A DNA stretch of 63,280 nt, filler included, from Licmophora abbreviata (lineage: Eukaryota): NCBI GenBank assembly GCA_900291995.1. It is 50 parts of 50 records of this genome, joined end to end, with 100 filler letters (N's around TTAATTAATTAA, not from the genome) between each part and the next. Parts side by side here need not be neighbours in the genome. Positions count along the whole stretch, not along the records: positions 14,383 to 15,575 come from OLMU01006676.1; 49 more parts are not named here. One strand, written 5' to 3'. The notes beneath the pieces were generated by a model. The model did not search any database. It saw only the letters and a program-made list of their open reading frames with translations, and had not been told where the DNA came from. Both the position numbers and the translations under genes were made by a program. Shown here piece by piece: positions 1 to 63,280 of the stretch. Each line of letters begins with the position of its first letter. Position 1 is the stretch's first letter.

Positions 1-17
1 ACGTCGACGAGCTCCGA

Positions 18-518
18 GTGACTGACAACGTTGTACCAGAAGGAAAGAGGATCTTCATTTCGGACAACGATGCCGCGACCGTTGAAATCAGCTCGAACAA
101 GGGCACCAACAGGATCAATTTCGATGAAGACAATTTCGATGGCTTGACCTGCACGGCTCAGCCACCGCCAACACTTACCAATACAACCATCCCTGATATC
201 ACCATCGCTATCCAGTCTCAGAACATGGCTTCTGGGGGATTCGTTCTTCCTTCCAATCAGTATGCCCTCATCAAGGATGACGAAGAAAACACTGTCTATG
301 GGCCGGAATTCAAGTGCGAGACCGAGGGACCGTGTGCCGCGACACTTACGGGAGGAGAGTGTTACACCCTCGTCTACGTCATCTTTCAGGCGAACTCGGA
401 GTACGAGATCACTGTCTCTGTCGACAGTGGAAGCTCTCAGGTCCTCACGCCCTTCAACGTGGATGTGGCAAATGACATTGAGGAATACTCAGTCGAGTTC
501 GGGGTTTGTGACTCCTAG
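18..518 (+). CDS. C-terminal part of a hypothetical, probably extracellular, acidic Cys-containing protein
   Basis: Open frame from the contig start to TAG at 518, followed by AT-rich 3' sequence; no family recognised. Confidence 0.5.
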   Translation: MTDNVVPEGKRIFISDNDAATVEISSNKGTNRINFDEDNFDGLTCTAQPPPTLTNTTIPDITIAIQSQNMASGGFVLPSNQYALIKDDEENTVYGPEFKCETEGPCAATLTGGECYTLVYVIFQANSEYEITVSVDSGSSQVLTPFNVDVANDIEEYSVEFGVCDS

Positions 519-771
519 ACGCGTTATTGATTGTTAATTTAGTTTCTCATAAATGCTTTAGTATTCACCTAGCGGTGCCCATAGAAAGATTGCCATGAGG
601 CATCGATATTGCATTATTCCAAGTAGAAGGATCCTTCTCCTACCCGTCCTACTTGCATCTTCATGTGGAACGTCTGACTTCTTTCGGTGTATGGCAGACT
701 CTAGAGAGAGAACAGATACCAGGAAGAGAAAAACTCATACCAAAAAAGTTCGATTTTTAGAACTACTATCA

Positions 772-1219
772 CTACTCAAACTTTACTTGTAGATTCGTCA
801 CGGAGGTCGATCCGGCTCCTAGATCAAACTCACTCCAGTCTCCACTTGATAGATCAGCTTTCGTAAATACCTGGCCTGCAGTGTTGGTCACAACGAACTC
901 GTTTCCCAAGGGATGCAAAGCGTAAGGCTCCACGCCCTGACAATCGAGTGCCATCATCGGGACATAGGTACCGCTATCTGCACTTTTCATTTCCCTCGTC
1001 GGAGACATGTTCTTGCTCTTGTTTTCTGTCGACAACAAGCGAATCGTCGATCTCGTCGATTCCCCATGATTCCACTTCATTGCAAAATGACAGGGCCCTT
1101 CCATGTGATACTGCGCGTGCTTCGTGTCCTCTCTAGGTTTGAGTGCGCTACCGTCAATCACGATCTTTTCGCGAACTTGGCCATGATCCAAAGGATTTCG
1201 CACCGAGATACAGAGGTTC
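772..1219 (-). CDS. DUF866/UPF0587 (C1orf123-like) protein, 5'-truncated
   Basis: C-terminal motifs LDCQGVEP and F..ADLSSGDWSEFD resemble DUF866 (ECRGLEP, DLS.GEW.DYD). Confidence 0.65.
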
Positions 1220-1319
1220 NNNNNNNNNNNNNNNNNNNNNNNNNNNNNNNNNNNNNNNNNNNNTTAATTAATTAANNNNNNNNNNNNNNNNNNNNNNNNN
1301 NNNNNNNNNNNNNNNNNNN
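1220..1319. other. Artificial contig-joining linker N44-TTAATTAATTAA-N44 (first of 49 copies, one about every 1.2-1.3 kb)
   Basis: Identical palindromic six-frame-stop 12-mer inside N runs between unrelated sequences of different GC content and origin. Confidence 0.98.
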
Positions 1320-2536
1320 GCTTCTCAAGAAGCAGCGCAAAGCTGGCAACATGTGGCTTGCTCATGAACTCGGATCAAGAAGGAAGAGGACCATTTGAAT
1401 GATTGCGTGACTGTAGAGGAGAGGAAGAGAGCGCTTGTGCTAAAGAAGGAGGAAGAGCGAATGCGTGCGAATGAGCGCCAGCAACTACGGGAGCGGCTGC
1501 TCCTTGAAGGAGACAGCGCCGAGATTGAAGGGGCAGAAGAGTCGAAGGCAGAGAATCAATTCGTGGAAGAAGAAATTGACGAGGAAATGGCCATGGCGAG
1601 AGCTATCGAGGAGGAACAGGATGCCCTGATGCCATTCGCGATGATCCACCCGACAAGATGATTGTGGCAGAGTCCAACGGCGATGAGATTTCTGATGAGA
1701 ATGCCCTTCCGATGCCAGATACTGATAACGCACCGAGAGCTGTCGGCACGGAAGGGATTACGAGCGCAGCTCCGTCGATGATTGGCGGAATTGGTACGAC
1801 AGATATCGGCGTGGATTTCGAGAACCATGCAGTAGATGACGACGAGGCGACAGTAGATTTCGGTCAACGCACGTTTGGCGAGGATATGGAAGACGCCACA
1901 GACGCTCTGGACGGTATCGACGAGGTCTCGGCAGGCATGATCGACTCTGTTGGCGTCAATCCTTCGTCTTCCGAAATGACCGTGAAAGTAGTCGATTCAT
2001 TAGTGGACTCAGAAAAAAAGGAGTCAGATGTACGAAAGTCAACCATCGACGAAACCGTCCACGATCTCGTCGCAGGTGCAAGTTCAGCCAATTCCAACGA
2101 AGAAGAAATGTCTGTGACCGCCCACGAGGAAGATCGTTCACCCCATGCCCCAGGAGCCACTGCAAAGAAAGAGAAAAATGCGGCTTGGAAAGCCATGTTA
2201 GAGCGGGAGGCACAGAAGATCAAGAAATTGAAGGCGCGCAAAGGCGGGGGACTGGTCGACGCCGAGGCCGACGAAGAAGAGGAAGAAGAAGGCGTCACTG
2301 GTCTTGAAGACTTCGGGTTTTCCCTTCACAAAAAAAGTGCGGAGGGTGATGAGGAAGAAGACCCTGACGCAGACAAGCTCACGGAAGACGATATGAAGCA
2401 CGTCGTCGATGACGTATCTGACGACGAGGGTGACGAGGAGGAGGGAGCCAAGGCTCGTCAGGAGTTGGAAAAGAAAGAAGAGCAAGAGCGCCACAAGCAG
2501 ATCATTCGACGGATGCGTGATGGATACGACGGTCGT
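1320..2536 (+). CDS. Highly acidic nuclear protein fragment, possibly MRC1/Claspin-like; apparent indel frameshifts near 1375 and 1625
   Basis: ORFs 1395-1661 and 1658-2536 join with a 1-nt shift; DAEADEEEE..GLEDFGF and VVDDVSDDEGDE motifs. Confidence 0.4.
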
Positions 2537-2636
2537 NNNNNNNNNNNNNNNNNNNNNNNNNNNNNNNNNNNNNNNNNNNNTTAATTAATTAANNNNNNNN
2601 NNNNNNNNNNNNNNNNNNNNNNNNNNNNNNNNNNNN

Positions 2637-2692
2637 AGAAGGATTATCCATTCCCCACCAGTAGATTACTATAAATAAAAATAACCAAACAA
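2637..2692 (-). CDS. cox3: Mitochondrial cytochrome c oxidase subunit 3, last exon (partial)
   Basis: Minus strand reads (x)VWLFLFIVIYWWGMDNPS, matching the conserved COX3 C-terminus HFVDVVWLFLF..IYWWG; lies directly after group II domain VI. Confidence 0.85.
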
Positions 2693-3851
2693 GGCGAGTC
2701 ATCTAAGCGATGCTCTCGAAGCTGAACGTACACTTTTTGGCGTATTCAGCTTTCTCAAAATCTAATAAATACAATTACAGAAAGATAGAGAACGGAGAAG
2801 ATGTGACAATAATGTAGCTTGTAACGGTAAAGCTATAAGATATAGTAGCTCACATGGAATTTACTTCTCAATAGAGTAGGAATCACCAGCAAAAACAGGC
2901 TTGAAGTCAGAGTTTTTAGGGGTAGGGACCTTGCCAAGGACAGACTTGAGTTTGCCAGTGTCAAGGTTTGAAAATATTCCTTTCTCAAACTCCAAGTGGT
3001 GTTTCCGACATAGAGGAAGTTGTTTCCGGTTAAGCATAGTCAGGATAGCAGGAAGACCTTTAACTCGCTTACCTTTTCGGTCAATCATAGAGGTACTACC
3101 ATCAGAGTTTACTTTACGATGAAGGCGCGCAATGTGGTGTACTTCAATAGATTCGGTTTCGTTACAGCCCTCAACAGAACAACCTTGAAAGAATTCCAGG
3201 CTGTGGTTAAGTTTAAAGATTTTGCCCATCATATTATCAAGATCAAAATGGTCTATAGCCGAGCCGTCCGATTTCAGATTAAACTTACTTGGGTGCTTGA
3301 GAATTGACGACCTACTAATTAGTTGAACCTTTTTTATACCTTGCTTATCCTTATTCACAACGATTTCGCTTCCGTAGACAGTGTAGACCCAGTTTTGGCT
3401 TTTGTTGTGTTTGTTCGCTAGCGTCAGCACGCAGCTCTTACGTAGCAGCTGGGCTAAGCCTTTAACCTTAGAGAAGTTATCCGCCCCCGAAAACCAGTTA
3501 AGTAAACCATGTATGAGGTGGTTAAAATGGTGTGCAATTTCGGAATCCGTGTGAAACCCTAAGCTTGAGTTACCCATAGCTTTTTCTTTTACCGGATGAA
3601 TATACCCTTTGATCCGTAATTTAGCAAAAGTAGCGCCAATTTGGGCATTAATGGATATTCGTCTCGGAGAAGATTTCGTTTAACCAAGAATGGTAAGTTC
3701 TTTAGCCAGCGATAGCAGGTCTTTTTCCTCTTTGCTTAAAGTAGATGGGGACTTCATGTTGATATTAAACTTCTTTATAATCTCGTCACGTCTTTTTTTA
3801 ATCTCAGGGACTAAAGATGCTTCAGCAGCGCTTTCAGCCTCTTTTAAGTAT
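2693..3851 (-). mobile_element. Group II intron (3' part) inserted in cox3
   Basis: 34-nt domain V AAGCTGAATACGC-CAAAAA-GTGT-AC-GTTCAGCTT (2752-2719) with AGC triad and AC bulge; domain VI GAGCATC-GCTTA-GATG-A-CTC with bulged A (2715-2696). Confidence 0.9.
2861..3851 (-). pseudogene. Group II intron-encoded protein (maturase X domain plus HNH endonuclease) with in-frame TAA at 3680-3682
   Basis: RISINA..., GLLNWFSGADN, LRKSCVLTLANKH (domain X); C..GC...EVHHI...NRKQLPLCRKHH (HNH); AT-rich organellar composition. Confidence 0.85.
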
Positions 3852-4115
3852 NNNNNNNNNNNNNNNNNNNNNNNNNNNNNNNNNNNNNNNNNNNNTTAAT
3901 TAATTAANNNNNNNNNNNNNNNNNNNNNNNNNNNNNNNNNNNNNNNNNNNNAATGGGTTATATTCCGCTGCCTCCTGGGAGTCCTGTTGCATCGATACGT
4001 GGGTTCGTTTTCGTGGGTGTCGTGTTGTGTTTGGTTGCGATACCGGTGATGTTAGGACAGGGGGCGGCGTCAGGGGAGACTGCGCAAAGATCCGCAGTCC
4101 CCCCCCGCCAGCATC

Positions 4116-5165
4116 CTAGCTGGCGGGCGACTCCGTGTACCATTGCTGGCACCACGCTAACAACGCCGTATCCTCCGCTTCCGTGTAGGTACGGTGGTCA
4201 GCCCGGCGCCGGCAATCGGAGTTACAGATTCCTTTGACGTGGTAGGACAAACAAGCTTCCGAATCGCTGGCTCGGGGGGGTCGGTTAGCTGCTCCGGCCC
4301 TGGCTAAAATCTCGGTGATGCGGACGGGCAATGCGCCGTACACCGCGAATGCGGGATTCAAACTCGGGTTTCGTTCGGGACTGGATCGTGGAACTTCGGT
4401 CCCGGCTGCAGTCCCGCCTGACTGGAAAGTCGGCGGTGCGACCACCGGTCCACTCACGGGAGGCGGAACCGAAGGCGCATCGTAATACCGGCTCGGCAGA
4501 GCGGGCTCCCACGGGGTCTGTAAGCGGATCTCGTGCAACAACCGAACGAACTCCGGTGGCTCCACGTTGGAGTTGGTGGTTGCCTGCTGTGCGAACCACA
4601 GGGACAACCTGAGCTGCACCCAACGTACCGCGAGGGTAGGCAGCGAAACCTGGCTGCGCGGTCGGACGTTGAGCAGGTGGTTCTGACTCGACCCCCAAGC
4701 GCGCCAGAAACGGTCATAAGCCACGACTAGCGGGTGGGTGCCGGACAGTAGAACGTGTAGGGCCACCCGCGTGTTGTTGAAGCAGATGCTACTTTCCGTC
4801 AAGGTCTGGGGGAGCTTGCCGCTCACTGCCGAGTGGTTGAACGACGCCGCCTCCGCAAGGCTGGGCGCTCCTTGACCTTGCTGCATGAGCTGGTACCGCT
4901 CGATGAGTTCGTAAGCGGCGGCCCGCTCTACAGCTGTCTGGTAGCCGAAAGTGAAGCAATGGATCCCTGTAGAAAGGTCCTCGTCGTTCGTCATTTCGAA
5001 TGACAGGTTTCGTAGTTTGGAGGTGATGTCTGGCGTGATAGGGACATCACTCCCCGGCATGCTCAACTGGTCCTGGGCCATCGCATTGAATGCCTGTTGT
5101 AGAACCAGGATGTCCTGCTTCTTGGGGGAGCTCGCTAAGTCTCGCCAGACGGCTGGGAGGGCAGC
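4116..5165 (-). mobile_element. Gag-like ORF of a putative DIRS/Ngaro-type (tyrosine recombinase) retrotransposon
   Basis: C-terminal Cys/His finger CLSYHVKGICNSDCRRRADH after a Pro-rich linker; frame stays open after the TAG. Confidence 0.55.
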
Positions 5166-5265
5166 NNNNNNNNNNNNNNNNNNNNNNNNNNNNNNNNNNN
5201 NNNNNNNNNTTAATTAATTAANNNNNNNNNNNNNNNNNNNNNNNNNNNNNNNNNNNNNNNNNNNN

Positions 5266-6474
5266 CCTAATGAGGTCGTCATCGTCAAGCCACCTCCAAG
5301 TTGTCCTTTGTCGGCTCCGAACACCTACTGGCGGTTGAAGAAGACTCTCAATGGCCTTCGTCGTTCCCCGCATCATTGGTTTAAGTTCATCACCGGTCAC
5401 TTGCGTGCAATGGGATTTGAACCGCTTGCTCACTCACCCTGTATTTACAAGGGCAATCCGATTCCAGGTGGTCCTGTGTTGTATGTTGGCATTTATGTCG
5501 ATGATCTTGCGTATTTTTCCGCAGATCGTCAAGTCGAGGTTGCGTTTGAGTCGGATTTGGCTACCCGTGTCAATGTGGAGTTCATGGGCGATGTCTCTTA
5601 CTTCCTCGGCCAGCACTTCGAATGGAGTCGCCATGAAGATGGGCATATTTCGGTTCACATCTCCCAAGAAGCGTATGCCAACCTCATCGTGGAGGCAATG
5701 GGTCTCACCGATGCTGCCGTCTCCAAGCACATGTCTCCCTACCGCTCAGGTCTTGCGATCGATGCTATCCCACATGTCGATCTCCCGGAACGGGCACGTG
5801 CACCTCTACGTTCTACATATCAGTCCTATGTGGGCATGATTAACTGGTTGGCTATTTGTACCCGACCCGATCTATCTACAGTACAGGCTCTGTTGGCTTC
5901 CTACGCTGCCAACCCCTCCCCTGGCCATCTGGATGCTGCTCGATACGCCGGTCGCTACCTCAAGGGCTCTGCGGACTACGGCATCTCTTTCTCGTCACGA
6001 GCTTCTACTCAGCTTGAGGCGTTCATTGAGTTCCCTCTTGATGGTGCGAATCTGTCTTCGTTCACGGACTCCAACTGGGGCCCACAGGACGCTTCGATTC
6101 CTTCTCCAACTAACTCTCGTCCAGTCTCCAAGAATGAAATGAAATCGGTGTGTGGCCATGTCACGTTCCTCTCTGGCGGTCCGATCCAATGGAAGAGCCA
6201 CAAGGAACTTCGTACGAGTCGGAGTTCAACTGAGGCCGAAGTGAAGACCACGGATGAGGCCACCAAGAGTGTTCAATTCCTTCGTCTAGTCCTTGAAGAT
6301 GCCTCGTTTCCCCAACGGTCACCGACTCCCATCTATAACGATAACCAGGCTGCTGTCGATTGGACCAAGACTACCAGTATGAAAGCTCTCCGATACATCA
6401 ATATTCGGGAGTTCGCTGTCCGCGAAGCTGTTCAGGATCATCAGGAGGTCGTAGTATCCCATATCAAAGGGACC
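5266..6474 (+). mobile_element. Ty1/copia reverse transcriptase-RNase H fragment
   Basis: LKKTLNGLRRSP, YVDDL, TRPDLS, FTDSNW, SSTEAE, IYNDNQAA motifs. Confidence 0.93.
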
Positions 6475-6702
6475 NNNNNNNNNNNNNNNNNNNNNNNNNN
6501 NNNNNNNNNNNNNNNNNNTTAATTAATTAANNNNNNNNNNNNNNNNNNNNNNNNNNNNNNNNNNNNNNNNNNNNCAAGTTGTTGGCAAAACCACGTCTGA
6601 CCATGACGGGAGACGATAGTCCCTGATGACACGCTACGCAATCTATCTCCGCCTGCGCCTTTTCTACTCGAGCTTCCCTGTCTCCCCGACCCCTCATTAA
6701 TA

Positions 6703-7785
6703 ATGTCACAGGCCCGTGTTGTTCCACCATCGTCACTGAGCCGCCCGAAACAGGCATCCTGCAATCCATTGAGGACCATCTCGCTTGTTTTGATGGTCAT
6801 TGTCAGCTGCAACGTCCTGATGGTCAGTCTCTGGCTTCGCAACAGCGAAACACACGAGCCAGTCCCGAAAAGTCTTTCTAGGGAACAAAACTCGTTGTCC
6901 CGGCGCCACGGAATATCGATGGCGAGAAGAGGAGGCATTCCGTCTAACCGTACGATGAGCTCAGCAGTCATTGCATCGAGCGATCCGGTTGTCATTGGCC
7001 ACGTCGTATCCTTGATCAAGTGCAGCAAGACAGCCAGCGTGACAGGCTTTCTCGACGCTGCCGCAGTCTTACGCCATTCTATCCATGAGCAGTCCGTACA
7101 TACTTCCAGATCCAAATACAGCTACCACATGTACGCCATTGTACACAAGGATTGCGAGGTTCATGCCCCCGTCTTGCAACGATGGGGGTACACGCCGCTG
7201 GTGCGAGAGTCGCCCATCACTCCAGACCAAATTCAAGGGGAGTTCTTGCGCACCCATGTGGAGAATGAAAACTGTTGTGGCTCGAAAGAGTTTATCAAAC
7301 TGTATGCCTACGAATTGACGAAACATCCCGTTGTTGTCCATTGGGATCTCGATGTGGCCGTACTGCAACCAATGGACGATCTATTTGACTCAATAATATA
7401 TCCGCATGACAGCGTAGAGGGGCAACGAGCTCGACAAGCGTTGGAGCTTCAACACCCCAATGAACCGTTACCGCAAAAGATCGATGCGTTCTTGACACGC
7501 GACATAACGTCGTCTCGCCCCTGGGAGAAGGTGCAAGGGGTCCAAGGCGGATTCTTGGTTGCGCGTCCCAATCCGCTAGACTTGCAGCTTTATGTCGATA
7601 TTATCAAAGAAGGAAACTTTACACGCGGACGAGGAGAAGGAACTGGCTGGGGAAATTTAGGGTACGGTGGCTTCCAGGGTGCTATGGCGTATCAAGGAAT
7701 CGTGGCGTACTTCTACGACCAATACAAGCCGAACACAGCAGTGGAGCTGAACGTCTGCAGATGGAATCAAGTAGTAGCCGATGTC
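6703..7785 (+). CDS. Type II membrane glycosyltransferase, GT8/glycogenin-like, 3'-truncated
   Basis: N-terminal TM helix; EFIKLYAY...VVHWDLD...MDDLF (DxD motif); QGGFLVARP. Confidence 0.75.
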
Positions 7786-7885
7786 NNNNNNNNNNNNNNN
7801 NNNNNNNNNNNNNNNNNNNNNNNNNNNNNTTAATTAATTAANNNNNNNNNNNNNNNNNNNNNNNNNNNNNNNNNNNNNNNNNNNN

Positions 7886-9088
7886 CAGACCCGACTACAC
7901 GAGATCCCCGCTTCCTGGATCCTTCTCGACAGCCAATCTACCGTCTCGATTTTTCGCAACCGAGACTACCTACACAACATCCGTCCCGCAAGCCGCACCA
8001 TGAAAGTGTATACTAATGGTGGAACACAGGAATCCCATCTCATCGGCGACGTGACCAATTTCGGCCCCGTGTGGTACAATCCCGATTCTCTTGCGAACAT
8101 CCTTTCCCTTGCCGAAGTCCGAAAGCTTTGCCGTGTCGCCATGGACACATCCGTCGAGCCCGCCCTCTGTGTCCACCGTCGCGACGGTTCGATACTCAAG
8201 TTTCAAGAGTATGTGACCGGGCTGTACTTCCACGACGCGTCTAACAAAAATAGCTCCCCCGTTACCCCGTACACATTCTTGTCGACAGTAGCCGCTGAAA
8301 AAGCGCGTTTCACTCCCCGCGAAATTGCAGGAGCGGAAGCAGCCATGGTGTTATACCGGAAAATCGGCCGCCCATCACAGAAAACTTTCCAAGACATCCT
8401 CCAGAAGAATCTGATCACCAACTGTCCTGTCACCATCCAAGATGCCAAGCGTGCCCTAACCATCTATGGCCCAGATGTGGCGACGTTAAAAGGAAAAACT
8501 ACGAAGGGACCGTCAACACACGTCCCAAGCGTCACCGTCTCCCCGCTTCCAAACGATATCCTACAGCATCACGGTGACGTCACCATTTGCGGTGACATTT
8601 TCTACGTACAAGGTATCCCGTTTTTCCACACCATTTCAAGAAAGATCCAATTTCGAACGGTCGCAACCCTGCCAAATCGACAGCAAGCCACTCTACTCCG
8701 CGAAACCCAAGCCATCATTAAACATTACGAAACAAGAGGCTTCAATGTGGCGAATTTCCACACGGACGGAGAATTTGAATGCATTCGGCACAGCATATTG
8801 CCGACGATCCTGAATGTCACCGCCGCAGACGACCATGTTGGCGAAGTGGAACGGTCCATACGGACAATCAAGGAGCGCACTCGGTCTACTATTCATGGAC
8901 TACCGTACAGGCGCCTTCCTGCTTTAATGATCAAAGAAGTCGTCCGACATGCCGTGAAGACCCTGAATCTTTTCCCCGCCAAGAATGGAGTTTCGACGAC
9001 CCTGAGTCCGCGCGCAATCGTTACGGGACTTGCCAACCCCGACTACAACAAGTTACAACTCGAGTTTGGTTCATACGTGCAGGTGTTT
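7886..9088 (+). mobile_element. Diatom CoDi-like Ty1/copia protease-integrase fragment
   Basis: WILLDSQST protease; integrase core CGDIFYV, HTDGEF, HVGEVERSIRTIKER; close paralog of 20802-21977. Confidence 0.9.
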
Positions 9089-9188
9089 NNNNNNNNNNNN
9101 NNNNNNNNNNNNNNNNNNNNNNNNNNNNNNNNTTAATTAATTAANNNNNNNNNNNNNNNNNNNNNNNNNNNNNNNNNNNNNNNNNNNN

Positions 9189-9746
9189 GAAATCACGATC
9201 AACCACGTGAATGTGCAGTGGAGTATCGCCGCACGGGTTATCCTGGACCTCGACACCGAAGTATCGCATCTGGTTCGGGTTGACCAGCGTAACTTCGATC
9301 GCATCTGTCCCATCACCCATCCAGAGTGCTTCGTTAAACACGAGAATATAAGTGATCGACGTGACCGGTGAGGTCCACGCCGATGCCCCTGTTGCAATCC
9401 TCACATCTCTGGTTGGTTCATAACTGTCTTTGTATGGTACCACGTCGCACACTCTGCCGGTGAAGTGCAATGGCACTGAACATCGACCGAGTACCGTCGT
9501 GTCCGCATGAGTATCCAACTCCATGCGTCCATACGTGACTGTTTTCATATCTGCATGAGTCGTCGAGCTCACAGTTCGACCGACTCCAACTCCTGCCAAT
9601 GAGCGTCTGCTCGATGTAGTGAACTCGCCGATACGGCGAAGCTCTCGAGCCACATAACGCTTGTGCCTTACCCGCCCGTAGCCTACCATCCATGAAAGTA
9701 TCGTACTTATCCATGAAACGATCCTTGACCACAGGCGGGGTAGCAG
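9189..9746 (-). mobile_element. Copia (CoDi-like) pol N-terminus, aspartic protease, in frame with upstream gag
   Basis: ELDTHADTTVLG motif, ILVFNEALWMG, TLVNPNQMR; frame open from the codon after the gag TGA. Confidence 0.85.
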
Positions 9747-10391
9747 TCACGCGCTCTTGGACTTCTTCTTTCCGCTCTTCTTCGCCTGACGCCCGCCGAA
9801 TTGGTTTCCTGCGTCGTCGGCAACTGTAGTATCGTCGCTATCCTCGTCGTCTTCGTCAAGACTTTCGTCGGCATCTCGCTTCTTCTTCTTGAAAGCAGAT
9901 ACCGTGCGCTTCATCTTCGCGACTTTCTGCTTCAGCTTCTTCACTGTCCTCGCTGAAGTCTTCGGTGCTGTCTTTTTCCTTCCTCTCCCGCCGTTGGTAT
10001 TCTTGCCCAATCGCTTCCTTTCCTCCTGAACTTTGTCCCTCTCCTCCTGAGATAGGCCTCCCCAGTTCTTGTAGTATCCCGTGTGGATGCTACCGTCCGA
10101 TGCATAGATGCTACCGCCATCTCGGCCATCTTGCAGGTTGCTCGCGACGGCGCCGATACCCCGACTCTTCAAGGTAAGTGTTTCTGGTAGAGTAGAAACT
10201 TCGGCGGCTAACTGGTTGACAGCGGTGGTGTATGTGACGGACTCTGAGTCGACAGCTCGTTGTGCCTTGAGTGCAGCGACTGTTGCAACTAGTCCTGCAT
10301 GTTGGATGCCCTTGGTAAAGAGCCAACGCAACTTGGCATCATCACTGTACTCTTCATCCTCTTCACCGAAGATGGTGAACATCTTCTGGGC
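9747..10391 (-). mobile_element. Copia (CoDi-like) gag C-terminus
   Basis: IHTGYY..W..LS.EE and DAGNQFGGR motifs with Lys-rich tail; directly upstream of the protease. Confidence 0.8.
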
Positions 10392-10491
10392 NNNNNNNNN
10401 NNNNNNNNNNNNNNNNNNNNNNNNNNNNNNNNNNNTTAATTAATTAANNNNNNNNNNNNNNNNNNNNNNNNNNNNNNNNNNNNNNNNNNNN

Positions 10492-11693
10492 TTTCTACAG
10501 TATACAGTCGAAGGCAGACGACACTCAACCCCACGACTTGTTACACGCACTAGGAACCGAGGCTTGAGCCATCTATTCTTTCGACAAGCTGACTCCTCCC
10601 TCGAACATCAAAATCATACTACGACACAAACAACGATGACACCAACCACGCGCCATCCAACATTGAAGCCAGGGATATTCAAGGCATCCACGTCCAAGCT
10701 TATCTCCACAATGCAACCCCGACCTCCCACGACCTTCAAACAACATATCAGGACACTACCAAGTCCCATTGCCAGATGGATACAAAGTTTTGATCTCATC
10801 CACCAAGACCAACTTGAGCAAATTCTACGAGCCAGACAACCTTTACTCTTAGCAACAGACGGGTCCAACTTGTTCCCAAACGCTTCGTTTGCATTTAACC
10901 TTGCCGACACCACAGGCAAGATACTGATCAGGGGCTTTGGCCCCGTGGACGGCGACGCAGCATACATGTCATCACTTAGACCAGAACTCTACGGCATCGG
11001 AAGCGGCTTGACATTTATCGAACAATACTGCAAATTTCATGAAATACCGGCCCACGAACTTCGCATCAAGAACTTATCTGACAGCAAAGCCGCCATACAA
11101 CGATCATCAACAGCAAACTCACAACTTCGAAGTATTTTCGAGCACTTGCATGAATTCCAACGCCCACGAACTACCAGTGTTTCGAAGTTCACGATGCCAG
11201 AAGAGGACGTAGTATGCGAGATACGAGAGACACTGCTCCGAATGCAACCTGATATCACATTTCAGTGGATAAAAAGCCACCAGGACGACTTAACCCCGGC
11301 ACATGCGATGTCAGTTGAAGCCCAACTCAACGTACTGGCTGACCATGATGCTGGACAATACAGGAAATACAATCAGATTGGACACAGAAAGACCCAGCCG
11401 GCTTTACACTTTCCCGGAGCCGTGGTGAATCTTCGCATCTCGCACCGAATCGCAACAACGAAGATTCCGGAGCAAATTCGTCAACACATACGCGGAGAAC
11501 ACTTGGGAACTTACATGCGAGAACGCTACGACTGGTCGGATACAACATGGAACTCCATCGATTGGAAAACTATCGGACAATGCTTCAAAAAGCTCCCGCT
11601 CCACGAACGAGTCAACACTGCGAAAATGATACACGGTTGGAGAAATACAGGAAAGCAACGACGCCGAATAGATCCCACTGCGACCGACCGATG
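10492..11693 (+). mobile_element. Non-LTR retrotransposon (LINE, Ambal-like) RNase H region
   Basis: LATDGS, GPVDG...SSLRPELYG, SDSKAAI, FQWIKSHQD, QLNVLADH, followed by W..IDW zinc-binding region. Confidence 0.8.
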
Positions 11694-11975
11694 NNNNNNN
11701 NNNNNNNNNNNNNNNNNNNNNNNNNNNNNNNNNNNNNTTAATTAATTAANNNNNNNNNNNNNNNNNNNNNNNNNNNNNNNNNNNNNNNNNNNNACGGGCT
11801 TCGACTTGTGCATAATTGAGTCGACTGAGTCAATCTCCGTGCCGCTTACAACGCTGCGATGATGGTACTGTACCATGGTGTTTCTTTTTGTTGCTCTACT
11901 GTAGCCATTTCTTGAAGCCGCTGCCCTTTCTCGGGTCCATGATTGTATTGCAAGTTCGTGTAGATTGACGTAACG

Positions 11976-12988
11976 ATGCATCAATCAATGAATCGATGCA
12001 CTATTTGGATAGTGCTCGCGGCGTGCTCGTTCCTAATCTGGACGCTGGCATCACAAATCTTCGACTTCAAATTCGCCGCTGAGAACAGTACTAAAAATGA
12101 CACCAAGAAGAAGGAGAAGACACAGTCTCAGAAGGCAGCAAGAGCTGAACAGTACGGCATGATGATCCCGAATGTGCTCTTTGTGGGAGCGCAAAAGGCT
12201 GGCACAAGCTTCGCGTCAAAATGGCTGCGAGATTTCCATGAGGATGATATTTGTACCCCCAATCCCGTCCCAGGACCGACGTCAGACCTCGGAGATGTGA
12301 ACCCCTTTGAAGTCCATTTCTTTAACAAAGACGAACGCTTTGGGCAGGGAATTGACTTTTATTCGAACCGTTGGGCGCACTGTGGAAACATTACCTACAG
12401 AATGGATAAAACACCAGGGTACTTGATGCGTGCGGATAGAATTCGGCAATTCTATGATCGGCAAGGCACAGCAGCGGAGCTCAAAATTATCATTTCTTTG
12501 CGAGAACCAGTGGCAAGGGAAATATCTCTTTACAATATGTTAGCAGAGCTTTTCCAGAAAGCCAATCCTGATCCATGGGCAATGAAACTGCTACAGAAGC
12601 CAGGAGGGCGGGGGGAGATGCGGACATTTGAAGAGTACGTCGACAGCAGAAACTTTTCTGCTGCATCGGGATCTATGGAAAAGGGTGGTAAGATGACTGG
12701 CTTCTACGCAGACCGCCTGAAAGAATGGATAAAGGTGTTTGATCGAAAGCAAATACTTGTCCTGTCTTTTGACGAGCTGAAGTCCGACCCCGAAGCGTAG
12801 CTTGGCCGCATCCACGGATTTCTTGATTTAAGAGGAGATGTCAGACTCTTTGAAGAGAAGCCCGACCCGAAGGAAAAGACATGGTCGTACCTGTATCCAC
12901 CATGTTCTGTACAGAAACGACTTTCTATGATGTTTGAACGCTTCAATGCGGATCTTTATGAAATCTTGGCCGACAACCCAGGTCCAGA
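11976..12988 (+). pseudogene. Sulfotransferase (heparan sulfate 3-O/N-sulfotransferase-like) with in-frame TAG at 12798-12800
   Basis: N-terminal anchor; GAQKAGTS 5'-PSB motif, EVHFF, DKTPGY, LREPVAR..S.Y; frame continues past the stop as LGRIHGFL...FERFNADLY. Confidence 0.75.
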
Positions 12989-13548
12989 NNNNNNNNNNNN
13001 NNNNNNNNNNNNNNNNNNNNNNNNNNNNNNNNTTAATTAATTAANNNNNNNNNNNNNNNNNNNNNNNNNNNNNNNNNNNNNNNNNNNNGACGCAACTACG
13101 TCGTGCGGGCGCGTGGGAAGGAGCTCTCGGCTGGCATCAGTCATCGATCCATGCATCGCCGACCTCTCCTCTATCAGTGTAAAGGGTGCCTTACATCGAG
13201 CTGCTCCCCCGAACCGTAGGCACGGAGCATGGATACATAGGTTATATCAAACATCGCCCCGTTCCCATTGAGCGTCCAATATATGTATCCTAGACTAGTC
13301 TAGTATTGGCCTCCGGATGATCTCGCCAAGGTCTGGTCCATCCCATGTTCGAGGTCGCGCACATTACCGAGTCGCCACACGCGCGCGGCGAAGCGAACCA
13401 CATTCACACTGACACAAAGCAGCGGCGACGAGCTGCGAGGCGACACGAATGGGAGTAGCGACTCAACATCTGCCGTTTCTACTGCTTTCGACACCTTCTC
13501 GACTCCTCCTGACACTGCCTAGATCAGAGCTCCATACTACAAAGCCAA

Positions 13549-14282
13549 ATGGCGAATTCATACGGCTTTGATTTCCTCAAATCAGAGCACAATGTCGATG
13601 GCACGGATCGGGGCCCCGCCTTGGCACCCCAGGCACCGTCTGCCCCCTCCTCGCTGCTAACAGAATCGTCGATTCCTCCAGATGTATACGCCAAACCTGA
13701 TTTAGAAAAGCAATTTGACGTTCTACACTTTTTACAGGCCCATCGATCAACAGGATTCTTGGCACCGTCCATAATTTACCGTGCGACCGGAATCGACCTG
13801 TTGGACGATCGACATGGCAATGTCGTCAAGATGCTCGAAACTAACCCAAAAATCAAGGTCGAGCATGTCCCAGATCCAGAAAACCCATCGCTAAAGCTTG
13901 CAACTTATGCGTATCAAGCCAAATTTCATAACGTTCGAGATCGTGCGTCCCTTCTTGCGCAGATCAATCGTTGTCTCAACGGGGTGGCAATGCGTGATCT
14001 GAACGACGCGTACGATGGCGTCGAAGACGACTTACAGGCGTTGATTACTGCCGGAGATATCATTGCTGTGTCCAATACTGAAGACAAGGACAAAATCATG
14101 TTTCCTCGCGGAGAAGCGTTTCTAGTAGAAATGGACGGCATCGTGACGATACGCAAGAAAAAGGTGGAGAGTTTCGTTCCCGTGACCACGCCTGCACCGC
14201 CATCTGCAGCGATCGGTGCGAAGCCGGCATCAACGTCAGAAAGACCACTAACAGATGATGAAGTTGTGGCGGCCGCGATACG
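13549..14282 (+). CDS. Transcription initiation factor IIE beta subunit (TFA2/GTF2E2-like), partial
   Basis: L..NPKI, YAYQAKFHNVRD..SLL, DLNDAYDGV..DL..L...G.I, KIMFP winged-helix pattern. Confidence 0.75.
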
Positions 14283-14503
14283 NNNNNNNNNNNNNNNNNN
14301 NNNNNNNNNNNNNNNNNNNNNNNNNNTTAATTAATTAANNNNNNNNNNNNNNNNNNNNNNNNNNNNNNNNNNNNNNNNNNNNCGCGCGTCGAAACGACAA
14401 AAATAGATCCAAACTTTTGGATCCAAAACTACGCATCGAATGAATCATCGCGATTCGATAGAAGAGGAGAGCCACTTGAGTTTCTCCATTCGAGGCGTCT
14501 GCC

Positions 14504-15419
14504 ATGACTTCTGCTCAAGCCCTGCCCAAGATATATACGGTAGATCAGATTACAGCAGTTGTCGAAACAGAAAACTTTGAGAAAAGCCTCATTGCCGCCA
14601 TTCAACAAGGATTCCGTTGCTACTCCCACGGCCGCTTCAATGCGTGTCCTATTCAGACCATGGGCGCTCCACCTATGGCTCCCTTTGTTCAATCCCCAAA
14701 CTACGCCGCTCAGACATGTGTTAAGTCTGGATATCTGACAGGAGCATCTCATTATGTCCTCAAAGTCGCCAGCGGAGGACATCCTCTCCCGAACTCAGGG
14801 CTCATGCAGATCTATTCTCAATGCACCGGAAAGCTCGAACTTAAAGATGTAGAGATGCTACTAAGGATCTCCGTACTTTACTTAACTGATGGCGTGCAGA
14901 CGAGATGTCCAGTCTCGTTAGCACTAAGTCGGAAGTCCCAGGGAGTTAGTTACCCTTAGGAGAGTACAGAAGTCCAGGATTGGTTGACACAATACTGACT
15001 ATCGAAATTATAACAACTAAAGTGAACTACATCTGCACAAACTCCAGACTATTGACTGCGAACTGCCGGAAGCAGATCGGTCACAACGCATGGAACGACC
15101 ACAAGGGAATGAGATAAATAAGGACTTTCCTTGACCCTGTTGGTAACTTCTAACAAATGCTTCCGCTTTGCCAACGGAAGTAAACATTTGCATAAGTGAT
15201 AGGTTCACCCGAAATACTTGAGGGTTCACTCGAAAGACTCGAGGGAATGTGATCATAGGGGGCGTCTTGAGATTTGTGCTAAGTAGATCAAGCATCACAA
15301 GCCGCGCGACGCGTGGACGGAACGCGCACGGACGGAAGAGGACATGTCTGATGGACAGGCAGACTTGACTCACTCTCGAGGCGCTCTTGTTGGACGAAGG
15401 AATCTTGACGGAGCTTCGT
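14504..15419 (+). CDS. Ornithine cyclodeaminase/mu-crystallin family protein, N-terminal part, interrupted at 14839-15379 and again after 15419
   Basis: CVKSGY...VLKVASG...NSGLMQIYSQCTGKLE continues after the insert as ALLLDEGILTELR, matching the OCD motif TG...ALL.D...LT..RTAA. Confidence 0.85.
14839..15374. mobile_element. 536-bp insertion without terminal repeats, flanked by 5-bp direct repeat CTCGA (14834-14838 and 15375-15379)
   Basis: Removing the insert plus one CTCGA restores AAG CTC GAG GCG (KLEA) in the OCD frame. Confidence 0.7.
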
Positions 15420-15675
15420 TCAGTAGTCTACGAGATTCGACCCGGACTTGGGGCGCGCCACACTACCCCTCCCACCCAGAGGATGGTCCATGAGGTTTCT
15501 CGTTTCGTGGAGCACGTCTATGGAAAGGCAACCGGAAAGAGTATATGCTTGGCAGCATTATTATACTGAAGCAGTNNNNNNNNNNNNNNNNNNNNNNNNN
15601 NNNNNNNNNNNNNNNNNNNTTAATTAATTAANNNNNNNNNNNNNNNNNNNNNNNNNNNNNNNNNNNNNNNNNNNN

Positions 15676-16860
15676 CCAATCAAAAGCGTCGGCTCCGACC
15701 CGTCCGGTTTAGAATGGCAAACCATCTTCCTCACTCCGTTGGTGGTTGGAGCCATGGAGTCGTACTCCTTCCAAAAGTCATTATCACAGCCCGCTGCCCT
15801 GTCTCCATTCACGGCTAGGCTATCGCTTTTAGGCTCAAGTCCCCTGAAGCCATCAACGACAAGAGGCTTGAACCACCCGGTAGCCACGTTCTTCTTCTGA
15901 ATGTACCACACATCAAAGCCTAGATCGTCCTTGGTAATGACGTCTTGAAGAAAGAGACTCAGCAAGAGAGCACCTAGTCCCTCTTCCAAAGCTCCTTCAT
16001 AGTCGGGAGGGAGATTCAGATCCTCTAAGTCGAAGCCAAACTGGAACTGAATCAGAGACAAAAGAGTTGATCCCAAAGGTCCCGTTTGATCAAAAGTTCC
16101 GAAGAAGATATAATTTCCACATGTTTCCAGCTGCCAGATGTAGGTTGTGGTGGAAACTAAGAAAGGCGTCGGTACCTTCTTGCAATCCTTGAGGAACGTA
16201 CCACAGAGATAGCATTGCTGCCCATAGCCTAGCTCAACAGAGGCTAGCGCATTGTCAAGATTCTCAATGCTGGTCTCGATGGACTGGGCCGCATATGCGC
16301 TCTGGTAAATGAACCCCGAGAGCGTGCAAGCCAGAACTGAGTTTCCGCTGACGGGTTCGAGCACGAGGGCTGAAGCATCAACGAAGTCATCGATGTTAAT
16401 TTGCTCTAGAGGTGCAAAATATCGATCCGTCGAATCGGACGTTGGGACGGATAGGTCACCTTTCGTACCGTAGTACAGTAGAGGATTTAGATCGAAGGTT
16501 GCCAACTTTGAGAGGTCAGGAACCACTTCGACAATGCAATACCAGCATTTTCCAAGTCTCCCATTGAAAAGTCCTCCTTCTTCGCATTCAAAGTCCCAGA
16601 TAATTTTGTTCTGCAGAGAATTCTTGAATTCGCCTTTCTGAAACACTACTGTCGGAGTTAGCGTGCTGCCGACGTCGTCAGCACAAACATCCATGGTCCA
16701 GATCGCAGGAATCTTTCCAAAAGGAACGCCTATCTCCTGTAAGGGAGCAAACGCAACATGACAATCATTGTTGTCGTAGTGAAGCATGGAGCGAACAGAA
16801 TTTGCATCAATGATCGGAATAACATCGGGAACAAGGACGTCAATCTTCATGTCTTTGGCC
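15676..16860 (-). CDS. Hypothetical eukaryotic protein, internal fragment
   Basis: Open frame of about 390 codons across the whole contig; FGTFD and GFDVW motifs hint at a beta-propeller; no confident family. Confidence 0.6.
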
Positions 16861-16960
16861 NNNNNNNNNNNNNNNNNNNNNNNNNNNNNNNNNNNNNNNN
16901 NNNNTTAATTAATTAANNNNNNNNNNNNNNNNNNNNNNNNNNNNNNNNNNNNNNNNNNNN

Positions 16961-18046
16961 TTTAGTCACCTCCTCAAAGCGATCCTCGAACTGGGCCTCA
17001 TCCAGAGCTCCGTCGACCCCTGTCTCTTCTTTCGACACGATCTCGTCCTCGTCCTATATGTCGACGACGGCGGCATCGCCTCCCGACACTCAGGCATCGC
17101 CGACAAGTTTATCGCCGACCTCAAAGCCAAAGGATTTGACCTCACCAAGGAAGGCAGCTTCGCCGACTTCCTCGGCATCAAATTCACTCAGCAGGATGCC
17201 CACGAGTACAAATTGACGCAGCGCGGCCTGATCGACAAAGTCATCGGAGCTGCCGGCCTCGAGAACTGTAAGCCGAATCTCCTGCCCACTACCCAGCTCG
17301 CCCTCGGCGCTGACGTCGATGGACCCGTGATGAACGAATCCTGGAGCTATCCATCAATCGTCGGCATGCTGCTGTACCTGGCGGGAAATAGCCGCCCAGA
17401 CATCGCCTTCGCTGTCAGCCAGGTCTGCCGATTTACCTCCGCCCCTCGACAGAGTCACGCTACGGCCGTCAAGACCATCATCCGATACCTCGCCGGGACC
17501 CGTGATGAAGGAACCATCATCCGACCGACAGGAAGACTCAACCTCGACTTGTTCGTCGATGCTGATTTCTGCTCACTTCACGGTCGCGAGGATTCGCGTG
17601 ATGTCAACTCTGCGCGCTCGCGCACGGGATACATCATCCTTCTGAGCGGTGTACCCCTACTGTGGAAATCTCAACTCCAGACCCACATTTCCCTTTCTAC
17701 GCTTGAGGCTGAGTATTCGGCTCTATCCTATTCTTTGAAAACACTCATCCCTCTCAAACGCATCCTCCTTGAACTCGTCTCCGCTCTCAGCATCGATCAG
17801 GAAATCAGCTCTTCAGTTCAAGCCCGTGTCTTCGAAGACAATCAAGGAGCACTCACCCTCGCCTCCAACCACCGTGTCACCAACCGCACGAAGTACTTCC
17901 TCGTCAAGTGGCACTGGTTCTGGCAGCACTCCTCCGAATTTCTGCTTCTCAAAGTCGCCTCCGTCGACCAGCGTGCCGATTATCTCACCAAGGGCCTTCC
18001 CCGCGACGGCTTCGAGCACAATCGTCTCCTGGTGCAACGATGGTGA
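16961..18046 (+). mobile_element. Ty1/copia RT-RNase H, C-terminal end of pol
   Basis: DPCLF, LYVDDG, SRPDIAFAV, FVDADF, STLEAEY, FEDNQGA, ADYLTKGL. Confidence 0.93.
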
Positions 18047-18504
18047 CATGAGGCACCATCATTATATGTCGAGACCTTCCCGATCAAGACGTACATCGAG
18101 CCCCGCTCTTTGGAACTTGCTCACATGTTCAACAAGGTCTCTNNNNNNNNNNNNNNNNNNNNNNNNNNNNNNNNNNNNNNNNNNNNTTAATTAATTAANN
18201 NNNNNNNNNNNNNNNNNNNNNNNNNNNNNNNNNNNNNNNNNNAACAAGGCGCCCTTGTACAAAAAGTCACACTCACCTAGGTTCAGTTCCACGGTCACAT
18301 TCTCCTCGAAGTTTCGCGATTCTGAAAGTAGATTCAGCAGAGATCGTCGGGTCGAAAGTGTCGCTTCGAATCGACCCACATGGTCTGCAAACCACAAACG
18401 TTGCATGCGTTCATAACTTTGCCATTGTCGTTTGTCGTCGTTCGAAAATACGACTCCATTAGGGCTGATGATTAAGATCAGTTCCACCCTCAGTTCCTAT
18501 CAGT

Positions 18505-19131
18505 TCACGCTTTTGGTGGTAAATTCAAAAGCAGATCGTCCAGTCGAAAGCCTCGCCTCGGATCGACCCACGTGGCCTGCACCCCACAAGAGTCCCGCGA
18601 GTCCGCAATGTTGCCCTTGTCGTCGTCGAAAAAGATGATTTTACTGGGGCTGGTGATCTTATAATGCTCCATAATCTTTTGCATGTGATATCTCTTGTAT
18701 GGTAAGCCTTCCTTATGGACTCTCGGATTGTAAGCAACAACGAAGAAGGAAGCCGCCACGATGGGTTCGAAATGAGTCCGGAGCAGGCTGTTGGCGAGTT
18801 CGTCGCCCAAAATATGCGTCTCTTTTCGTACGAGCCGACCATATTCGTGTTCATCCGAGTGCGTCGCAATGCTCAACTGAAAGCCATGCTGATGCAGATG
18901 AGGAACCAGCTCCAAGAAATCAGAACTCGCCTGCTGCAAAAACTCTTGCAGCGCTGCACCTCGTTTCAAACGGCCACGAGAGTGTACAGTGACGGCGGTC
19001 TGATCCATGTCAAAGACGCACACTTGAATGTCATGTTGCTTCAATCTTTGAATGCATGTCTCGATTCTTTCACTCGCTGGGTGGTTCATTGATGTCAAGG
19101 AAGCGACACAGCTACTGTGGGAACACGGCAA
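18505..19131 (-). CDS. HAD-superfamily phosphatase-like protein
   Basis: Motif I VFDMDQT, motif II IATHS, motif IV IFFDDDKGNI. Confidence 0.7.
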   Translation of the reverse strand: MPCSHSSCVASLTSMNHPASERIETCIQRLKQHDIQVCVFDMDQTAVTVHSRGRLKRGAALQEFLQQASSDFLELVPHLHQHGFQLSIATHSDEHEYGRLVRKETHILGDELANSLLRTHFEPIVAASFFVVAYNPRVHKEGLPYKRYHMQKIMEHYKITSPSKIIFFDDDKGNIADSRDSCGVQATWVDPRRGFRLDDLLLNLPPKA

Positions 19132-19663
19132 GAGGTGTGAATCTCATGCTGGTGTATTTTTTCATGCTGGTTGTCCCGCGACGAGAGGCGAGATGAGCGC
19201 GAAAGCGCGTTGTTTCTACTCAGGAGTACGTAGTTGTTTTGGCCCCCTGCGCGCGTCGGAGCCCCTCATGGCGTCACCGGTGACTGAAATCGACCCGTGA
19301 CTCGAAACTGGAAGTCGTCTGCGTTGGTCTCGCCTCCGTCCCGGCGATGACAATGATGTGGTCAAGACGTCGACACAATGGCACTGCGTTCCCATAGAGA
19401 TCGCTTGGAAATCCACACCCATNNNNNNNNNNNNNNNNNNNNNNNNNNNNNNNNNNNNNNNNNNNNTTAATTAATTAANNNNNNNNNNNNNNNNNNNNNN
19501 NNNNNNNNNNNNNNNNNNNNNNGTAGCCTATCGCACTGTGGACGCTACTGTTACAATATTTGTTTCGAGCGGAGCCTGCTCTTATTGTGTTCTTCTAAAT
19601 TATTTAAGAAATGTTTTGATTCTGGCGGTCTGCGTTTGATGACGCTCGTGGGCGCCAGATCTT

Positions 19664-20701
19664 CTATTCGTCCACCTTCTTTTCTTCGGTGAGTGGATCT
19701 TCGAGTATGATGCAATCACCAGCGAGTGACAGTCGCTTCACGTCTCCAAAGTGTAGGTCTGCATCGCTGATACGCTTTCCTGACGCGCGGAGCATGGATG
19801 ACTTCCTCGGACCGTCTTGTATCGGTGTCTTCCTCGACGTCGTCAGCAGCGAGATCTCATGACGAATGCCGTCTTCAACCCGATTCGGAAGGTCCTCGGT
19901 CACACCTCGCATTTCAGCCTCACCATATGACCACTGCAGGCACTGCAGGCCGAGCTTCCCTAGGTGACCCTTGAATAGAATGCGATCTTCTTCACTTCCG
20001 ATGGGTAGCTGATCAATATGGACGTCAACTCCGTAGTACAAGGAAAGAAAAGCGCCAGTCATCCCAAGACTAGATTGATAAACTTTCTCCATGTCATTCT
20101 CGCTCTTGCTGCCTTCCATCATCATTGTGTTCTTGTAGCTGGACCACACGGTCCGAACCACCTCCATAATATTCTCAACAGCTTCTGAGTCGCCGTTGAG
20201 TGTATGCGCCAGCATGGCTGCGAAGGGAAAAGCCCAAAACATGCCTAGGTCCTTGCCCATTGGACCAGCGCCGCAAGCTTCCCAATCCACGATATACAGT
20301 GATCCGTCGAGACCAAACTTTTCCAATTTGGACACGTCCGGTTTCGCTTCCACCAAAAGATTGAAGACGTGTGAATCACCATGGCTTAAGCACTCCTTGC
20401 ATTGGAGCGATGCTGTGAACTGATCCAACAAAGAATACACATGCTCCCGTCCCAGATCCTTGGCAAACAGAGTCGCGGGAGTATCGTCCGTGGCGTCTAG
20501 CAACTTGTCCATGACTTCTGTTTTCAGACCGGAAAAGGCATTCCCATTCGCCTCTATCACATTTGAATTAAAGCCTGGGTCAAAATCCCGCAAATGCAGT
20601 TGCGCGAGTGCAGGTCCCAGCCGCGATGCAACGCGCGTGTCCACGACGCCATCAATGAACTGATTGGCGAACTGTTCGTCCGCGGGCGCCCATTCAGTTA
20701 C
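19664..20701 (-). CDS. APH/choline kinase-like phosphotransferase (methylthioribose kinase-like), 5'-truncated
   Basis: LSHGDSHVFN and IVDWE...GP.G.DLG motifs. Confidence 0.7.
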   Translation of the reverse strand, partial: VTEWAPADEQFANQFIDGVVDTRVASRLGPALAQLHLRDFDPGFNSNVIEANGNAFSGLKTEVMDKLLDATDDTPATLFAKDLGREHVYSLLDQFTASLQCKECLSHGDSHVFNLLVEAKPDVSKLEKFGLDGSLYIVDWEACGAGPMGKDLGMFWAFPFAAMLAHTLNGDSEAVENIMEVVRTVWSSYKNTMMMEGSKSENDMEKVYQSSLGMTGAFLSLYYGVDVHIDQLPIGSEEDRILFKGHLGKLGLQCLQWSYGEAEMRGVTEDLPNRVEDGIRHEISLLTTSRKTPIQDGPRKSSMLRASGKRISDADLHFGDVKRLSLAGDCIILEDPLTEEKKVDE

Positions 20702-20801
20702 NNNNNNNNNNNNNNNNNNNNNNNNNNNNNNNNNNNNNNNNNNNNTTAATTAATTAANNNNNNNNNNNNNNNNNNNNNNNNNNNNNNNNNNNNNNNNNNN
20801 N

Positions 20802-21977
20802 AAATAAGGAGCGCAAACCCGACGGGTCCAGCAATACCGACGTCGGAATGACGTTCGCGCAAGCTGCTGCTGTCGTCCCAGGATCTGACGGTGCCACTCA
20901 CTCCGGCATCACATGCTGGCGTTGCAACACGAAAGGTCATTACTCATCTTCTTGTCCCAATCCCCCCACTACGGCCGCAGGTGCGACCGACGGTGTCCAG
21001 CTACTACAGGCCGTGTCCGAGGCCCCAGCAACTACGACAGAGGAGGCCGAGACCTCCGATTTCTCGTTTGCCCAGTCCCGCCTCCACGAAATCCCTGCGA
21101 CCTGGATCCTCCTTGACAGCCAGTCCACGGTGTCAATATTCCGGAACCCCAAGTACCTACACAACATTCGTCGCTCTGCCACCGTCATGAAGGTCTACAC
21201 CAACGGCGGCACTCAAGAGTCCAGTTACGTTGGTGACGTCCGAAATTTTGGCCCAGTGTGGTACAACCCCAAGTCGTTGGCCAACATCCTGTCCCTTGCC
21301 GCTGTGCGCAAGCTTTGCCGTGTCACCATGGACACCTCTATCGAACCTGCACTTTGCGTCCACCGTACCGACGGCTCAGTCCTCAAGTTCCACGAATACG
21401 TCACCGGCCTCTATTACCACGATGCAGCTAAGTCTACTAGCTCAGCCGTTAACCCCTACACTTTCTTATCCACAGTAGAAGCCGAAAAAGCACGGTTCAC
21501 CCCCCGCGAAATTGAAGGAGCGGAGAAGGCTATGGTGTTATACAGAAAAATCGGACGCCCCTCTCAACAGCATTTCCAAAAAATTCTGGCAAACAACCTA
21601 ATTGTCAATTGTCCCGTCACCGTGCAAGACGCGAAGCGCGCTCTAACCATCTACGGCCCGGACGTGGCAACTTTGAAAGGCAAAACTACCAAAGGACCGT
21701 CTACCCATGTCCCGAGCGTCTCCGTCTCCCCGCTTCCTCCGGATATCGGCAAGCATCATCGTGACGTCACCATTTGCGGTGACATTTTCTACGTTCAAGG
21801 CATCCCCTTTTTCCACACCATCTCCAGAAAGATTCATTTTCGAACGGTCGCGACCCTACCCAATCGACAGAAGTCAACCCTATTGCGAGAGTCCAAGGCA
21901 ATCATCGACCACTACCAAGCGAGAGGTTTTACGTTACCCGTTTTCATACGGATGGTGAGTTTGAATGCATTCGTACT
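20802..21977 (+). mobile_element. CoDi-like Ty1/copia gag zinc knuckle-protease-integrase fragment (single ORF)
   Basis: CWRCNTKGHYSSSC knuckle, WILLDSQST protease, CGDIFYV; 1-nt shift near 21935. Confidence 0.9.
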
Positions 21978-22077
21978 NNNNNNNNNNNNNNNNNNNNNNN
22001 NNNNNNNNNNNNNNNNNNNNNTTAATTAATTAANNNNNNNNNNNNNNNNNNNNNNNNNNNNNNNNNNNNNNNNNNNN

Positions 22078-22803
22078 CGTGCCCTTCGATCCCGAAAGAT
22101 CCGGCAAAGCCAGCCGATCGGCCCAGCTTTCGGGCAGATGGTCCAGCAGCATGTCCCATTTCAGCGCCAGCGCATCGGCCTTCGCGCGCAACGCCTCGGC
22201 GCGTTTCGGGCGACGCAGCTGAAATTTTCGCCAGCTTTCGGCGCTGATTTCCGCGACCCGCTCATGTCCGACAGTCAAATAGGCAATGAGAGCCAGAACA
22301 ACCGGAACCCCGATCACGGCCAGAACAAGTCCCGGCTTCCAGATCACCAAAAGCGCGAACCCCATCGCCATGACGGAACCCCGTCCAAACCTGAGTCCGC
22401 GCGCCAGTCCGACCATGCGTTTTGTCTGGCCTTGGCTCGTGCCCATCGGTGTTTCAGCTTGCCGTGGCTCAGCCTGCACCGGGGTGAGCGGGTCAAGATG
22501 GTCCCGCCCGGTCTCGTCAAAAACCGCCTCTTGCCATTGCTGTCTCCGGACACATCCTGTCTTTTGCGCCTTTCCTTTCATATCGCCTGTGACGTCCGGC
22601 CCTGTGGGCGCAAGCTCGGGGAACCGATCCGCCCCGGTTTTCCGTAATTCTTCAACCATAAAATCGCGGACAATCCGCTCAGCCGCATCCTGTCCGGCAA
22701 GCGTCTCACCACCGTCCGCGGCATTGCCGCGCCTGTCGGAGGCTTTCGCAAAAGGTGCAGGCTGGTTTGTGTGCGTAATGCGCACGGATGCATGGTTTGT
22801 CAT
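22078..22803 (-). CDS. Alphaproteobacterial hypothetical membrane protein downstream of tRNA-Trp
   Basis: About 60% GC ORF with two adjacent hydrophobic helices and LLDHLPESWADRLALPD tail. Confidence 0.6.
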
Positions 22804-22968
22804 GACAACACTCACTAAACTCCGCGCCCCCACGCAGAAAATACCCTTGTGATCTTATTCACATGGCTTTTGAGGCTTGAGAATGGCGGAAATCCGTCAG
22901 GAATGCGGCTCGGCAAAAACCCTCCACGGCGCATCCGAACTTTATAAGCTATGACAGAAAATGTAGTT

Positions 22969-23044
22969 TGGCAGGGGCAGCAGGGCTCGAACCCGCGACC
23001 TACGGTTTTGGAGACCGTCGCTCTACCAGCTGAGCTATACCCCT
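22969..23044 (-). tRNA. tRNA-Trp (CCA), bacterial
   Basis: AGGGGTATAGCTCAGCTGGTAGAGCGACGGTCTCCAAAACCGTAGGTCGCGGGTTCGAGCCCTGCTGCCCCTGCCA: 76-nt cloverleaf with encoded CCA end. Confidence 0.96.
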
Positions 23045-23354
23045 ACGCCAAGCGCCGGATTAAGCCACCTTACGCCGGGAATCAAGCCGCCTTCTGCGGA
23101 ATTTCTTCATCGCATCCTGACGCTCGGTCCAGCGGCCCTTTCAGGCCGCCGATCGAGCGGTATAATTTGGACTTTGCACAACGCCCTTGTCGAAAAGCTG
23201 TGCGATCTCGGTATCGGTCAAACGCGCCACATCACCCAGAATTTCCTCGGTATGNNNNNNNNNNNNNNNNNNNNNNNNNNNNNNNNNNNNNNNNNNNNTT
23301 AATTAATTAANNNNNNNNNNNNNNNNNNNNNNNNNNNNNNNNNNNNNNNNNNNN

Positions 23355-24046
23355 AATACCGGACGAGGTTGACCCTTCGTCATTTGATCTGCACGCTGCT
23401 CATCGGTGGCGCACTTGAAGAGACGCAGGACGCCAGACTTGACGTGCTCCCAGAACCAATGCCACTTCACATGGAAGTGCTTGGTGCGGTTCGTGGTGCG
23501 CTGTTGTGTCGCAAGCTGTAGGGCGGCCGCATTGTCTTCGTGGACATCACACTCAGCGGAGACGCGGAAGTTTTCGGGAAGGTCAACTGCGTTGGTCAAC
23601 TCTAGCAGGGGTGAGCGCAACGGGAGGAGCGTGCGAAGCGCGGAGGAGAGACTGGAATACTCGGCTTCGCTGGTGGACTGGGAGATGTGGGATTGTAGAT
23701 GAGATTTCCACACGAGAGGACAGCCGGCAAGAAAGATGATGTAGCCGGTGCGCGACTTGGCGCTGGATGGTTCGCTGTCGGGATCTCGTTTGAAGAGACC
23801 GGCAAAGTCGGCGTCGACCAACATTTCAAGCTTCAACTCGTCGGTAGTCGGCTTGACGATCATGCCTTTGTCTGCAGTGCGACGAAGGTATCGGACAAGA
23901 GTTTTGACCGCAGATGCGTGGCTCTTTTTCGGGGAGTGGTTCAAGCGGCAGATCTGCGAGACGGCGAAGCAGCAGTCGGGGCGAGTGTTAGTCGTGAGGT
24001 AGAGCATCATGCCTACCACCGAGGGGTAGCTCCAAGTTTCGTTCAT
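23355..24046 (-). mobile_element. Ty1/copia RT C-terminus-RNase H, 5'-truncated at about 24047
   Basis: WSYPSVVGM, TRPD, VDADFAG, STSEAEY, HEDNAAA, WHWFW; same lineage as 16961-18046. Confidence 0.9.
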
Positions 24047-24225
24047 GGGTTTGATTGGCGACTTTTTATGCCATCTTGGCGTTCGTTCGACAAAGACGTG
24101 TGGTCATCCGTGTGGTGTTCGGCATGGCAGTCCAGATTGTGCTGAAAGATTGGGAAGGCGACTCCAGGAGACCCGATCCTCCTCCTGCGATATGCCAATA
24201 CGACCAGTACGATATACCAAGCTTC

Positions 24226-24338
24226 TAGACTGTTGCTGACGTTGCATATTTGCATTTGCGTCTAACATTCGCTAGGATCGTAGACTGATGTTTGTTGACG
24301 TCGTATTTTGCATTTGCGTCTAACATTCGCTAGGATCG
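24226..24338. repeat. Imperfect tandem duplication (55 and 58 bp)
   Basis: TAGACTG...TTTGCATTTGCGTCTAACATTCGCTAGGATCG occurs twice head to tail. Confidence 0.85.
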
Positions 24339-24631
24339 GTGCGTCTACTCGCCGTCCTGTGTATTCTCCTCACTAAAATGCACGCCCATCCACAAAGCAT
24401 TCTCTCCTGCCTCATGCTGCTGCACACGTGCGTCCTCCATCCTCATCAAAAAGGCAGTCTGGAGCTCCAGCTCTTGGCCAGTCAAGCTGCATTGCGCCAG
24501 CATCTTGCAGAGGCGACTCAAGGCACGGTCANNNNNNNNNNNNNNNNNNNNNNNNNNNNNNNNNNNNNNNNNNNNTTAATTAATTAANNNNNNNNNNNNN
24601 NNNNNNNNNNNNNNNNNNNNNNNNNNNNNNN

Positions 24632-25811
24632 TTTTCCATCCTTCTCCCAGATGTCATGCATGACGGTAATAAAGGGTTTTGGAGAACCAGTCATGCGAAG
24701 GTAGTGTTCGCGACTTTTCTTGACCAACCCTTTGACTGCATCCATCGTAGAAGAAAAATGGCGCAGCATTGTGTTATCGTAACGCTGACGACCGACTGTC
24801 TGGTCAGATTGAGACTTGAGGTCTTTCGCATGCAATACCACGTAGGAAATCATATTCTTGAAATTCTTCCCTTGGATTACACTCGGTGGAATGTTATCAT
24901 TATTGGCAAATGTGACAACACAATCTTCGTAGCCACGTGCGACATCCGGCTTCTTCATGGGAGGAAAGTTAATTACGCTTTGGGTCGAGGGCGAGAATTT
25001 GCGCTTCGAGCCGCTATTCGAAGCAGTCGTAGTGTCCATCGTCACAGAGGAAGTCATGGAAGTTGGAGTCGACGATGCAGCAACAGAAGCTACCGATACT
25101 GGTGGATCTTTTAGCAACTCTTTGTACTCTTTCTCGTCCTTGTGTTTCCGTTTCAAGTGTACCCAAGCATTCGATGGGGCGCCCTTTTTGTTCAGTCCCA
25201 CCAGGCAATCTTCCAAGGACTTATTCTCGTCCATGTAGCAAAGAAGACACACTTTTGTCCTGAGTGGTTGGTCCTTGAGCCTCTTAAGTGATTTCGTCAT
25301 CACCATTCCCTTGGGCAGAGTGTCTTCGACAATACCATCCTGTACTAGTTCCCATACACGAGCTGTTTTCTTGGTGGGAGGAGTCACAAGAGTCACCTGA
25401 TCCTTTTCTTGCTTCCGCTTTGCTGCAATCGCACTAGTCTTTTTATCAAGCTCAGCCCTAATTGCTTCATTTCTTTCTGATTCTTTACTTTCCTCTATCT
25501 TGCTTTCTTCTGCAACAGCAGCGGGAGCAGGATCGGGAGCACGAGCAGGAGGTGGGTGCCTTCCGTGAGCATGAAGATGGCACAAACGTGGCTGTCCGTA
25601 TCCCTCTTCGCCCACTCCAACACCACAACACCCATGCATGAATGCATCACAGCCTGGATGTGGACACTTGTGGATCCCGGTAACCATACCCTTTGGGCAA
25701 TTCGGCTGTGAATGGTTGCCACATTGCCTGAGCTGTGCTGACGACGATGACGACGATGACATGACTCGGCCACGTAATTTGCACAGTGCGTGGTTGTATG
25801 TATCCACCCCT
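24632..25811 (-). mobile_element. hAT-family transposase N-terminal half (BED-like zinc finger)
   Basis: VW...VCLLC...SNAWVHLKRKH BED-like finger, IP.SVI...NFKNM, first catalytic motif ITVMHDIW. Confidence 0.65.
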
Positions 25812-26121
25812 NNNNNNNNNNNNNNNNNNNNNNNNNNNNNNNNNNNNNNNNNNNNTTAATTAATTAANNNNNNNNNNNNNNNNNNNNNNNNNNNNNNNNN
25901 NNNNNNNNNNNGGAATTTGATACGATGAGATGTTGAGGCTGATTTCTGGGGGTTCCGGAAACGTCACTGAAACTGCCGGCTGGCTCGTTCGAAGTGCTAT
26001 CATCATATAGAAAAAATATAATATAATCTATATATCCGCGTCAGCCTAGCTCCTAAAGAAATATTGGCGAAAAATCTTTTCTGAGGGAATCATTTGGTCG
26101 TTTTTTTATTTTTAACGGTTT

Positions 26122-26432
26122 ATAGTTTCAGACATTCTTGCATAGTTTCAGACAGCGCTGTCTGAAACTATATAGTTTCAGACAAATGTTTCAGACACGT
26201 CTTAAACAAGACCTAGTTTCAGACATCTCAGAGAAAACGTCTTAAACAAGAAATAGTTTCAGACATCTCAGAGAAAACGTCTTAAACAAGAAATAGTTTC
26301 AGACATCTCAGAGAAAACGTCTTAAACAAGAAATAGTTTCAGACATCTCAGAGAAAACGTCTTGAACAAGAAATAGTTTCAGACATCTCACGATAGTGTC
26401 AGTCATCTCAGAGAAAACGTCTTAAACAAGAA
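26122..26432. repeat. Array of (A)GTTTCAGACA motifs, including about 5 copies of a 40-bp tandem unit
   Basis: AGACATCTCAGAGAAAACGTCTTAAACAAGAAATAGTTTC starts at 26221, 26261, 26301, 26341; partial copies at 26381 and 26401; one inverted core copy near 26159-26170. Confidence 0.92.
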
Positions 26433-26532
26433 GTTCGTTGATATTTTTTTCGGCGACACGCGCAACATCATCCACTCGCTCGCCGTCACGCACACATCTG
26501 CCCGATCACGCGAAAACTCTAGAGCCGAAACC

Positions 26533-27087
26533 ATGTTGGTCATTCTATCACCAGATGAGTTCCTGAAGAGAGGTCTCGAACTTGGCGGGTTCGACGAGTA
26601 TCGCCAAGGTCGCGTCAAACGATCAACAAACTTGGAGCGCTTCAGGAGTTTGTATGGATCAAACCCTCTCGTCTATGCGCAGTTGTTTGAAGATCTGCAG
26701 ACGACGGAACTTGTCGACGCATATGTCAATTCAGAGAGCATTTGTGTGGAGTCATTCTTGATGGGCTTGCACTTTTTGCGAGTCTACGCAACGGAGAATC
26801 AACGAGCTGGGTCGTTTGGCATTTGCGAGAAACGGCCCGAAAGTGGGGTTGGTTCTACGTCAAGAAGATACAGGCGCTAAAGCTTGAAAAGGTAAGTCAG
26901 TCCTACACCGGGGGTGTAGTTGTCGCAGGTAAATATCGTCGTTGCTGACACTGTGCACTCGCTCCTTGCTCGTCGTCTGGCTGCTTTCATATCTAGATCA
27001 TTTGGCCAGAGAACTGGAACGACGGGCATCCGGACGTGAACAACGAATCGACTCCCGTCTTCATTATATCAGTTGACGGTGTCCATT
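26533..27087 (+). mobile_element. PIF/Harbinger-ISL2EU-like DDE transposase N-terminus with intron 26892-26996 and a 1-nt frameshift near 26830
   Basis: FRSLYG, FLMGLHFLRVY.TE, (E)KTARKW.W HTH, then GTAAGT..CTGAC..TAG intron and IIWP...FIISVDGVH catalytic motif. Confidence 0.7.
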
Positions 27088-27187
27088 NNNNNNNNNNNNN
27101 NNNNNNNNNNNNNNNNNNNNNNNNNNNNNNNTTAATTAATTAANNNNNNNNNNNNNNNNNNNNNNNNNNNNNNNNNNNNNNNNNNNN

Positions 27188-28362
27188 GGGCGCTGGTGCT
27201 GGTGCCGCTGGAATTGCCGGCGCTGCTGCTTGGGCTTGTGGCCCTGAGGGGGCGGGCGGTGCTTGTGCTGCGGATCGTGCTGAGCGTGCTGCTGACGATT
27301 CTGGTGATCCTCAAGACAGCTGATTTCGCGATGTTCACGGCGCTGGCGCGGGGGTTCAACCCGGTGGCGGATGTCATGCTGATCGAGGCGGGCCTGCGTT
27401 TGCTGGCGGGATCCATCGGCGTGGTGCCCGCGGCTCTGGTCGGTTTGGCGGCGGTTGCGGCGGCCATCGGGATCGGTTGGGCGATCTGGTGGGCGACGGG
27501 GGTTTGGGCGGCGCTTGCCGTACCAAAGGTCACGGCATGGATCGCGGGCACGGGGGCGGTGCTGTCGGCGGTGGTCGCGGTGGCCGAGATCGGGCAGACC
27601 ATGGGGCGCTGGAGCCTTGGGGTGAGCCCGCCCGGTGCGGCCTTCACCGCACGCGTGGGTGTCGAGCGGGTGGTCATGGTGTGCGACACGCTGCGCGATC
27701 TCAGGGCGTTTCGCATTGCGGCGCGGCAAGATCCCTATGGCGGGGCGACTGGCCTGCTGGACGAGATCGACCGAGATGTGATGGTGGTGTTTGTCGAAAG
27801 CTATGGCCGCACCAGTCTGGACACGCCGTTTTATGCGGGCCGCCATCGCGAGACGCTGGAGCGCAACGAGGCGGTGCTGCGCGATCTGGGGCTGTCGATG
27901 GTGTCGGGGCTGGTGCGCGCGCCGACGCGCGGCGGGCAAAGCTGGCTGTCGCATGCGACATTTGCCAATGGTCTTCTGGTCAACGATCAGACGCGCTATG
28001 GCGCGGTGCTGGCCTCGGGACGGGAGACGCTGTTTCATATCGCGGCACGGTCGGGGTTTCACACGGCGGCGGTGATGCCGCAGATCACGCTCGACTGGCC
28101 GGAATCGGCGGTGATGGGCTTTGACACGGTGCTGGCGGCGGCGGATCTGGGATATGAGGGCGCAGCCTTCAACTGGGTGACGATGCCGGATCAATTCACC
28201 TTTGCGGCGCTGGACCGGCTGGTGCGCACCGGGCAGGCGGATGGGCCGTCCTTTGTGCAGGTGGCGCTTGGCTCGTCGCATGCGCCATGGGTGCCTGTGC
28301 CGGAACTGGTGGACTGGGACAGCATCGGCGATGGGCAGGTGTTCAACGAGATGGCGACGTCT
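27188..28362 (+). CDS. Bacterial membrane sulfatase-like/alkaline phosphatase superfamily protein, internal fragment
   Basis: High GC; TM helices then VFVESYG, PT.GG.SWLSH, MPDQF, SSHAPW motifs. Confidence 0.75.
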
Positions 28363-28462
28363 NNNNNNNNNNNNNNNNNNNNNNNNNNNNNNNNNNNNNN
28401 NNNNNNTTAATTAATTAANNNNNNNNNNNNNNNNNNNNNNNNNNNNNNNNNNNNNNNNNNNN

Positions 28463-29635
28463 GTCATGACTCCTCCCGCACCATAGAATCCGACTATGAT
28501 CTTCAGGGTCGAACGCTGGGTCATGGAGCATTTTCTACAGTTCGACTGGCGACTCGACGAGTCGACCAGGAGCCGGTCGCAGTCAAGACCATTGCCAAAC
28601 ATCAAGTTCTTCGGTCACGGAGGATAAAGTGCCATCGGAAGCGTCTCGAGGAGTGGGAGATTCTCCAAGAGCTCGAGAGCAACCCCAACATAGTCACTCC
28701 ACTTGATGTCTTTGAGACGGATGAAGACATTCAGCTTGTCCTTGAATTCTGTGACGGCGGAGAGCTTTTTGACGTTATTCAACGTCACAAGGACGACTCC
28801 ATGTGCTCGGACCATGGACAACACCAATTCCCTGAAGACCAGGCCAGTCTCATTGCTGCACAAGTACTTTCGGCCCTGGCTGACTTGCAAGCCCGGGGCA
28901 TTGCACATCGCGATGTCAAACCCGAAAACATCCTCCTCAAGACAACCGAAGAAGGCAACGTCTGTGTGAAACTCTCCGACTTTGGCACGGCTCGACTTTT
29001 TCACAGGTCGACCCTGACGGACTCTTCCGACGACGAGTCTGATGGTGATGCCTCGCCCTGTACACCACCAAGCAGGATGCGCGCCTACTCCTCGGTTGGA
29101 TCTCATTACTACACCGCGCCAGAAGTTGATAGCGGCGGCGGATATGGCACGGCTGTTGACATTTACTCGCTCGGCGTCTCCCTGTACGTCCTTCTCTGTG
29201 GAGTCCCTCCCTCGTTTGACATTGACTCCGACGACGAAGATATCGACGTGCTGGGAATGTCTTGGAGCAGCTTGTCAGCTGATGCAAGGGACCTTTTGCG
29301 CTGCATGCTTCACCCGCATGCTTCGAAACGCATTGCCGCGTCTGACGCTCTTCGCCACCCGTGGATTACCAACAACTCCGGCGCGAGGCTTCATATGGTG
29401 GACGGAAGATTCCATCGATGCGAGACCGATTTCGATCGGGTGCCAAGGCAGATTCCAGATACTTTGGATGACACCCAGCGTGGAATGAGGAAAAGGCCCT
29501 CCTTCTCAATTGAAGGTCCCTCCAAGAAGTCAAGGCCCGACAATGAAGTCGGGTGCTTGATTGCCGAAGCAATGGCTAAACTGTATAGTGACGTTGCCGA
29601 AGCAGCGAACTCGGCATCCGAGGCGGCCGCTTGTG
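28463..29635 (+). CDS. CAMK-family Ser/Thr protein kinase, partial
   Basis: LGHGAFSTV, VAVKTI, LEFCDGGELF, HRDVKPEN, DFG, YYTAPE, DIYSLG. Confidence 0.93.
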
Positions 29636-29735
29636 NNNNNNNNNNNNNNNNNNNNNNNNNNNNNNNNNNNNNNNNNNNNTTAATTAATTAANNNNNNNNN
29701 NNNNNNNNNNNNNNNNNNNNNNNNNNNNNNNNNNN

Positions 29736-29985
29736 GCTGAAGGAGAAGGTCTATGCCGTTCTTCCGGGCGGGCTGCGGGCATTTTTCTATTTTCTCTACC
29801 GCTATGTCTTACGACTAGGGTTCCTCGACGGCCGCGAAGGCACGGCGTTTCACGTGTTGCAAGGGTTCTGGTATCGCTACTTGGTGGACATGAAGATGCA
29901 CGAGGTCAAAACCCACATGCGCCGCAACAATGTAGGGGTCGCGACAGCGATACGCGATATCCTTGGCATAGACATTTCCGGATAG
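29736..29985 (+). CDS. Bacterial GT2 glycosyltransferase, C-terminal end
   Basis: YFLYRYVLRLGFLDGREG..FH.LQGFWYR.LVD.K motif. Confidence 0.75.
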
Positions 29986-30150
29986 TGTCAGATGACTTGG
30001 TTCCGGCGTTATCGGCATTTCGAGTCCTCCGCTCCGTTGCTGTGACCAGCGTATGAAGATGTCGCCGCATAGGTCTCTCACAACTTTCGCCTTCCTAAGG
30101 CGTCTTTAAAATTACCATCTCGCGAGCGCATAATTCGGATTCCCCACCAA

Positions 30151-30909
30151 ATGAAAATCTCCATTGTGACAGCTGTCTTCAACCGGGCAGATACGATTAA
30201 GGACGCCCTCGCCAGCGTGCAGATGCAACGTTACGCACCCGTAGAGCATGTGATCCAGGATGGCGGGTCAACCGATGGCACATTGGACATTATCAAAGCG
30301 CAAGGCGCGGCGGCAACGCACCTTGTGTCCGAGCCTGACGGCGGTATTTACGATGCTATCAACAAAGGTATTTCGAGGGCATCCGGAGACGTCGTCGGCC
30401 TTATGCATTCTGATGACATGTTTGCCTCAAGGGACGTCCTTTCTAAAGTGGCTGCTGCTTTCAGTTCTCCGGATGTAGACGGCGTTTACGGGGACCTTAC
30501 GTATGTCGCGGCAGAGGATCATGCCCGCGTTATCCGCTACTGGCGTGCCGGAGACTACATCCCTGAAAAACTATCACGCGGCTGGATGCCACCGCACCCA
30601 ACACTGTATCTCCGACGGCAAGTCTTCGAGCGTTGGGGGCTTTATAATACGAACTACAGGATAGCGGCAGACTATGATGCAATGCTGCGATATCTGTTGA
30701 AGGGGCGCATTCGGCTCGCGTACATCCCCGAAGTCTTCATCCGCATGCGTGTTGGTGGCGAGAGCAATAAAACAGTTCGACATATTTTGCGCAAAAGCCG
30801 TGAAGACTATCAGGCCATTCGACAAAACGGTGTTGGCGGGTTTGGAACACTTGCTCTCAAAAATTTCAGAAAAATCGGACAATTCGTATCCAAGGAGCAG
30901 AAAACGTAA
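30151..30909 (+). CDS. Bacterial GT2 glycosyltransferase (WcaE-like)
   Basis: KISIVT, QDGGSTDGT, SEPDGGIYDAINKG, HSDD, GWMPPHPT, AADYD, MRVGGESN. Confidence 0.9.
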   Translation: MKISIVTAVFNRADTIKDALASVQMQRYAPVEHVIQDGGSTDGTLDIIKAQGAAATHLVSEPDGGIYDAINKGISRASGDVVGLMHSDDMFASRDVLSKVAAAFSSPDVDGVYGDLTYVAAEDHARVIRYWRAGDYIPEKLSRGWMPPHPTLYLRRQVFERWGLYNTNYRIAADYDAMLRYLLKGRIRLAYIPEVFIRMRVGGESNKTVRHILRKSREDYQAIRQNGVGGFGTLALKNFRKIGQFVSKEQKT

Positions 30910-31009
30910 NNNNNNNNNNNNNNNNNNNNNNNNNNNNNNNNNNNNNNNNNNNNTTAATTAATTAANNNNNNNNNNNNNNNNNNNNNNNNNNNNNNNNNNN
31001 NNNNNNNNN

Positions 31010-32185
31010 CCCAGTGTGTATCGGCGGCGGAGGAGCGGGAAGGGATAACGCCGAAGCTGACGGCGTGGTCTGCAGCGCGGAGATCAGCCAGGAACGCAGC
31101 TCTGGTGGCGGGGTCCAAAGTTGCCAGGAGAGAGTCTGCCGGTAGTGAGTGTCAAAATGGCGCAAAAACTGTGAGTTAGACAGGTGCTGAAGGCGAGAGG
31201 CATCATCGGCAGGTTGGTTCTCCGGTCCTGGGATGTAGTCATGGACCGTGACATGTCGGTGGAAACGCTGATGTGCGGCTTGGTATCGCAAGAGCTGGGA
31301 GGCGGGCTTCAGTGTAGTTGTGGAGCCCTTGCGTTGCCAGTACATGGTACCGAGGTTGTCGGTACGCTGAAGATGTGTGCGCTCGCGGAGGTCGAAGCAA
31401 TCGGAGGCGGCAGCGGATTGGATGATGCTGCCGACGAGCTCGAGATCTGTGTTGGTGATCGCACCGTGGGGGTTGGCGAAGCTGGCGAGGTTGTCTGCGA
31501 TTCGCGATGGGAACGGCATGCGCCAGACTACGGGCCCGGCGGTGTGGTGGATGTGTCGCTGGGTAGCAGCAGTGCGCAGCGAAGCGGCGCGTGGCACTGC
31601 TGTGGGTGTTGGGAGCAGGATGCCCCCCGGCGCCGGCTGCGGCGGCATCGTGACAGCCGTGGACGGTGGGCGTCAGGGGAACCAGCTCGGCGATGCGCGT
31701 GGGGCGCGCATGCAAGGTCGAGTGCAACTGGCGGAAGTGATCCAGAGTGTGGTGGACGTCTTCGGTGATGCGCAGTCGCGAATCGGGAAGGACGTGGCGG
31801 AGGGCTTCTTGGAGGACGGAGAACAGGCCTCTAGCTCCAGGTAGAGCTAAGGTCATAGAGCGCAGTTCGCCCAGTAGCTTGTGGTAGTCTTGGACGGTAA
31901 TTCGTCGTCGTGTACGGGGGGCATCTTGGTGCAAGAGCGTATGGAGGCGCTCCCGGCGACGATCGGTGAGGCGGATGGTCATAGCGTTAGTGTCTATGAG
32001 CCATCCAAGCACTTCTTTCTGCGTCGACCAGGAGGCGTCGCCTTGTTTGAGCTTCTTGACGGAAATTGGTTCCTTGCGTGCAGGCGGGTCGCCGACTTGG
32101 AGCGGGCGGAATACACCGTCAATGTTGTGAAGCAGGGTCCGTCGCACGTTGTGGCGGGAGTCGGCATCGCCTTGGGCCGCGGCAA
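31010..32185 (-). mobile_element. DIRS-like (tyrosine recombinase retrotransposon) RT C-terminus-RNase H, frameshift near 31625
   Basis: EPISVKKLKQGDASWST.K.VLGW.IDT, DAA..GAGG, ITNTDLEL, TDN, IPG.EN..ADDASR motifs. Confidence 0.75.
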
Positions 32186-32285
32186 NNNNNNNNNNNNNNN
32201 NNNNNNNNNNNNNNNNNNNNNNNNNNNNNTTAATTAATTAANNNNNNNNNNNNNNNNNNNNNNNNNNNNNNNNNNNNNNNNNNNN

Positions 32286-33454
32286 ACGAACAACATGGAT
32301 ATGACCTCAGAGGCGACAGAACCCGGAGTTACCAGCATCGGTACTCTCACCAGTTGGACGGACAAGCTGAGACAGGATCCACCGCCACGGGCGTACAACT
32401 GCTCCAGAACGCGATTCATGAATTACCTAGCGACCCGCGACCCCTCCGTACCCACGTTTTCGGCCAAGTTTTCACTCAGATGACAGCGAGTGCCGGTATC
32501 AAGAAGCACGGGCAAGGCGCAGTCGACGCGCTATTCAAAGAATTTGCACAGCTTGATGACAAGGAAGTGTTTGAGCCCATGGATGCGACGGTATTATCAC
32601 CCACCGAGAAGAACGGCGCTTTGAGAGCAGTGAACCTGATAAAAGAAAAGCGCTCCGGGAAACTTAAAGGACGCACGTGTGCCGATGGCCGACCACAGCG
32701 CAGCCTGTACACTCGAGCGGAGACCACATCACCTACCATCTCCACCGATGCTCTCATGATCTCCCTCATGATCGACGGCCTAGAACGTCGTGACGTGGCA
32801 ACAGCAGATGTCGTTGGAGCATATTTGCATGCCGAAATGGAAGATTTTGTACTCATGCGCCTTACCGGAGATGCAGTCAACATCATTTGTGACGTGAATC
32901 CAAAGTACGTACCATTCGTGACCACGGAGAACGGAAAGCGAGTACTCTACGTTCGACTATTAAAGGCCCTGTATGGATGTGTGAAGTCCGCCCTTCTCTG
33001 GTACGACCTTTTCGTGAATACTCTGAAAGATCGCGGTTTCGTGATCAACCCCTACGACCCATGTGTGGCGAATTGCATGATAAATGGCAAACAATGCACA
33101 ATCGGATGGTACGTAGACGATAACAAGATTTCGCACGTTGACCCGGCCGTTGTGACCGAGATCATCGATCTGATTGAGTCGAAATTTGGAAAAATGACGG
33201 TAACTCGCGGTAAACAACACACGTTCCTGGGTATGGAGATCACCCTAAATGACGATGCAACAGTTACCATCACAATGAAAGACTACATTCGCGAGGCGAT
33301 TGTGGATTTTGGAGAAGACGTGTCCAGGGCAGTCGCTACACCCGCAGGGAAGGACCTTTTCGAGATCGATGACAGTGCCGTGGCGTTGGAAAAGGCCAGG
33401 AGCGAGCTTTTCCATAGCATCGTGGCGAAACTACTCTATGTGTCCCAGCGAGGA
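32286..33454 (+). mobile_element. CoDi-like Ty1/copia reverse transcriptase fragment
   Basis: KEKRSG.LKGR.CADG, DVVGAYL, LLKALYG, NPYDPC, WYVDDNK. Confidence 0.93.
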
Positions 33455-33554
33455 NNNNNNNNNNNNNNNNNNNNNNNNNNNNNNNNNNNNNNNNNNNNTT
33501 AATTAATTAANNNNNNNNNNNNNNNNNNNNNNNNNNNNNNNNNNNNNNNNNNNN

Positions 33555-33811
33555 AAAAGTTTGACCGCACGAAACCGCATGTGAACATCGGCACGATTGG
33601 TCACGTTGACCACGGCAAGACGACACTGACGGCGGCGATCACGAAGTATTTCGGCGATTTTCGGGCATATGACCAGATTGACGGCGCGCCCGAAGAAAAG
33701 GCCCGCGGGATCACGATCTCGACCGCGCATGTGGAATACGAGACGGACGCGCGCCACTATGCGCATGTGGACTGCCCCGGCCACGCGGACTATGTGAAGA
33801 ACATGATCACC

Positions 33812-33848
<37 letters not shown>

Positions 33849-34519
33849 ACGCGGCCGATGGCCCGATGCCGCAGACGCGCGAGCACATCCTGCTGGGTCG
33901 TCAGGTCGGCATTCCGTACATGGTCGTCTACATGAACAAGGTCGACCAGGTCGATGACGAGGAACTGCTGGAACTGGTGGAAATGGAAATCCGCGAGCTT
34001 CTGACCTCGTATGACTACCCGGGCGACGATATTCCCGTGATCAAGGGCTCGGCGCTGGCGGCGATGGAAGGCCGCGATCCCGAGATCGGCGAGAACTCGA
34101 TCCGCGCGCTGCTGGCGGCTGTGGACGAGTATATCCCGACGCCGGAGCGCGCCGTGGACAAGCCGTTCCTGATGCCGATCGAAGACGTGTTCTCGATTTC
34201 GGGCCGTGGTACGGTTGTGACCGGCCGTGTCGAGCGTGGCGTTGTGAATGTGGGCGACGAGCTTGAGATCGTCGGCATCAAGGCGACGCAGAAGACGACC
34301 TGCACGGGCGTCGAGATGTTCCGCAAGCTGCTGGATCGCGGTGAGGCTGGCGACAACATCGGCGCGCTGCTGCGCGGTATCGACCGTGAGGCGGTCGAGC
34401 GTGGTCAGGTTCTGTGCAAGCCGGGTTCGGTGAAGCCGCACACGAAGTTCGAGGCCGAGGCGTATATCCTGACCAAGGAAGAGGGTGGCCGTCACACGCC
34501 GTTCTTCGCCAACTACCGT

Positions 34520-34555
<36 letters not shown>

Positions 34556-34572
34556 ACGGTCGAGCTTCCTGC

Positions 34573-34603
<31 letters not shown>

Positions 34604-34720
34604 CTGAAGTTCACCGTCGAGCTGATCGCACCGATCGCCATGGAAGACGGCCTGCGCTTCGCGATCCGCGAAGGTGGCCGTACCGTCGGCGCCGGCGTCG
34701 TGTCCAAAATCCTCGAGTGA
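33555..34720 (+). CDS. tuf: Elongation factor Tu, alphaproteobacterial (Rhodobacteraceae-like), first few codons missing
   Basis: [45 protein letters not shown]; short AAITKYFG form typical of Rhodobacterales/Rhizobiales; GC-rich codons. Confidence 0.98.
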
Positions 34721-34822
34721 TCNNNNNNNNNNNNNNNNNNNNNNNNNNNNNNNNNNNNNNNNNNNNTTAATTAATTAANNNNNNNNNNNNNNNNNNNNNN
34801 NNNNNNNNNNNNNNNNNNNNNN

Positions 34823-35985
34823 GCAAGTTTCGTATCCTCCTCGTTGGAGTCGACGACCTTTGTTTCACCCTTCTCGGCCACTTTCCAGATCACAAACTCC
34901 TCCACCGTTGGTAGGAAAACACTAGCGCTGAGCTTCAGCTTGGAAGGGACGCTCAGATGGTCAGCAGTGAGTTCCTTGTCAGTGCCCTTTTCGAAGTAGT
35001 GACGGCGGTCGTCGAAGTGAACGCTCGTTGGAAAGCGGAGCAGAATCTTCCTTTTCAAACGTGCTGGGTCAGCTTTCTTGAGCTTATCCTTGTTAGAAAC
35101 GATGGATTCTTCCAAAACCTTGGCATAAAGCTCGCTTCCCTTGAGTGCTTTGATGAGACCAGATGTGTTGCGCCTGAAGGAATCTGTGACAGCTGGAATT
35201 TCGATAAGGATCTCGTTGGTGGATGACGTCAAAGAAGCCTTGAGCTTGATTTTTTTAGATTTAAAGTCATGCAGGTTGATGCCACTTAAAAAGATGGCAT
35301 AGCCATTGTGGACATAGCTTCCAGCCTTCGCGTCACGAAAGGGCAAAACCGTGATCTCGCCATAGTCGTTCTTCTTCGTTGGGTCGACTTGAACGACGGT
35401 AGTTGTGACTACTGATGAAGTAGATCAATAGCGATAGGGATATAGAAAATATGAGTGCATTTGAAATGATGAATGTGATGTGATGATTGGACGCCACACG
35501 TCGCGAAGTGAGCATTGTTCAAGAAGCCTTACCATCATCAACATCGAGGATGTCATCGTCATAGTCGCGTGCTCCGGAGCGGCGGCGAGTCGGGACGAGG
35601 CTCATGGTGGTACTGGTAGTAGTCGTGTTCGACGATCGGAGGATGCCTGCTGGCGACGACGTGGTTGAAGGGGTCGTAGTAGTAGTAGACGCAATCTCCG
35701 GCGGAGAAGATGGTTGCGGCGACTGCGGCGACGGGATGGAAGGAGCCACTCCTGCTCTAGGTTTTGTGGGCTCGAGATATCCAACTGAAGCTGCTGGATG
35801 GACACGAAAGGAAGCAAGAAGTCTCAAGTAGTTGGTTTCGTCTTCTGTCTTCAAAGCGTTGACTTTGTTGCGAATTCGCCTGCGAGTTACAGAACCAGGG
35901 GCACCGTAAATGTCTGGGCGATTATCGCAGAGACTCTTGAGGTTAAAAGTTGGTCCGAATCGTGGCTCTCCGAAGGGTACAGCAG
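34823..35985 (-). CDS. Two-exon hypothetical diatom protein (intron 35409-35532), possibly transposon-associated
   Basis: LCDNRPDIYG..GS..RR N-domain, Ser/Thr/Pro linker, GTAAGG...TAG intron joins in frame to the ORF at 35346. Confidence 0.55.
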
Positions 35986-36085
35986 NNNNNNNNNNNNNNN
36001 NNNNNNNNNNNNNNNNNNNNNNNNNNNNNTTAATTAATTAANNNNNNNNNNNNNNNNNNNNNNNNNNNNNNNNNNNNNNNNNNNN

Positions 36086-37089
36086 TGGAAGCGGATCCGA
36101 ACCATGTGCGCAAACGTCAGCAGATAGCCCAAATTCGGTATCAGTTGAGGTCGAGTCGCGTACTGCCGTCGTAGCTGCTGCACATCGGCCTGGATCAGGT
36201 CCTCCGTCTGAGTGGGCATGTTAGCATGAAGCAACGCATCCATTTCCAGCTCACTCAGATCCTCGGGCGCATCAAGCTCATCAAAGAAGCATGCCTTGCC
36301 CACCAGCTCGTGTTCCTGACAATACTTGTACCACGTTTCATTGACAAAGATGGAGGGCGCGTCGCTGAAACGAATCGGAAGCGGAACCTCTTGCATCCAG
36401 GACTGCCATGCTGATATCGAAGCATATTGCAATCCTTTGCCGACTGGCGCTTGCGGCCATGATTGGTCGAACTCTTGAAAGACACTGGCATGCTTCATAG
36501 CCTTTCGTGTCAATATGCCCATCGCAACCGACTGTCGGGAGGCACGTGGAGTAGACGGGAGACATCGGATGGAATCCAGGCAATCAACCGACAGTAACTC
36601 GCAGGTACAGTTGGCACCTGTGTGAATCGTAAGAGAGCCGCGTTTTTGATCAGTAGCACCATTGGATTCGTGGTGTGACAGAGTTAATTGTCGCGCCACG
36701 TTGGGATCTTCAAGCGTGGGAGATTCGTCACGTAGCTCCTCTTGATGGTCGGGGGCAACGGTGTCAGTCGGGAATGCGATGCGCAGGAAGGAATCTTTGT
36801 CGGAGTGAGTACCAAGAGAAGCAAAGAGAAAGATGAGGAACATGGTAGGATGCAAACGCGTCGTACTCGTACAGAAGCCCGACATGTGACCGAGGAACAT
36901 GAAATAAAGGGCGTTAAATTATTCAGACTTCAATTTACCTGGCGCGGAGGATACGGATAAATTGGTCCCAAGAAATATTTCATGAAGAGACAGAAGAACT
37001 GCCAGAATCACAACAAATACCACTGGGATAGTGGCAAAGGACTTCCGAACTCCAGGGTAGTATGTGCGTTGACGTTGAGGAGACGTCAT
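36086..37089 (-). CDS. Type II membrane protein (possible Golgi glycan-modifying enzyme) with an intron starting at 36938
   Basis: Short basic N-terminus plus TM helix, GTAAAT donor, long downstream ORF. Confidence 0.45.
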
Positions 37090-37345
37090 GTGGAAGTATA
37101 GGGGGGCGAATTGCACAAATCAAACGCCTTTTCGAAGAGAAAGAACGCTCCCGCTGTCTATTACACTTGATTAGTTGTTCGCCGATGAAGCGTAGCCACG
37201 GACCCTCGATCCGTGAACAAACTAGCGCCGCACCGCGGAGTCACANNNNNNNNNNNNNNNNNNNNNNNNNNNNNNNNNNNNNNNNNNNNTTAATTAATTA
37301 ANNNNNNNNNNNNNNNNNNNNNNNNNNNNNNNNNNNNNNNNNNNN

Positions 37346-38105
37346 TGCCTTCAAAGTCAGTCGGATCTTCGCGGTAGGTGATGGTGAACTTGAGATGGTT
37401 GTAAAGGAAGTACTCGTCGTTCTTGAGTCCCGTGTAGGAGGGAGGAGCCTTGAAGCCGACCGGGTATCCGCGGACAGCGTAGTTGAGTTCCTTACTCCTC
37501 ATGAGCACGGGCAGCTGATCGAGAGTCATGTGGACACGATACTGGCGTTCGACAAGCTGGCGCATCCAACGGAGTTTCTTTCCACCGATGTTGACCTGGC
37601 AGAGCGGTTTGCAGCCGCGGTCTTGCTTGACGTTGAGCAGAAAGGGCGCCGGCTTGAGCTCGTGACCCTGGAGACGACTTCCGAGGTTCTTGCGCAGTTT
37701 CTGCTTACGCGAGAGCGTGAGCTCGGGAGGAGGGCAAAAGGGGAGGTCGTAGAACTCGAACGGGACCTGCGTCTTTTTGGAATTGATGGTCTCGGTAAAC
37801 ATGAAGATCTCGGAACTGATAGTGTACTCCGTGGGCGAGACTCCAGGAAAGAGAACGGCGGCCAAGCTAGCTTGCTTCTTCCGCAAGAGTCCCTTGCGCT
37901 TCTTCTTGCGGAGGTGATAATTCCGCATCGCAGCAGCTTCTTCCGTGTGGCTGACCTCGTCCACGCCAGAGTTGCGGAGTTCAATGTACTTGGCCTGCTC
38001 CTGCTTGGAGGCCTGAACTCGCTCCTTGCGCGACAAGCCTTTCGCGGAGGCACTGCTCACAGCGCAGGCAAGCAGCAGTGCCAAGACGTAACGTGACGTG
38101 GTCAT
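37346..38105 (-). CDS. Transmembrane 9 superfamily (TM9SF/EMP70) protein, N-terminal lumenal part
   Basis: Signal peptide; FPGVSP..Y, SKKTQVPFEFYDLPFC, NLG..L.G, LDQLP, GYPVG, YNHLKFTI.Y. Confidence 0.93.
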
Positions 38106-38606
38106 CGTGGTGGGTTCAGAATGGCGGAAGCAGCGGCAGTGGCGAGGATGAGGCGAGTCGGGGACATTATCTGTGGGACGATGCGGGGGATACCATTGTC
38201 CTAGTGGGTTGACGGAACGGCGGCAGTACCATGTTCTACGCATTTTCTACGTCCTGGCATGACAACATCATTGTTGAGATGAGCGTAGGGTCATTTTGAA
38301 ATTTTGAAACTTTGATCGGCACTGTGGAGAAGTATCGAAACTCCAGATTCCAAGTTCCATGCACAGAGAGACGCGATGAGTGAAAATGTGAAAAGGGAAA
38401 CCCTATACAGCCCCCCAGTCGACGTCAGCAGTCTGTCTGCCAGTAGGTCTCGTGTTCATCGCTCGTCTCTCTTGGCGCGCCATATTTTCGAAACAAGCGC
38501 GAGTTCNNNNNNNNNNNNNNNNNNNNNNNNNNNNNNNNNNNNNNNNNNNNTTAATTAATTAANNNNNNNNNNNNNNNNNNNNNNNNNNNNNNNNNNNNNN
38601 NNNNNN

Positions 38607-39765
38607 CATCGGTGGTGGTAGACAGCGGGTCAACTCATCACATGGTGCCTCATCGGCGTGAGTTCCGCGAGTATACAAATTTTCCGGCTGGGTCACACCA
38701 TGTGAACCTAGCCGATAACGGTGGTACGTTGCCAGTATGCGGTATTGGTACTTGGGTTTTCAGTTCTGGATCTCGACTCATCCAAGTCAACGATGCTCTT
38801 CACGTTCCTGGTCTACGTTCTCCTTTATTTTCGGTTCGTAAACATCGCCGTCAACCTGGATGCTCATTCATCGCTGACAATTCAAATTGTATCTTGACAT
38901 TTCCTACCTTCATTTTGGATGTCGATGATTCTACTGACTGTCTCCTACCAACTGAATGTGTGACATCTCCAACTTCAATTCCCCTACATGAGTTTGATTA
39001 TGTGGATGTATCATCGACGACTCCATCCGCGAACACGTTCCCAACGCCTTCGCAAGCTCCGGACTCTACAGTTCCAAACTTCCATCCCACGACTCCTGCC
39101 ATGTCTTCCAAAATGGTCACCGGTTCTATCTCCGGCCCCCAAATGGAGACCAGAGCGGCTCGCCGTCGTAGAATGTTGAATTCCCCACCTCCCCCGGTCG
39201 ATTCGACTACGGGTTCCACTTCTATTGAGGAATCTCAGTCGCCGATGCATGATGAGTCGATGTCGCCGATGGATAACTCGTCGCCTTCCAATAGCAGACT
39301 TACGCCTATGCCATATTACCGACCATCCTCGACGACGACCGCACACCGTCGCCTTACGGGTCAACAACTCCATCAATACTTGGGTTTTCGCACCCTGAAG
39401 CAGTGGTCGAGCCTTGAGGAAACGGGTAGTGGTTCGGTACATGTTATTTCTGGGGGGGAGTCTCCATTGGAACTTGGCAAGGTGGCCAACAAGACGAAAG
39501 ATAGTCGTAATACGACTGCCGTACCACGTCCCACCGAATTTTTGGATGTTGTCCATATGGACATTGGCTACGGTGACGTTACTGCAATTGGCGGTGTCCG
39601 ATACACGTTGATGTTTGTCGATCGTGCAACAAGGTATTTTTTCTTCTACGGAATGAAGCACCTGACACAAACATGTATCATCACGGCGTTCGAACAATTC
39701 CAAACGGAACTTGCGGGTCGTCTCCCAACAACTATCTACACGGACTTTGACCCAAAATTGCTTTC
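38607..39765 (+). mobile_element. Ty1/copia protease-integrase fragment
   Basis: VVDSGSTHHM protease, LHVPGL..PLFSV, VVHMDI, FVDRATRY, IYTDFD. Confidence 0.88.
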
Positions 39766-39865
39766 NNNNNNNNNNNNNNNNNNNNNNNNNNNNNNNNNNN
39801 NNNNNNNNNTTAATTAATTAANNNNNNNNNNNNNNNNNNNNNNNNNNNNNNNNNNNNNNNNNNNN

Positions 39866-41020
39866 GGTCGCCTGCGCTACGACCGTGGCGACGGAGCTGC
39901 GAAAGGCTATCGCCACGGGCACCGCGAACGGCAGCTCACCGGCACCTTCGGGACGGAAACAGTGCGGGTGCCGCGGGCCCGGATCGAGGATGACGCTGGC
40001 AAGGTGACGGAATGGCGCTCGAAAGCGCTGCCCCGTTACCAGCGGTTGACCAAAAAGGCCGAAGCCTTGATCGCCGCAGTCTATCTTTCCGGCACCAATA
40101 CCCGGCGCGTCAAGCGGGCGCTGTTCGGGCTGTTCGAGGGCGCCGTCAGCAAGGACGTGGTCAGCCGTGCCTGGCGCAAGGTGAAAGTCGACTGGGACGC
40201 GTGGTGCGCCCGCAGCCTCGCCGATGAGGACATCATTCGCATCATTCTCGATGGCACCGTGATCAAGACCCGCATCGACAAGAAGGCCACGAACATCTCA
40301 GTGCTGGCCGCCATCGGCGTGCGGCGCGACGGTCAGAAGGTGCTGCTTTCCATAAGAAACATGGGCGGCGAGAGCACCGCTGCATGGCGGCAGTTCCTCG
40401 ATGATCTTGATGCCCGAGGCTTGAAACGGCCCGAATTTGTGATTGTCGATGGCGCTCCGGGGCTGGAGGCCGCGCTCGTGGGGTTGTGGGGCGAGGATCT
40501 GCCGATCCAACGCTGCACGGTTCACAAACACCGCAACCTTCTGGCCCATGCCCCGAAGCACATGCATGACGAGCTGACCGAAGACTACCGGGACATGATC
40601 TATGCCGACACCGCGGCCGAGATCGATAAGCGGCGCAGGGCGTTCCTGCGCAAGTGGCGCCTGAAGTGCCGGGCCGTCGCCGATAGCCTGGAGGAAGCGG
40701 GGGACCGGCTCTTCACATTCACCCGCCTCGATCCAACGCAATGGAAATCCGCCAGGACCACCAACGCCATTGAGCGCCTCAACGAGGAGTTCCGCCGCCG
40801 TATCAAGACCCAGACCGTGTTGCCCTGCGCCGAGACCGTGCCGATGCTGCTATGGGCGCTGCTCGCCTCCGGTCAGATCCAGATGCGAAAGGTCGACGGC
40901 TGGGAAACCCTCTCTCAGCCCCTCGAACCCATGCCCCTTGACCTCGCAGCCTAAAACACCGACCCTTCACATGCCCGGAGCGCGCCGCCAGGGAATTTCC
41001 ACAGCATTCGCGACACGACC
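39866..41020 (+). mobile_element. IS256-family insertion sequence (transposase to 40954 plus right end), alphaproteobacterial
   Basis: GYRHG.R.R, ILDGT, VDGAPGL, QRCTVH, RTTNAIERLNEEFRRR; ends in ...CACAGCATTCGCGACACGACC, an IS256-type terminal repeat. Confidence 0.93.
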
Positions 41021-41123
41021 CGGNNNNNNNNNNNNNNNNNNNNNNNNNNNNNNNNNNNNNNNNNNNNTTAATTAATTAANNNNNNNNNNNNNNNNNNNNN
41101 NNNNNNNNNNNNNNNNNNNNNNN

Positions 41124-41396
41124 CGTTTCTCCCGTGTCTGGGTCATCGTAAGCAATCGCCGCACTGACCGTTCGTAATGCTGTGGCAACATGGGCTCCAG
41201 GGTCGTAGCCAGTGACATTCACTGGTCGGTCAAAATCGTGTAGCACAAGGGAGTGCTTGCCCACGACACAACAGTCTGCGTGGGAGTCAAGGTCAGTAAA
41301 TGTATCAACATTGCCGGCATGGCGTTTTACGACCCCCACACTTATCCTGCTGACAATCGGCTGTACTGTCACCGCTGACACAACAGCCGGAGTCAG
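41124..41396 (-). mobile_element. Copia (CoDi-like) pol N-terminus, aspartic protease, in frame with gag
   Basis: DLDSHADCCVVG, V.V..YDP, SAAIAYDDP.TGET. Confidence 0.85.
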
Positions 41397-42280
41397 TCAG
41401 GACTTTTTCACCTTCTGCCGCGTAAGGGCAGGGTTCGAGCGGTTGCTCGTGACCTCGGTGGCCGCATCAGGCGACACCGAGTCGTCATCATCATCGTCGG
41501 TCGACAGCTTGTCCAGCTTGGACGTCAACGCTGCGACTCGGCGGGACAGAGTTTTAAAGTCACTCTTGCCCGTCTTCCTCCTCTTCCCTCCTCCATTATC
41601 ATCACCGTGCTTCTTCTTTCCTCCTCGTTTGCCCCTCTTGAGTCTCAAGGCATCCTTCTGCTCACGAGAGAGTTCGGCATATTCCTTAGCCGTGTAGTAT
41701 CGGTCTTCAACTTGAGCACTTCCCTTGTCGGTCGCAACCGACGATACATTCAAGCTTGTCGTTTCGGTCGCTCGGGTCTGCTTGATGAAGTCTTGATACA
41801 AAGTGACGCAGCCCTGGAAGTCTACTCTCAAGGCCGCATCCGACATGATACGGGTCTTCACAGAGTCCAGAGTCGGCGTCTTGATCCCAGCCAACAAATG
41901 CCTGACTTTCGATCGCGGGTCGATCCCGGCATAGCCATACTCAGTGAGGCCTTCGAGGATCGCGTGCTGGTCAACGTGAGTCTTCACGTACTTTTCAAAG
42001 TTCCAGCGGCGCCTCTCACCGGTGTATACCGTCTTCTCCAATTTCGTTTCCGCCGCAGAGGCCATGTTATCGACGTTGTTCGCACCCAGGAAGTGGTCGT
42101 ACAATCCAAAGAAGGCCGCCCTGCCGTCGCGTGTACGCTGCGCCGGCTTCACATAAGTCCAGCAGTCCAAGTCTCGCGTCATCTGCGCGATGACCTCGTA
42201 CACCTTCTGGGAGTCAGCCCTGTAGGTCTGTCCCTCATGAGGGGCCCTCCTGACCATCTCTTCGGCAACGGTCGGGTATT
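41397..42280 (-). mobile_element. Copia (CoDi-like) gag C-terminus
   Basis: RDGRAAF..L..HFLG, Y.GE.RRWNFEKY...H, KVR.LL.GI, DRYY...EY..LS, NRSNPALTRQ motifs. Confidence 0.85.
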
Positions 42281-42403
42281 NNNNNNNNNNNNNNNNNNNN
42301 NNNNNNNNNNNNNNNNNNNNNNNNTTAATTAATTAANNNNNNNNNNNNNNNNNNNNNNNNNNNNNNNNNNNNNNNNNNNNGTCGGTCCGATTGTCATCTA
42401 GGT

Positions 42404-43439
42404 CTAGTGCATGGTGTACGCACCCCAGGCCAATAGGGAGCACAGTGCTTGGAGTATCATGATGGAACGACTCGAAGCGGCACGAACAGAAATGGCACTA
42501 CTCGTAGGTCCGGCAATCGGACTCAAAGTAGGCTCAGTGGTGACGACGGGACTCGGCGATGGCGCAGTACTGAGAGCCGCATTCGATGGGGGATGCGGAC
42601 ATCTCTTCAGTGGGAATATCGACGGGACTCGGCGATGGCGCAGCACTGATGGCCGCAAGCGATGGGGATGCGGACATCTCTTCGGTTGGGATGTCTACAG
42701 GACTCGGCGATGGCGCAGTACTGATAGGCGCGGGTGATGGGGATGCTGGGATGTCGACAAGAGCTGTTCCAAAAGGCGTCCGGATCCAGCAGTAGCCTTC
42801 CGTGTCGTATTGAAAGTCGAGTATGCCAGCTCCAGCAAAGATATTGGGATCGTAGCTAACAGACCAGCTAATCGTAGACATTGTTCCTTCAAAGCTCTGG
42901 GCGCCTCCATTCAGTTCGAGGCGAGAAAAGATCTCGCAACTCGAGCACCCGTCAGAGCACTTTCCGATCTCCACAAACGAATTGTCCGGATTCCAAGAAT
43001 CCATGAGTTCTCCGACCTCACTGCCCACAAAATTTGTCACGATGTCAGTGCCTTCGAAATCAACGAACGCGTTGGCGTCGCAGTCAGCGACCGCTTGAAA
43101 CTCGAGACGAGTACGGAACGTCTCTGGATCCGACTGAATTTGAATCTCCTTTCCCTCAGGCGCTTCAAAAGAGAACTCAAGCCCGTCATACTGCGAGAGA
43201 TCAATCGAAAAGGTTCCACCGCAGACCGTCGTCGTCTCATCAGAAAAGTCATCCGTCTTTTCCTCACAGAACTCGACCGTTGCCGGATCGACGACACGAA
43301 AGAACAGGAGGTCGTCACAACAGTCGGTTGCATTGTGAAAGTCAAGCGCTGGCTCCAGTTTCAGGCGAAGCGTTTCGGCGGTCGCTCCACGGGAAAGGAG
43401 GAGAGCAAGCGGCACAACAGTCTTGGCAAGCATCATCAT
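42404..43439 (-). CDS. Secreted, probably GPI-anchored cell-surface protein with mucin-like repeats; 1-nt frameshift near 42590
   Basis: Signal peptide, Cys-containing domain, about 3 x 66-bp IS.APSPSPVDIPTEEMSASPS repeats, hydrophobic C-tail in the shifted frame. Confidence 0.7.
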
Positions 43440-46400
43440 GGCGTTTCAAAGATGTTCAGAAGTGAAAAAGTGAGACGAAAGGTTTTGCTTCTTGGATCCG
43501 CGATAACGGTCGTGAATCAAAACCACGACTTGAATCGACNNNNNNNNNNNNNNNNNNNNNNNNNNNNNNNNNNNNNNNNNNNNTTAATTAATTAANNNNN
43601 NNNNNNNNNNNNNNNNNNNNNNNNNNNNNNNNNNNNNNNGATCTGTAGATCGCTCTGGCTCATTGATCGGCCGCATCTTCGGTCGTCAGTGGCTCATTGT
43701 GTCACGGCCACCAGCCGCCGGCCGGTGTACCGGTAACATCGCTGCAGTGGAATAAAACTACAAACTACAGTAAACTCCCGCGAAGTGTTGTACATCAGTA
43801 CTGTAGCTTCCTCGCCCTGCACGCTGAGAGACGCACCATCACACGAGGCCCTTCGTATGACGCGACACATGCCAGTTCAGAGACGAGCGACCATCATCAG
43901 ATTTCGCTTACCCACGGGACAAAATTCGAAGCCCCAAAATCCATCAAACCGACAGAGCAATGCACAGCAACCGGATGCAGATTACGACAAGCCAGCATCC
44001 AACGCTTCGCTGTCGGCATGTGCCCCATCGGCTCACTCAGCTGCAACAAGTGTACACGCTTCAATAAAGAGAGTGCACAAGCAACCTTCGTCGAACAGAA
44101 ACTAATCTCCTGCTATCCAACACGAAGGCACTTCATCGACACCATCGCCCCAATGCACCCTGATCAACGCCTTCGTGCAATTGCTCGTCTTGCAAACCAA
44201 TATGATGATACAAATTGACTGTGGCCACCCAACCTGACAAAAGGGCGATATGCGTTCAACGATTACTTACGACACGCAGCGTTCCGAGTGGCAGAGACGC
44301 TACTGCTCCACACAGGATGCGACAGCCTTGCACCCCTGAAGGCAATAACGAATGCTTTTGCATTACGTCAACACGCTCAAGTACTCTGAACTTGCAAGCC
44401 CACACTGACTCATGCCAATCCCGATGAAGCCAATCCAACCGTCCTTTGCCCAAATAGCAACCCAAAACTTTGCAACACCTGCGGACTCATTCAACCAGGG
44501 CATCCCAGTCGCCTCAACTCCGTCCAACTGCAATGTCCGGCCTGTCCAGCTCAAACGACCACTCGGGCTATTCCATGCCATGCCTGCACCGCTCTCTGGC
44601 TTTGCGTAAATAACTCTACCATGACACGTACAACGGTTGCGCTTGCGACAACAATGACCACTCCAAAAACGACGGCCTCCGTACCAAACCAACCCTTGTC
44701 TACTCAAGATATCCGGACCCCAATCATGGCTTCTCCTGTCAAACAAGATGCCTGCGATACGGGTACCCCACCAATCAACGCTAGCTGCCCTACNNNNNNN
44801 NNNNNNNNNNNNNNNNNNNNNNNNNNNNNNNNNNNNNTTAATTAATTAANNNNNNNNNNNNNNNNNNNNNNNNNNNNNNNNNNNNNNNNNNNNACCCGTG
44901 AACTGTGAATAGACTCTCTAGTAAGATCAAGATTTGTATTTTGCGGGCGCATACATACAAGATTTGTGTACAGGTACAAGTCCGATTTAATGTATCTTCC
45001 CTGTTATCTACTCCGTATGCGTTTCTCCTGTATCGGTAGCCCAGTACTAGCGAGTCACTTTTTTAAACTTTTATTTCATTCATGCCGGTACACTACCGGT
45101 ACTACTCGTAAAGGCTGCTTACTTTTCTCAGTCCTTCTCACGCTCCTGTCATCGTAACATCAGTGGGAGAAAAGGGACACCTGGGCATACCATCTGACGA
45201 CTGACTCGCTTCGCCTCAACCTTTGTTCTGGTGTGTCCTGGGGTCGGCTCGTATGTGTGCAGTGACGTCGGTCTCGATGTCGGCTCAGCGGTCGTTGTTA
45301 TGATGGGGCCGCTTTTCAACGAATTGGTCCATGAAGTGCGTTCTGCTGGTGTGCTTGTTTCTCACAAGGCCTTGAAATCCATCCGACTGCCAGGTGCCGT
45401 GATTGACGTCCGCTCTCCAATAGTGTGCCAGCAGTCCCTCTTGATCATCGTGGTGCTGGTTGTGGTATGGGGATTACGAAAAAGGTGGACTGTGAGCAGA
45501 GATTGTCCATTGCTTGGGCGGCTTCGGAGGGTGCAGTGGACGAGTGGGAGGTTGAGTGGAGACGTGCAGACATGTCGCAAGTTAATTCTCCAAATGAAGT
45601 ACGATAGAGAAGCTAACACCTACTGGAGTACTAGAAAGACTTATACTGATACGGTACATCTACCAGGTACTCTACAGCCAGGAGCGCGTTCAGCCATGCA
45701 ATCGGTTCATTTCCAGACGAAGCTCTTCCTCCCTCTTCAATCTGTCCTTCATCCTACTCTTCGACAATGCTCGCAGGACCACTCTGTACGTCACTTTGTT
45801 CGGAGCAGTACGGGGGTCGCCCGATGTCTTCATTTCGTTGAGCAAGCGCAGCGCTCATTCTCCCGATTCGGGCCTGCGGCTGTTTGCAATGGCAGTGATG
45901 GTTGAGGTGTATGTAATCGTCTCAGCTCGCACACTGCCTTTACCCGACGACTTTGATAACTTCTGTAGATGCCTCAAAATAGCCTCCGCTCTGTTTGCAG
46001 CATTTTATGCCCCAAGACCTCGCCCAGCAGATTATGACTGTGGTNNNNNNNNNNNNNNNNNNNNNNNNNNNNNNNNNNNNNNNNNNNNTTAATTAATTAA
46101 NNNNNNNNNNNNNNNNNNNNNNNNNNNNNNNNNNNNNNNNNNNNACAGCTCCCTCCCCAGCCGCTCGTGACTCGACTCGTTGAGTCCTGTCTCAGTCTTG
46201 TCTGCGCCTGTCTGCGTTTTCTCCCCCGCCGGACGGATGAGAGTTAAGTCGAGTCGCGATCAATCGTTGAACAAAGTCATGTGGCTGTTGCTCTATCGTA
46301 TGCCGTAAACACCATGTTCATTGATACCTAGTAGAATTGCAAGCTAGTAGAGTGCGCGTTTGGAAAAAAGGGCTAGTATTAGGAGCTGCTTTATTGTCGA

Positions 46401-46525
46401 AGGTGTATCTAGTACCAGGCTAGCTCTGAAAGTTGTACAGTGCTGAAGGGTATCTCAAGTTCAAGATCAGTCATAGAAACGTCGCCGTGAGCCACATGCT
46501 CTCATCTCGTCCGCTGCCTTTCTTC

Positions 46526-47238
46526 CTATTTCTTTTTCAAAGCTTGAAGCTCAGCCAGAGTAGCCTTGAGATCTTCTGCGTTACGATGTAGCTGCTCCAG
46601 ACTACGCTTCGCTTCGTCCTCTTCCTCCCTGGCACGCAGCTCGGCATCTTTGGCAGTACGGAGACGCGTTTCAACATAATCTTCTACGTGATGCGAGATA
46701 TCCGAGATGGCCAGCTCCCGACGGTTCTCGAGGTCTTCCAAAATGTGGTCATGTTCGTATGTTTCCAGAATCGTGTCGGCATCCTCGGCGTCATGATGGG
46801 CCTCCTTGGCGGCGGCCTCTAGGGTCTTTTCTTCCTTTAGAGCATTCTCTAGACTAGTGTAAGCGGTAGCAACTTGCTCTTTATCCACCTCTTCCTTGGT
46901 CTGAATGACGTCGAGAGCAGCCTCGATCATTTCTTCAGCAAGATCCATGCCTGCGGCCTGCAATTCGTGTGACTGAAGTGTCAGAGCGCTTACACCTGTG
47001 TGGAAGAATGCAATAGCACACTACGGCTGCTTACATCATCCGGATTCTTTTCGATTTCTTTTTCCTTCTTCTGAAGGTTCGCCCAAACTTTGCTCATTTC
47101 TCTGAGATGTTCTTGCGCTCCATCACTGCTACTCGCCGCAGCTCGGGCAACAAAATCACCACGGCGCGTCGTTGGATGCACCACAAAAGCGTCAGACAGC
47201 GCAAGAAGACCGATGCTGATTGATAGGAGATACTTCAT
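46526..47238 (-). CDS. Plastid-targeted acidic coiled-coil protein, two exons (47238-47035, 46957-46526), about 211 aa
   Basis: Signal peptide ending SDA|FVV (ASAFAP-like) plus transit peptide; GTAAGC..CTGAC..TTGCAG intron joins the two ORFs in frame. Confidence 0.8.
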
Positions 47239-47392
47239 GGTGTACGCGATTGATTCATTCTTTCCGGATTCTCATTGTAGGATGATGGCTTCNNNNNNNN
47301 NNNNNNNNNNNNNNNNNNNNNNNNNNNNNNNNNNNNTTAATTAATTAANNNNNNNNNNNNNNNNNNNNNNNNNNNNNNNNNNNNNNNNNNNN

Positions 47393-48541
47393 CAGAACCT
47401 GTTCCTCAAGGATCGCTTCGGTGCCCACCAGCTAATTGCCTTCGTCAACGAGGTGCAAGGCGTTGTCAGTTGCGAGTTCAACGTTACATTCACCTTTGAC
47501 ATTGCTGTCGAGTCAGGCTCCGACCCGGCCAGGCTGATCAGTCTGGTTAGTGTCGTTTCCCCGGTGGGAGTCTTCAACTTCACTGACGACGTCAATGGGG
47601 AGATTGTTGGCCCTGGATCCGAGTTCGAGTTCATGGCGAACATCACTATCGATTTGACCGTGCGTCAGCGCTACACGGCATTGACCACTATCATCGGCCA
47701 GGCGCTCAACGAAGGCACTTTCTGCGCAGATTCAGACTTCATCACGTTCATTGCTGGAAACCCGCTTCAGCCCACGGTTCCATCTGCCGCTCCATCGATC
47801 GCGCCAACGACGACGCCGCAGCCGACCCCAGATCCCGAGACCAATGCATGTGAGATCGTCGCTCCCATCCAGTGTACGACCACAGGTGGTCCTGAGTTCT
47901 TGCAGTGTCTCGACCTCCGTGGCCCCAGCGCACAGTCGTGCTCTGGCTTGGCCGATCCCAACGCCAGGGTGAACGCTCCGCTTCAAGTAACGCTGTTGTA
48001 CGATGGATCGACGACGGGAGGGGTGGATCCTGTATACATTACTGCGTTTGGAAGGAACGAGAACTTCGAAGGCTTTGTTTCCCTCAACACTTTCTGGCGC
48101 GCCCTTGGACTTGACGACAGGGAAGAAGTCGTTATTACAGTCTACAATGACGATCCCTTGAATGGTGGCACAGAGCTTGAGAGTTTCTCCATGAATGCCG
48201 AGTGTGACGACGCAACGGATGTGGTTCTCGGCAATAGGTTCGGCTCCAATGAGATTGTGGGCTTCCGTGTGTTCCAGACTATCTCCTACTCGAAGGCTGA
48301 AGTTACCATTCAATACGACGTCCGCAACACCGGCCTCTTCAATGCCGATGTGACGAGCGCCAGTGTAGATGGAGGTCCCAACTCCATTACGGTTCCAATC
48401 TCGCTGCCGAAACGCCGTACCATTACCGCTGATCAGGAGATCATCATCGTTGATTTGGTTCCCGGAACTACACTCAGTAAGACGTTCGCCGCAGAGGCTG
48501 TGAATGTCGACGGTACCTCACTTCTTCCTTGCAATGCTGAG
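47393..48541 (+). CDS. Large extracellular diatom protein fragment with PSAAPSIAPT linker and Cys-paired beta domains
   Basis: Open frame across the contig; PT/PS..P linker typical of diatom cell-surface proteins. Confidence 0.6.
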
Positions 48542-48935
48542 NNNNNNNNNNNNNNNNNNNNNNNNNNNNNNNNNNNNNNNNNNNNTTAATTAATTAANNN
48601 NNNNNNNNNNNNNNNNNNNNNNNNNNNNNNNNNNNNNNNNNGGCATATCACCGTCAGCCATAGACTACTCTGGGAAATTGACTGGAATATTTATGTCGGT
48701 CGACGTATACACGAAAAAGCCGGCATGACTGTCTGGCCTCCCGCCCCGGCTATGGGGTGGCCAAACACGTTCACCGATTCACTCCAGTACTCACAGGGTA
48801 CCCGGAGGCGCTCATCCTACATCAACATTAACTTGAGTCTAACCTTCGCCGATTTAATCTCAACTATCCCAACTTTGACCATTCTACTGTACGGCAGAGG
48901 CTCAACAATATAATGACAGATGGCTACTCGAAGCA

Positions 48936-49788
48936 TCACAAGGACCGCGTCAAGTTTGAGCTGTTTTGTCCCGCAGTTTCCATTAGTTCGTTGAAACTCA
49001 GTCCTTTCTCCTTGACGGCAGTGTTGTACCTCAAACAGTAAGTCCCGTCCAGAACACCATCGATTATGGAAGGCCCCAATACCTCTTTCACGCCAGGGAA
49101 GGATGACATTAACTTCGATAGCGATGCGTTAAGAAAGAGCAATTCGACCTCACTAATCCTATAAATCTCGCACGCTGGATAGGAAAGCGAATGGGCATCA
49201 TGGATCATTTCGTAGTTTTTTCTAGGGGAGAGGTGTTGCCTCCAATCCCTCGACATCTGCGACCCACAGCACACTCTTAAAATATCCCAGTATCTGATGT
49301 ATTCATGAACACGCACCATTTGCTCGTCTGACAAACCGAATATGCTTTGGTACTCGAATACTATGCTAGCGCCAGCCCGTCCAAGGTCATGGATATTCTG
49401 GTCGTACTTGATGTTGCAGCCTTTCAATCGTAGCTCCTCGACCTCTGCACTTTTGTATTGCCGCGACGTAACAAAAACCCAGGTGTCATTATTTTCGATC
49501 TCTGGGACTTGACTGAGAATATGTGTTTTTCTGACAAAGGGCGCATCACGGGCATGGGTACCTCTACCATTTTGTTTGCACTCAAGTTGGGTCACCAGGG
49601 AGAAGTCCCCTGTTTGTACTGCGTCGTCGTAAAGTCTCGAAAACATACAGGCACAAACCGTCATGAACTGGAACGTTGTAGCAGTTCTCGGGCTTCCATA
49701 CTGAACGATTATGGTCGGCAGGTCTACAGATTCAGGAATATTCTCTCCTGGTGAAGAAGCAGCAGCCTCCGAAAACATTTTGTAACTC
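48936..49788 (-). CDS. Sulfotransferase-like protein, 5'-truncated
   Basis: QYGSPRTATTFQ resembles the 5'-PSB loop; VRKTH motif. Confidence 0.45.
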
Positions 49789-49888
49789 NNNNNNNNNNNN
49801 NNNNNNNNNNNNNNNNNNNNNNNNNNNNNNNNTTAATTAATTAANNNNNNNNNNNNNNNNNNNNNNNNNNNNNNNNNNNNNNNNNNNN

Positions 49889-50759
49889 GCCGTAGTAGAC
49901 AAAAGCAGCTCCATTCGCATGGCGTTTGTCATAGACCCAGACCATGCAAGTCTTGTGGACTCCATCACGCGAGACATGGTCAACGACGTATTCCTTGCCA
50001 CGCAAGAACTCTTGGCAGAGTACCGAAGAGTTCACTCCACCATTGACCAGTTGCGATTTCATGAGTGTTTCAAAGTGATCCTTGGCCTCCTCAAACGAGT
50101 GACAGAGCTTGACTCCGTCCGATCCAGCACTTTCGGTGGGCTTGAGGACGACAGGATAATGCTCCGTCTTGAGAAATTCCTCGACCTCCTCAAACTTTTC
50201 ACCTCCCGCTTGACGCACCGACCGCAAGCCGCGTTCCTTGATGAGTTCTTGCTGCAATTTCTTGTCACGTCGGTTCGGAATACCCGTTCCGTTGGTCCTC
50301 ACGCCGAGTGCCTCGCTAAGCGCGTCGGCCAGATCCACTCCGGCCTCGCCACCGGCAATGCAAGCCACGACAGTAAGCGTATCCGCAGCTTTCAAGACGG
50401 CGGCCTTGGAGGCTTCAAGCGTGTCGCACTCGGTGAGTTCCGTGAAGTACTCGAGGTGTTCGCACGAGAGTGGTACGTGCGATTTCATGTCTTCCGAAAA
50501 GTCCTTGGTCCAAAGACACATCAGCTGATATCCGCGGCGATGAATCTCTTGTGCAATCAGACATCCAGTCGAGTCTTTTGAACGAAAATAGTAGAACAGA
50601 AAGTAGGACAGGGTAAGCGATCCGAACTCAAAACTCGTGTAAAGTTTCCAACGGCTTCAAAATTAGATACTCACAAGGATCGACGACAACGACGATGCCG
50701 TCAGAAGGGTTCATCGTGCCTATAGAATCTTCTATGCTTGGGTGGGAGAGAGGGGGCAT
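49889..50759 (-). CDS. ATP-grasp (carboxylate-amine ligase-like) protein, intron 50575-50674, 3'-truncated
   Basis: Spliced VVVDPYSTG; GGEAGV.LAD, RRDK, PVVLKP..SAGSDGV, QEFL.GKEYVVD.VS. Confidence 0.85.
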
Positions 50760-52353
50760 GATGCACAGAGGCGCTTCTTCTGCTGCTGTGCAAAAGAGAA
50801 ATGCAAACAAGGGCGCTTAGGCTCATTCAGGCCGCAACTGCAGCAGATGGCGACGAAGTGTTTTCCAATTGCCGACGTACGAAGGCACAGAACTTGTTTA
50901 GCTCGGTCACGGTTGCTACGTCAGTCGTACGTACAACTACGTAGACGTATACTCGTAAACAGGACTGAAAGTTCAAAGTGTGACTGGAAGTCGTGGATCC
51001 GGGTGATGATTGTGGATTTCGANNNNNNNNNNNNNNNNNNNNNNNNNNNNNNNNNNNNNNNNNNNNTTAATTAATTAANNNNNNNNNNNNNNNNNNNNNN
51101 NNNNNNNNNNNNNNNNNNNNNNCGGCGTGCAGACGGCTTTCCCGGCCGCCATCATTGGCGTGACGGCCGAGAACTCTACACAACTCCCCCCCTCTGCTGT
51201 TAATCGGGGTTCTTCTCCTCTCTGACCTGGCATTGACTTTTCTGACGCGTGTTTCTTAATAGTATCCATCTTGATTGGTGAAGGGCCGGCATGAGGATGA
51301 CCTGTTTGGACACAACAGAACAAAACGCGAAGGGCATGTGCAAAATGAAAGACGATGAGTGCGCGAATCTTGCAGAAAACAAAGGACGTTTCGGGGATAA
51401 GTAACTTTGCTCGTAGCCTTCAGTACAAACTGTACGGCATTGGCGACTGAGAATCATGCGTCAGCTATCAGAGCCACATCGACAGAATACAAGTGTCTAG
51501 GGTTTGAAAATGACTTAACGAAATGCCAGGAGCTTTGTACCCAGAGCCAGATAAGACTTCAACTGGTCGTCACACTGTGACATCGCAGACACAGAACGTC
51601 ATCGGAAGACAGGCGAAATCCGTACGAATCCAGGCCGTGGCTGGTGCCAGGCACCATGATGCCGATGTTTGAAGCGCCAGAATTGAGTCTCCTGGGATGA
51701 ACTGAGAACTCCAAAGTGTGTCGTCAGGTAACTTAGAGAGGAAAACGAAGAGCCGGAACACATAATAATCGATCCCGTCAAACTAGCGGATCGGACGATG
51801 GAGTTCCGGCTGGACCAGGAAAAGAGAAAAAAGCCAGCCTTCCGTCCGTCGGGAGCTACTACAGGATGGGTTTGCAGTTTCCCCAGACGATCGAAAGGCT
51901 TACACGGTGTGGCGATGTACCATCATCCTACAATTACACGCTGAGAATCAAGCGGCCACACAGGAAAATAGATGTTCGACGGCAGAGCCATCGCCACAGG
52001 ACTTACGTCCCCACCACGATGCCACGATTCGAAAACGTTTCGCCTTGCGGTCGAAAATGACCGCGAGAAGCTCATTGTCTCTCTCTCATGTCCTCTCATT
52101 TCTTACCTTCAACTTTGACAGAGTCCATTCTTTCCTACGTCTCTTCGCTCAGCTTTGAGGATGCTGCTGATTTGAAGGCGCACACGTGGGAGAAAGGTGA
52201 TTGATGTGAGAAAGATCTTTCGAGAGCGAAAAAGATCTGCGGGAAGCAAAAGCNNNNNNNNNNNNNNNNNNNNNNNNNNNNNNNNNNNNNNNNNNNNTTA
52301 ATTAATTAANNNNNNNNNNNNNNNNNNNNNNNNNNNNNNNNNNNNNNNNNNNN

Positions 52354-53486
52354 CATTCCGGCATTCCCAAATTTTCAAACTGCAGCATTCCTGACACTGG
52401 CGTAGCTCGTTCATATGGATCAAAGCCCGAAGAACCTGTCAATTGGGACTCCAGCTTGCATGCTTTTATGCCATATTGAAAGGCTTGAAACCACTCGATG
52501 TCAGAAACACCTCTTCTCTCACCTGGACACTGCTTCCGACTCGGGTTGAAATGAGGTACACTATATTCTGTGGCAGCACAAATGGCGGAAGAGACGTTTT
52601 CTGTTCCCTTAGCTGGCAAGGTGAGCAAATTCACTTCAAAATGCCTGGCGACTCTGTTCATCTGGTGAAAGAGCTGCAGTCCAAAGATCTGGTAATGTTC
52701 ACAAAATGGCCTTGCCATTTCCTCAGGCATCATTGCTGTTGAGTTAATCTGGGCAAAAACACGGTACTTTGTTCTTTCAAGGATCGTCAGTAAGTCACCA
52801 AACGTCTTGCTCGAGAATGACGCAACAGCAACAAGCTGCAAGTCGTAAATCAAGCCGTGATTGTTTGACGAAGTGTAGTCGATTCCAGCTGCACGTGCAC
52901 TACTCAACCAATCAACGTATGACTCAGTCCAGTTCCGAAGCGTATGCAGCTGGTCTACAGACATTTCTCCAGCCTTAACGAGGAGACGGACTCCGTCCAG
53001 TAAGGACACCAGTTCCGTCATATCAACGACGGAACCAAATTTGGTCGATCCACGCCACTGAGCATAGTTCAGGTTTGGATTCATTCCCGTAGCTGGGCTC
53101 AGAAACCATGTATCGATGTTTTCAACAGCTTTTCTGGCATACCGAGAGTCTTCTGTGAAATACCAGGCAAAAATTAGCTTGGAGGTGGTGGAGAACATTT
53201 GCAATCGTCGAGTGTTATCAAATTGCATGCTCTCCACTGTATTTGCCATAGCTCCAATGTATGGATGACCATCCCTAACGATGCACGGAAAGTACTGTGT
53301 CGCATTCGCGGGCCAGCAATAGTATTCAGGACTCAGGTAGTCTTTCTTATCGTTGCTTGGCGGTAAGAAGTGCTTGTCGAGCACTGAGAGCGAAGACAGA
53401 TTCAAAGCAGCTTCGGCATGCTTAACAGTATAGGTGACCAATTGTGACAGTGAGGGAGAGGCGGATGATCGATAGAGACCTTTCTC
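52354..53486 (-). CDS. Alginate lyase domain protein (PF05426-like alpha-toroid)
   Basis: DK.DY.S...Y.WP, RDG, AWYFT...YA, WFL...T.MNPNLNYAQ, NNHG..YD.Q, E..RP...HY..F.L. Confidence 0.8.
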
Positions 53487-53586
53487 NNNNNNNNNNNNNN
53501 NNNNNNNNNNNNNNNNNNNNNNNNNNNNNNTTAATTAATTAANNNNNNNNNNNNNNNNNNNNNNNNNNNNNNNNNNNNNNNNNNNN

Positions 53587-53880
53587 ATGACAGGAACGCC
53601 AAGCATGCAGAGGCAATACAGGAGGTTGATAGACATCTTGACTGCAATGCGTCCTGCGACAAGTTCAGAGCCGTAGGTGGACGATTCGACAGTGTTCTGT
53701 CGTTTCGAGTACCACATAATCGGCGTCTTGTTCAGATAGAGGATCACGCCAGTGACGGAGCGGCGAGTGACGAGGCAGCTTCCATGGCTGGCATCGAAGT
53801 ATCCACTGACTTTGATGGGGTTTTTGATGGGGTTGCCTTTCGGAGGGGGCATGTTCGGAGGAAGCTCGTCCTGAGCATCA
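53587..53880 (-). pseudogene. Degenerate copia (CoDi-like) RNase H fragment
   Basis: FDASHG...TRRSVTG, PI.WYSKRQNTVESSTYGSE; homology stops near 53880. Confidence 0.85.
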
Positions 53881-54818
53881 GGACGAGCTTAACAGTCTCG
53901 AGATTCTTCCTACAAGCAAGCAATCATGAGTCGATTTACTACAGAAGTGGAAAGCGGTTGCATATCGTTTTGACTCAAGAATTGGTTGCCGCGGTTGAGG
54001 CTTTCATCCGAAGCTCTCCAGGTACTAGTCATAGTCGAAATCTTTCTGTTAGGGCTAATTGAGTTCACTTAACGATTGCGCTTAGCCCCAGTCGTCGTAT
54101 GGATTGCTTGCCTATCATAGAAACGCTGAGTGTGATACCAAAAGTGTCACATATTACTAGGGTGTCATTCTCGTCGGTTCCTATTTTCCAGTGCTCGTCA
54201 AGATTCGTCGTCTGCTGCGCTCGCCACTTCGACAATCGACTGAACCTTCCACTGCTGTACGGTGGCTGGCGCGGCAGTCTCGTATTTGGACGTTCGCTTG
54301 GACGTTCGCTGCGGTGCTGCGTCAAAGGATGAGTTCGGGCGCTGGCTACTGTATCGCCCACTACTGCACCACGGCGACTCCCCTTTCAAGCTGGCATCGT
54401 AGCTAGGGCGTCTCAGAATCACTGTACCTGCCGCTATTGTATGAGTTCAAAACAGACTCGTCGTCCGAATGCACCGATCGCCAAGCGGGTGTCTCGGCAG
54501 CAGAAGAAGAGCGCGCGCACACACACTGTACCACGGAGCGTCGCTCTCCGGGCTGCCCAGTTGCTTCATGGAAAACGACGAGCCACGGTATCTTCCGTAG
54601 ACAAGGGACCTTCACGAGGAGCAAAATGTTGACACGTCCTTCCGTCCTCCGTCCGTCTGCTCAGAATTTTTGAAGTCGGCGGCGCGCGCTTTTTCGACCA
54701 CAGAGTCAGGCTGGATTGNNNNNNNNNNNNNNNNNNNNNNNNNNNNNNNNNNNNNNNNNNNNTTAATTAATTAANNNNNNNNNNNNNNNNNNNNNNNNNN
54801 NNNNNNNNNNNNNNNNNN

Positions 54819-55949
54819 GCACGTTCAGTAGGAAACGGGGAGCTGGAAGTGGCCCGCGGCGCTGCAGGTCCCACACCGCATGGAGGTCCAGGTTTGTGTG
54901 GATCTGAACGGCACCCTTCGATCCATCTCGATAGCACATTGCATATGCTTCACGATTCAAAATTTTCCTTTTTGCCCAGAATGCAGCCCGGACACCCTCT
55001 GGCGCGATATATATCTGACTGGGTTTCTTTTCTCTTGCGTTGGTGCTAAATGGCCAGTCGCCTATTTTCTCTGAGTGTGTCCCAAGGAACCGCATGCGAA
55101 GTTTCATCGCGTACTCGACGACTGGTGCAACATTGTATCCACGGTCGAACAAGCTCGTCACGTCTAGTCGGCCCATGAGAGTATTGTCGCCAACCCCATA
55201 GTTGAGATGATGGAGCAAGCTTTTGACGATTGGTCCAGCACTGTCCCCGTGTCGACTAAAATGGACAGAGAGTATGAGATTGGTGTCTGCTGAGCCTAGT
55301 CCATTCATGACAGGGCCAATACGGCTACCACGAAACCCAGTCATCTGAAGCCCCTCGCCCCGAAAGGAACGACTAGAATGCCGCAACTTGTCGTCGTCAA
55401 TGGTGATATCTGTCGAACCTTCAAAAAGGAAATTACGACCTTGTTCCCCTAATTCACGCTCCATCTTGAGAATGATTGGATTGTGCTGGTGCATATTTCC
55501 CCATATGTTGGTGTGACGCACAAGTTCTTCGTCAGTGTGTTCCATGACATCAACTTTCTCAAGTCCTGCGCCAATATACTTAAATAGAAGCTTGTACCTA
55601 TCGTAGTCCATGCAAAGACACGCTCCTTTCATATACCACTCAGTATCGTTGAAGATGCTCTGCGCAGTCGTCCCGTAAACAAACTGAGCAATCCACACAC
55701 GGATCATTTCCATGATCTCCAAATCTGTTGCTTCTACTGCTTCCGATGGTAGTCGCTCGTTGATGTATCCTACCATCATAACGTAGAAATTACGGCTCAG
55801 AAAAACGTTCGCAAAATCGGCGCGATCCATGGGTTCGTGCGATCCCCGGGTCGTACCACACAATCTTCGACATTTTGCAAGCGTTGGAGTTATAGCAGCC
55901 TTGCAGGACTTGAGAAGGTCATTTGCGGCTCCATTCACTTCAATACGCC
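54819..55949 (-). mobile_element. Putative DDE transposase, piggyBac-like
   Basis: ITIDDDK, FDRGY and F.GT motifs spaced as in piggyBac/IS4-like catalytic cores. Confidence 0.5.
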
Positions 55950-56049
55950 NNNNNNNNNNNNNNNNNNNNNNNNNNNNNNNNNNNNNNNNNNNNTTAATTA
56001 ATTAANNNNNNNNNNNNNNNNNNNNNNNNNNNNNNNNNNNNNNNNNNNN

Positions 56050-57175
56050 ATCACCTTCAACGATGGCTGTCACTGGAATAGGCCATATAGTGGGAGTGCT
56101 GTCGTCGTCCTCACTACCGGGACCACTAGCAAGAAACCGTGTCGATTCGATTGGTTTAGCGTCATCCTCAGGAAGAATCAGCAATGGAAAGCCAATTCTT
56201 GTCGTCCACGGAGTCATAAGTGCAAGCCCTGGTTTCCCAGAGATATCCTCCATAGCTTGCCAGAACATGGGAGTCGTTGCATTCCCATAAGCGTGACGGC
56301 TCAAATACAGTTGCATGCCCTCAAGGAAAATATCGAATCCAATAAAGGAAGCGCACATACGAATAATGGAAGCACCTTTCGCGTACGAAATGGCGTCGAA
56401 AATCTCATTGATTTCATCTGGATGTTTGACCTCCACTTCCACTGGATGCGAGGTCTTCATCGCATCCAGATTCTGCGCAAGCCCAAAAACGCTCTGCACA
56501 AACTCCAACCAAGCCTCCCACTCCGGAAAGATGGCGTCTATTCCAACGAATTCACTGAAGCGAGCCACGCCTTCCTTAAGCCACAGCTGGGTCCAGAACT
56601 CCATTGTCACTAGATTTCCAAACCATTGATGGGCCAGTTCATGACACACCGTACGAGCAATTCCTCGCTTCGCAGTCTCCGACGTCGAGCCTTCCTTTAC
56701 GAGAACCTTTGCCTCGCGATACGTGACACATCCCCAGTTCTCCATGGCCCCTGCAGCAAAGTCTGGAATGGCAAGCAGATCGGACTTTACGAGGGGATAC
56801 GGAACACCAAAGAGCTTCTGAAATAGATCGAGGCATTTGGCGGCCGTATCAAGACAAAAGTGCCCTTGATGAGCCTTCCCGGGAACTGTGTACACAGTCG
56901 TCTGAATGCCATGCGAAGTCTTTGAAATGGAATCGAACTCTCCCACTACCAAAGCAAGCAAGTAGGTCGACATTTTGGGCGTTTCTTGGTACGTGATGGT
57001 CTTATGAAAAGCGCCATTCTGGTACCCAGTATGGACAGCCGCAGGCGGGGTATTTGAAATGCAGTCGAGTTTCCCTGGAATGGTCACCTTCAACCGAAAG
57101 GTAGCCTTGAGAGCTGGTTCATCCAGACAAGGGAAGGCCAACCGCGCATCCGTTGGCTCGAATTGCGTCGTGGCC
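56050..57175 (-). CDS. M1 family aminopeptidase (puromycin-sensitive type), internal fragment
   Basis: [50 protein letters not shown]. Confidence 0.96.
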
Positions 57176-57483
57176 NNNNNNNNNNNNNNNNNNNNNNNNN
57201 NNNNNNNNNNNNNNNNNNNTTAATTAATTAANNNNNNNNNNNNNNNNNNNNNNNNNNNNNNNNNNNNNNNNNNNNTAGGTGAAAACAAGGGAGCCATTGG
57301 CCGTGGTGTAACCGACTTGCGTCGATACATTCATTTTCAATCTTGGCAGATGAATTCTACAGCAAACAGACAGATGGCGGGCTGATGAGGCGACCGGAAC
57401 GCCGACCAAAACATATGATAGCAGTCTCCGTTTGGAGACGAGTTGAAGACATATAGCGACGGTGTCACTTGCTAACGCGGCCA

Positions 57484-58398
57484 TTAAACGCTACGCTGCG
57501 CAAGATATCGTGTCATGGAAGATATCTGCATATTCCTCTCTTCCCAGTTGAACGCGCCAAAATGATCTTCCATTATGGCCATGCAGGTGATATCAGCCCG
57601 AATTGCGATATCTCTCACATAATCCGCAGCGTCAGTTCGCGAAACCATGGAATCGCCAACGAAATGCTTCAGGTACGAGGCGGAGTTCCCAGGAAGACCT
57701 TCCCGCAGCCGCACGCTCACTTTGTGTAGCTGAGCATCGGGCATGGCCAGAATGAAGATTGTTACAAAGCCGAACTCACCGCTGACAAGACTGCTCGACA
57801 GCGTATCGCAATCCAGTCCTTCGCCATGAATCAGTTCGTGCAACCGAGACCCTCTATCAACAAAAACGATGTGAATGTTATCGTTTCCTACATGTCGCTT
57901 CCTGTTGTTCACGCCCGATGGCATCAGCGCGACGCAGTGGAAGACAACCATTGTAGTAGCCCTGTGATCGTCACCATCAGAATCCAAATAGACGAATGTA
58001 AACCTGCCATCAGCGTCATAGCCTGAAGAGTCCAATCCTGCCGAATAGTACTTGAGATGCCGTGTTAAGGCCATGGACCCCAGCGTGCGAGCAAACGCAA
58101 AGAAGTCCGGGGAAGCACCGCTGGCGGTGAGAATCATGTTCTCGAGAGTTGGTTCTGCTTTCGATGCTTTGTTCGGCTCGCCGGCAAACAGAAGAGCAAT
58201 CTTATGGGTATTGAGCACGCTCGTTCGATCAAGAATAGATACAGCTCGACTGACGTTGGCGCTACTGTGTAGTCGCTTAATAGGCAAAAGATACCCCGGA
58301 AATCTATTCGACATCGGGTGCGCCCCGCTTGGACTATTCCATCCCAAAGATTCAGTCGAGAACCCAAGAGGGAGCAGCTGTCTTTCAACATCAGTCAG
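57484..58398 (-). CDS. Rap/Ran-GAP domain protein (tuberin TSC2/RalGAP-alpha-like), C-terminus
   Basis: LDRT....THKIALL, Y.AGLD, VFH...LMP, RKRHVGND.IHIVF, GEFG.V.I, W.ER...I. Confidence 0.85.
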   Translation of the reverse strand: MTDVERQLLPLGFSTESLGWNSPSGAHPMSNRFPGYLLPIKRLHSSANVSRAVSILDRTSVLNTHKIALLFAGEPNKASKAEPTLENMILTASGASPDFFAFARTLGSMALTRHLKYYSAGLDSSGYDADGRFTFVYLDSDGDDHRATTMVVFHCVALMPSGVNNRKRHVGNDNIHIVFVDRGSRLHELIHGEGLDCDTLSSSLVSGEFGFVTIFILAMPDAQLHKVSVRLREGLPGNSASYLKHFVGDSMVSRTDAADYVRDIAIRADITCMAIMEDHFGAFNWEERNMQISSMTRYLAQRSV

Positions 58399-58730
58399 NN
58401 NNNNNNNNNNNNNNNNNNNNNNNNNNNNNNNNNNNNNNNNNNTTAATTAATTAANNNNNNNNNNNNNNNNNNNNNNNNNNNNNNNNNNNNNNNNNNNNAG
58501 ATTCCATACCAGGTACGAGTAGTACCGTAACTTCGGGCCTGCACCCTAGGTCTAGTCTACGAGTAGTCCATTGATATTTTGCTTGCTTCTCTTTGCTGCT
58601 GTCTGTCCGTCTCTAACGACCGACGGCAGTCAATCCTTCGTGCCGGCGCCAATACGATACAATATTTTGTGCCACGTAGAACTCGCAGCTGTGTTTCTTT
58701 TCATTCATGTGCACCACACACAACCACACC

Positions 58731-59621
58731 ATGACGAGCACCAGCATGAGCCATCCGTCCGACTCGAAGCGCGTCGAAGGCATTCACGTGTACCGTGTTA
58801 AACTAGCAGCCGGAAGGATTCGACTGTATCATGTCTTCTTCATTCTGCTGTATCTGTATCAGCTGTTTTGGGTCACGTCGACGATTGGAGAGCCCTATCG
58901 ACTCTTTCTCGAAAAGGCCGATCGAGAGGGATTTCAAGGTGTGTATACATTCTGTATTCTAGTGTAGATGTTTCCTATATTGACTCTATCGAAATAAAGA
59001 AAGAATTGGAATAGAGAAAACTGAAAGTTTGAAACTAAGTTTGGACCAGCTCCGATGCCATCAGATGAGCTCTCAATGATGCCCCTCTACTGTCTCCATT
59101 CTCACTCCGTTCCTTCTCCCCTCACTCCTACCTCTCCCTGGCCTCATACTGTAGTCATGGAAGGACAGACCAAGATGAGAGCGGAGCTGGAGCACTCACT
59201 GGGCGACATCAACGACCCCAACCGCTTCACCAAGAAAATCGGCTGGTTCGACTGGATGCAGATGGACATTGAAGAGCACGCCGAACGAAAAAAGCGGGAA
59301 AAGGAACAGAATGTTCTCGACAGTCTGCCTAAAAAGATGAGAGTACCCAAAAAGTACTCTCCCGCCTTTACTCCGTCTCTGATACTCGGGATATTTGTGG
59401 TATTGCATGCCCTCATTATGCTCATGCAACACTGGAGCGTCGCATTCAATGTGTGGTTGAACTACCGAGAGTTGGATGCATCCGATGTGGAACTCAGCGA
59501 CGAAATCATGGAACTCAATCTTGACGACGAACCGCAACAGTCTGCGAAAACCACTTCTGCGAAAGCCGACGGCTCCAAGACTGTCATGGCAGACCGAGCC
59601 ATCACCACCACCCCCTCGCAT
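58731..59621 (+). CDS. Probable P5A-type ATPase (ATP13A1/SPF1-like) N-terminus, intron 58939-59154
   Basis: Two N-terminal TM helices, LHAL..L..HWSV.F motif; GT-AG intron joins the ORFs in frame. Confidence 0.55.
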
Positions 59622-59721
59622 NNNNNNNNNNNNNNNNNNNNNNNNNNNNNNNNNNNNNNNNNNNNTTAATTAATTAANNNNNNNNNNNNNNNNNNNNNNN
59701 NNNNNNNNNNNNNNNNNNNNN

Positions 59722-60842
59722 CCAACGTTGCATTCACCAGTTGCCTCGCATTCTGAATCGGTCGTGAATTGCGCGTCGACGGCTCCGAAGGCGCAGCCAT
59801 CACCCAGCTGTTCGGGAGTCGTGTCACTGTAGTCGAAATAGTTCAGAGCATTCGTCGTGAAGGGTACCCAGTTTCCCCATCCGTAGTCAGTCTGTTCCCT
59901 CACGCTCACGCTGCACAAGTTGACACTTCCTGTCACAAAGTACACTTTCAGAGTATAGTCTCCCTCCTCGAGGTAGAGATCAGTGTCGTCCCAGACGACA
60001 TCCCTGTATTCATTCCAGCCGAGAGCTGGCGCATCAAAGGTAGCCGTCAGTGTCCTTGCTGGTTCCATGCCCCATCTGACTCCAGGCAGTTCGAGCTTGA
60101 TAGACTTCTTCTCTTCTAGGCTGGCAATACGCAGATAAACAACAAAGTCATCGTCATCGACAACTCGAAAGTCGTAGGAGAGCCATTCGCCTTCCTTGGT
60201 CCATCCTACACTGCACTCGCTGTCATCTCGGTCGTTGCATACTGAGTCACTTGTGAATAATGCATCTACCGGACCATTCCCACAATTCCCGTTGAGTGTG
60301 GTGTCGGCTTCATAAAAGTCGGAATACTCAAGCGCGCTCACTGTGAAGGGAACTATCTGGCTGTTGCTGGATGTATCGTCCGACAAGGTCACACGGACGG
60401 AGCAAATATTGACTCTGCCCGTGATGAATCTGACTGTCAAGGTATGCTTATTGTCTGGATATCCATTCACTTCGACATCCTTCCACACGACATTTTCGAA
60501 CGCCTGATAGCCTTTGCCGGGTGAATGGAATACGGGCGAGACGTTGTCGGTATCGTCGAGTAGGAGTTGAAAGGTCTTCTCAGAGTCCCTGCTTGCAACA
60601 CGAACAGTAATGTCTACATCGAAGTCGTCTCTGCCTCTTGGTGTATAGAATGTGTACTCGAGCAGTTCCCCTGGCTGAGTCCATCCGACGTTGCATTCAT
60701 CGACCAGTCGGCATTCCGCATCAGAGGTATATTGGGCATCCACGTTTCCACCCTTGGGGCAGTTTCCAATGTGGCGACTGGTCTTTTCGACAGCCCGTGA
60801 ATACGACAAGGCGCTGGTCGTGAAGGGTACATTGAGGATTTC
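59722..60842 (-). CDS. Protein with tandem CBM6-like carbohydrate-binding modules
   Basis: Three repeats of VDA..T.D..C...C.VGWT..GE.L.Y.F ... G.VN.CSV.V. Confidence 0.75.
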
Positions 60843-60942
60843 NNNNNNNNNNNNNNNNNNNNNNNNNNNNNNNNNNNNNNNNNNNNTTAATTAATTAANN
60901 NNNNNNNNNNNNNNNNNNNNNNNNNNNNNNNNNNNNNNNNNN

Positions 60943-61257
60943 CTCTTCCACTAAATTCTCGTCCACTACCGGCTCTTGCACAACAAAGGAGATCCTCACG
61001 GGATCCACCCGTACTTCTACGATTGGTATTTCCGTGAATGGTGCCACGCTGGGACTATTTGTGAGTTTCCAGGACGGAGGTGCGTTGACAGGAGAGGGAG
61101 TAAAATGCTGAAACACATTCAAGTTTCTGTTCTTTGTGTCGCTTCTCGTCGCTGTGGTGGATGCTGCTGCATCGAACTCTCGTTGCTGCCGCATCGCACG
61201 GGCAACAGCAGCACAGACGCAGCAGCAAGCAACAAATTTGCAAGCCCTTCGGCTCAT
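60943..61257 (-). CDS. Secreted/cell-surface protein N-terminus
   Basis: Signal-like N-terminus, RNL site, TPSP.NAP/SPSVAP linker. Confidence 0.45.
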
Positions 61258-61599
61258 GATGACAATGTCAGAGTGCGCATCTGTGGACGGATTGAACGAA
61301 CGAACGATCGATCCTCAAGCACAACATAGGTACGCACACGCATTGGTGTGTGTGGTCGGTCTTGTGAGCGCTTTGACAGGCTCGGCTCGCTCGGCATCAG
61401 AAAGGGAATGCGCGCGCCCGTCTGACCGTCCGCCCAAAATCATCTACTCTCTGATCACCCGGAGCTGATGATGACTCACACTGCGCGACAACGAGGCGCC
61501 AATGACGAACGCTTTTTCCGAAGCGATAACAACCACAATCGGCACAAGAGTGAGTCGAGGCTTGCTCTGTCTTTGTAAGCAACGAAGCATCCCCCAGCC

Positions 61600-62061
61600 A
61601 TGTCGTCTCATCGTTACAGTCTCCTGGCTTCAACGCTGCTGTTGCTACTGCTTGGCGTCGCCGATGGCTTTGGCATGACCGCCAAGAGCAAGAAGTCTTC
61701 TCGTTGCACTCGTGCCAGTCAAGAAGCGATTGAGATCTTCAACCGCCAGTATCCCTTTGGACGTGAACCCCCCAAGCGCGGAGCTTTCCTTGACTTTGGC
61801 ATGCCGACTCGTGATCTCGATGGAACCCTTCTCAAGAGTGGCGGTGGGGGGAAGCGATTGAGCGACATTACCGAAAAACAAGCGGGGACTGCCTTTGCAG
61901 CACTGGCTAAACTGTACGGCGACGAGAATGCACTGGAAATGGTCAAGATTCAGCCGCTCGCGCTGGCCTTCAACTCGAAACAATTTGAACCGTCTTTAAA
62001 GGAACTCAGTACTATCTTTGGGGACGACGAAGCCAAGGCCCTAGTATTGCGGAACCCCGGC
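61600..62061 (+). CDS. Probable plastid-targeted hypothetical protein, 3'-truncated
   Basis: Signal peptide ending ADG|F plus basic/Ser transit peptide; helical repeats FG.DEA..LV.RNP. Confidence 0.6.
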
Positions 62062-62504
62062 NNNNNNNNNNNNNNNNNNNNNNNNNNNNNNNNNNNNNNN
62101 NNNNNTTAATTAATTAANNNNNNNNNNNNNNNNNNNNNNNNNNNNNNNNNNNNNNNNNNNNCAAGTTCGTGCAGGACTGACGCACGTACATACGGGTTAC
62201 ATCTAGTACAAGTTTTACGCACCAACCTACGCCGAATCGACGCTTCAAAGTCTGAACTAACAGCGATACCGCCCGTCCCCCTGGAAGTCTTCGGCTAGCA
62301 TCCCAGTTTCAATCTCCAAGGTTACAGATCGCAACAAACGATAGCAAAAACCACACAGAAATGAACAAATGCGAAGCTACCAAAAGTGCTCCAGAGACAA
62401 CGCAAAATCCGGTACTTTCCTACGCAGGCTTCATACGGCGTCAGCATCAAGGGAAAGTCAGCAAAGAAACGCAACGAAACGCACCAAACAAAGAAAGAAG
62501 TACA

Positions 62505-63090
62505 ACGACACAGCCGATCGGGAACGGATCGACAAACAGAAGGGGCAGTCAGGCGAGACCTGCCAAGAAATAAACACAGAAACGAAACACAGCAACAAAG
62601 AAGAACGACACAGCAGATCGGGAACAGATCGACAAACAGAAGGGGCAGTCAGGCGAGACCTGCCAAGAAATAAACACAGAAACGAAACACAGCAACGAAA
62701 GAAGAAAGACACAGCAGATCGGGAACAGATCGACAAACAGAAGGGGCAGTCAAGTGAGACCTGCCAAGAAATAGACACAGAAACAAAACACAGCAACGAA
62801 AGAAGAAAGACACAGCAGATTGGGAACAGATCGACAAACAGAAGGGGCAGTCAGGAGATGCCAAGAAATAAACACAGAAACAAAACACAGCAACGAAAGA
62901 AGAACGACACAGCAGATCGGGAACGGATCGACAAACAGAAGGGGCAGTCAGGCGAGACCTGCCAAGAAATAAACACAGAATCGAAACAAACAACACAGCA
63001 AAAGAAAGAAGAATGACACAGCAGATCCGGAACAGATCGACAACAAGAAATGGAAGTCGGCGAGACCTGCTGCCAAGAAATAAACACAGA
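62505..63090. repeat. Tandem repeat of about 100-bp units, 5-6 copies, A-rich on the + strand
   Basis: GACACAGCAGATCGGGAACAGATCGACAAACAGAAGGGGCAGTCAGGCGAGACCTGCCAAGAAATAAACACAGAAA recurs at about 100-bp period. Confidence 0.92.
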
Positions 63091-63280
63091 CAAGAAACTT
63101 GAACACCAGGCATGCAAACAAAACAAGAGCGGATAGCAGCCAGAAATGCAACCGAAACAAAACTTAGGCCTCAGCATCAGCAGAGGAAACCCCTCACCAA
63201 GCTCACAATTGCAGTAGAAAGCCGCCCCTTGGGGGCCGCAAGTACAAGAGGTTCCTACCTCGAATACAGGTAGGGTAATC

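Follow-up and report, generated by a model that had tools for sequence, protein, structure and literature searches.

The window analysed here, a stretch of 63,280 nucleotides, consists of about 50 contigs of 1.1-1.2 kb each that are joined by runs of N, and the three sites considered below, designated A, B and C, therefore lie on separate contigs (Table 1). At each of them a single stop codon is followed by the same frame left open and by a stable hairpin beginning 6-7 nt downstream, as described in an earlier note on this DNA; all three are on the minus strand, a point absent from that description. The placement of the stems was also correctly given: a 7-nt spacer, measured in both copia cases (B and C), puts the stem at +8, the third stem begins 6 nt past the stop of A, that is at about +7, and the three stems are indeed unlike in sequence.

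Table 1. Features of the three stop-codon sites, with positions counted from the first nucleotide of the window
Feature	Position	Strand	Basis or remark
Contig A	3952-5165	-	Separate 1.2-kb contig
A, conserved protein, C-terminal 349 codons	4119..5165	-	786 relatives, typically 650-700 aa, with the same end
A, UAG stop, then G	4116..4118	-	None of the relatives listed extends beyond it
A, GC-rich hairpin, 6 nt past the stop	4066..4109	-	Folding
Contig B	9189-10391	-	Identified as gag/pol junction of a Ty1/copia element
B, gag, C-terminal 214 codons, ending ...AGNQFGGRQAKKSGKKKSKSA	9750..10391	-	Translation
B, in-frame UGA separating gag from pol, then CUG	9747..9749	-	Homologous TGA in 71 of 77 evaluable relatives
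B, 7-nt spacer CUGCUAC	9740..9746	-	7 nt is the commonest longest-helix start among 63 unique junctions
B, extended stem-loop	9671..9739	-	13-bp closing stem, 9727-9739 with 9671-9683; further hairpin inside
B, pol start in the gag frame: 76-codon linker, then ELDTHADT motif region	9189..9746	-	N-termini of relatives
Contig C	41124-42280	-	Identified as gag/pol junction of a Ty1/copia element
C, gag, C-terminal 293 codons	41400..42278	-	40-53% identity to gag-pol proteins
C, in-frame UGA, then CUG	41397..41399	-	Distant relatives align in a single frame across the junction
C, 7-nt spacer CUGACUC	41390-41396	-	
C, hairpin: 7 bp, internal loop, 5 bp	41358..41389	-	Folding
C, pol start in the gag frame, DLDSHADC motif	41124..41396	-	45-63% identity to N-termini of pol-only ORFs (737-1408 aa)

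The gag portion on contig B carries towards its C-terminus the motif AG(D/N)xFGG(K/R) and a Lys-rich tail, both common to 66 metagenome relatives. Past the UGA, frame 0 remains open for 186 codons, to the end of the contig, and the other two frames are filled with stops; the region of the ELDTHADT motif is the expected place of the protease. Compared with 130 residues from the N-terminus of each of 11 of the ~1400-aa relatives, the pol start is 40-55% identical. The relatives of B, which are metagenome proteins, are mostly pol ORFs of 1305-1442 aa starting 10-70 residues ahead of an ELDSHADT motif. Within the stem-loop the 13-bp stem closes a 43-nt inner region, and a segment of 93 nt folds at -37.2 kcal/mol (z -3.69, equalled by none of 200 shuffles). 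A helix as good as this one occurs at 0.25% of control positions, these being 15004 positions taken from all contigs of the window on both strands and scored for an unbroken helix starting 4-13 nt after the codon. In a copy of the B element at 94.5% identity the TGA and the spacer are unchanged, and both substitutions in the 5' arm of the stem preserve pairing.

Contig C has the same layout. Frame 0 past the stop is open for 91 codons, with the other frames closed, and the gag-pol relatives at 40-53% identity include proteins source-named Nitzschia and Fragilaria, a Fistulifera protein being more distant (28%). A 63-nt segment with the C stem has a folding energy of -26.8 kcal/mol (z -3.10, reached by 2 of 200 shuffles); by the contiguous-helix measure the site is unexceptional, since a helix as good as its 7-bp one is found at 16.5% of the control positions. 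In the relative nearest to C at the DNA level (L081, 48% identity) the gag TGA is present, but the pol motif lies in the +1 frame. All 10 genome-contig loci that cover a junction have the TGA in frame.

The copia-type RT domain RVT_2 (PF07727) is present in 24 of 25 B relatives, as protein matches, and also in the long relatives of C; it was not found on the 1.2-kb fragments B and C themselves. At two loci (L025 and L066) the ORF directly after the TGA runs ~870-890 codons into RVT_2, and a domain beginning that far into pol would be consistent with room for PR and IN ahead of it. No integrase family reached threshold in these loci, and one weak DDE_3 match was obtained in L084. On sequence grounds, we identify B and C as gag-pol junctions of Ty1/copia elements of the kind found in diatoms (CoDi-like).

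Junctions were surveyed across the family by a metagenome scan with 485 relatives of B, of which the best 80 were kept and 77 proved evaluable. Read upstream in frame from the pol motif, 71 of these 77 loci have TGA as the first stop, and 66 of the 77 carry the C-terminal motif of gag, exactly one TGA and the N-terminal part of pol all in the same frame, the gag ORF extending over at least 300 codons in 37 of the 66. A sense codon occupies the junction position in none of the loci scanned for B relatives. The linker from the TGA to the pol motif spans 33-89 codons and is open in frame 0 in 58 of 58 unique cases, as against 4 (+1) and 3 (+2) for the other frames of the same 58. Of 63 unique junctions, 53 have C directly behind the stop, 8 have A, 2 have T and none has G; 40 continue with a CTN codon and 7 with CGG or CGC. 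Stop-less fused gag-pol proteins exist among the relatives (P0014, P0020, P0026-P0030 and P0042), so the junction stop is not universal in the wider clade.

RNA structure at the junctions is likewise a property of the family. Unbroken helices scoring 8 or more and beginning 4-13 nt past the stop are present at 22 of 48 junctions, compared with 4.7% of the 10546 positions of these loci that served as controls; with the threshold raised to 10 the proportions are 10 of 48 and 0.4% (Mann-Whitney p 6e-14, for sequences that are related by descent and are not independent samples, as holds for the junction statistics generally). Over 41 offsets scanned, the longest helix most commonly starts after 7 nt (15 of 63 junctions), and offsets 7-12 account for 33 of the 63. 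When 20 pre-chosen junctions were compared with dinucleotide shuffles, z was negative in 19 and at or below -2 in 11, and 8 were equalled by none of 200 shuffles. The most detailed picture comes from an 11-member subfamily (alignment A4) with a 15-bp stem starting 8 nt past the UGA, in which 83.4% of cells are paired, as against 25-47% with the partners slid, and changes on both sides occur in 11 of the 15 pairs. The covariation score of this stem is 0.461, compared with at most 0.19 for slid partners, and was reached by none of 500 shuffles. A covarying stem is thus found in one subfamily; the alignment of a second, with double changes in 2 of 6 pairs, lends weak support. By the plain folding energy of 100-nt segments, junctions lie only modestly below the remaining segments of their loci (median z -0.42, with 19% in the lowest 5%).

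The anatomy of these junctions as observed, its conservation, the positional specificity of the helices and their covariation point to readthrough of the UGA and to its stimulation by the stem. Most ribosomes would terminate at the UGA, yielding Gag, and in a minority a near-cognate tRNA would decode the codon, yielding Gag-Pol; with the UGA in the A site, the stem-loop would sit at the mRNA entry channel of the ribosome and would there raise the frequency of readthrough. We put at roughly 70% the reading that the B and C junctions, with UGA-C, a 7-nt spacer, a stem-loop and pol in the gag frame, make Gag-Pol by such structure-raised readthrough. The earlier proposal of structure-stimulated readthrough at all three sites would accordingly be retained for B and C, where UGA, the following C, a spacer of ~7 nt and the stem are family features with covariation, and finds no support for A. 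It is likely that a large and old copia clade of diatoms and related protists from marine and fresh waters, represented by at least 485 relatives in a single metagenome scan, sets its Gag:Pol ratio by an alphavirus-like signal, and, if this is true, the clade offers hundreds of co-varying natural versions of a single readthrough stimulator.

The combination of UGA-C, spacer and extended stem-loop in the B/C family matches the readthrough signal of alphaviruses and plant viruses (PMC3159437). In alphaviruses a stem of at least 10-12 bp, set off by 7-9 nt from UGA-CUA or UGA-CGG, stimulates readthrough 3- to 14-fold, and signals laid out alike are predicted for several genera of plant viruses, namely tobra-, peclu-, furo- and pomoviruses (PMC3159437). 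Shared with the signals of Firth et al. 2011 (PMC3159437) are the UGA, the C at +4 (CUN/CGG), the 7-9-nt spacer, a closing stem of ~8-15 bp, a large and less conserved interior, and compensatory substitutions. In contrast to those signals, the present ones belong to a protist retrotransposon and not to an RNA virus, the product would be Gag-Pol and not a replicase or coat extension, and the spans are shorter (~40-100 nt) (PMC3159437).

Other LTR retrotransposons with a gag-UGA-pol arrangement have been described before (PMC2194720, PMC10085805). Tca2 (pCal) of Candida albicans is, like the B/C elements, of the Ty1/copia type, with gag-UGA-pol in one frame, a spacer of ~8 nt and RNA structure (PMC2194720), and the premise that copia elements do without readthrough, from which the earlier note set out, is therefore too strong. 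Tca2 differs in its purine-rich spacer and predicted pseudoknot, where the B/C family has a CUN codon and a long stem-loop, and its UGA-flanking sequence with the pseudoknot, the one copia precedent put to the bench, failed to give readthrough in S. cerevisiae reporters, which counts against the present reading (PMC2194720). The B/C elements, for their part, make up a large and diverged clade that comparative data support. The fission-yeast Ty3/gypsy elements Tj1, Tosmo1-3 and Tcry1 similarly have an in-frame gag-TGA-pol followed by CT(A/G), and the gag-pol stop is reported to be essential for Tj1 transposition (PMC10085805). They belong, however, to another superfamily and have a conserved GAA before the TGA, whereas the preceding codons are variable in the copia junctions; downstream structure is not mentioned in the passages of that paper on these junctions (PMC10085805). 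The Phaeodactylum and Thalassiosira copia elements termed CoDi (PMC2806351; Maumus et al. 2009) are likewise Ty1/copia elements of diatoms, in which ORF1 is separate from ORF2; the main text of that paper discusses no readthrough signal.

Pol could instead be made without readthrough, by an internal promoter or internal initiation, by termination-reinitiation or by splicing, with the stem serving packaging, dimerisation or pausing. Such a route would accord with the Tca2 junction, for which a minor promoter, and no readthrough in S. cerevisiae, are recorded (PMC2194720); UGA-AUG at four unique junctions of the present family could permit reinitiation, and many pol ORFs are gene-called from a Met a few codons past the stop. 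Yet separate expression needs no shared frame, and 66 of 77 loci are in frame with exactly one stop; nor does it account for a linker open in frame 0 in 58 of 58 cases against 4 and 3, for UGA, the leakiest stop (PMC10085805), with C next in 53 of 63, or for a stem held to the stop by a fixed spacer. On balance we consider separate expression of pol unlikely.

Contig A calls for a different judgement. Its UAG-G, 6-nt spacer and very stable hairpin, with a folding energy of -39.0 kcal/mol over 60 nt (z -4.99, equalled by none of 200 shuffles) and a helix matched at 0.19% of control positions, had been read as belonging to a DIRS-like gag read through into pol with the aid of the hairpin at +7, and 54 codons of frame 0 are indeed open to the contig end. 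This openness says little, because frame +2 is open too, for 51 codons, and the 54 residues past the stop found no match in searches for protein relatives. The best 150 of the 786 relatives of the A protein end at its stop, and no fusion to anything was seen in 10 relatives of 612-2000 aa; the relatives are stand-alone proteins of 640-810 aa. Neither the protein nor its relatives have a Pfam family, and its Cys/His motif near the C-terminus, C-x8-C-x3-C-x5-H, is not CCHC. The predicted structure is confident (pLDDT 88.7); Foldseek gave no match in PDB or BFVD at E <=0.001, and the best VIA-align Z, 5.7, was to generic helical bundles, so neither a capsid nor another fold was matched. RT, RNase H, tyrosine recombinase and pol are all absent from the 1.2-kb contig. 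The likeness to MuLV, which has gag-UAG-G, an 8-nt spacer and a pseudoknot, is confined to UAG-G and a structure ~7 nt on (PMC3159437, PMC2194720); unlike MuLV, contig A has no pol in view and its protein family ends at the stop. As far as can be told, the UAG would be the ordinary C-terminus of a conserved protein family outside the copia system, and readthrough of a DIRS-like gag into pol appears distinctly improbable. Since A has neither fused forms nor a visible pol, the suggestion that two retroelement orders arrived independently at this arrangement is left unsupported, and the joint proposition, that the copia clade uses its signal and that UAG-G and the hairpin on contig A constitute an independent second case of recoding, in a mobile element not yet described, is more doubtful still.

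A reading in which dead copies acquired the stops by inactivating mutation, and the hairpins are due to chance, would fit the short fragments in the window and the many loci damaged elsewhere (17 with extra stops or frameshifts further up gag, 6 with TAA near pol). It is opposed by the positional and covariation signals and by the constant position of the TGA in 71 of 77 diverged relatives; at 30-57% protein identity the loci cannot be near-identical copies of one dead element, and we regard this explanation as exceedingly improbable. Hardly credible, too, is the idea that the host reads UGA as a normal sense codon or as selenocysteine, which would make gag-pol one ORF. The junction stop is UGA throughout, but each element has a single in-frame TGA, with a gag ORF as long as 542 codons before it and a pol ORF traced for up to 1005 codons without a second TGA after it, and the window yielded no Rfam family, SECIS-like or other. 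Among the contigs of the window, eukaryotic-looking and bacterial-looking ones are mixed.

The three stop codons lie on separate contigs, here called A (3952-5165), B (9189-10391) and C (41124-42280), in each case on the minus strand, and the earlier note had taken all of them for junctions at which a downstream RNA structure stimulates readthrough from gag into pol, B and C being copia elements and A a DIRS-like one. At B and C the two other frames past the stop are full of stops, and frameshifting is rejected for both since pol lies in the zero frame; at A, frame +2 is likewise open past the stop, for 51 codons, and the openness of frame 0 therefore means little there. RNA folding places the start of a stem 6 nt 3' of the stop in A and 7 nt in B and C, with folding z-scores against dinucleotide shuffles of -4.99 (A), -3.69 (B) and -3.10 (C). 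A helix equal to that of A or B occurs at this distance in about 0.2% of 15004 control positions taken from the window, and one equal to the 7-bp helix of C, taken alone, in 16.5%. The combination of stop, open frame and stem had thus been observed correctly, and by the shuffles and these controls it exceeds chance by a wide margin at A and B and to a moderate degree at C. Two public runs contain a copy of B at 94.5% identity in which TGA and spacer are intact and the 5' arm has two substitutions, both of which preserve pairing; no RNA run was among the matches listed for the sequence in public sequencing runs, the best of which reached 0.27 of words.

A Pfam search of six window fragments gave nothing meaningful, and the fragments of B and C have no Pfam family of their own. 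Beyond its stop, B shares 40-55% identity with the N-terminal portions of 11 relatives of roughly 1400 residues, and RVT_2 (PF07727) is present in 24 of the 25 B relatives found, most of which start 10-70 residues ahead of a conserved ELDSHADT motif, referred to below as the pol motif. Over gag and the start of pol, C is 40-53% identical to gag-pol proteins, some of them source-named Nitzschia or Fragilaria, and 28% identical to one source-named Fistulifera. Identity between C and the N-terminal ends of pol-only ORFs is 45-63%, and at the junctions of B-like loci the gag and the pol start of C both align without a change of frame. On the grounds of these relatives and of this one-frame alignment, B and C are assigned by sequence to a single broad group of Ty1/copia elements of diatom type. 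The motif at the position expected for protease reads D-S/T-H-A-D across the family, in the window as in the related DNA loci (L001-L092), the canonical retropepsin motif being D-S/T-G-A. Many of the source contigs behind L004-L077 measure 6.4-6.9 kb, which suggests that full-length elements of about this size assemble as separate contigs. A scan of a viral contig collection with B, C and the protein family of A returned relatives of none of them.

The conservation of stop and context proposed as a check in the earlier note is evident among these relatives. An alignment that combined B with the N-terminal pol sequences of eleven relatives was run against metagenome contigs and found 485 relatives; the 80 best were retained, and 77 of these were evaluable. 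Read upstream from the pol motif, the first stop in frame is TGA at 71 of the 77 loci; TAA stands there in 6, of which L046, L047, L069, L078 and L079 are visibly damaged or frameshifted upstream, and L030 keeps an intact in-frame gag end, with the TAA following further downstream as a second stop. A sense codon at the stop position was found in none of the 77. A gag C-terminal motif (AG-D/N-x-FGG-K/R plus a Lys-rich tail), one TGA and pol follow each other in one frame at 66 of these 77 loci, 37 of the 66 having a gag ORF of at least 300 codons. Across the 58 unique linkers between TGA and pol motif, 33-89 codons long, frame 0 is always open, and the other two frames are open in only 4 and 3 of the 58; in both L025 and L066 the ORF past the TGA continues for some 870-890 codons, reaching RVT_2. 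A second collection supplied 12 more distant loci, in mis-binned genome bins, with an in-frame TGA in 10 of the 10 that cover the junction and a C next in 9 of the 10. Pooled, the two collections give 63 unique junctions. The stop is followed by C at 53 of them, by A at 8, by T at 2 and never by G; the codon next to it belongs to CTN at 40 junctions and is CGG or CGC at 7.

Fused gag-pol proteins without a stop also occur among the relatives (P0014, P0020, P0026-P0030 and P0042), these being protein records, some of which could be gene models that skip the stop. In L081, the closest DNA relative of C, the gag TGA is at the homologous place and the pol motif in the +1 frame (2164-2330 of that locus), so that L081 is either a damaged copy or an instance of a different recoding mode.

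The plain 100-nt folding energy of the junctions is only modestly lower than that of other windows of the same loci, and a position-specific helix measure and shuffle z-scores were therefore used. Of 48 unique junctions, 22 have an unbroken helix with a score of at least 8 that starts 4-13 nt past the stop; among 10546 same-locus controls the share is 4.7%. At a score of at least 10 the corresponding values are 10 of 48 and 0.4%. When offsets of 0-40 are scanned, the commonest start of the longest helix is exactly 7 nt (15 of 63 junctions), and 33 of the 63 start at offsets 7-12. Shuffle z-scores were taken for 20 junctions under a fixed rule, namely the first unique junctions whose gag ORF has 300 codons or more; z is negative in 19 and -2 or lower in 11, and in 8 no shuffle matched the native sequence. 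The stem covariation for which the earlier note had called is borne out in an 11-member subfamily, where a 15-bp stem starts 8 nt past the UGA; 83.4% of its cells are paired, compared with 25-47% when the stem is slid, 11 of the 15 pairs show changes on both sides, and 0 of 500 shuffles reached the covariation score. The alignment of a second subfamily, of CGG type, is partly misaligned and gave weak support.

The anatomy of stop and stem is thus conserved at junctions of the B/C type. In alphaviruses a UGA followed by C (CUN or CGG), a spacer of 7-9 nt and a stem raises UGA readthrough 3- to 14-fold, and the same layout is predicted in several plant-virus genera (PMC3159437). The layout of B and C is of this alphavirus type, with UGA, C, a spacer of 7-9 nt and a stem that closes a bigger, less conserved stretch, and this match, together with the placement of the spacer, leads us to read B and C as putative Gag/Gag-Pol readthrough sites. 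The fixed spacer would set the stem at the ribosomal mRNA entrance while the UGA is in the A site, the majority of ribosomes would terminate there to yield Gag, and a few per cent would read on to yield Gag-Pol. The readthrough layout proposed by the earlier note accordingly stands as a conserved feature of this copia family, in-frame UGA, C, spacer and stem recurring in the relatives; from it we infer readthrough of the UGA in translation.

The main rival is that pol is made by another route, as argued for Tca2, the sole bench-tested Ty1/copia case found in our literature search, which did not behave as expected: the sequence flanking its UGA failed to produce readthrough in S. cerevisiae, and its junction proved to contain a minor promoter (PMC2194720). 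Such a route, however, leaves unexplained why gag and pol share one frame with a single UGA-C between them. One subfamily (L002:960, L003:2101, L006:1985, L058:37) has UGA-AUG-AUA-GGC, with an AUG directly after the stop, and here termination-reinitiation could also be permitted. Chance nonsense mutations, a variant genetic code and frameshifting are all contradicted by the junction counts.

Readthrough of a stop between gag and pol is established for MuLV and has been inferred for several LTR retrotransposons, including the copia element Tca2 (PMC2194720) and fission-yeast gypsy elements with GAA-TGA-CT(A/G) (PMC10085805), and diatom copia elements are reported to be stress-activated (PMC2806351). 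A search of full texts, covering the main text of PMC2806351 but neither its supplement nor the Gao et al. 2003 survey, found no prior description in diatoms. The strategy is known; what the alignments would add is a whole copia clade with UGA, C, fixed spacer and co-varying stem, a large clade with comparative support of unusual completeness. If confirmed, readthrough at these junctions would tell annotators how to join ORF1 and ORF2 in such elements, and would provide recoding research with a natural series of stem variants and the engineering of diatoms, algae dominant in ocean primary production, with a ready-made leaky-stop cassette.

The reading of A as a DIRS-like gag with readthrough into pol finds no support here. 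The family to which its 349-codon ORF belongs counts 786 representatives at 50% clustering, typically of 650-700 residues, and the best 150 of the 786 all end where A ends; a search limited to proteins of 612-2000 residues yielded ten, all of 644-708 residues and none fused to anything. Family members have no Pfam family, fall only into unnamed clusters in the Atlas and were not found in a search of five MAGs with copia contigs. The alignment-based structural model is confident (pLDDT 88.7) and mostly helical, and comparison with PDB and BFVD (Foldseek) and by VIA-align wide gave no convincing match to a solved or viral predicted structure. A conserved Cys/His motif, C-x8-C-x3-C-x5-H, lies near the C-terminus. 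Nothing identifies A as gag, as a DIRS element or as any retroelement, and no pol is in view on its contig; its stop is followed by a genuine, strong hairpin.

Features located in the window, with positions counted along its whole length
Feature	Position	Strand	Remark
Contig A stop, TAG then G	4118..4116	(-)	frame 0 open through last 54 codons
Contig A ORF	4119-5165	(-)	
Contig B stop, TGA then CTG	9749..9747	(-)	186 open codons in frame 0
Contig C stop, TGA then CTG	41399..41397	(-)	91 open codons in frame 0
Motif at expected protease position	9450-9480	(-)	
Motif at expected protease position	41265-41290	(-)	
Further copia fragment	5266-6474		
Further copia fragment	16961-18043		
Further copia fragment	32288-33454	(+)	
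Further copia fragment	38609-39763	(+)	
Group II intron maturase domain	2864-3679	(-)	contig of 40% GC
tRNA gene	22972-23044	(-)	sole Rfam match in window
EF-Tu	33557-34717		bacterial-looking contig, 63% GC
IS256-type transposase	39866-40951		bacterial-looking contig
Alginate lyase	52356-53486		bacterial-looking contig
CBM6	59724-60842		bacterial-looking contig

Rfam, run over the whole window, gave no match at the junctions. Three of the four further copia fragments carry RVT_2 and one a Pol beta-barrel domain, and none of them overlaps a gag-pol junction. The roughly 50 contigs that make up the 63,280 bases, of 1.1-1.2 kb each and separated by runs of N, are ordered by size and range in GC from 0.40 to 0.67; several bear copia-type RT fragments or eukaryotic genes (protein kinase, EMP70, Rap-GAP). 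The contig with the group II intron maturase is possibly organellar. Eukaryotic and bacterial-looking contigs occur side by side, and the source assembly was probably not derived from a pure culture.

What the first reader, a model, noticed from the sequence alone, without database searches (positions are those of the whole stretch)
14834..15380. OCD gene split by a structured insert with 5-bp duplication and no terminal repeats, possibly introner-like
Seen: KLE|ALLLDEG is interrupted by 536 bp flanked by CTCGA, with no TIR, TG..CA ends or poly-A. The insert has several hairpins (GAGAT/ATCTC, ACGAGA/TCTCGT, CAAATG-CTTCCG/CGGAAG-CATTTG), a GTGCAGA/TCTGCAC long-range pair and a 21-bp tandem pair near 15202-15243. 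Splicing from GT at 14849 to the AG at 15379-15380 (at the end of the duplication, preceded by TTGAC and pyrimidines) would restore the frame, adding only LKD; both sites are weak (GTAGAG, GAG). The antisense strand also reads GTGAGT...TAAG at the ends (15373-14840). Known: introners create introns by co-opting splice sites from target duplications. Inference: an unclassified mobile element, either intron-generating or simply knocking out one allele.
Basis: partly seen in the sequence, partly recalled or inferred. Interest (0 to 1): 0.7.

Follow-up and report, generated by a model that had tools for sequence, protein, structure and literature searches.

The report
Solo copia LTR with unusual ends
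The insert is the leftover long terminal repeat of a diatom copia retrotransposon that landed in one copy of an ornithine cyclodeaminase gene; it was hard to recognise only because this group of elements starts and ends with AGT-type bases instead of the textbook TG...CA.

Summary
The 536-bp insert and its CTCGA duplication are real, but it is not an unclassified element. It is a solo LTR of a Ty1/copia family, lying antisense to the OCD gene. On two contigs the same sequence follows a copia RNase H end and a polypurine tract. In two independent runs its other end abuts a half-tRNA-Met-type primer binding site. A second full solo copy has its own 5-bp duplication (4 of 5 bases match). The LTR ends are AGT...AGT. 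Among metagenome relatives 57 of 65 called starts are AGT/AAT and 27 of 35 called ends finish in T, so missing TG...CA is a trait of the group, as already noted for 3 of 26 diatom CoDi families. The intron reading is weak: the donor GT is in 2 of 5 copies, the acceptor G is an A on the intact-frame OCD contig, six frame-keeping pairs exist, no spliced joint was seen, and this gene copy breaks again 40 nt later. Most likely a dead allele. Whether an LTR-free allele exists is not proven.

The parts
14504..14838 (+). 5' half of an ornithine cyclodeaminase/mu-crystallin gene (ATG to ...KL)
   Evidence: 89 homologues carrying PF02423 in 88 rows, best 71% identity; single copy in the assembly
14834..14838 (+). 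target-site duplication, left copy (CTCGA)
14839..15370 (-). solo LTR of a Ty1/copia family; in element sense it starts AGTC (15370) and ends AAGT (14839)
   Evidence: start shared by 6 contigs, two of them directly behind RNase H and a polypurine tract; end shared by 4 integrated copies and followed by a PBS in runs X3 and X5
15371..15374 (-). 4 extra bases (AGTG) in front of the usual LTR start; the insert still begins AGT; probably a local duplication of the terminal motif (inference)
   Evidence: absent from the 5 other starts; relative L056 has a repeated AGTCG start
15202..15243 (.). 21-nt tandem pair inside the LTR, polymorphic among copies
   Evidence: one unit is left out in a contig of run X7
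15375..15379 (+). target-site duplication, right copy (CTCGA)
15380..15419 (+). 40 nt of OCD coding sequence after the insert (..ALLLDEGILTELR)
   Evidence: 15377-15419 is 42/43 identical to the start of contig G000:C4771, which carries the rest of OCD in an open frame
15420..15575 (.). second break: unrelated sequence running to the contig end, origin unknown
   Evidence: no other match in the assembly or in 170 held loci; C4771 and a contig of run X5 continue as OCD here
16961..18142 (+). separate contig in the same window: RT-RNase H and 3' UTR of the same copia family (not physically linked to the finding)
   Evidence: RVT_2 hit; 91-92% DNA identity to L008 and L017, which run on into the PPT

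Best explanation
A Ty1/copia retrotransposon integrated antisense into the OCD coding sequence, making a 5-bp duplication; recombination between its two LTRs later removed the internal part and left one LTR. Shown: LTR identity, both boundaries, PPT and PBS junctions, TSD, multi-copy state. Inferred: the recombination step, half-tRNA-Met priming, and integration of untrimmed ends whose 3' base is T rather than the A of CA (integrated ends coincide with the PPT and PBS borders). The allele is most likely null: unspliced, the frame stops at 14957-14959 after about 150 codons, and the gene breaks again at 15420. The working OCD is probably the haplotype represented by C4771.
For: PPT-LTR junctions on L004 and L008, and L017 ends exactly at that PPT; PPT loose ends in runs X1, X5 and PBS loose ends in X3, X5; nine contigs carry LTR pieces, six scored at 75-92% identity to the insert; L005 is a second full solo copy with TTTGA/TATGA flanks; 12 contigs hold the family's RT-RNase H DNA; the closest-type relatives L052 and L053 have the same PPT and the same PBS variant; cover in run X7 is confined to the insert at depth about 540.
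Against: No full-length element of this family is assembled and no 5' LTR-PBS junction was found in the own assembly (8 matches, control 24, none next to this LTR); the PBS junction rests on two loose contig ends from other samples. The 4 extra bases are unexplained. No run bridges either OCD-LTR junction. C4771 starts inside the TSD, so it cannot show that its haplotype lacks the LTR.
Confidence: 0.86

Rival explanations
1. Same solo LTR, but spliced out as a new intron (GT 14849 to AG 15380, adding LKD), i.e. a solo-LTR introner; the second break would then have to be another intron or an assembly error.
For: The pair keeps the frame with the smallest net change of six candidates. Copia solo LTRs that act as introns are reported in Panicum virgatum (PMC12130899, passages). 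If C4771 also carried the LTR the insertion would be on both haplotypes.
Against: Donor GT in 2 of 5 copies examined. The acceptor needs G at 15380; C4771 has A there, and on that haplotype the closest frame-keeping pairs replace conserved residues (25 pairs within 25 codons). Six pairs on this haplotype show that a frame-keeping pair is easy to get. Of five other integrated copies none clearly sits in an intact long frame running up to the junction. No joint listed in four runs (contigs only, weak).
Confidence: 0.06
2. The contig is partly misassembled: the LTR insertion is real but the tail after 15419, or the pairing of haplotypes, is an artefact, and the insertion may be homozygous.
For: Fragmented assembly (7734 contigs); the tail matches nothing; contigs here often break at this LTR (L002, L003, L017, L027), which would also explain why C4771 starts at the TSD.
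Against: An exact 5-bp duplication with colinear OCD codons on both sides is not what a chimeric join gives; C4771 has an intact 236-codon frame, expected if it is the functional allele.
Confidence: 0.06
3. An unclassified, non-LTR or DNA-type element (MITE, SINE, Crypton-like) that happens to sit next to copia sequence.
For: No TG..CA and no terminal inverted repeat in this family.
Against: The same start follows the PPT at the same base on two contigs and in two runs, the same end precedes a PBS in two runs, and 33 relatives show PPT-LTR and LTR-PBS borders of the same type.
Confidence: 0.02

Closest known systems
Ty1/copia solo LTRs; diatom CoDi elements (Maumus et al. 2009, PMC2806351)
   Same: Copia-type RT (RVT_2), LTR length inside the reported 153-844 bp range, 5-bp TSD, insertion apparently on one haplotype as for Blackbeard; TG/CA is reported missing in CoDi3.2, 4.2 and 4.3.
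   Different: I could not place this family in a numbered CoDi group, nor see which ends those three families have (supplement unreadable).
Half-tRNA-primed copias (Hemivirus type: Ty5, copia, 1731, Osser; PMC1181622 passages)
   Same: PBS directly behind the LTR, complementary to the anticodon arm of a tRNA-Met(CAT), not to a CCA end.
   Different: This family's PBS has a bulge relative to that arm; ends are not TG..CA; the tRNA seen in the assembly looks organellar and the nuclear initiator tRNA was not found.
Non-TGCA plant copias (Tos17, AtRE1, TARE1; LTR_retriever preprint 10.1101/137141)
   Same: Copia LTRs with altered terminal dinucleotides, reported to favour genes.
   Different: That survey calls the first T invariable; here the first base is A in 61 of 65 called starts.
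Zam/errantivirus LTRs (AGTTA...TAAYT; PMC3601003 Table 3)
   Same: AGT start and T end.
   Different: Those are insect Ty3/gypsy elements; here the RT is copia-type, so the likeness would be convergent (inference).
Solo-LTR introners of Panicum virgatum (PMC12130899)
   Same: Copia solo LTR inside coding sequence with a TSD.
   Different: There the copies are reported as functional introns; here splice sites are not conserved and splicing is not shown.

Membership tests
Ty1/copia solo LTR | Sequence follows RNase H and a polypurine tract in an element | tested here: met
   L004, L008; loose ends in X1, X5
Ty1/copia solo LTR | Other end is followed by a primer binding site | tested here: met
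   loose ends at 14839 in X3 and X5; same PBS variant in L052, L053; not found in the own assembly
Ty1/copia solo LTR | Single full LTR between 4-6-bp target duplications | tested here: met
   window 5/5 with 4 extra bases inside; L005 4/5
Ty1/copia solo LTR | Parent has copia RT and integrase before RT | tested here: inconclusive
   RVT_2 met; order met in relative P0095; own integrase and RT pieces lie on separate contigs
Canonical LTR | TG...CA termini | tested here: not met
   AGT...AGT in this family; TG..CA in 2 of 33 relatives with both ends called
CoDi3.2 / 4.2 / 4.3 | RT groups with these named families | not tested
   no labelled CoDi sequences were among my hits; supplement unreadable
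Hemivirus-type priming | PBS complementary to the anticodon arm of initiator tRNA-Met | tested here: inconclusive
   the commonest PBS of relatives matches the arm of a tRNA-Met(CAT) in L166; this family's variant has a bulge; priming itself not testable
Introner | Copies are spliced out of mRNA | not testable with these tools
   no RNA holder on record; no joints in contigs of four runs
Introner | Splice sites conserved across copies or reliably co-opted from the TSD | tested here: not met
   donor GT 2 of 5 copies; acceptor G differs on C4771
Introner | Many similar copies at intron positions of intact genes | tested here: not met
   5 other integrated copies, none clearly in an intact long frame; fragmented assembly limits this

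The most novel reading that the evidence does not exclude
A large, widespread aquatic copia group (diatom hosts where named) has replaced TG...CA by AG(T)...(AC)T ends, with a relaxed right end (ACT, AGT, ATT, GAT, CTT), primes on half a tRNA-Met, and integrates untrimmed ends whose 3' base is T. Its integrase would not need the CA that is near-universal elsewhere, and TG..CA-based finders would systematically miss these elements and their solo LTRs in diatom genomes. Novel only if this has not been spelled out for CoDi3.2/4.2/4.3 or in repeat databases I could not see.
Probability: 0.4. Interest if true: 0.5.

Novelty: new member of a known kind. Interest (0 to 1): 0.27.

Why it matters
The locus itself is ordinary: a retrotransposon scar in a probably dead allele of a metabolic gene. 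The useful by-product is the end motif: a copia group whose LTRs start with A and mostly end in T is a practical blind spot for annotation and a natural test of how strictly copia integrases need the terminal CA. If RNA showed splicing, it would be a solo-LTR introner in a diatom, a kind so far seen by me only in a grass report.

Tried and rejected
Pfam on the two OCD halves in the window: no hit; identity came from homologues and from C4771. Rfam on the contig: 0 matches at E<=1. Viral contigs: no relative of the RT. L027's flank as a 5' internal region: host genes, no gag. Own 5' LTR-PBS junction and nuclear initiator tRNA by pattern: not found, matches below control; 27 of 29 tRNA loci were scanned with ARAGORN. 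Neighbour contigs C4770 and C4772 do not overlap the finding's contig. Origin of 15420-15575: no match. No RNA holder listed. Parts without cover were not used as evidence. Antisense GTGAGT...TAAG: irrelevant to OCD, and would leave 7 extra bases in a sense insertion (arithmetic). A full-length-tRNA PBS (TGG... using the LTR's last T) was rejected because that T is kept in 4 of 4 integrated right ends and relatives show the GGTT... border. The careful tree did not finish; only the quick tree was read. Earlier scan notes: nothing by sequence or words. A possible gene at the L003 junction: no Pfam hit.

Full report
Setting. The window is a chain of about 1.2-kb contigs joined by N linkers; the finding lies on one contig, 14383-15575 = G000:C6676. 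The host is a diatom by inference from OCD and RT relatives named.

Observation. CTCGA at 14834-14838 and 15375-15379 flanks 536 bp. The gene is an ornithine cyclodeaminase: 89 homologues, best 71% identical; 88 of 89 span the break and all 88 are gap-free around it. The insert folds somewhat better than shuffles (z -2.7 and -3.0) and matches no Rfam family.

What the insert is. It has seven matches in the assembly including itself; add two more contigs. On L004 and L008 its minus-strand start AGTCAAG follows the stop of a copia RNase H, a 3' UTR and the purine tract GAGAGGGAG; L017 ends exactly at that tract. The RT is RVT_2, 12 contigs hold this RT-RNase H DNA, one of them in this window (16961-18142). 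Four public runs laid on the contig gave loose ends at 15371 that are the purine tract (X1, X5) and loose ends at 14839 that read GGTTGCTGAGCCC in element sense (X3, X5), a primer binding site; in X7 cover is confined to the insert at depth about 540. So both LTR borders are fixed independently and coincide with the insert's ends, except for 4 extra bases (AGTG) at the LTR start. L005 is a second complete solo copy with flanks TTTGA/TATGA. The insert is therefore a solo LTR, antisense to OCD.

Why it lacks TG...CA. Six starts read AGTCA and four integrated ends read AAGT. I fetched 79 metagenome loci of RT relatives (the best 80 of 538 confirmed). A purine tract was called in 65: the next bases are AGT 47, AAT 10, TGT 2, other 6. 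A primer site was called in 35: the preceding bases end in T in 27 (ACT 13) and in A in 8. Of 33 with both, AG..CT 11, AG..CA 5, AG..GT 4, AA..AT 4, TG..CA 2, other 7. These are pattern calls, some rows are near-identical and a few calls are doubtful (L054, L114, L078, L081), so they are not independent counts. In a quick tree of 77 rows the two TG..CA rows lie outside a 72-row group (SH-aLRT 98), but AG-start rows lie outside too and the root is only the midpoint, so no direction of change is claimed. The commonest primer site, GGTTA(T/C)GAGCCC, is complementary to the anticodon arm of a tRNA-Met(CAT) in the assembly, the half-tRNA priming described for Ty5, copia and Osser (PMC1181622, passages). 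Since integrated ends coincide with the PPT and PBS borders, the ends seem to be joined untrimmed with T as the 3' base (inference).

Is it an intron? GT 14849 to AG 15380 keeps the frame, but so do five other GT/GC-AG pairs. The donor GT is present in 2 of 5 copies (L001, L027; not L002, L005, L006). The acceptor G is an A on contig C4771, which shares 42 of 43 bases with 15377-15419 and carries the remaining 236 codons of OCD intact. The window's copy leaves the OCD frame again at 15420, where C4771 and a contig of run X5 continue normally; the tail matches nothing held. None of five other integrated copies clearly sits in an intact long frame. No joint appeared in four runs, which is weak because they are contigs and none bridges an OCD-LTR junction. 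Against my reading: C4771 begins inside the duplication, so it could also be the right flank of the same insertion on the other haplotype, and the 5' half of OCD is assembled only once. An empty allele is likely, not shown.

Comparison with what is known. Maumus 2009 (PMC2806351; passages and section 18; supplement unreadable) reports TG/CA in 23 of 26 diatom CoDi families, missing in CoDi3.2, 4.2 and 4.3, without the motif in the text I saw. The LTR_retriever preprint (10.1101/137141; passages) lists seven non-canonical plant motifs and calls the first T invariable. PMC3601003 (passages) gives AGTTA...TAAYT for Zam-type gypsy LTRs. PMC12130899 (passages) reports copia solo LTRs as introns in Panicum virgatum. 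Passages of PMC8147415, PMC5445492, PMC2774666 and 10.1101/2025.10.24.684338 added no CoDi end motifs. Seven searches showed no description of AG..CT-ended diatom copias, but the library lacks subscription papers and repeat databases, and the unread supplement may hold it.

Verdict. A solo LTR of a diatom copia family in a probably dead OCD allele: new member of a known kind, interest 0.27. The group-wide A...T ends with half-tRNA priming are the part worth a follow-up (probability of being both real and undescribed about 0.4; interest 0.5). Solo-LTR introner: about 0.06.

Noticed in passing
window 15420-15575: Second, unexplained break in the same OCD copy 40 nt after the LTR; could be another insertion, a deletion or an assembly error; matches nothing held.
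   Followed up: partly
run X7 (organism B) on window 14839-15371: A 510-nt contig about 93% like the LTR at depth about 540 with no cover of the OCD flanks at 80% likeness: a high-copy sister family in another sample; horizontal transfer is possible but untested.
   Followed up: no
L054:7086-7125 and L114:901-940: In two relatives a PBS-like motif lies only 16 nt behind the polypurine tract; either an LTR-internal look-alike or a very short or collapsed LTR.
   Followed up: no
L059, L062, L065, L079, L085, L102: A subgroup of relatives has 1.4-1.6 kb between the RNase H stop and the called purine tract, room for an extra 3' ORF.
   Followed up: no
L003:1000-1500: The host flank of another LTR copy reads like a decayed gene with a stop and frame changes (resemblance to carotenoid oxygenases is from recall; Pfam gave no hit).
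   Followed up: partly
L010 (G000:C989) and several tRNA loci: A bacterial-looking OCD and organellar or bacterial tRNA/tmRNA contigs suggest the assembly includes plastid and bacterial DNA.
   Followed up: no
window 10444-11745: Open frame that looks like the RNase H-like region of a non-LTR retroelement (by eye, not tested).
   Followed up: no
window 13513-14283: TFIIE beta-like gene fragment (TFA2 winged-helix hit) on the preceding, unlinked contig.
   Followed up: no
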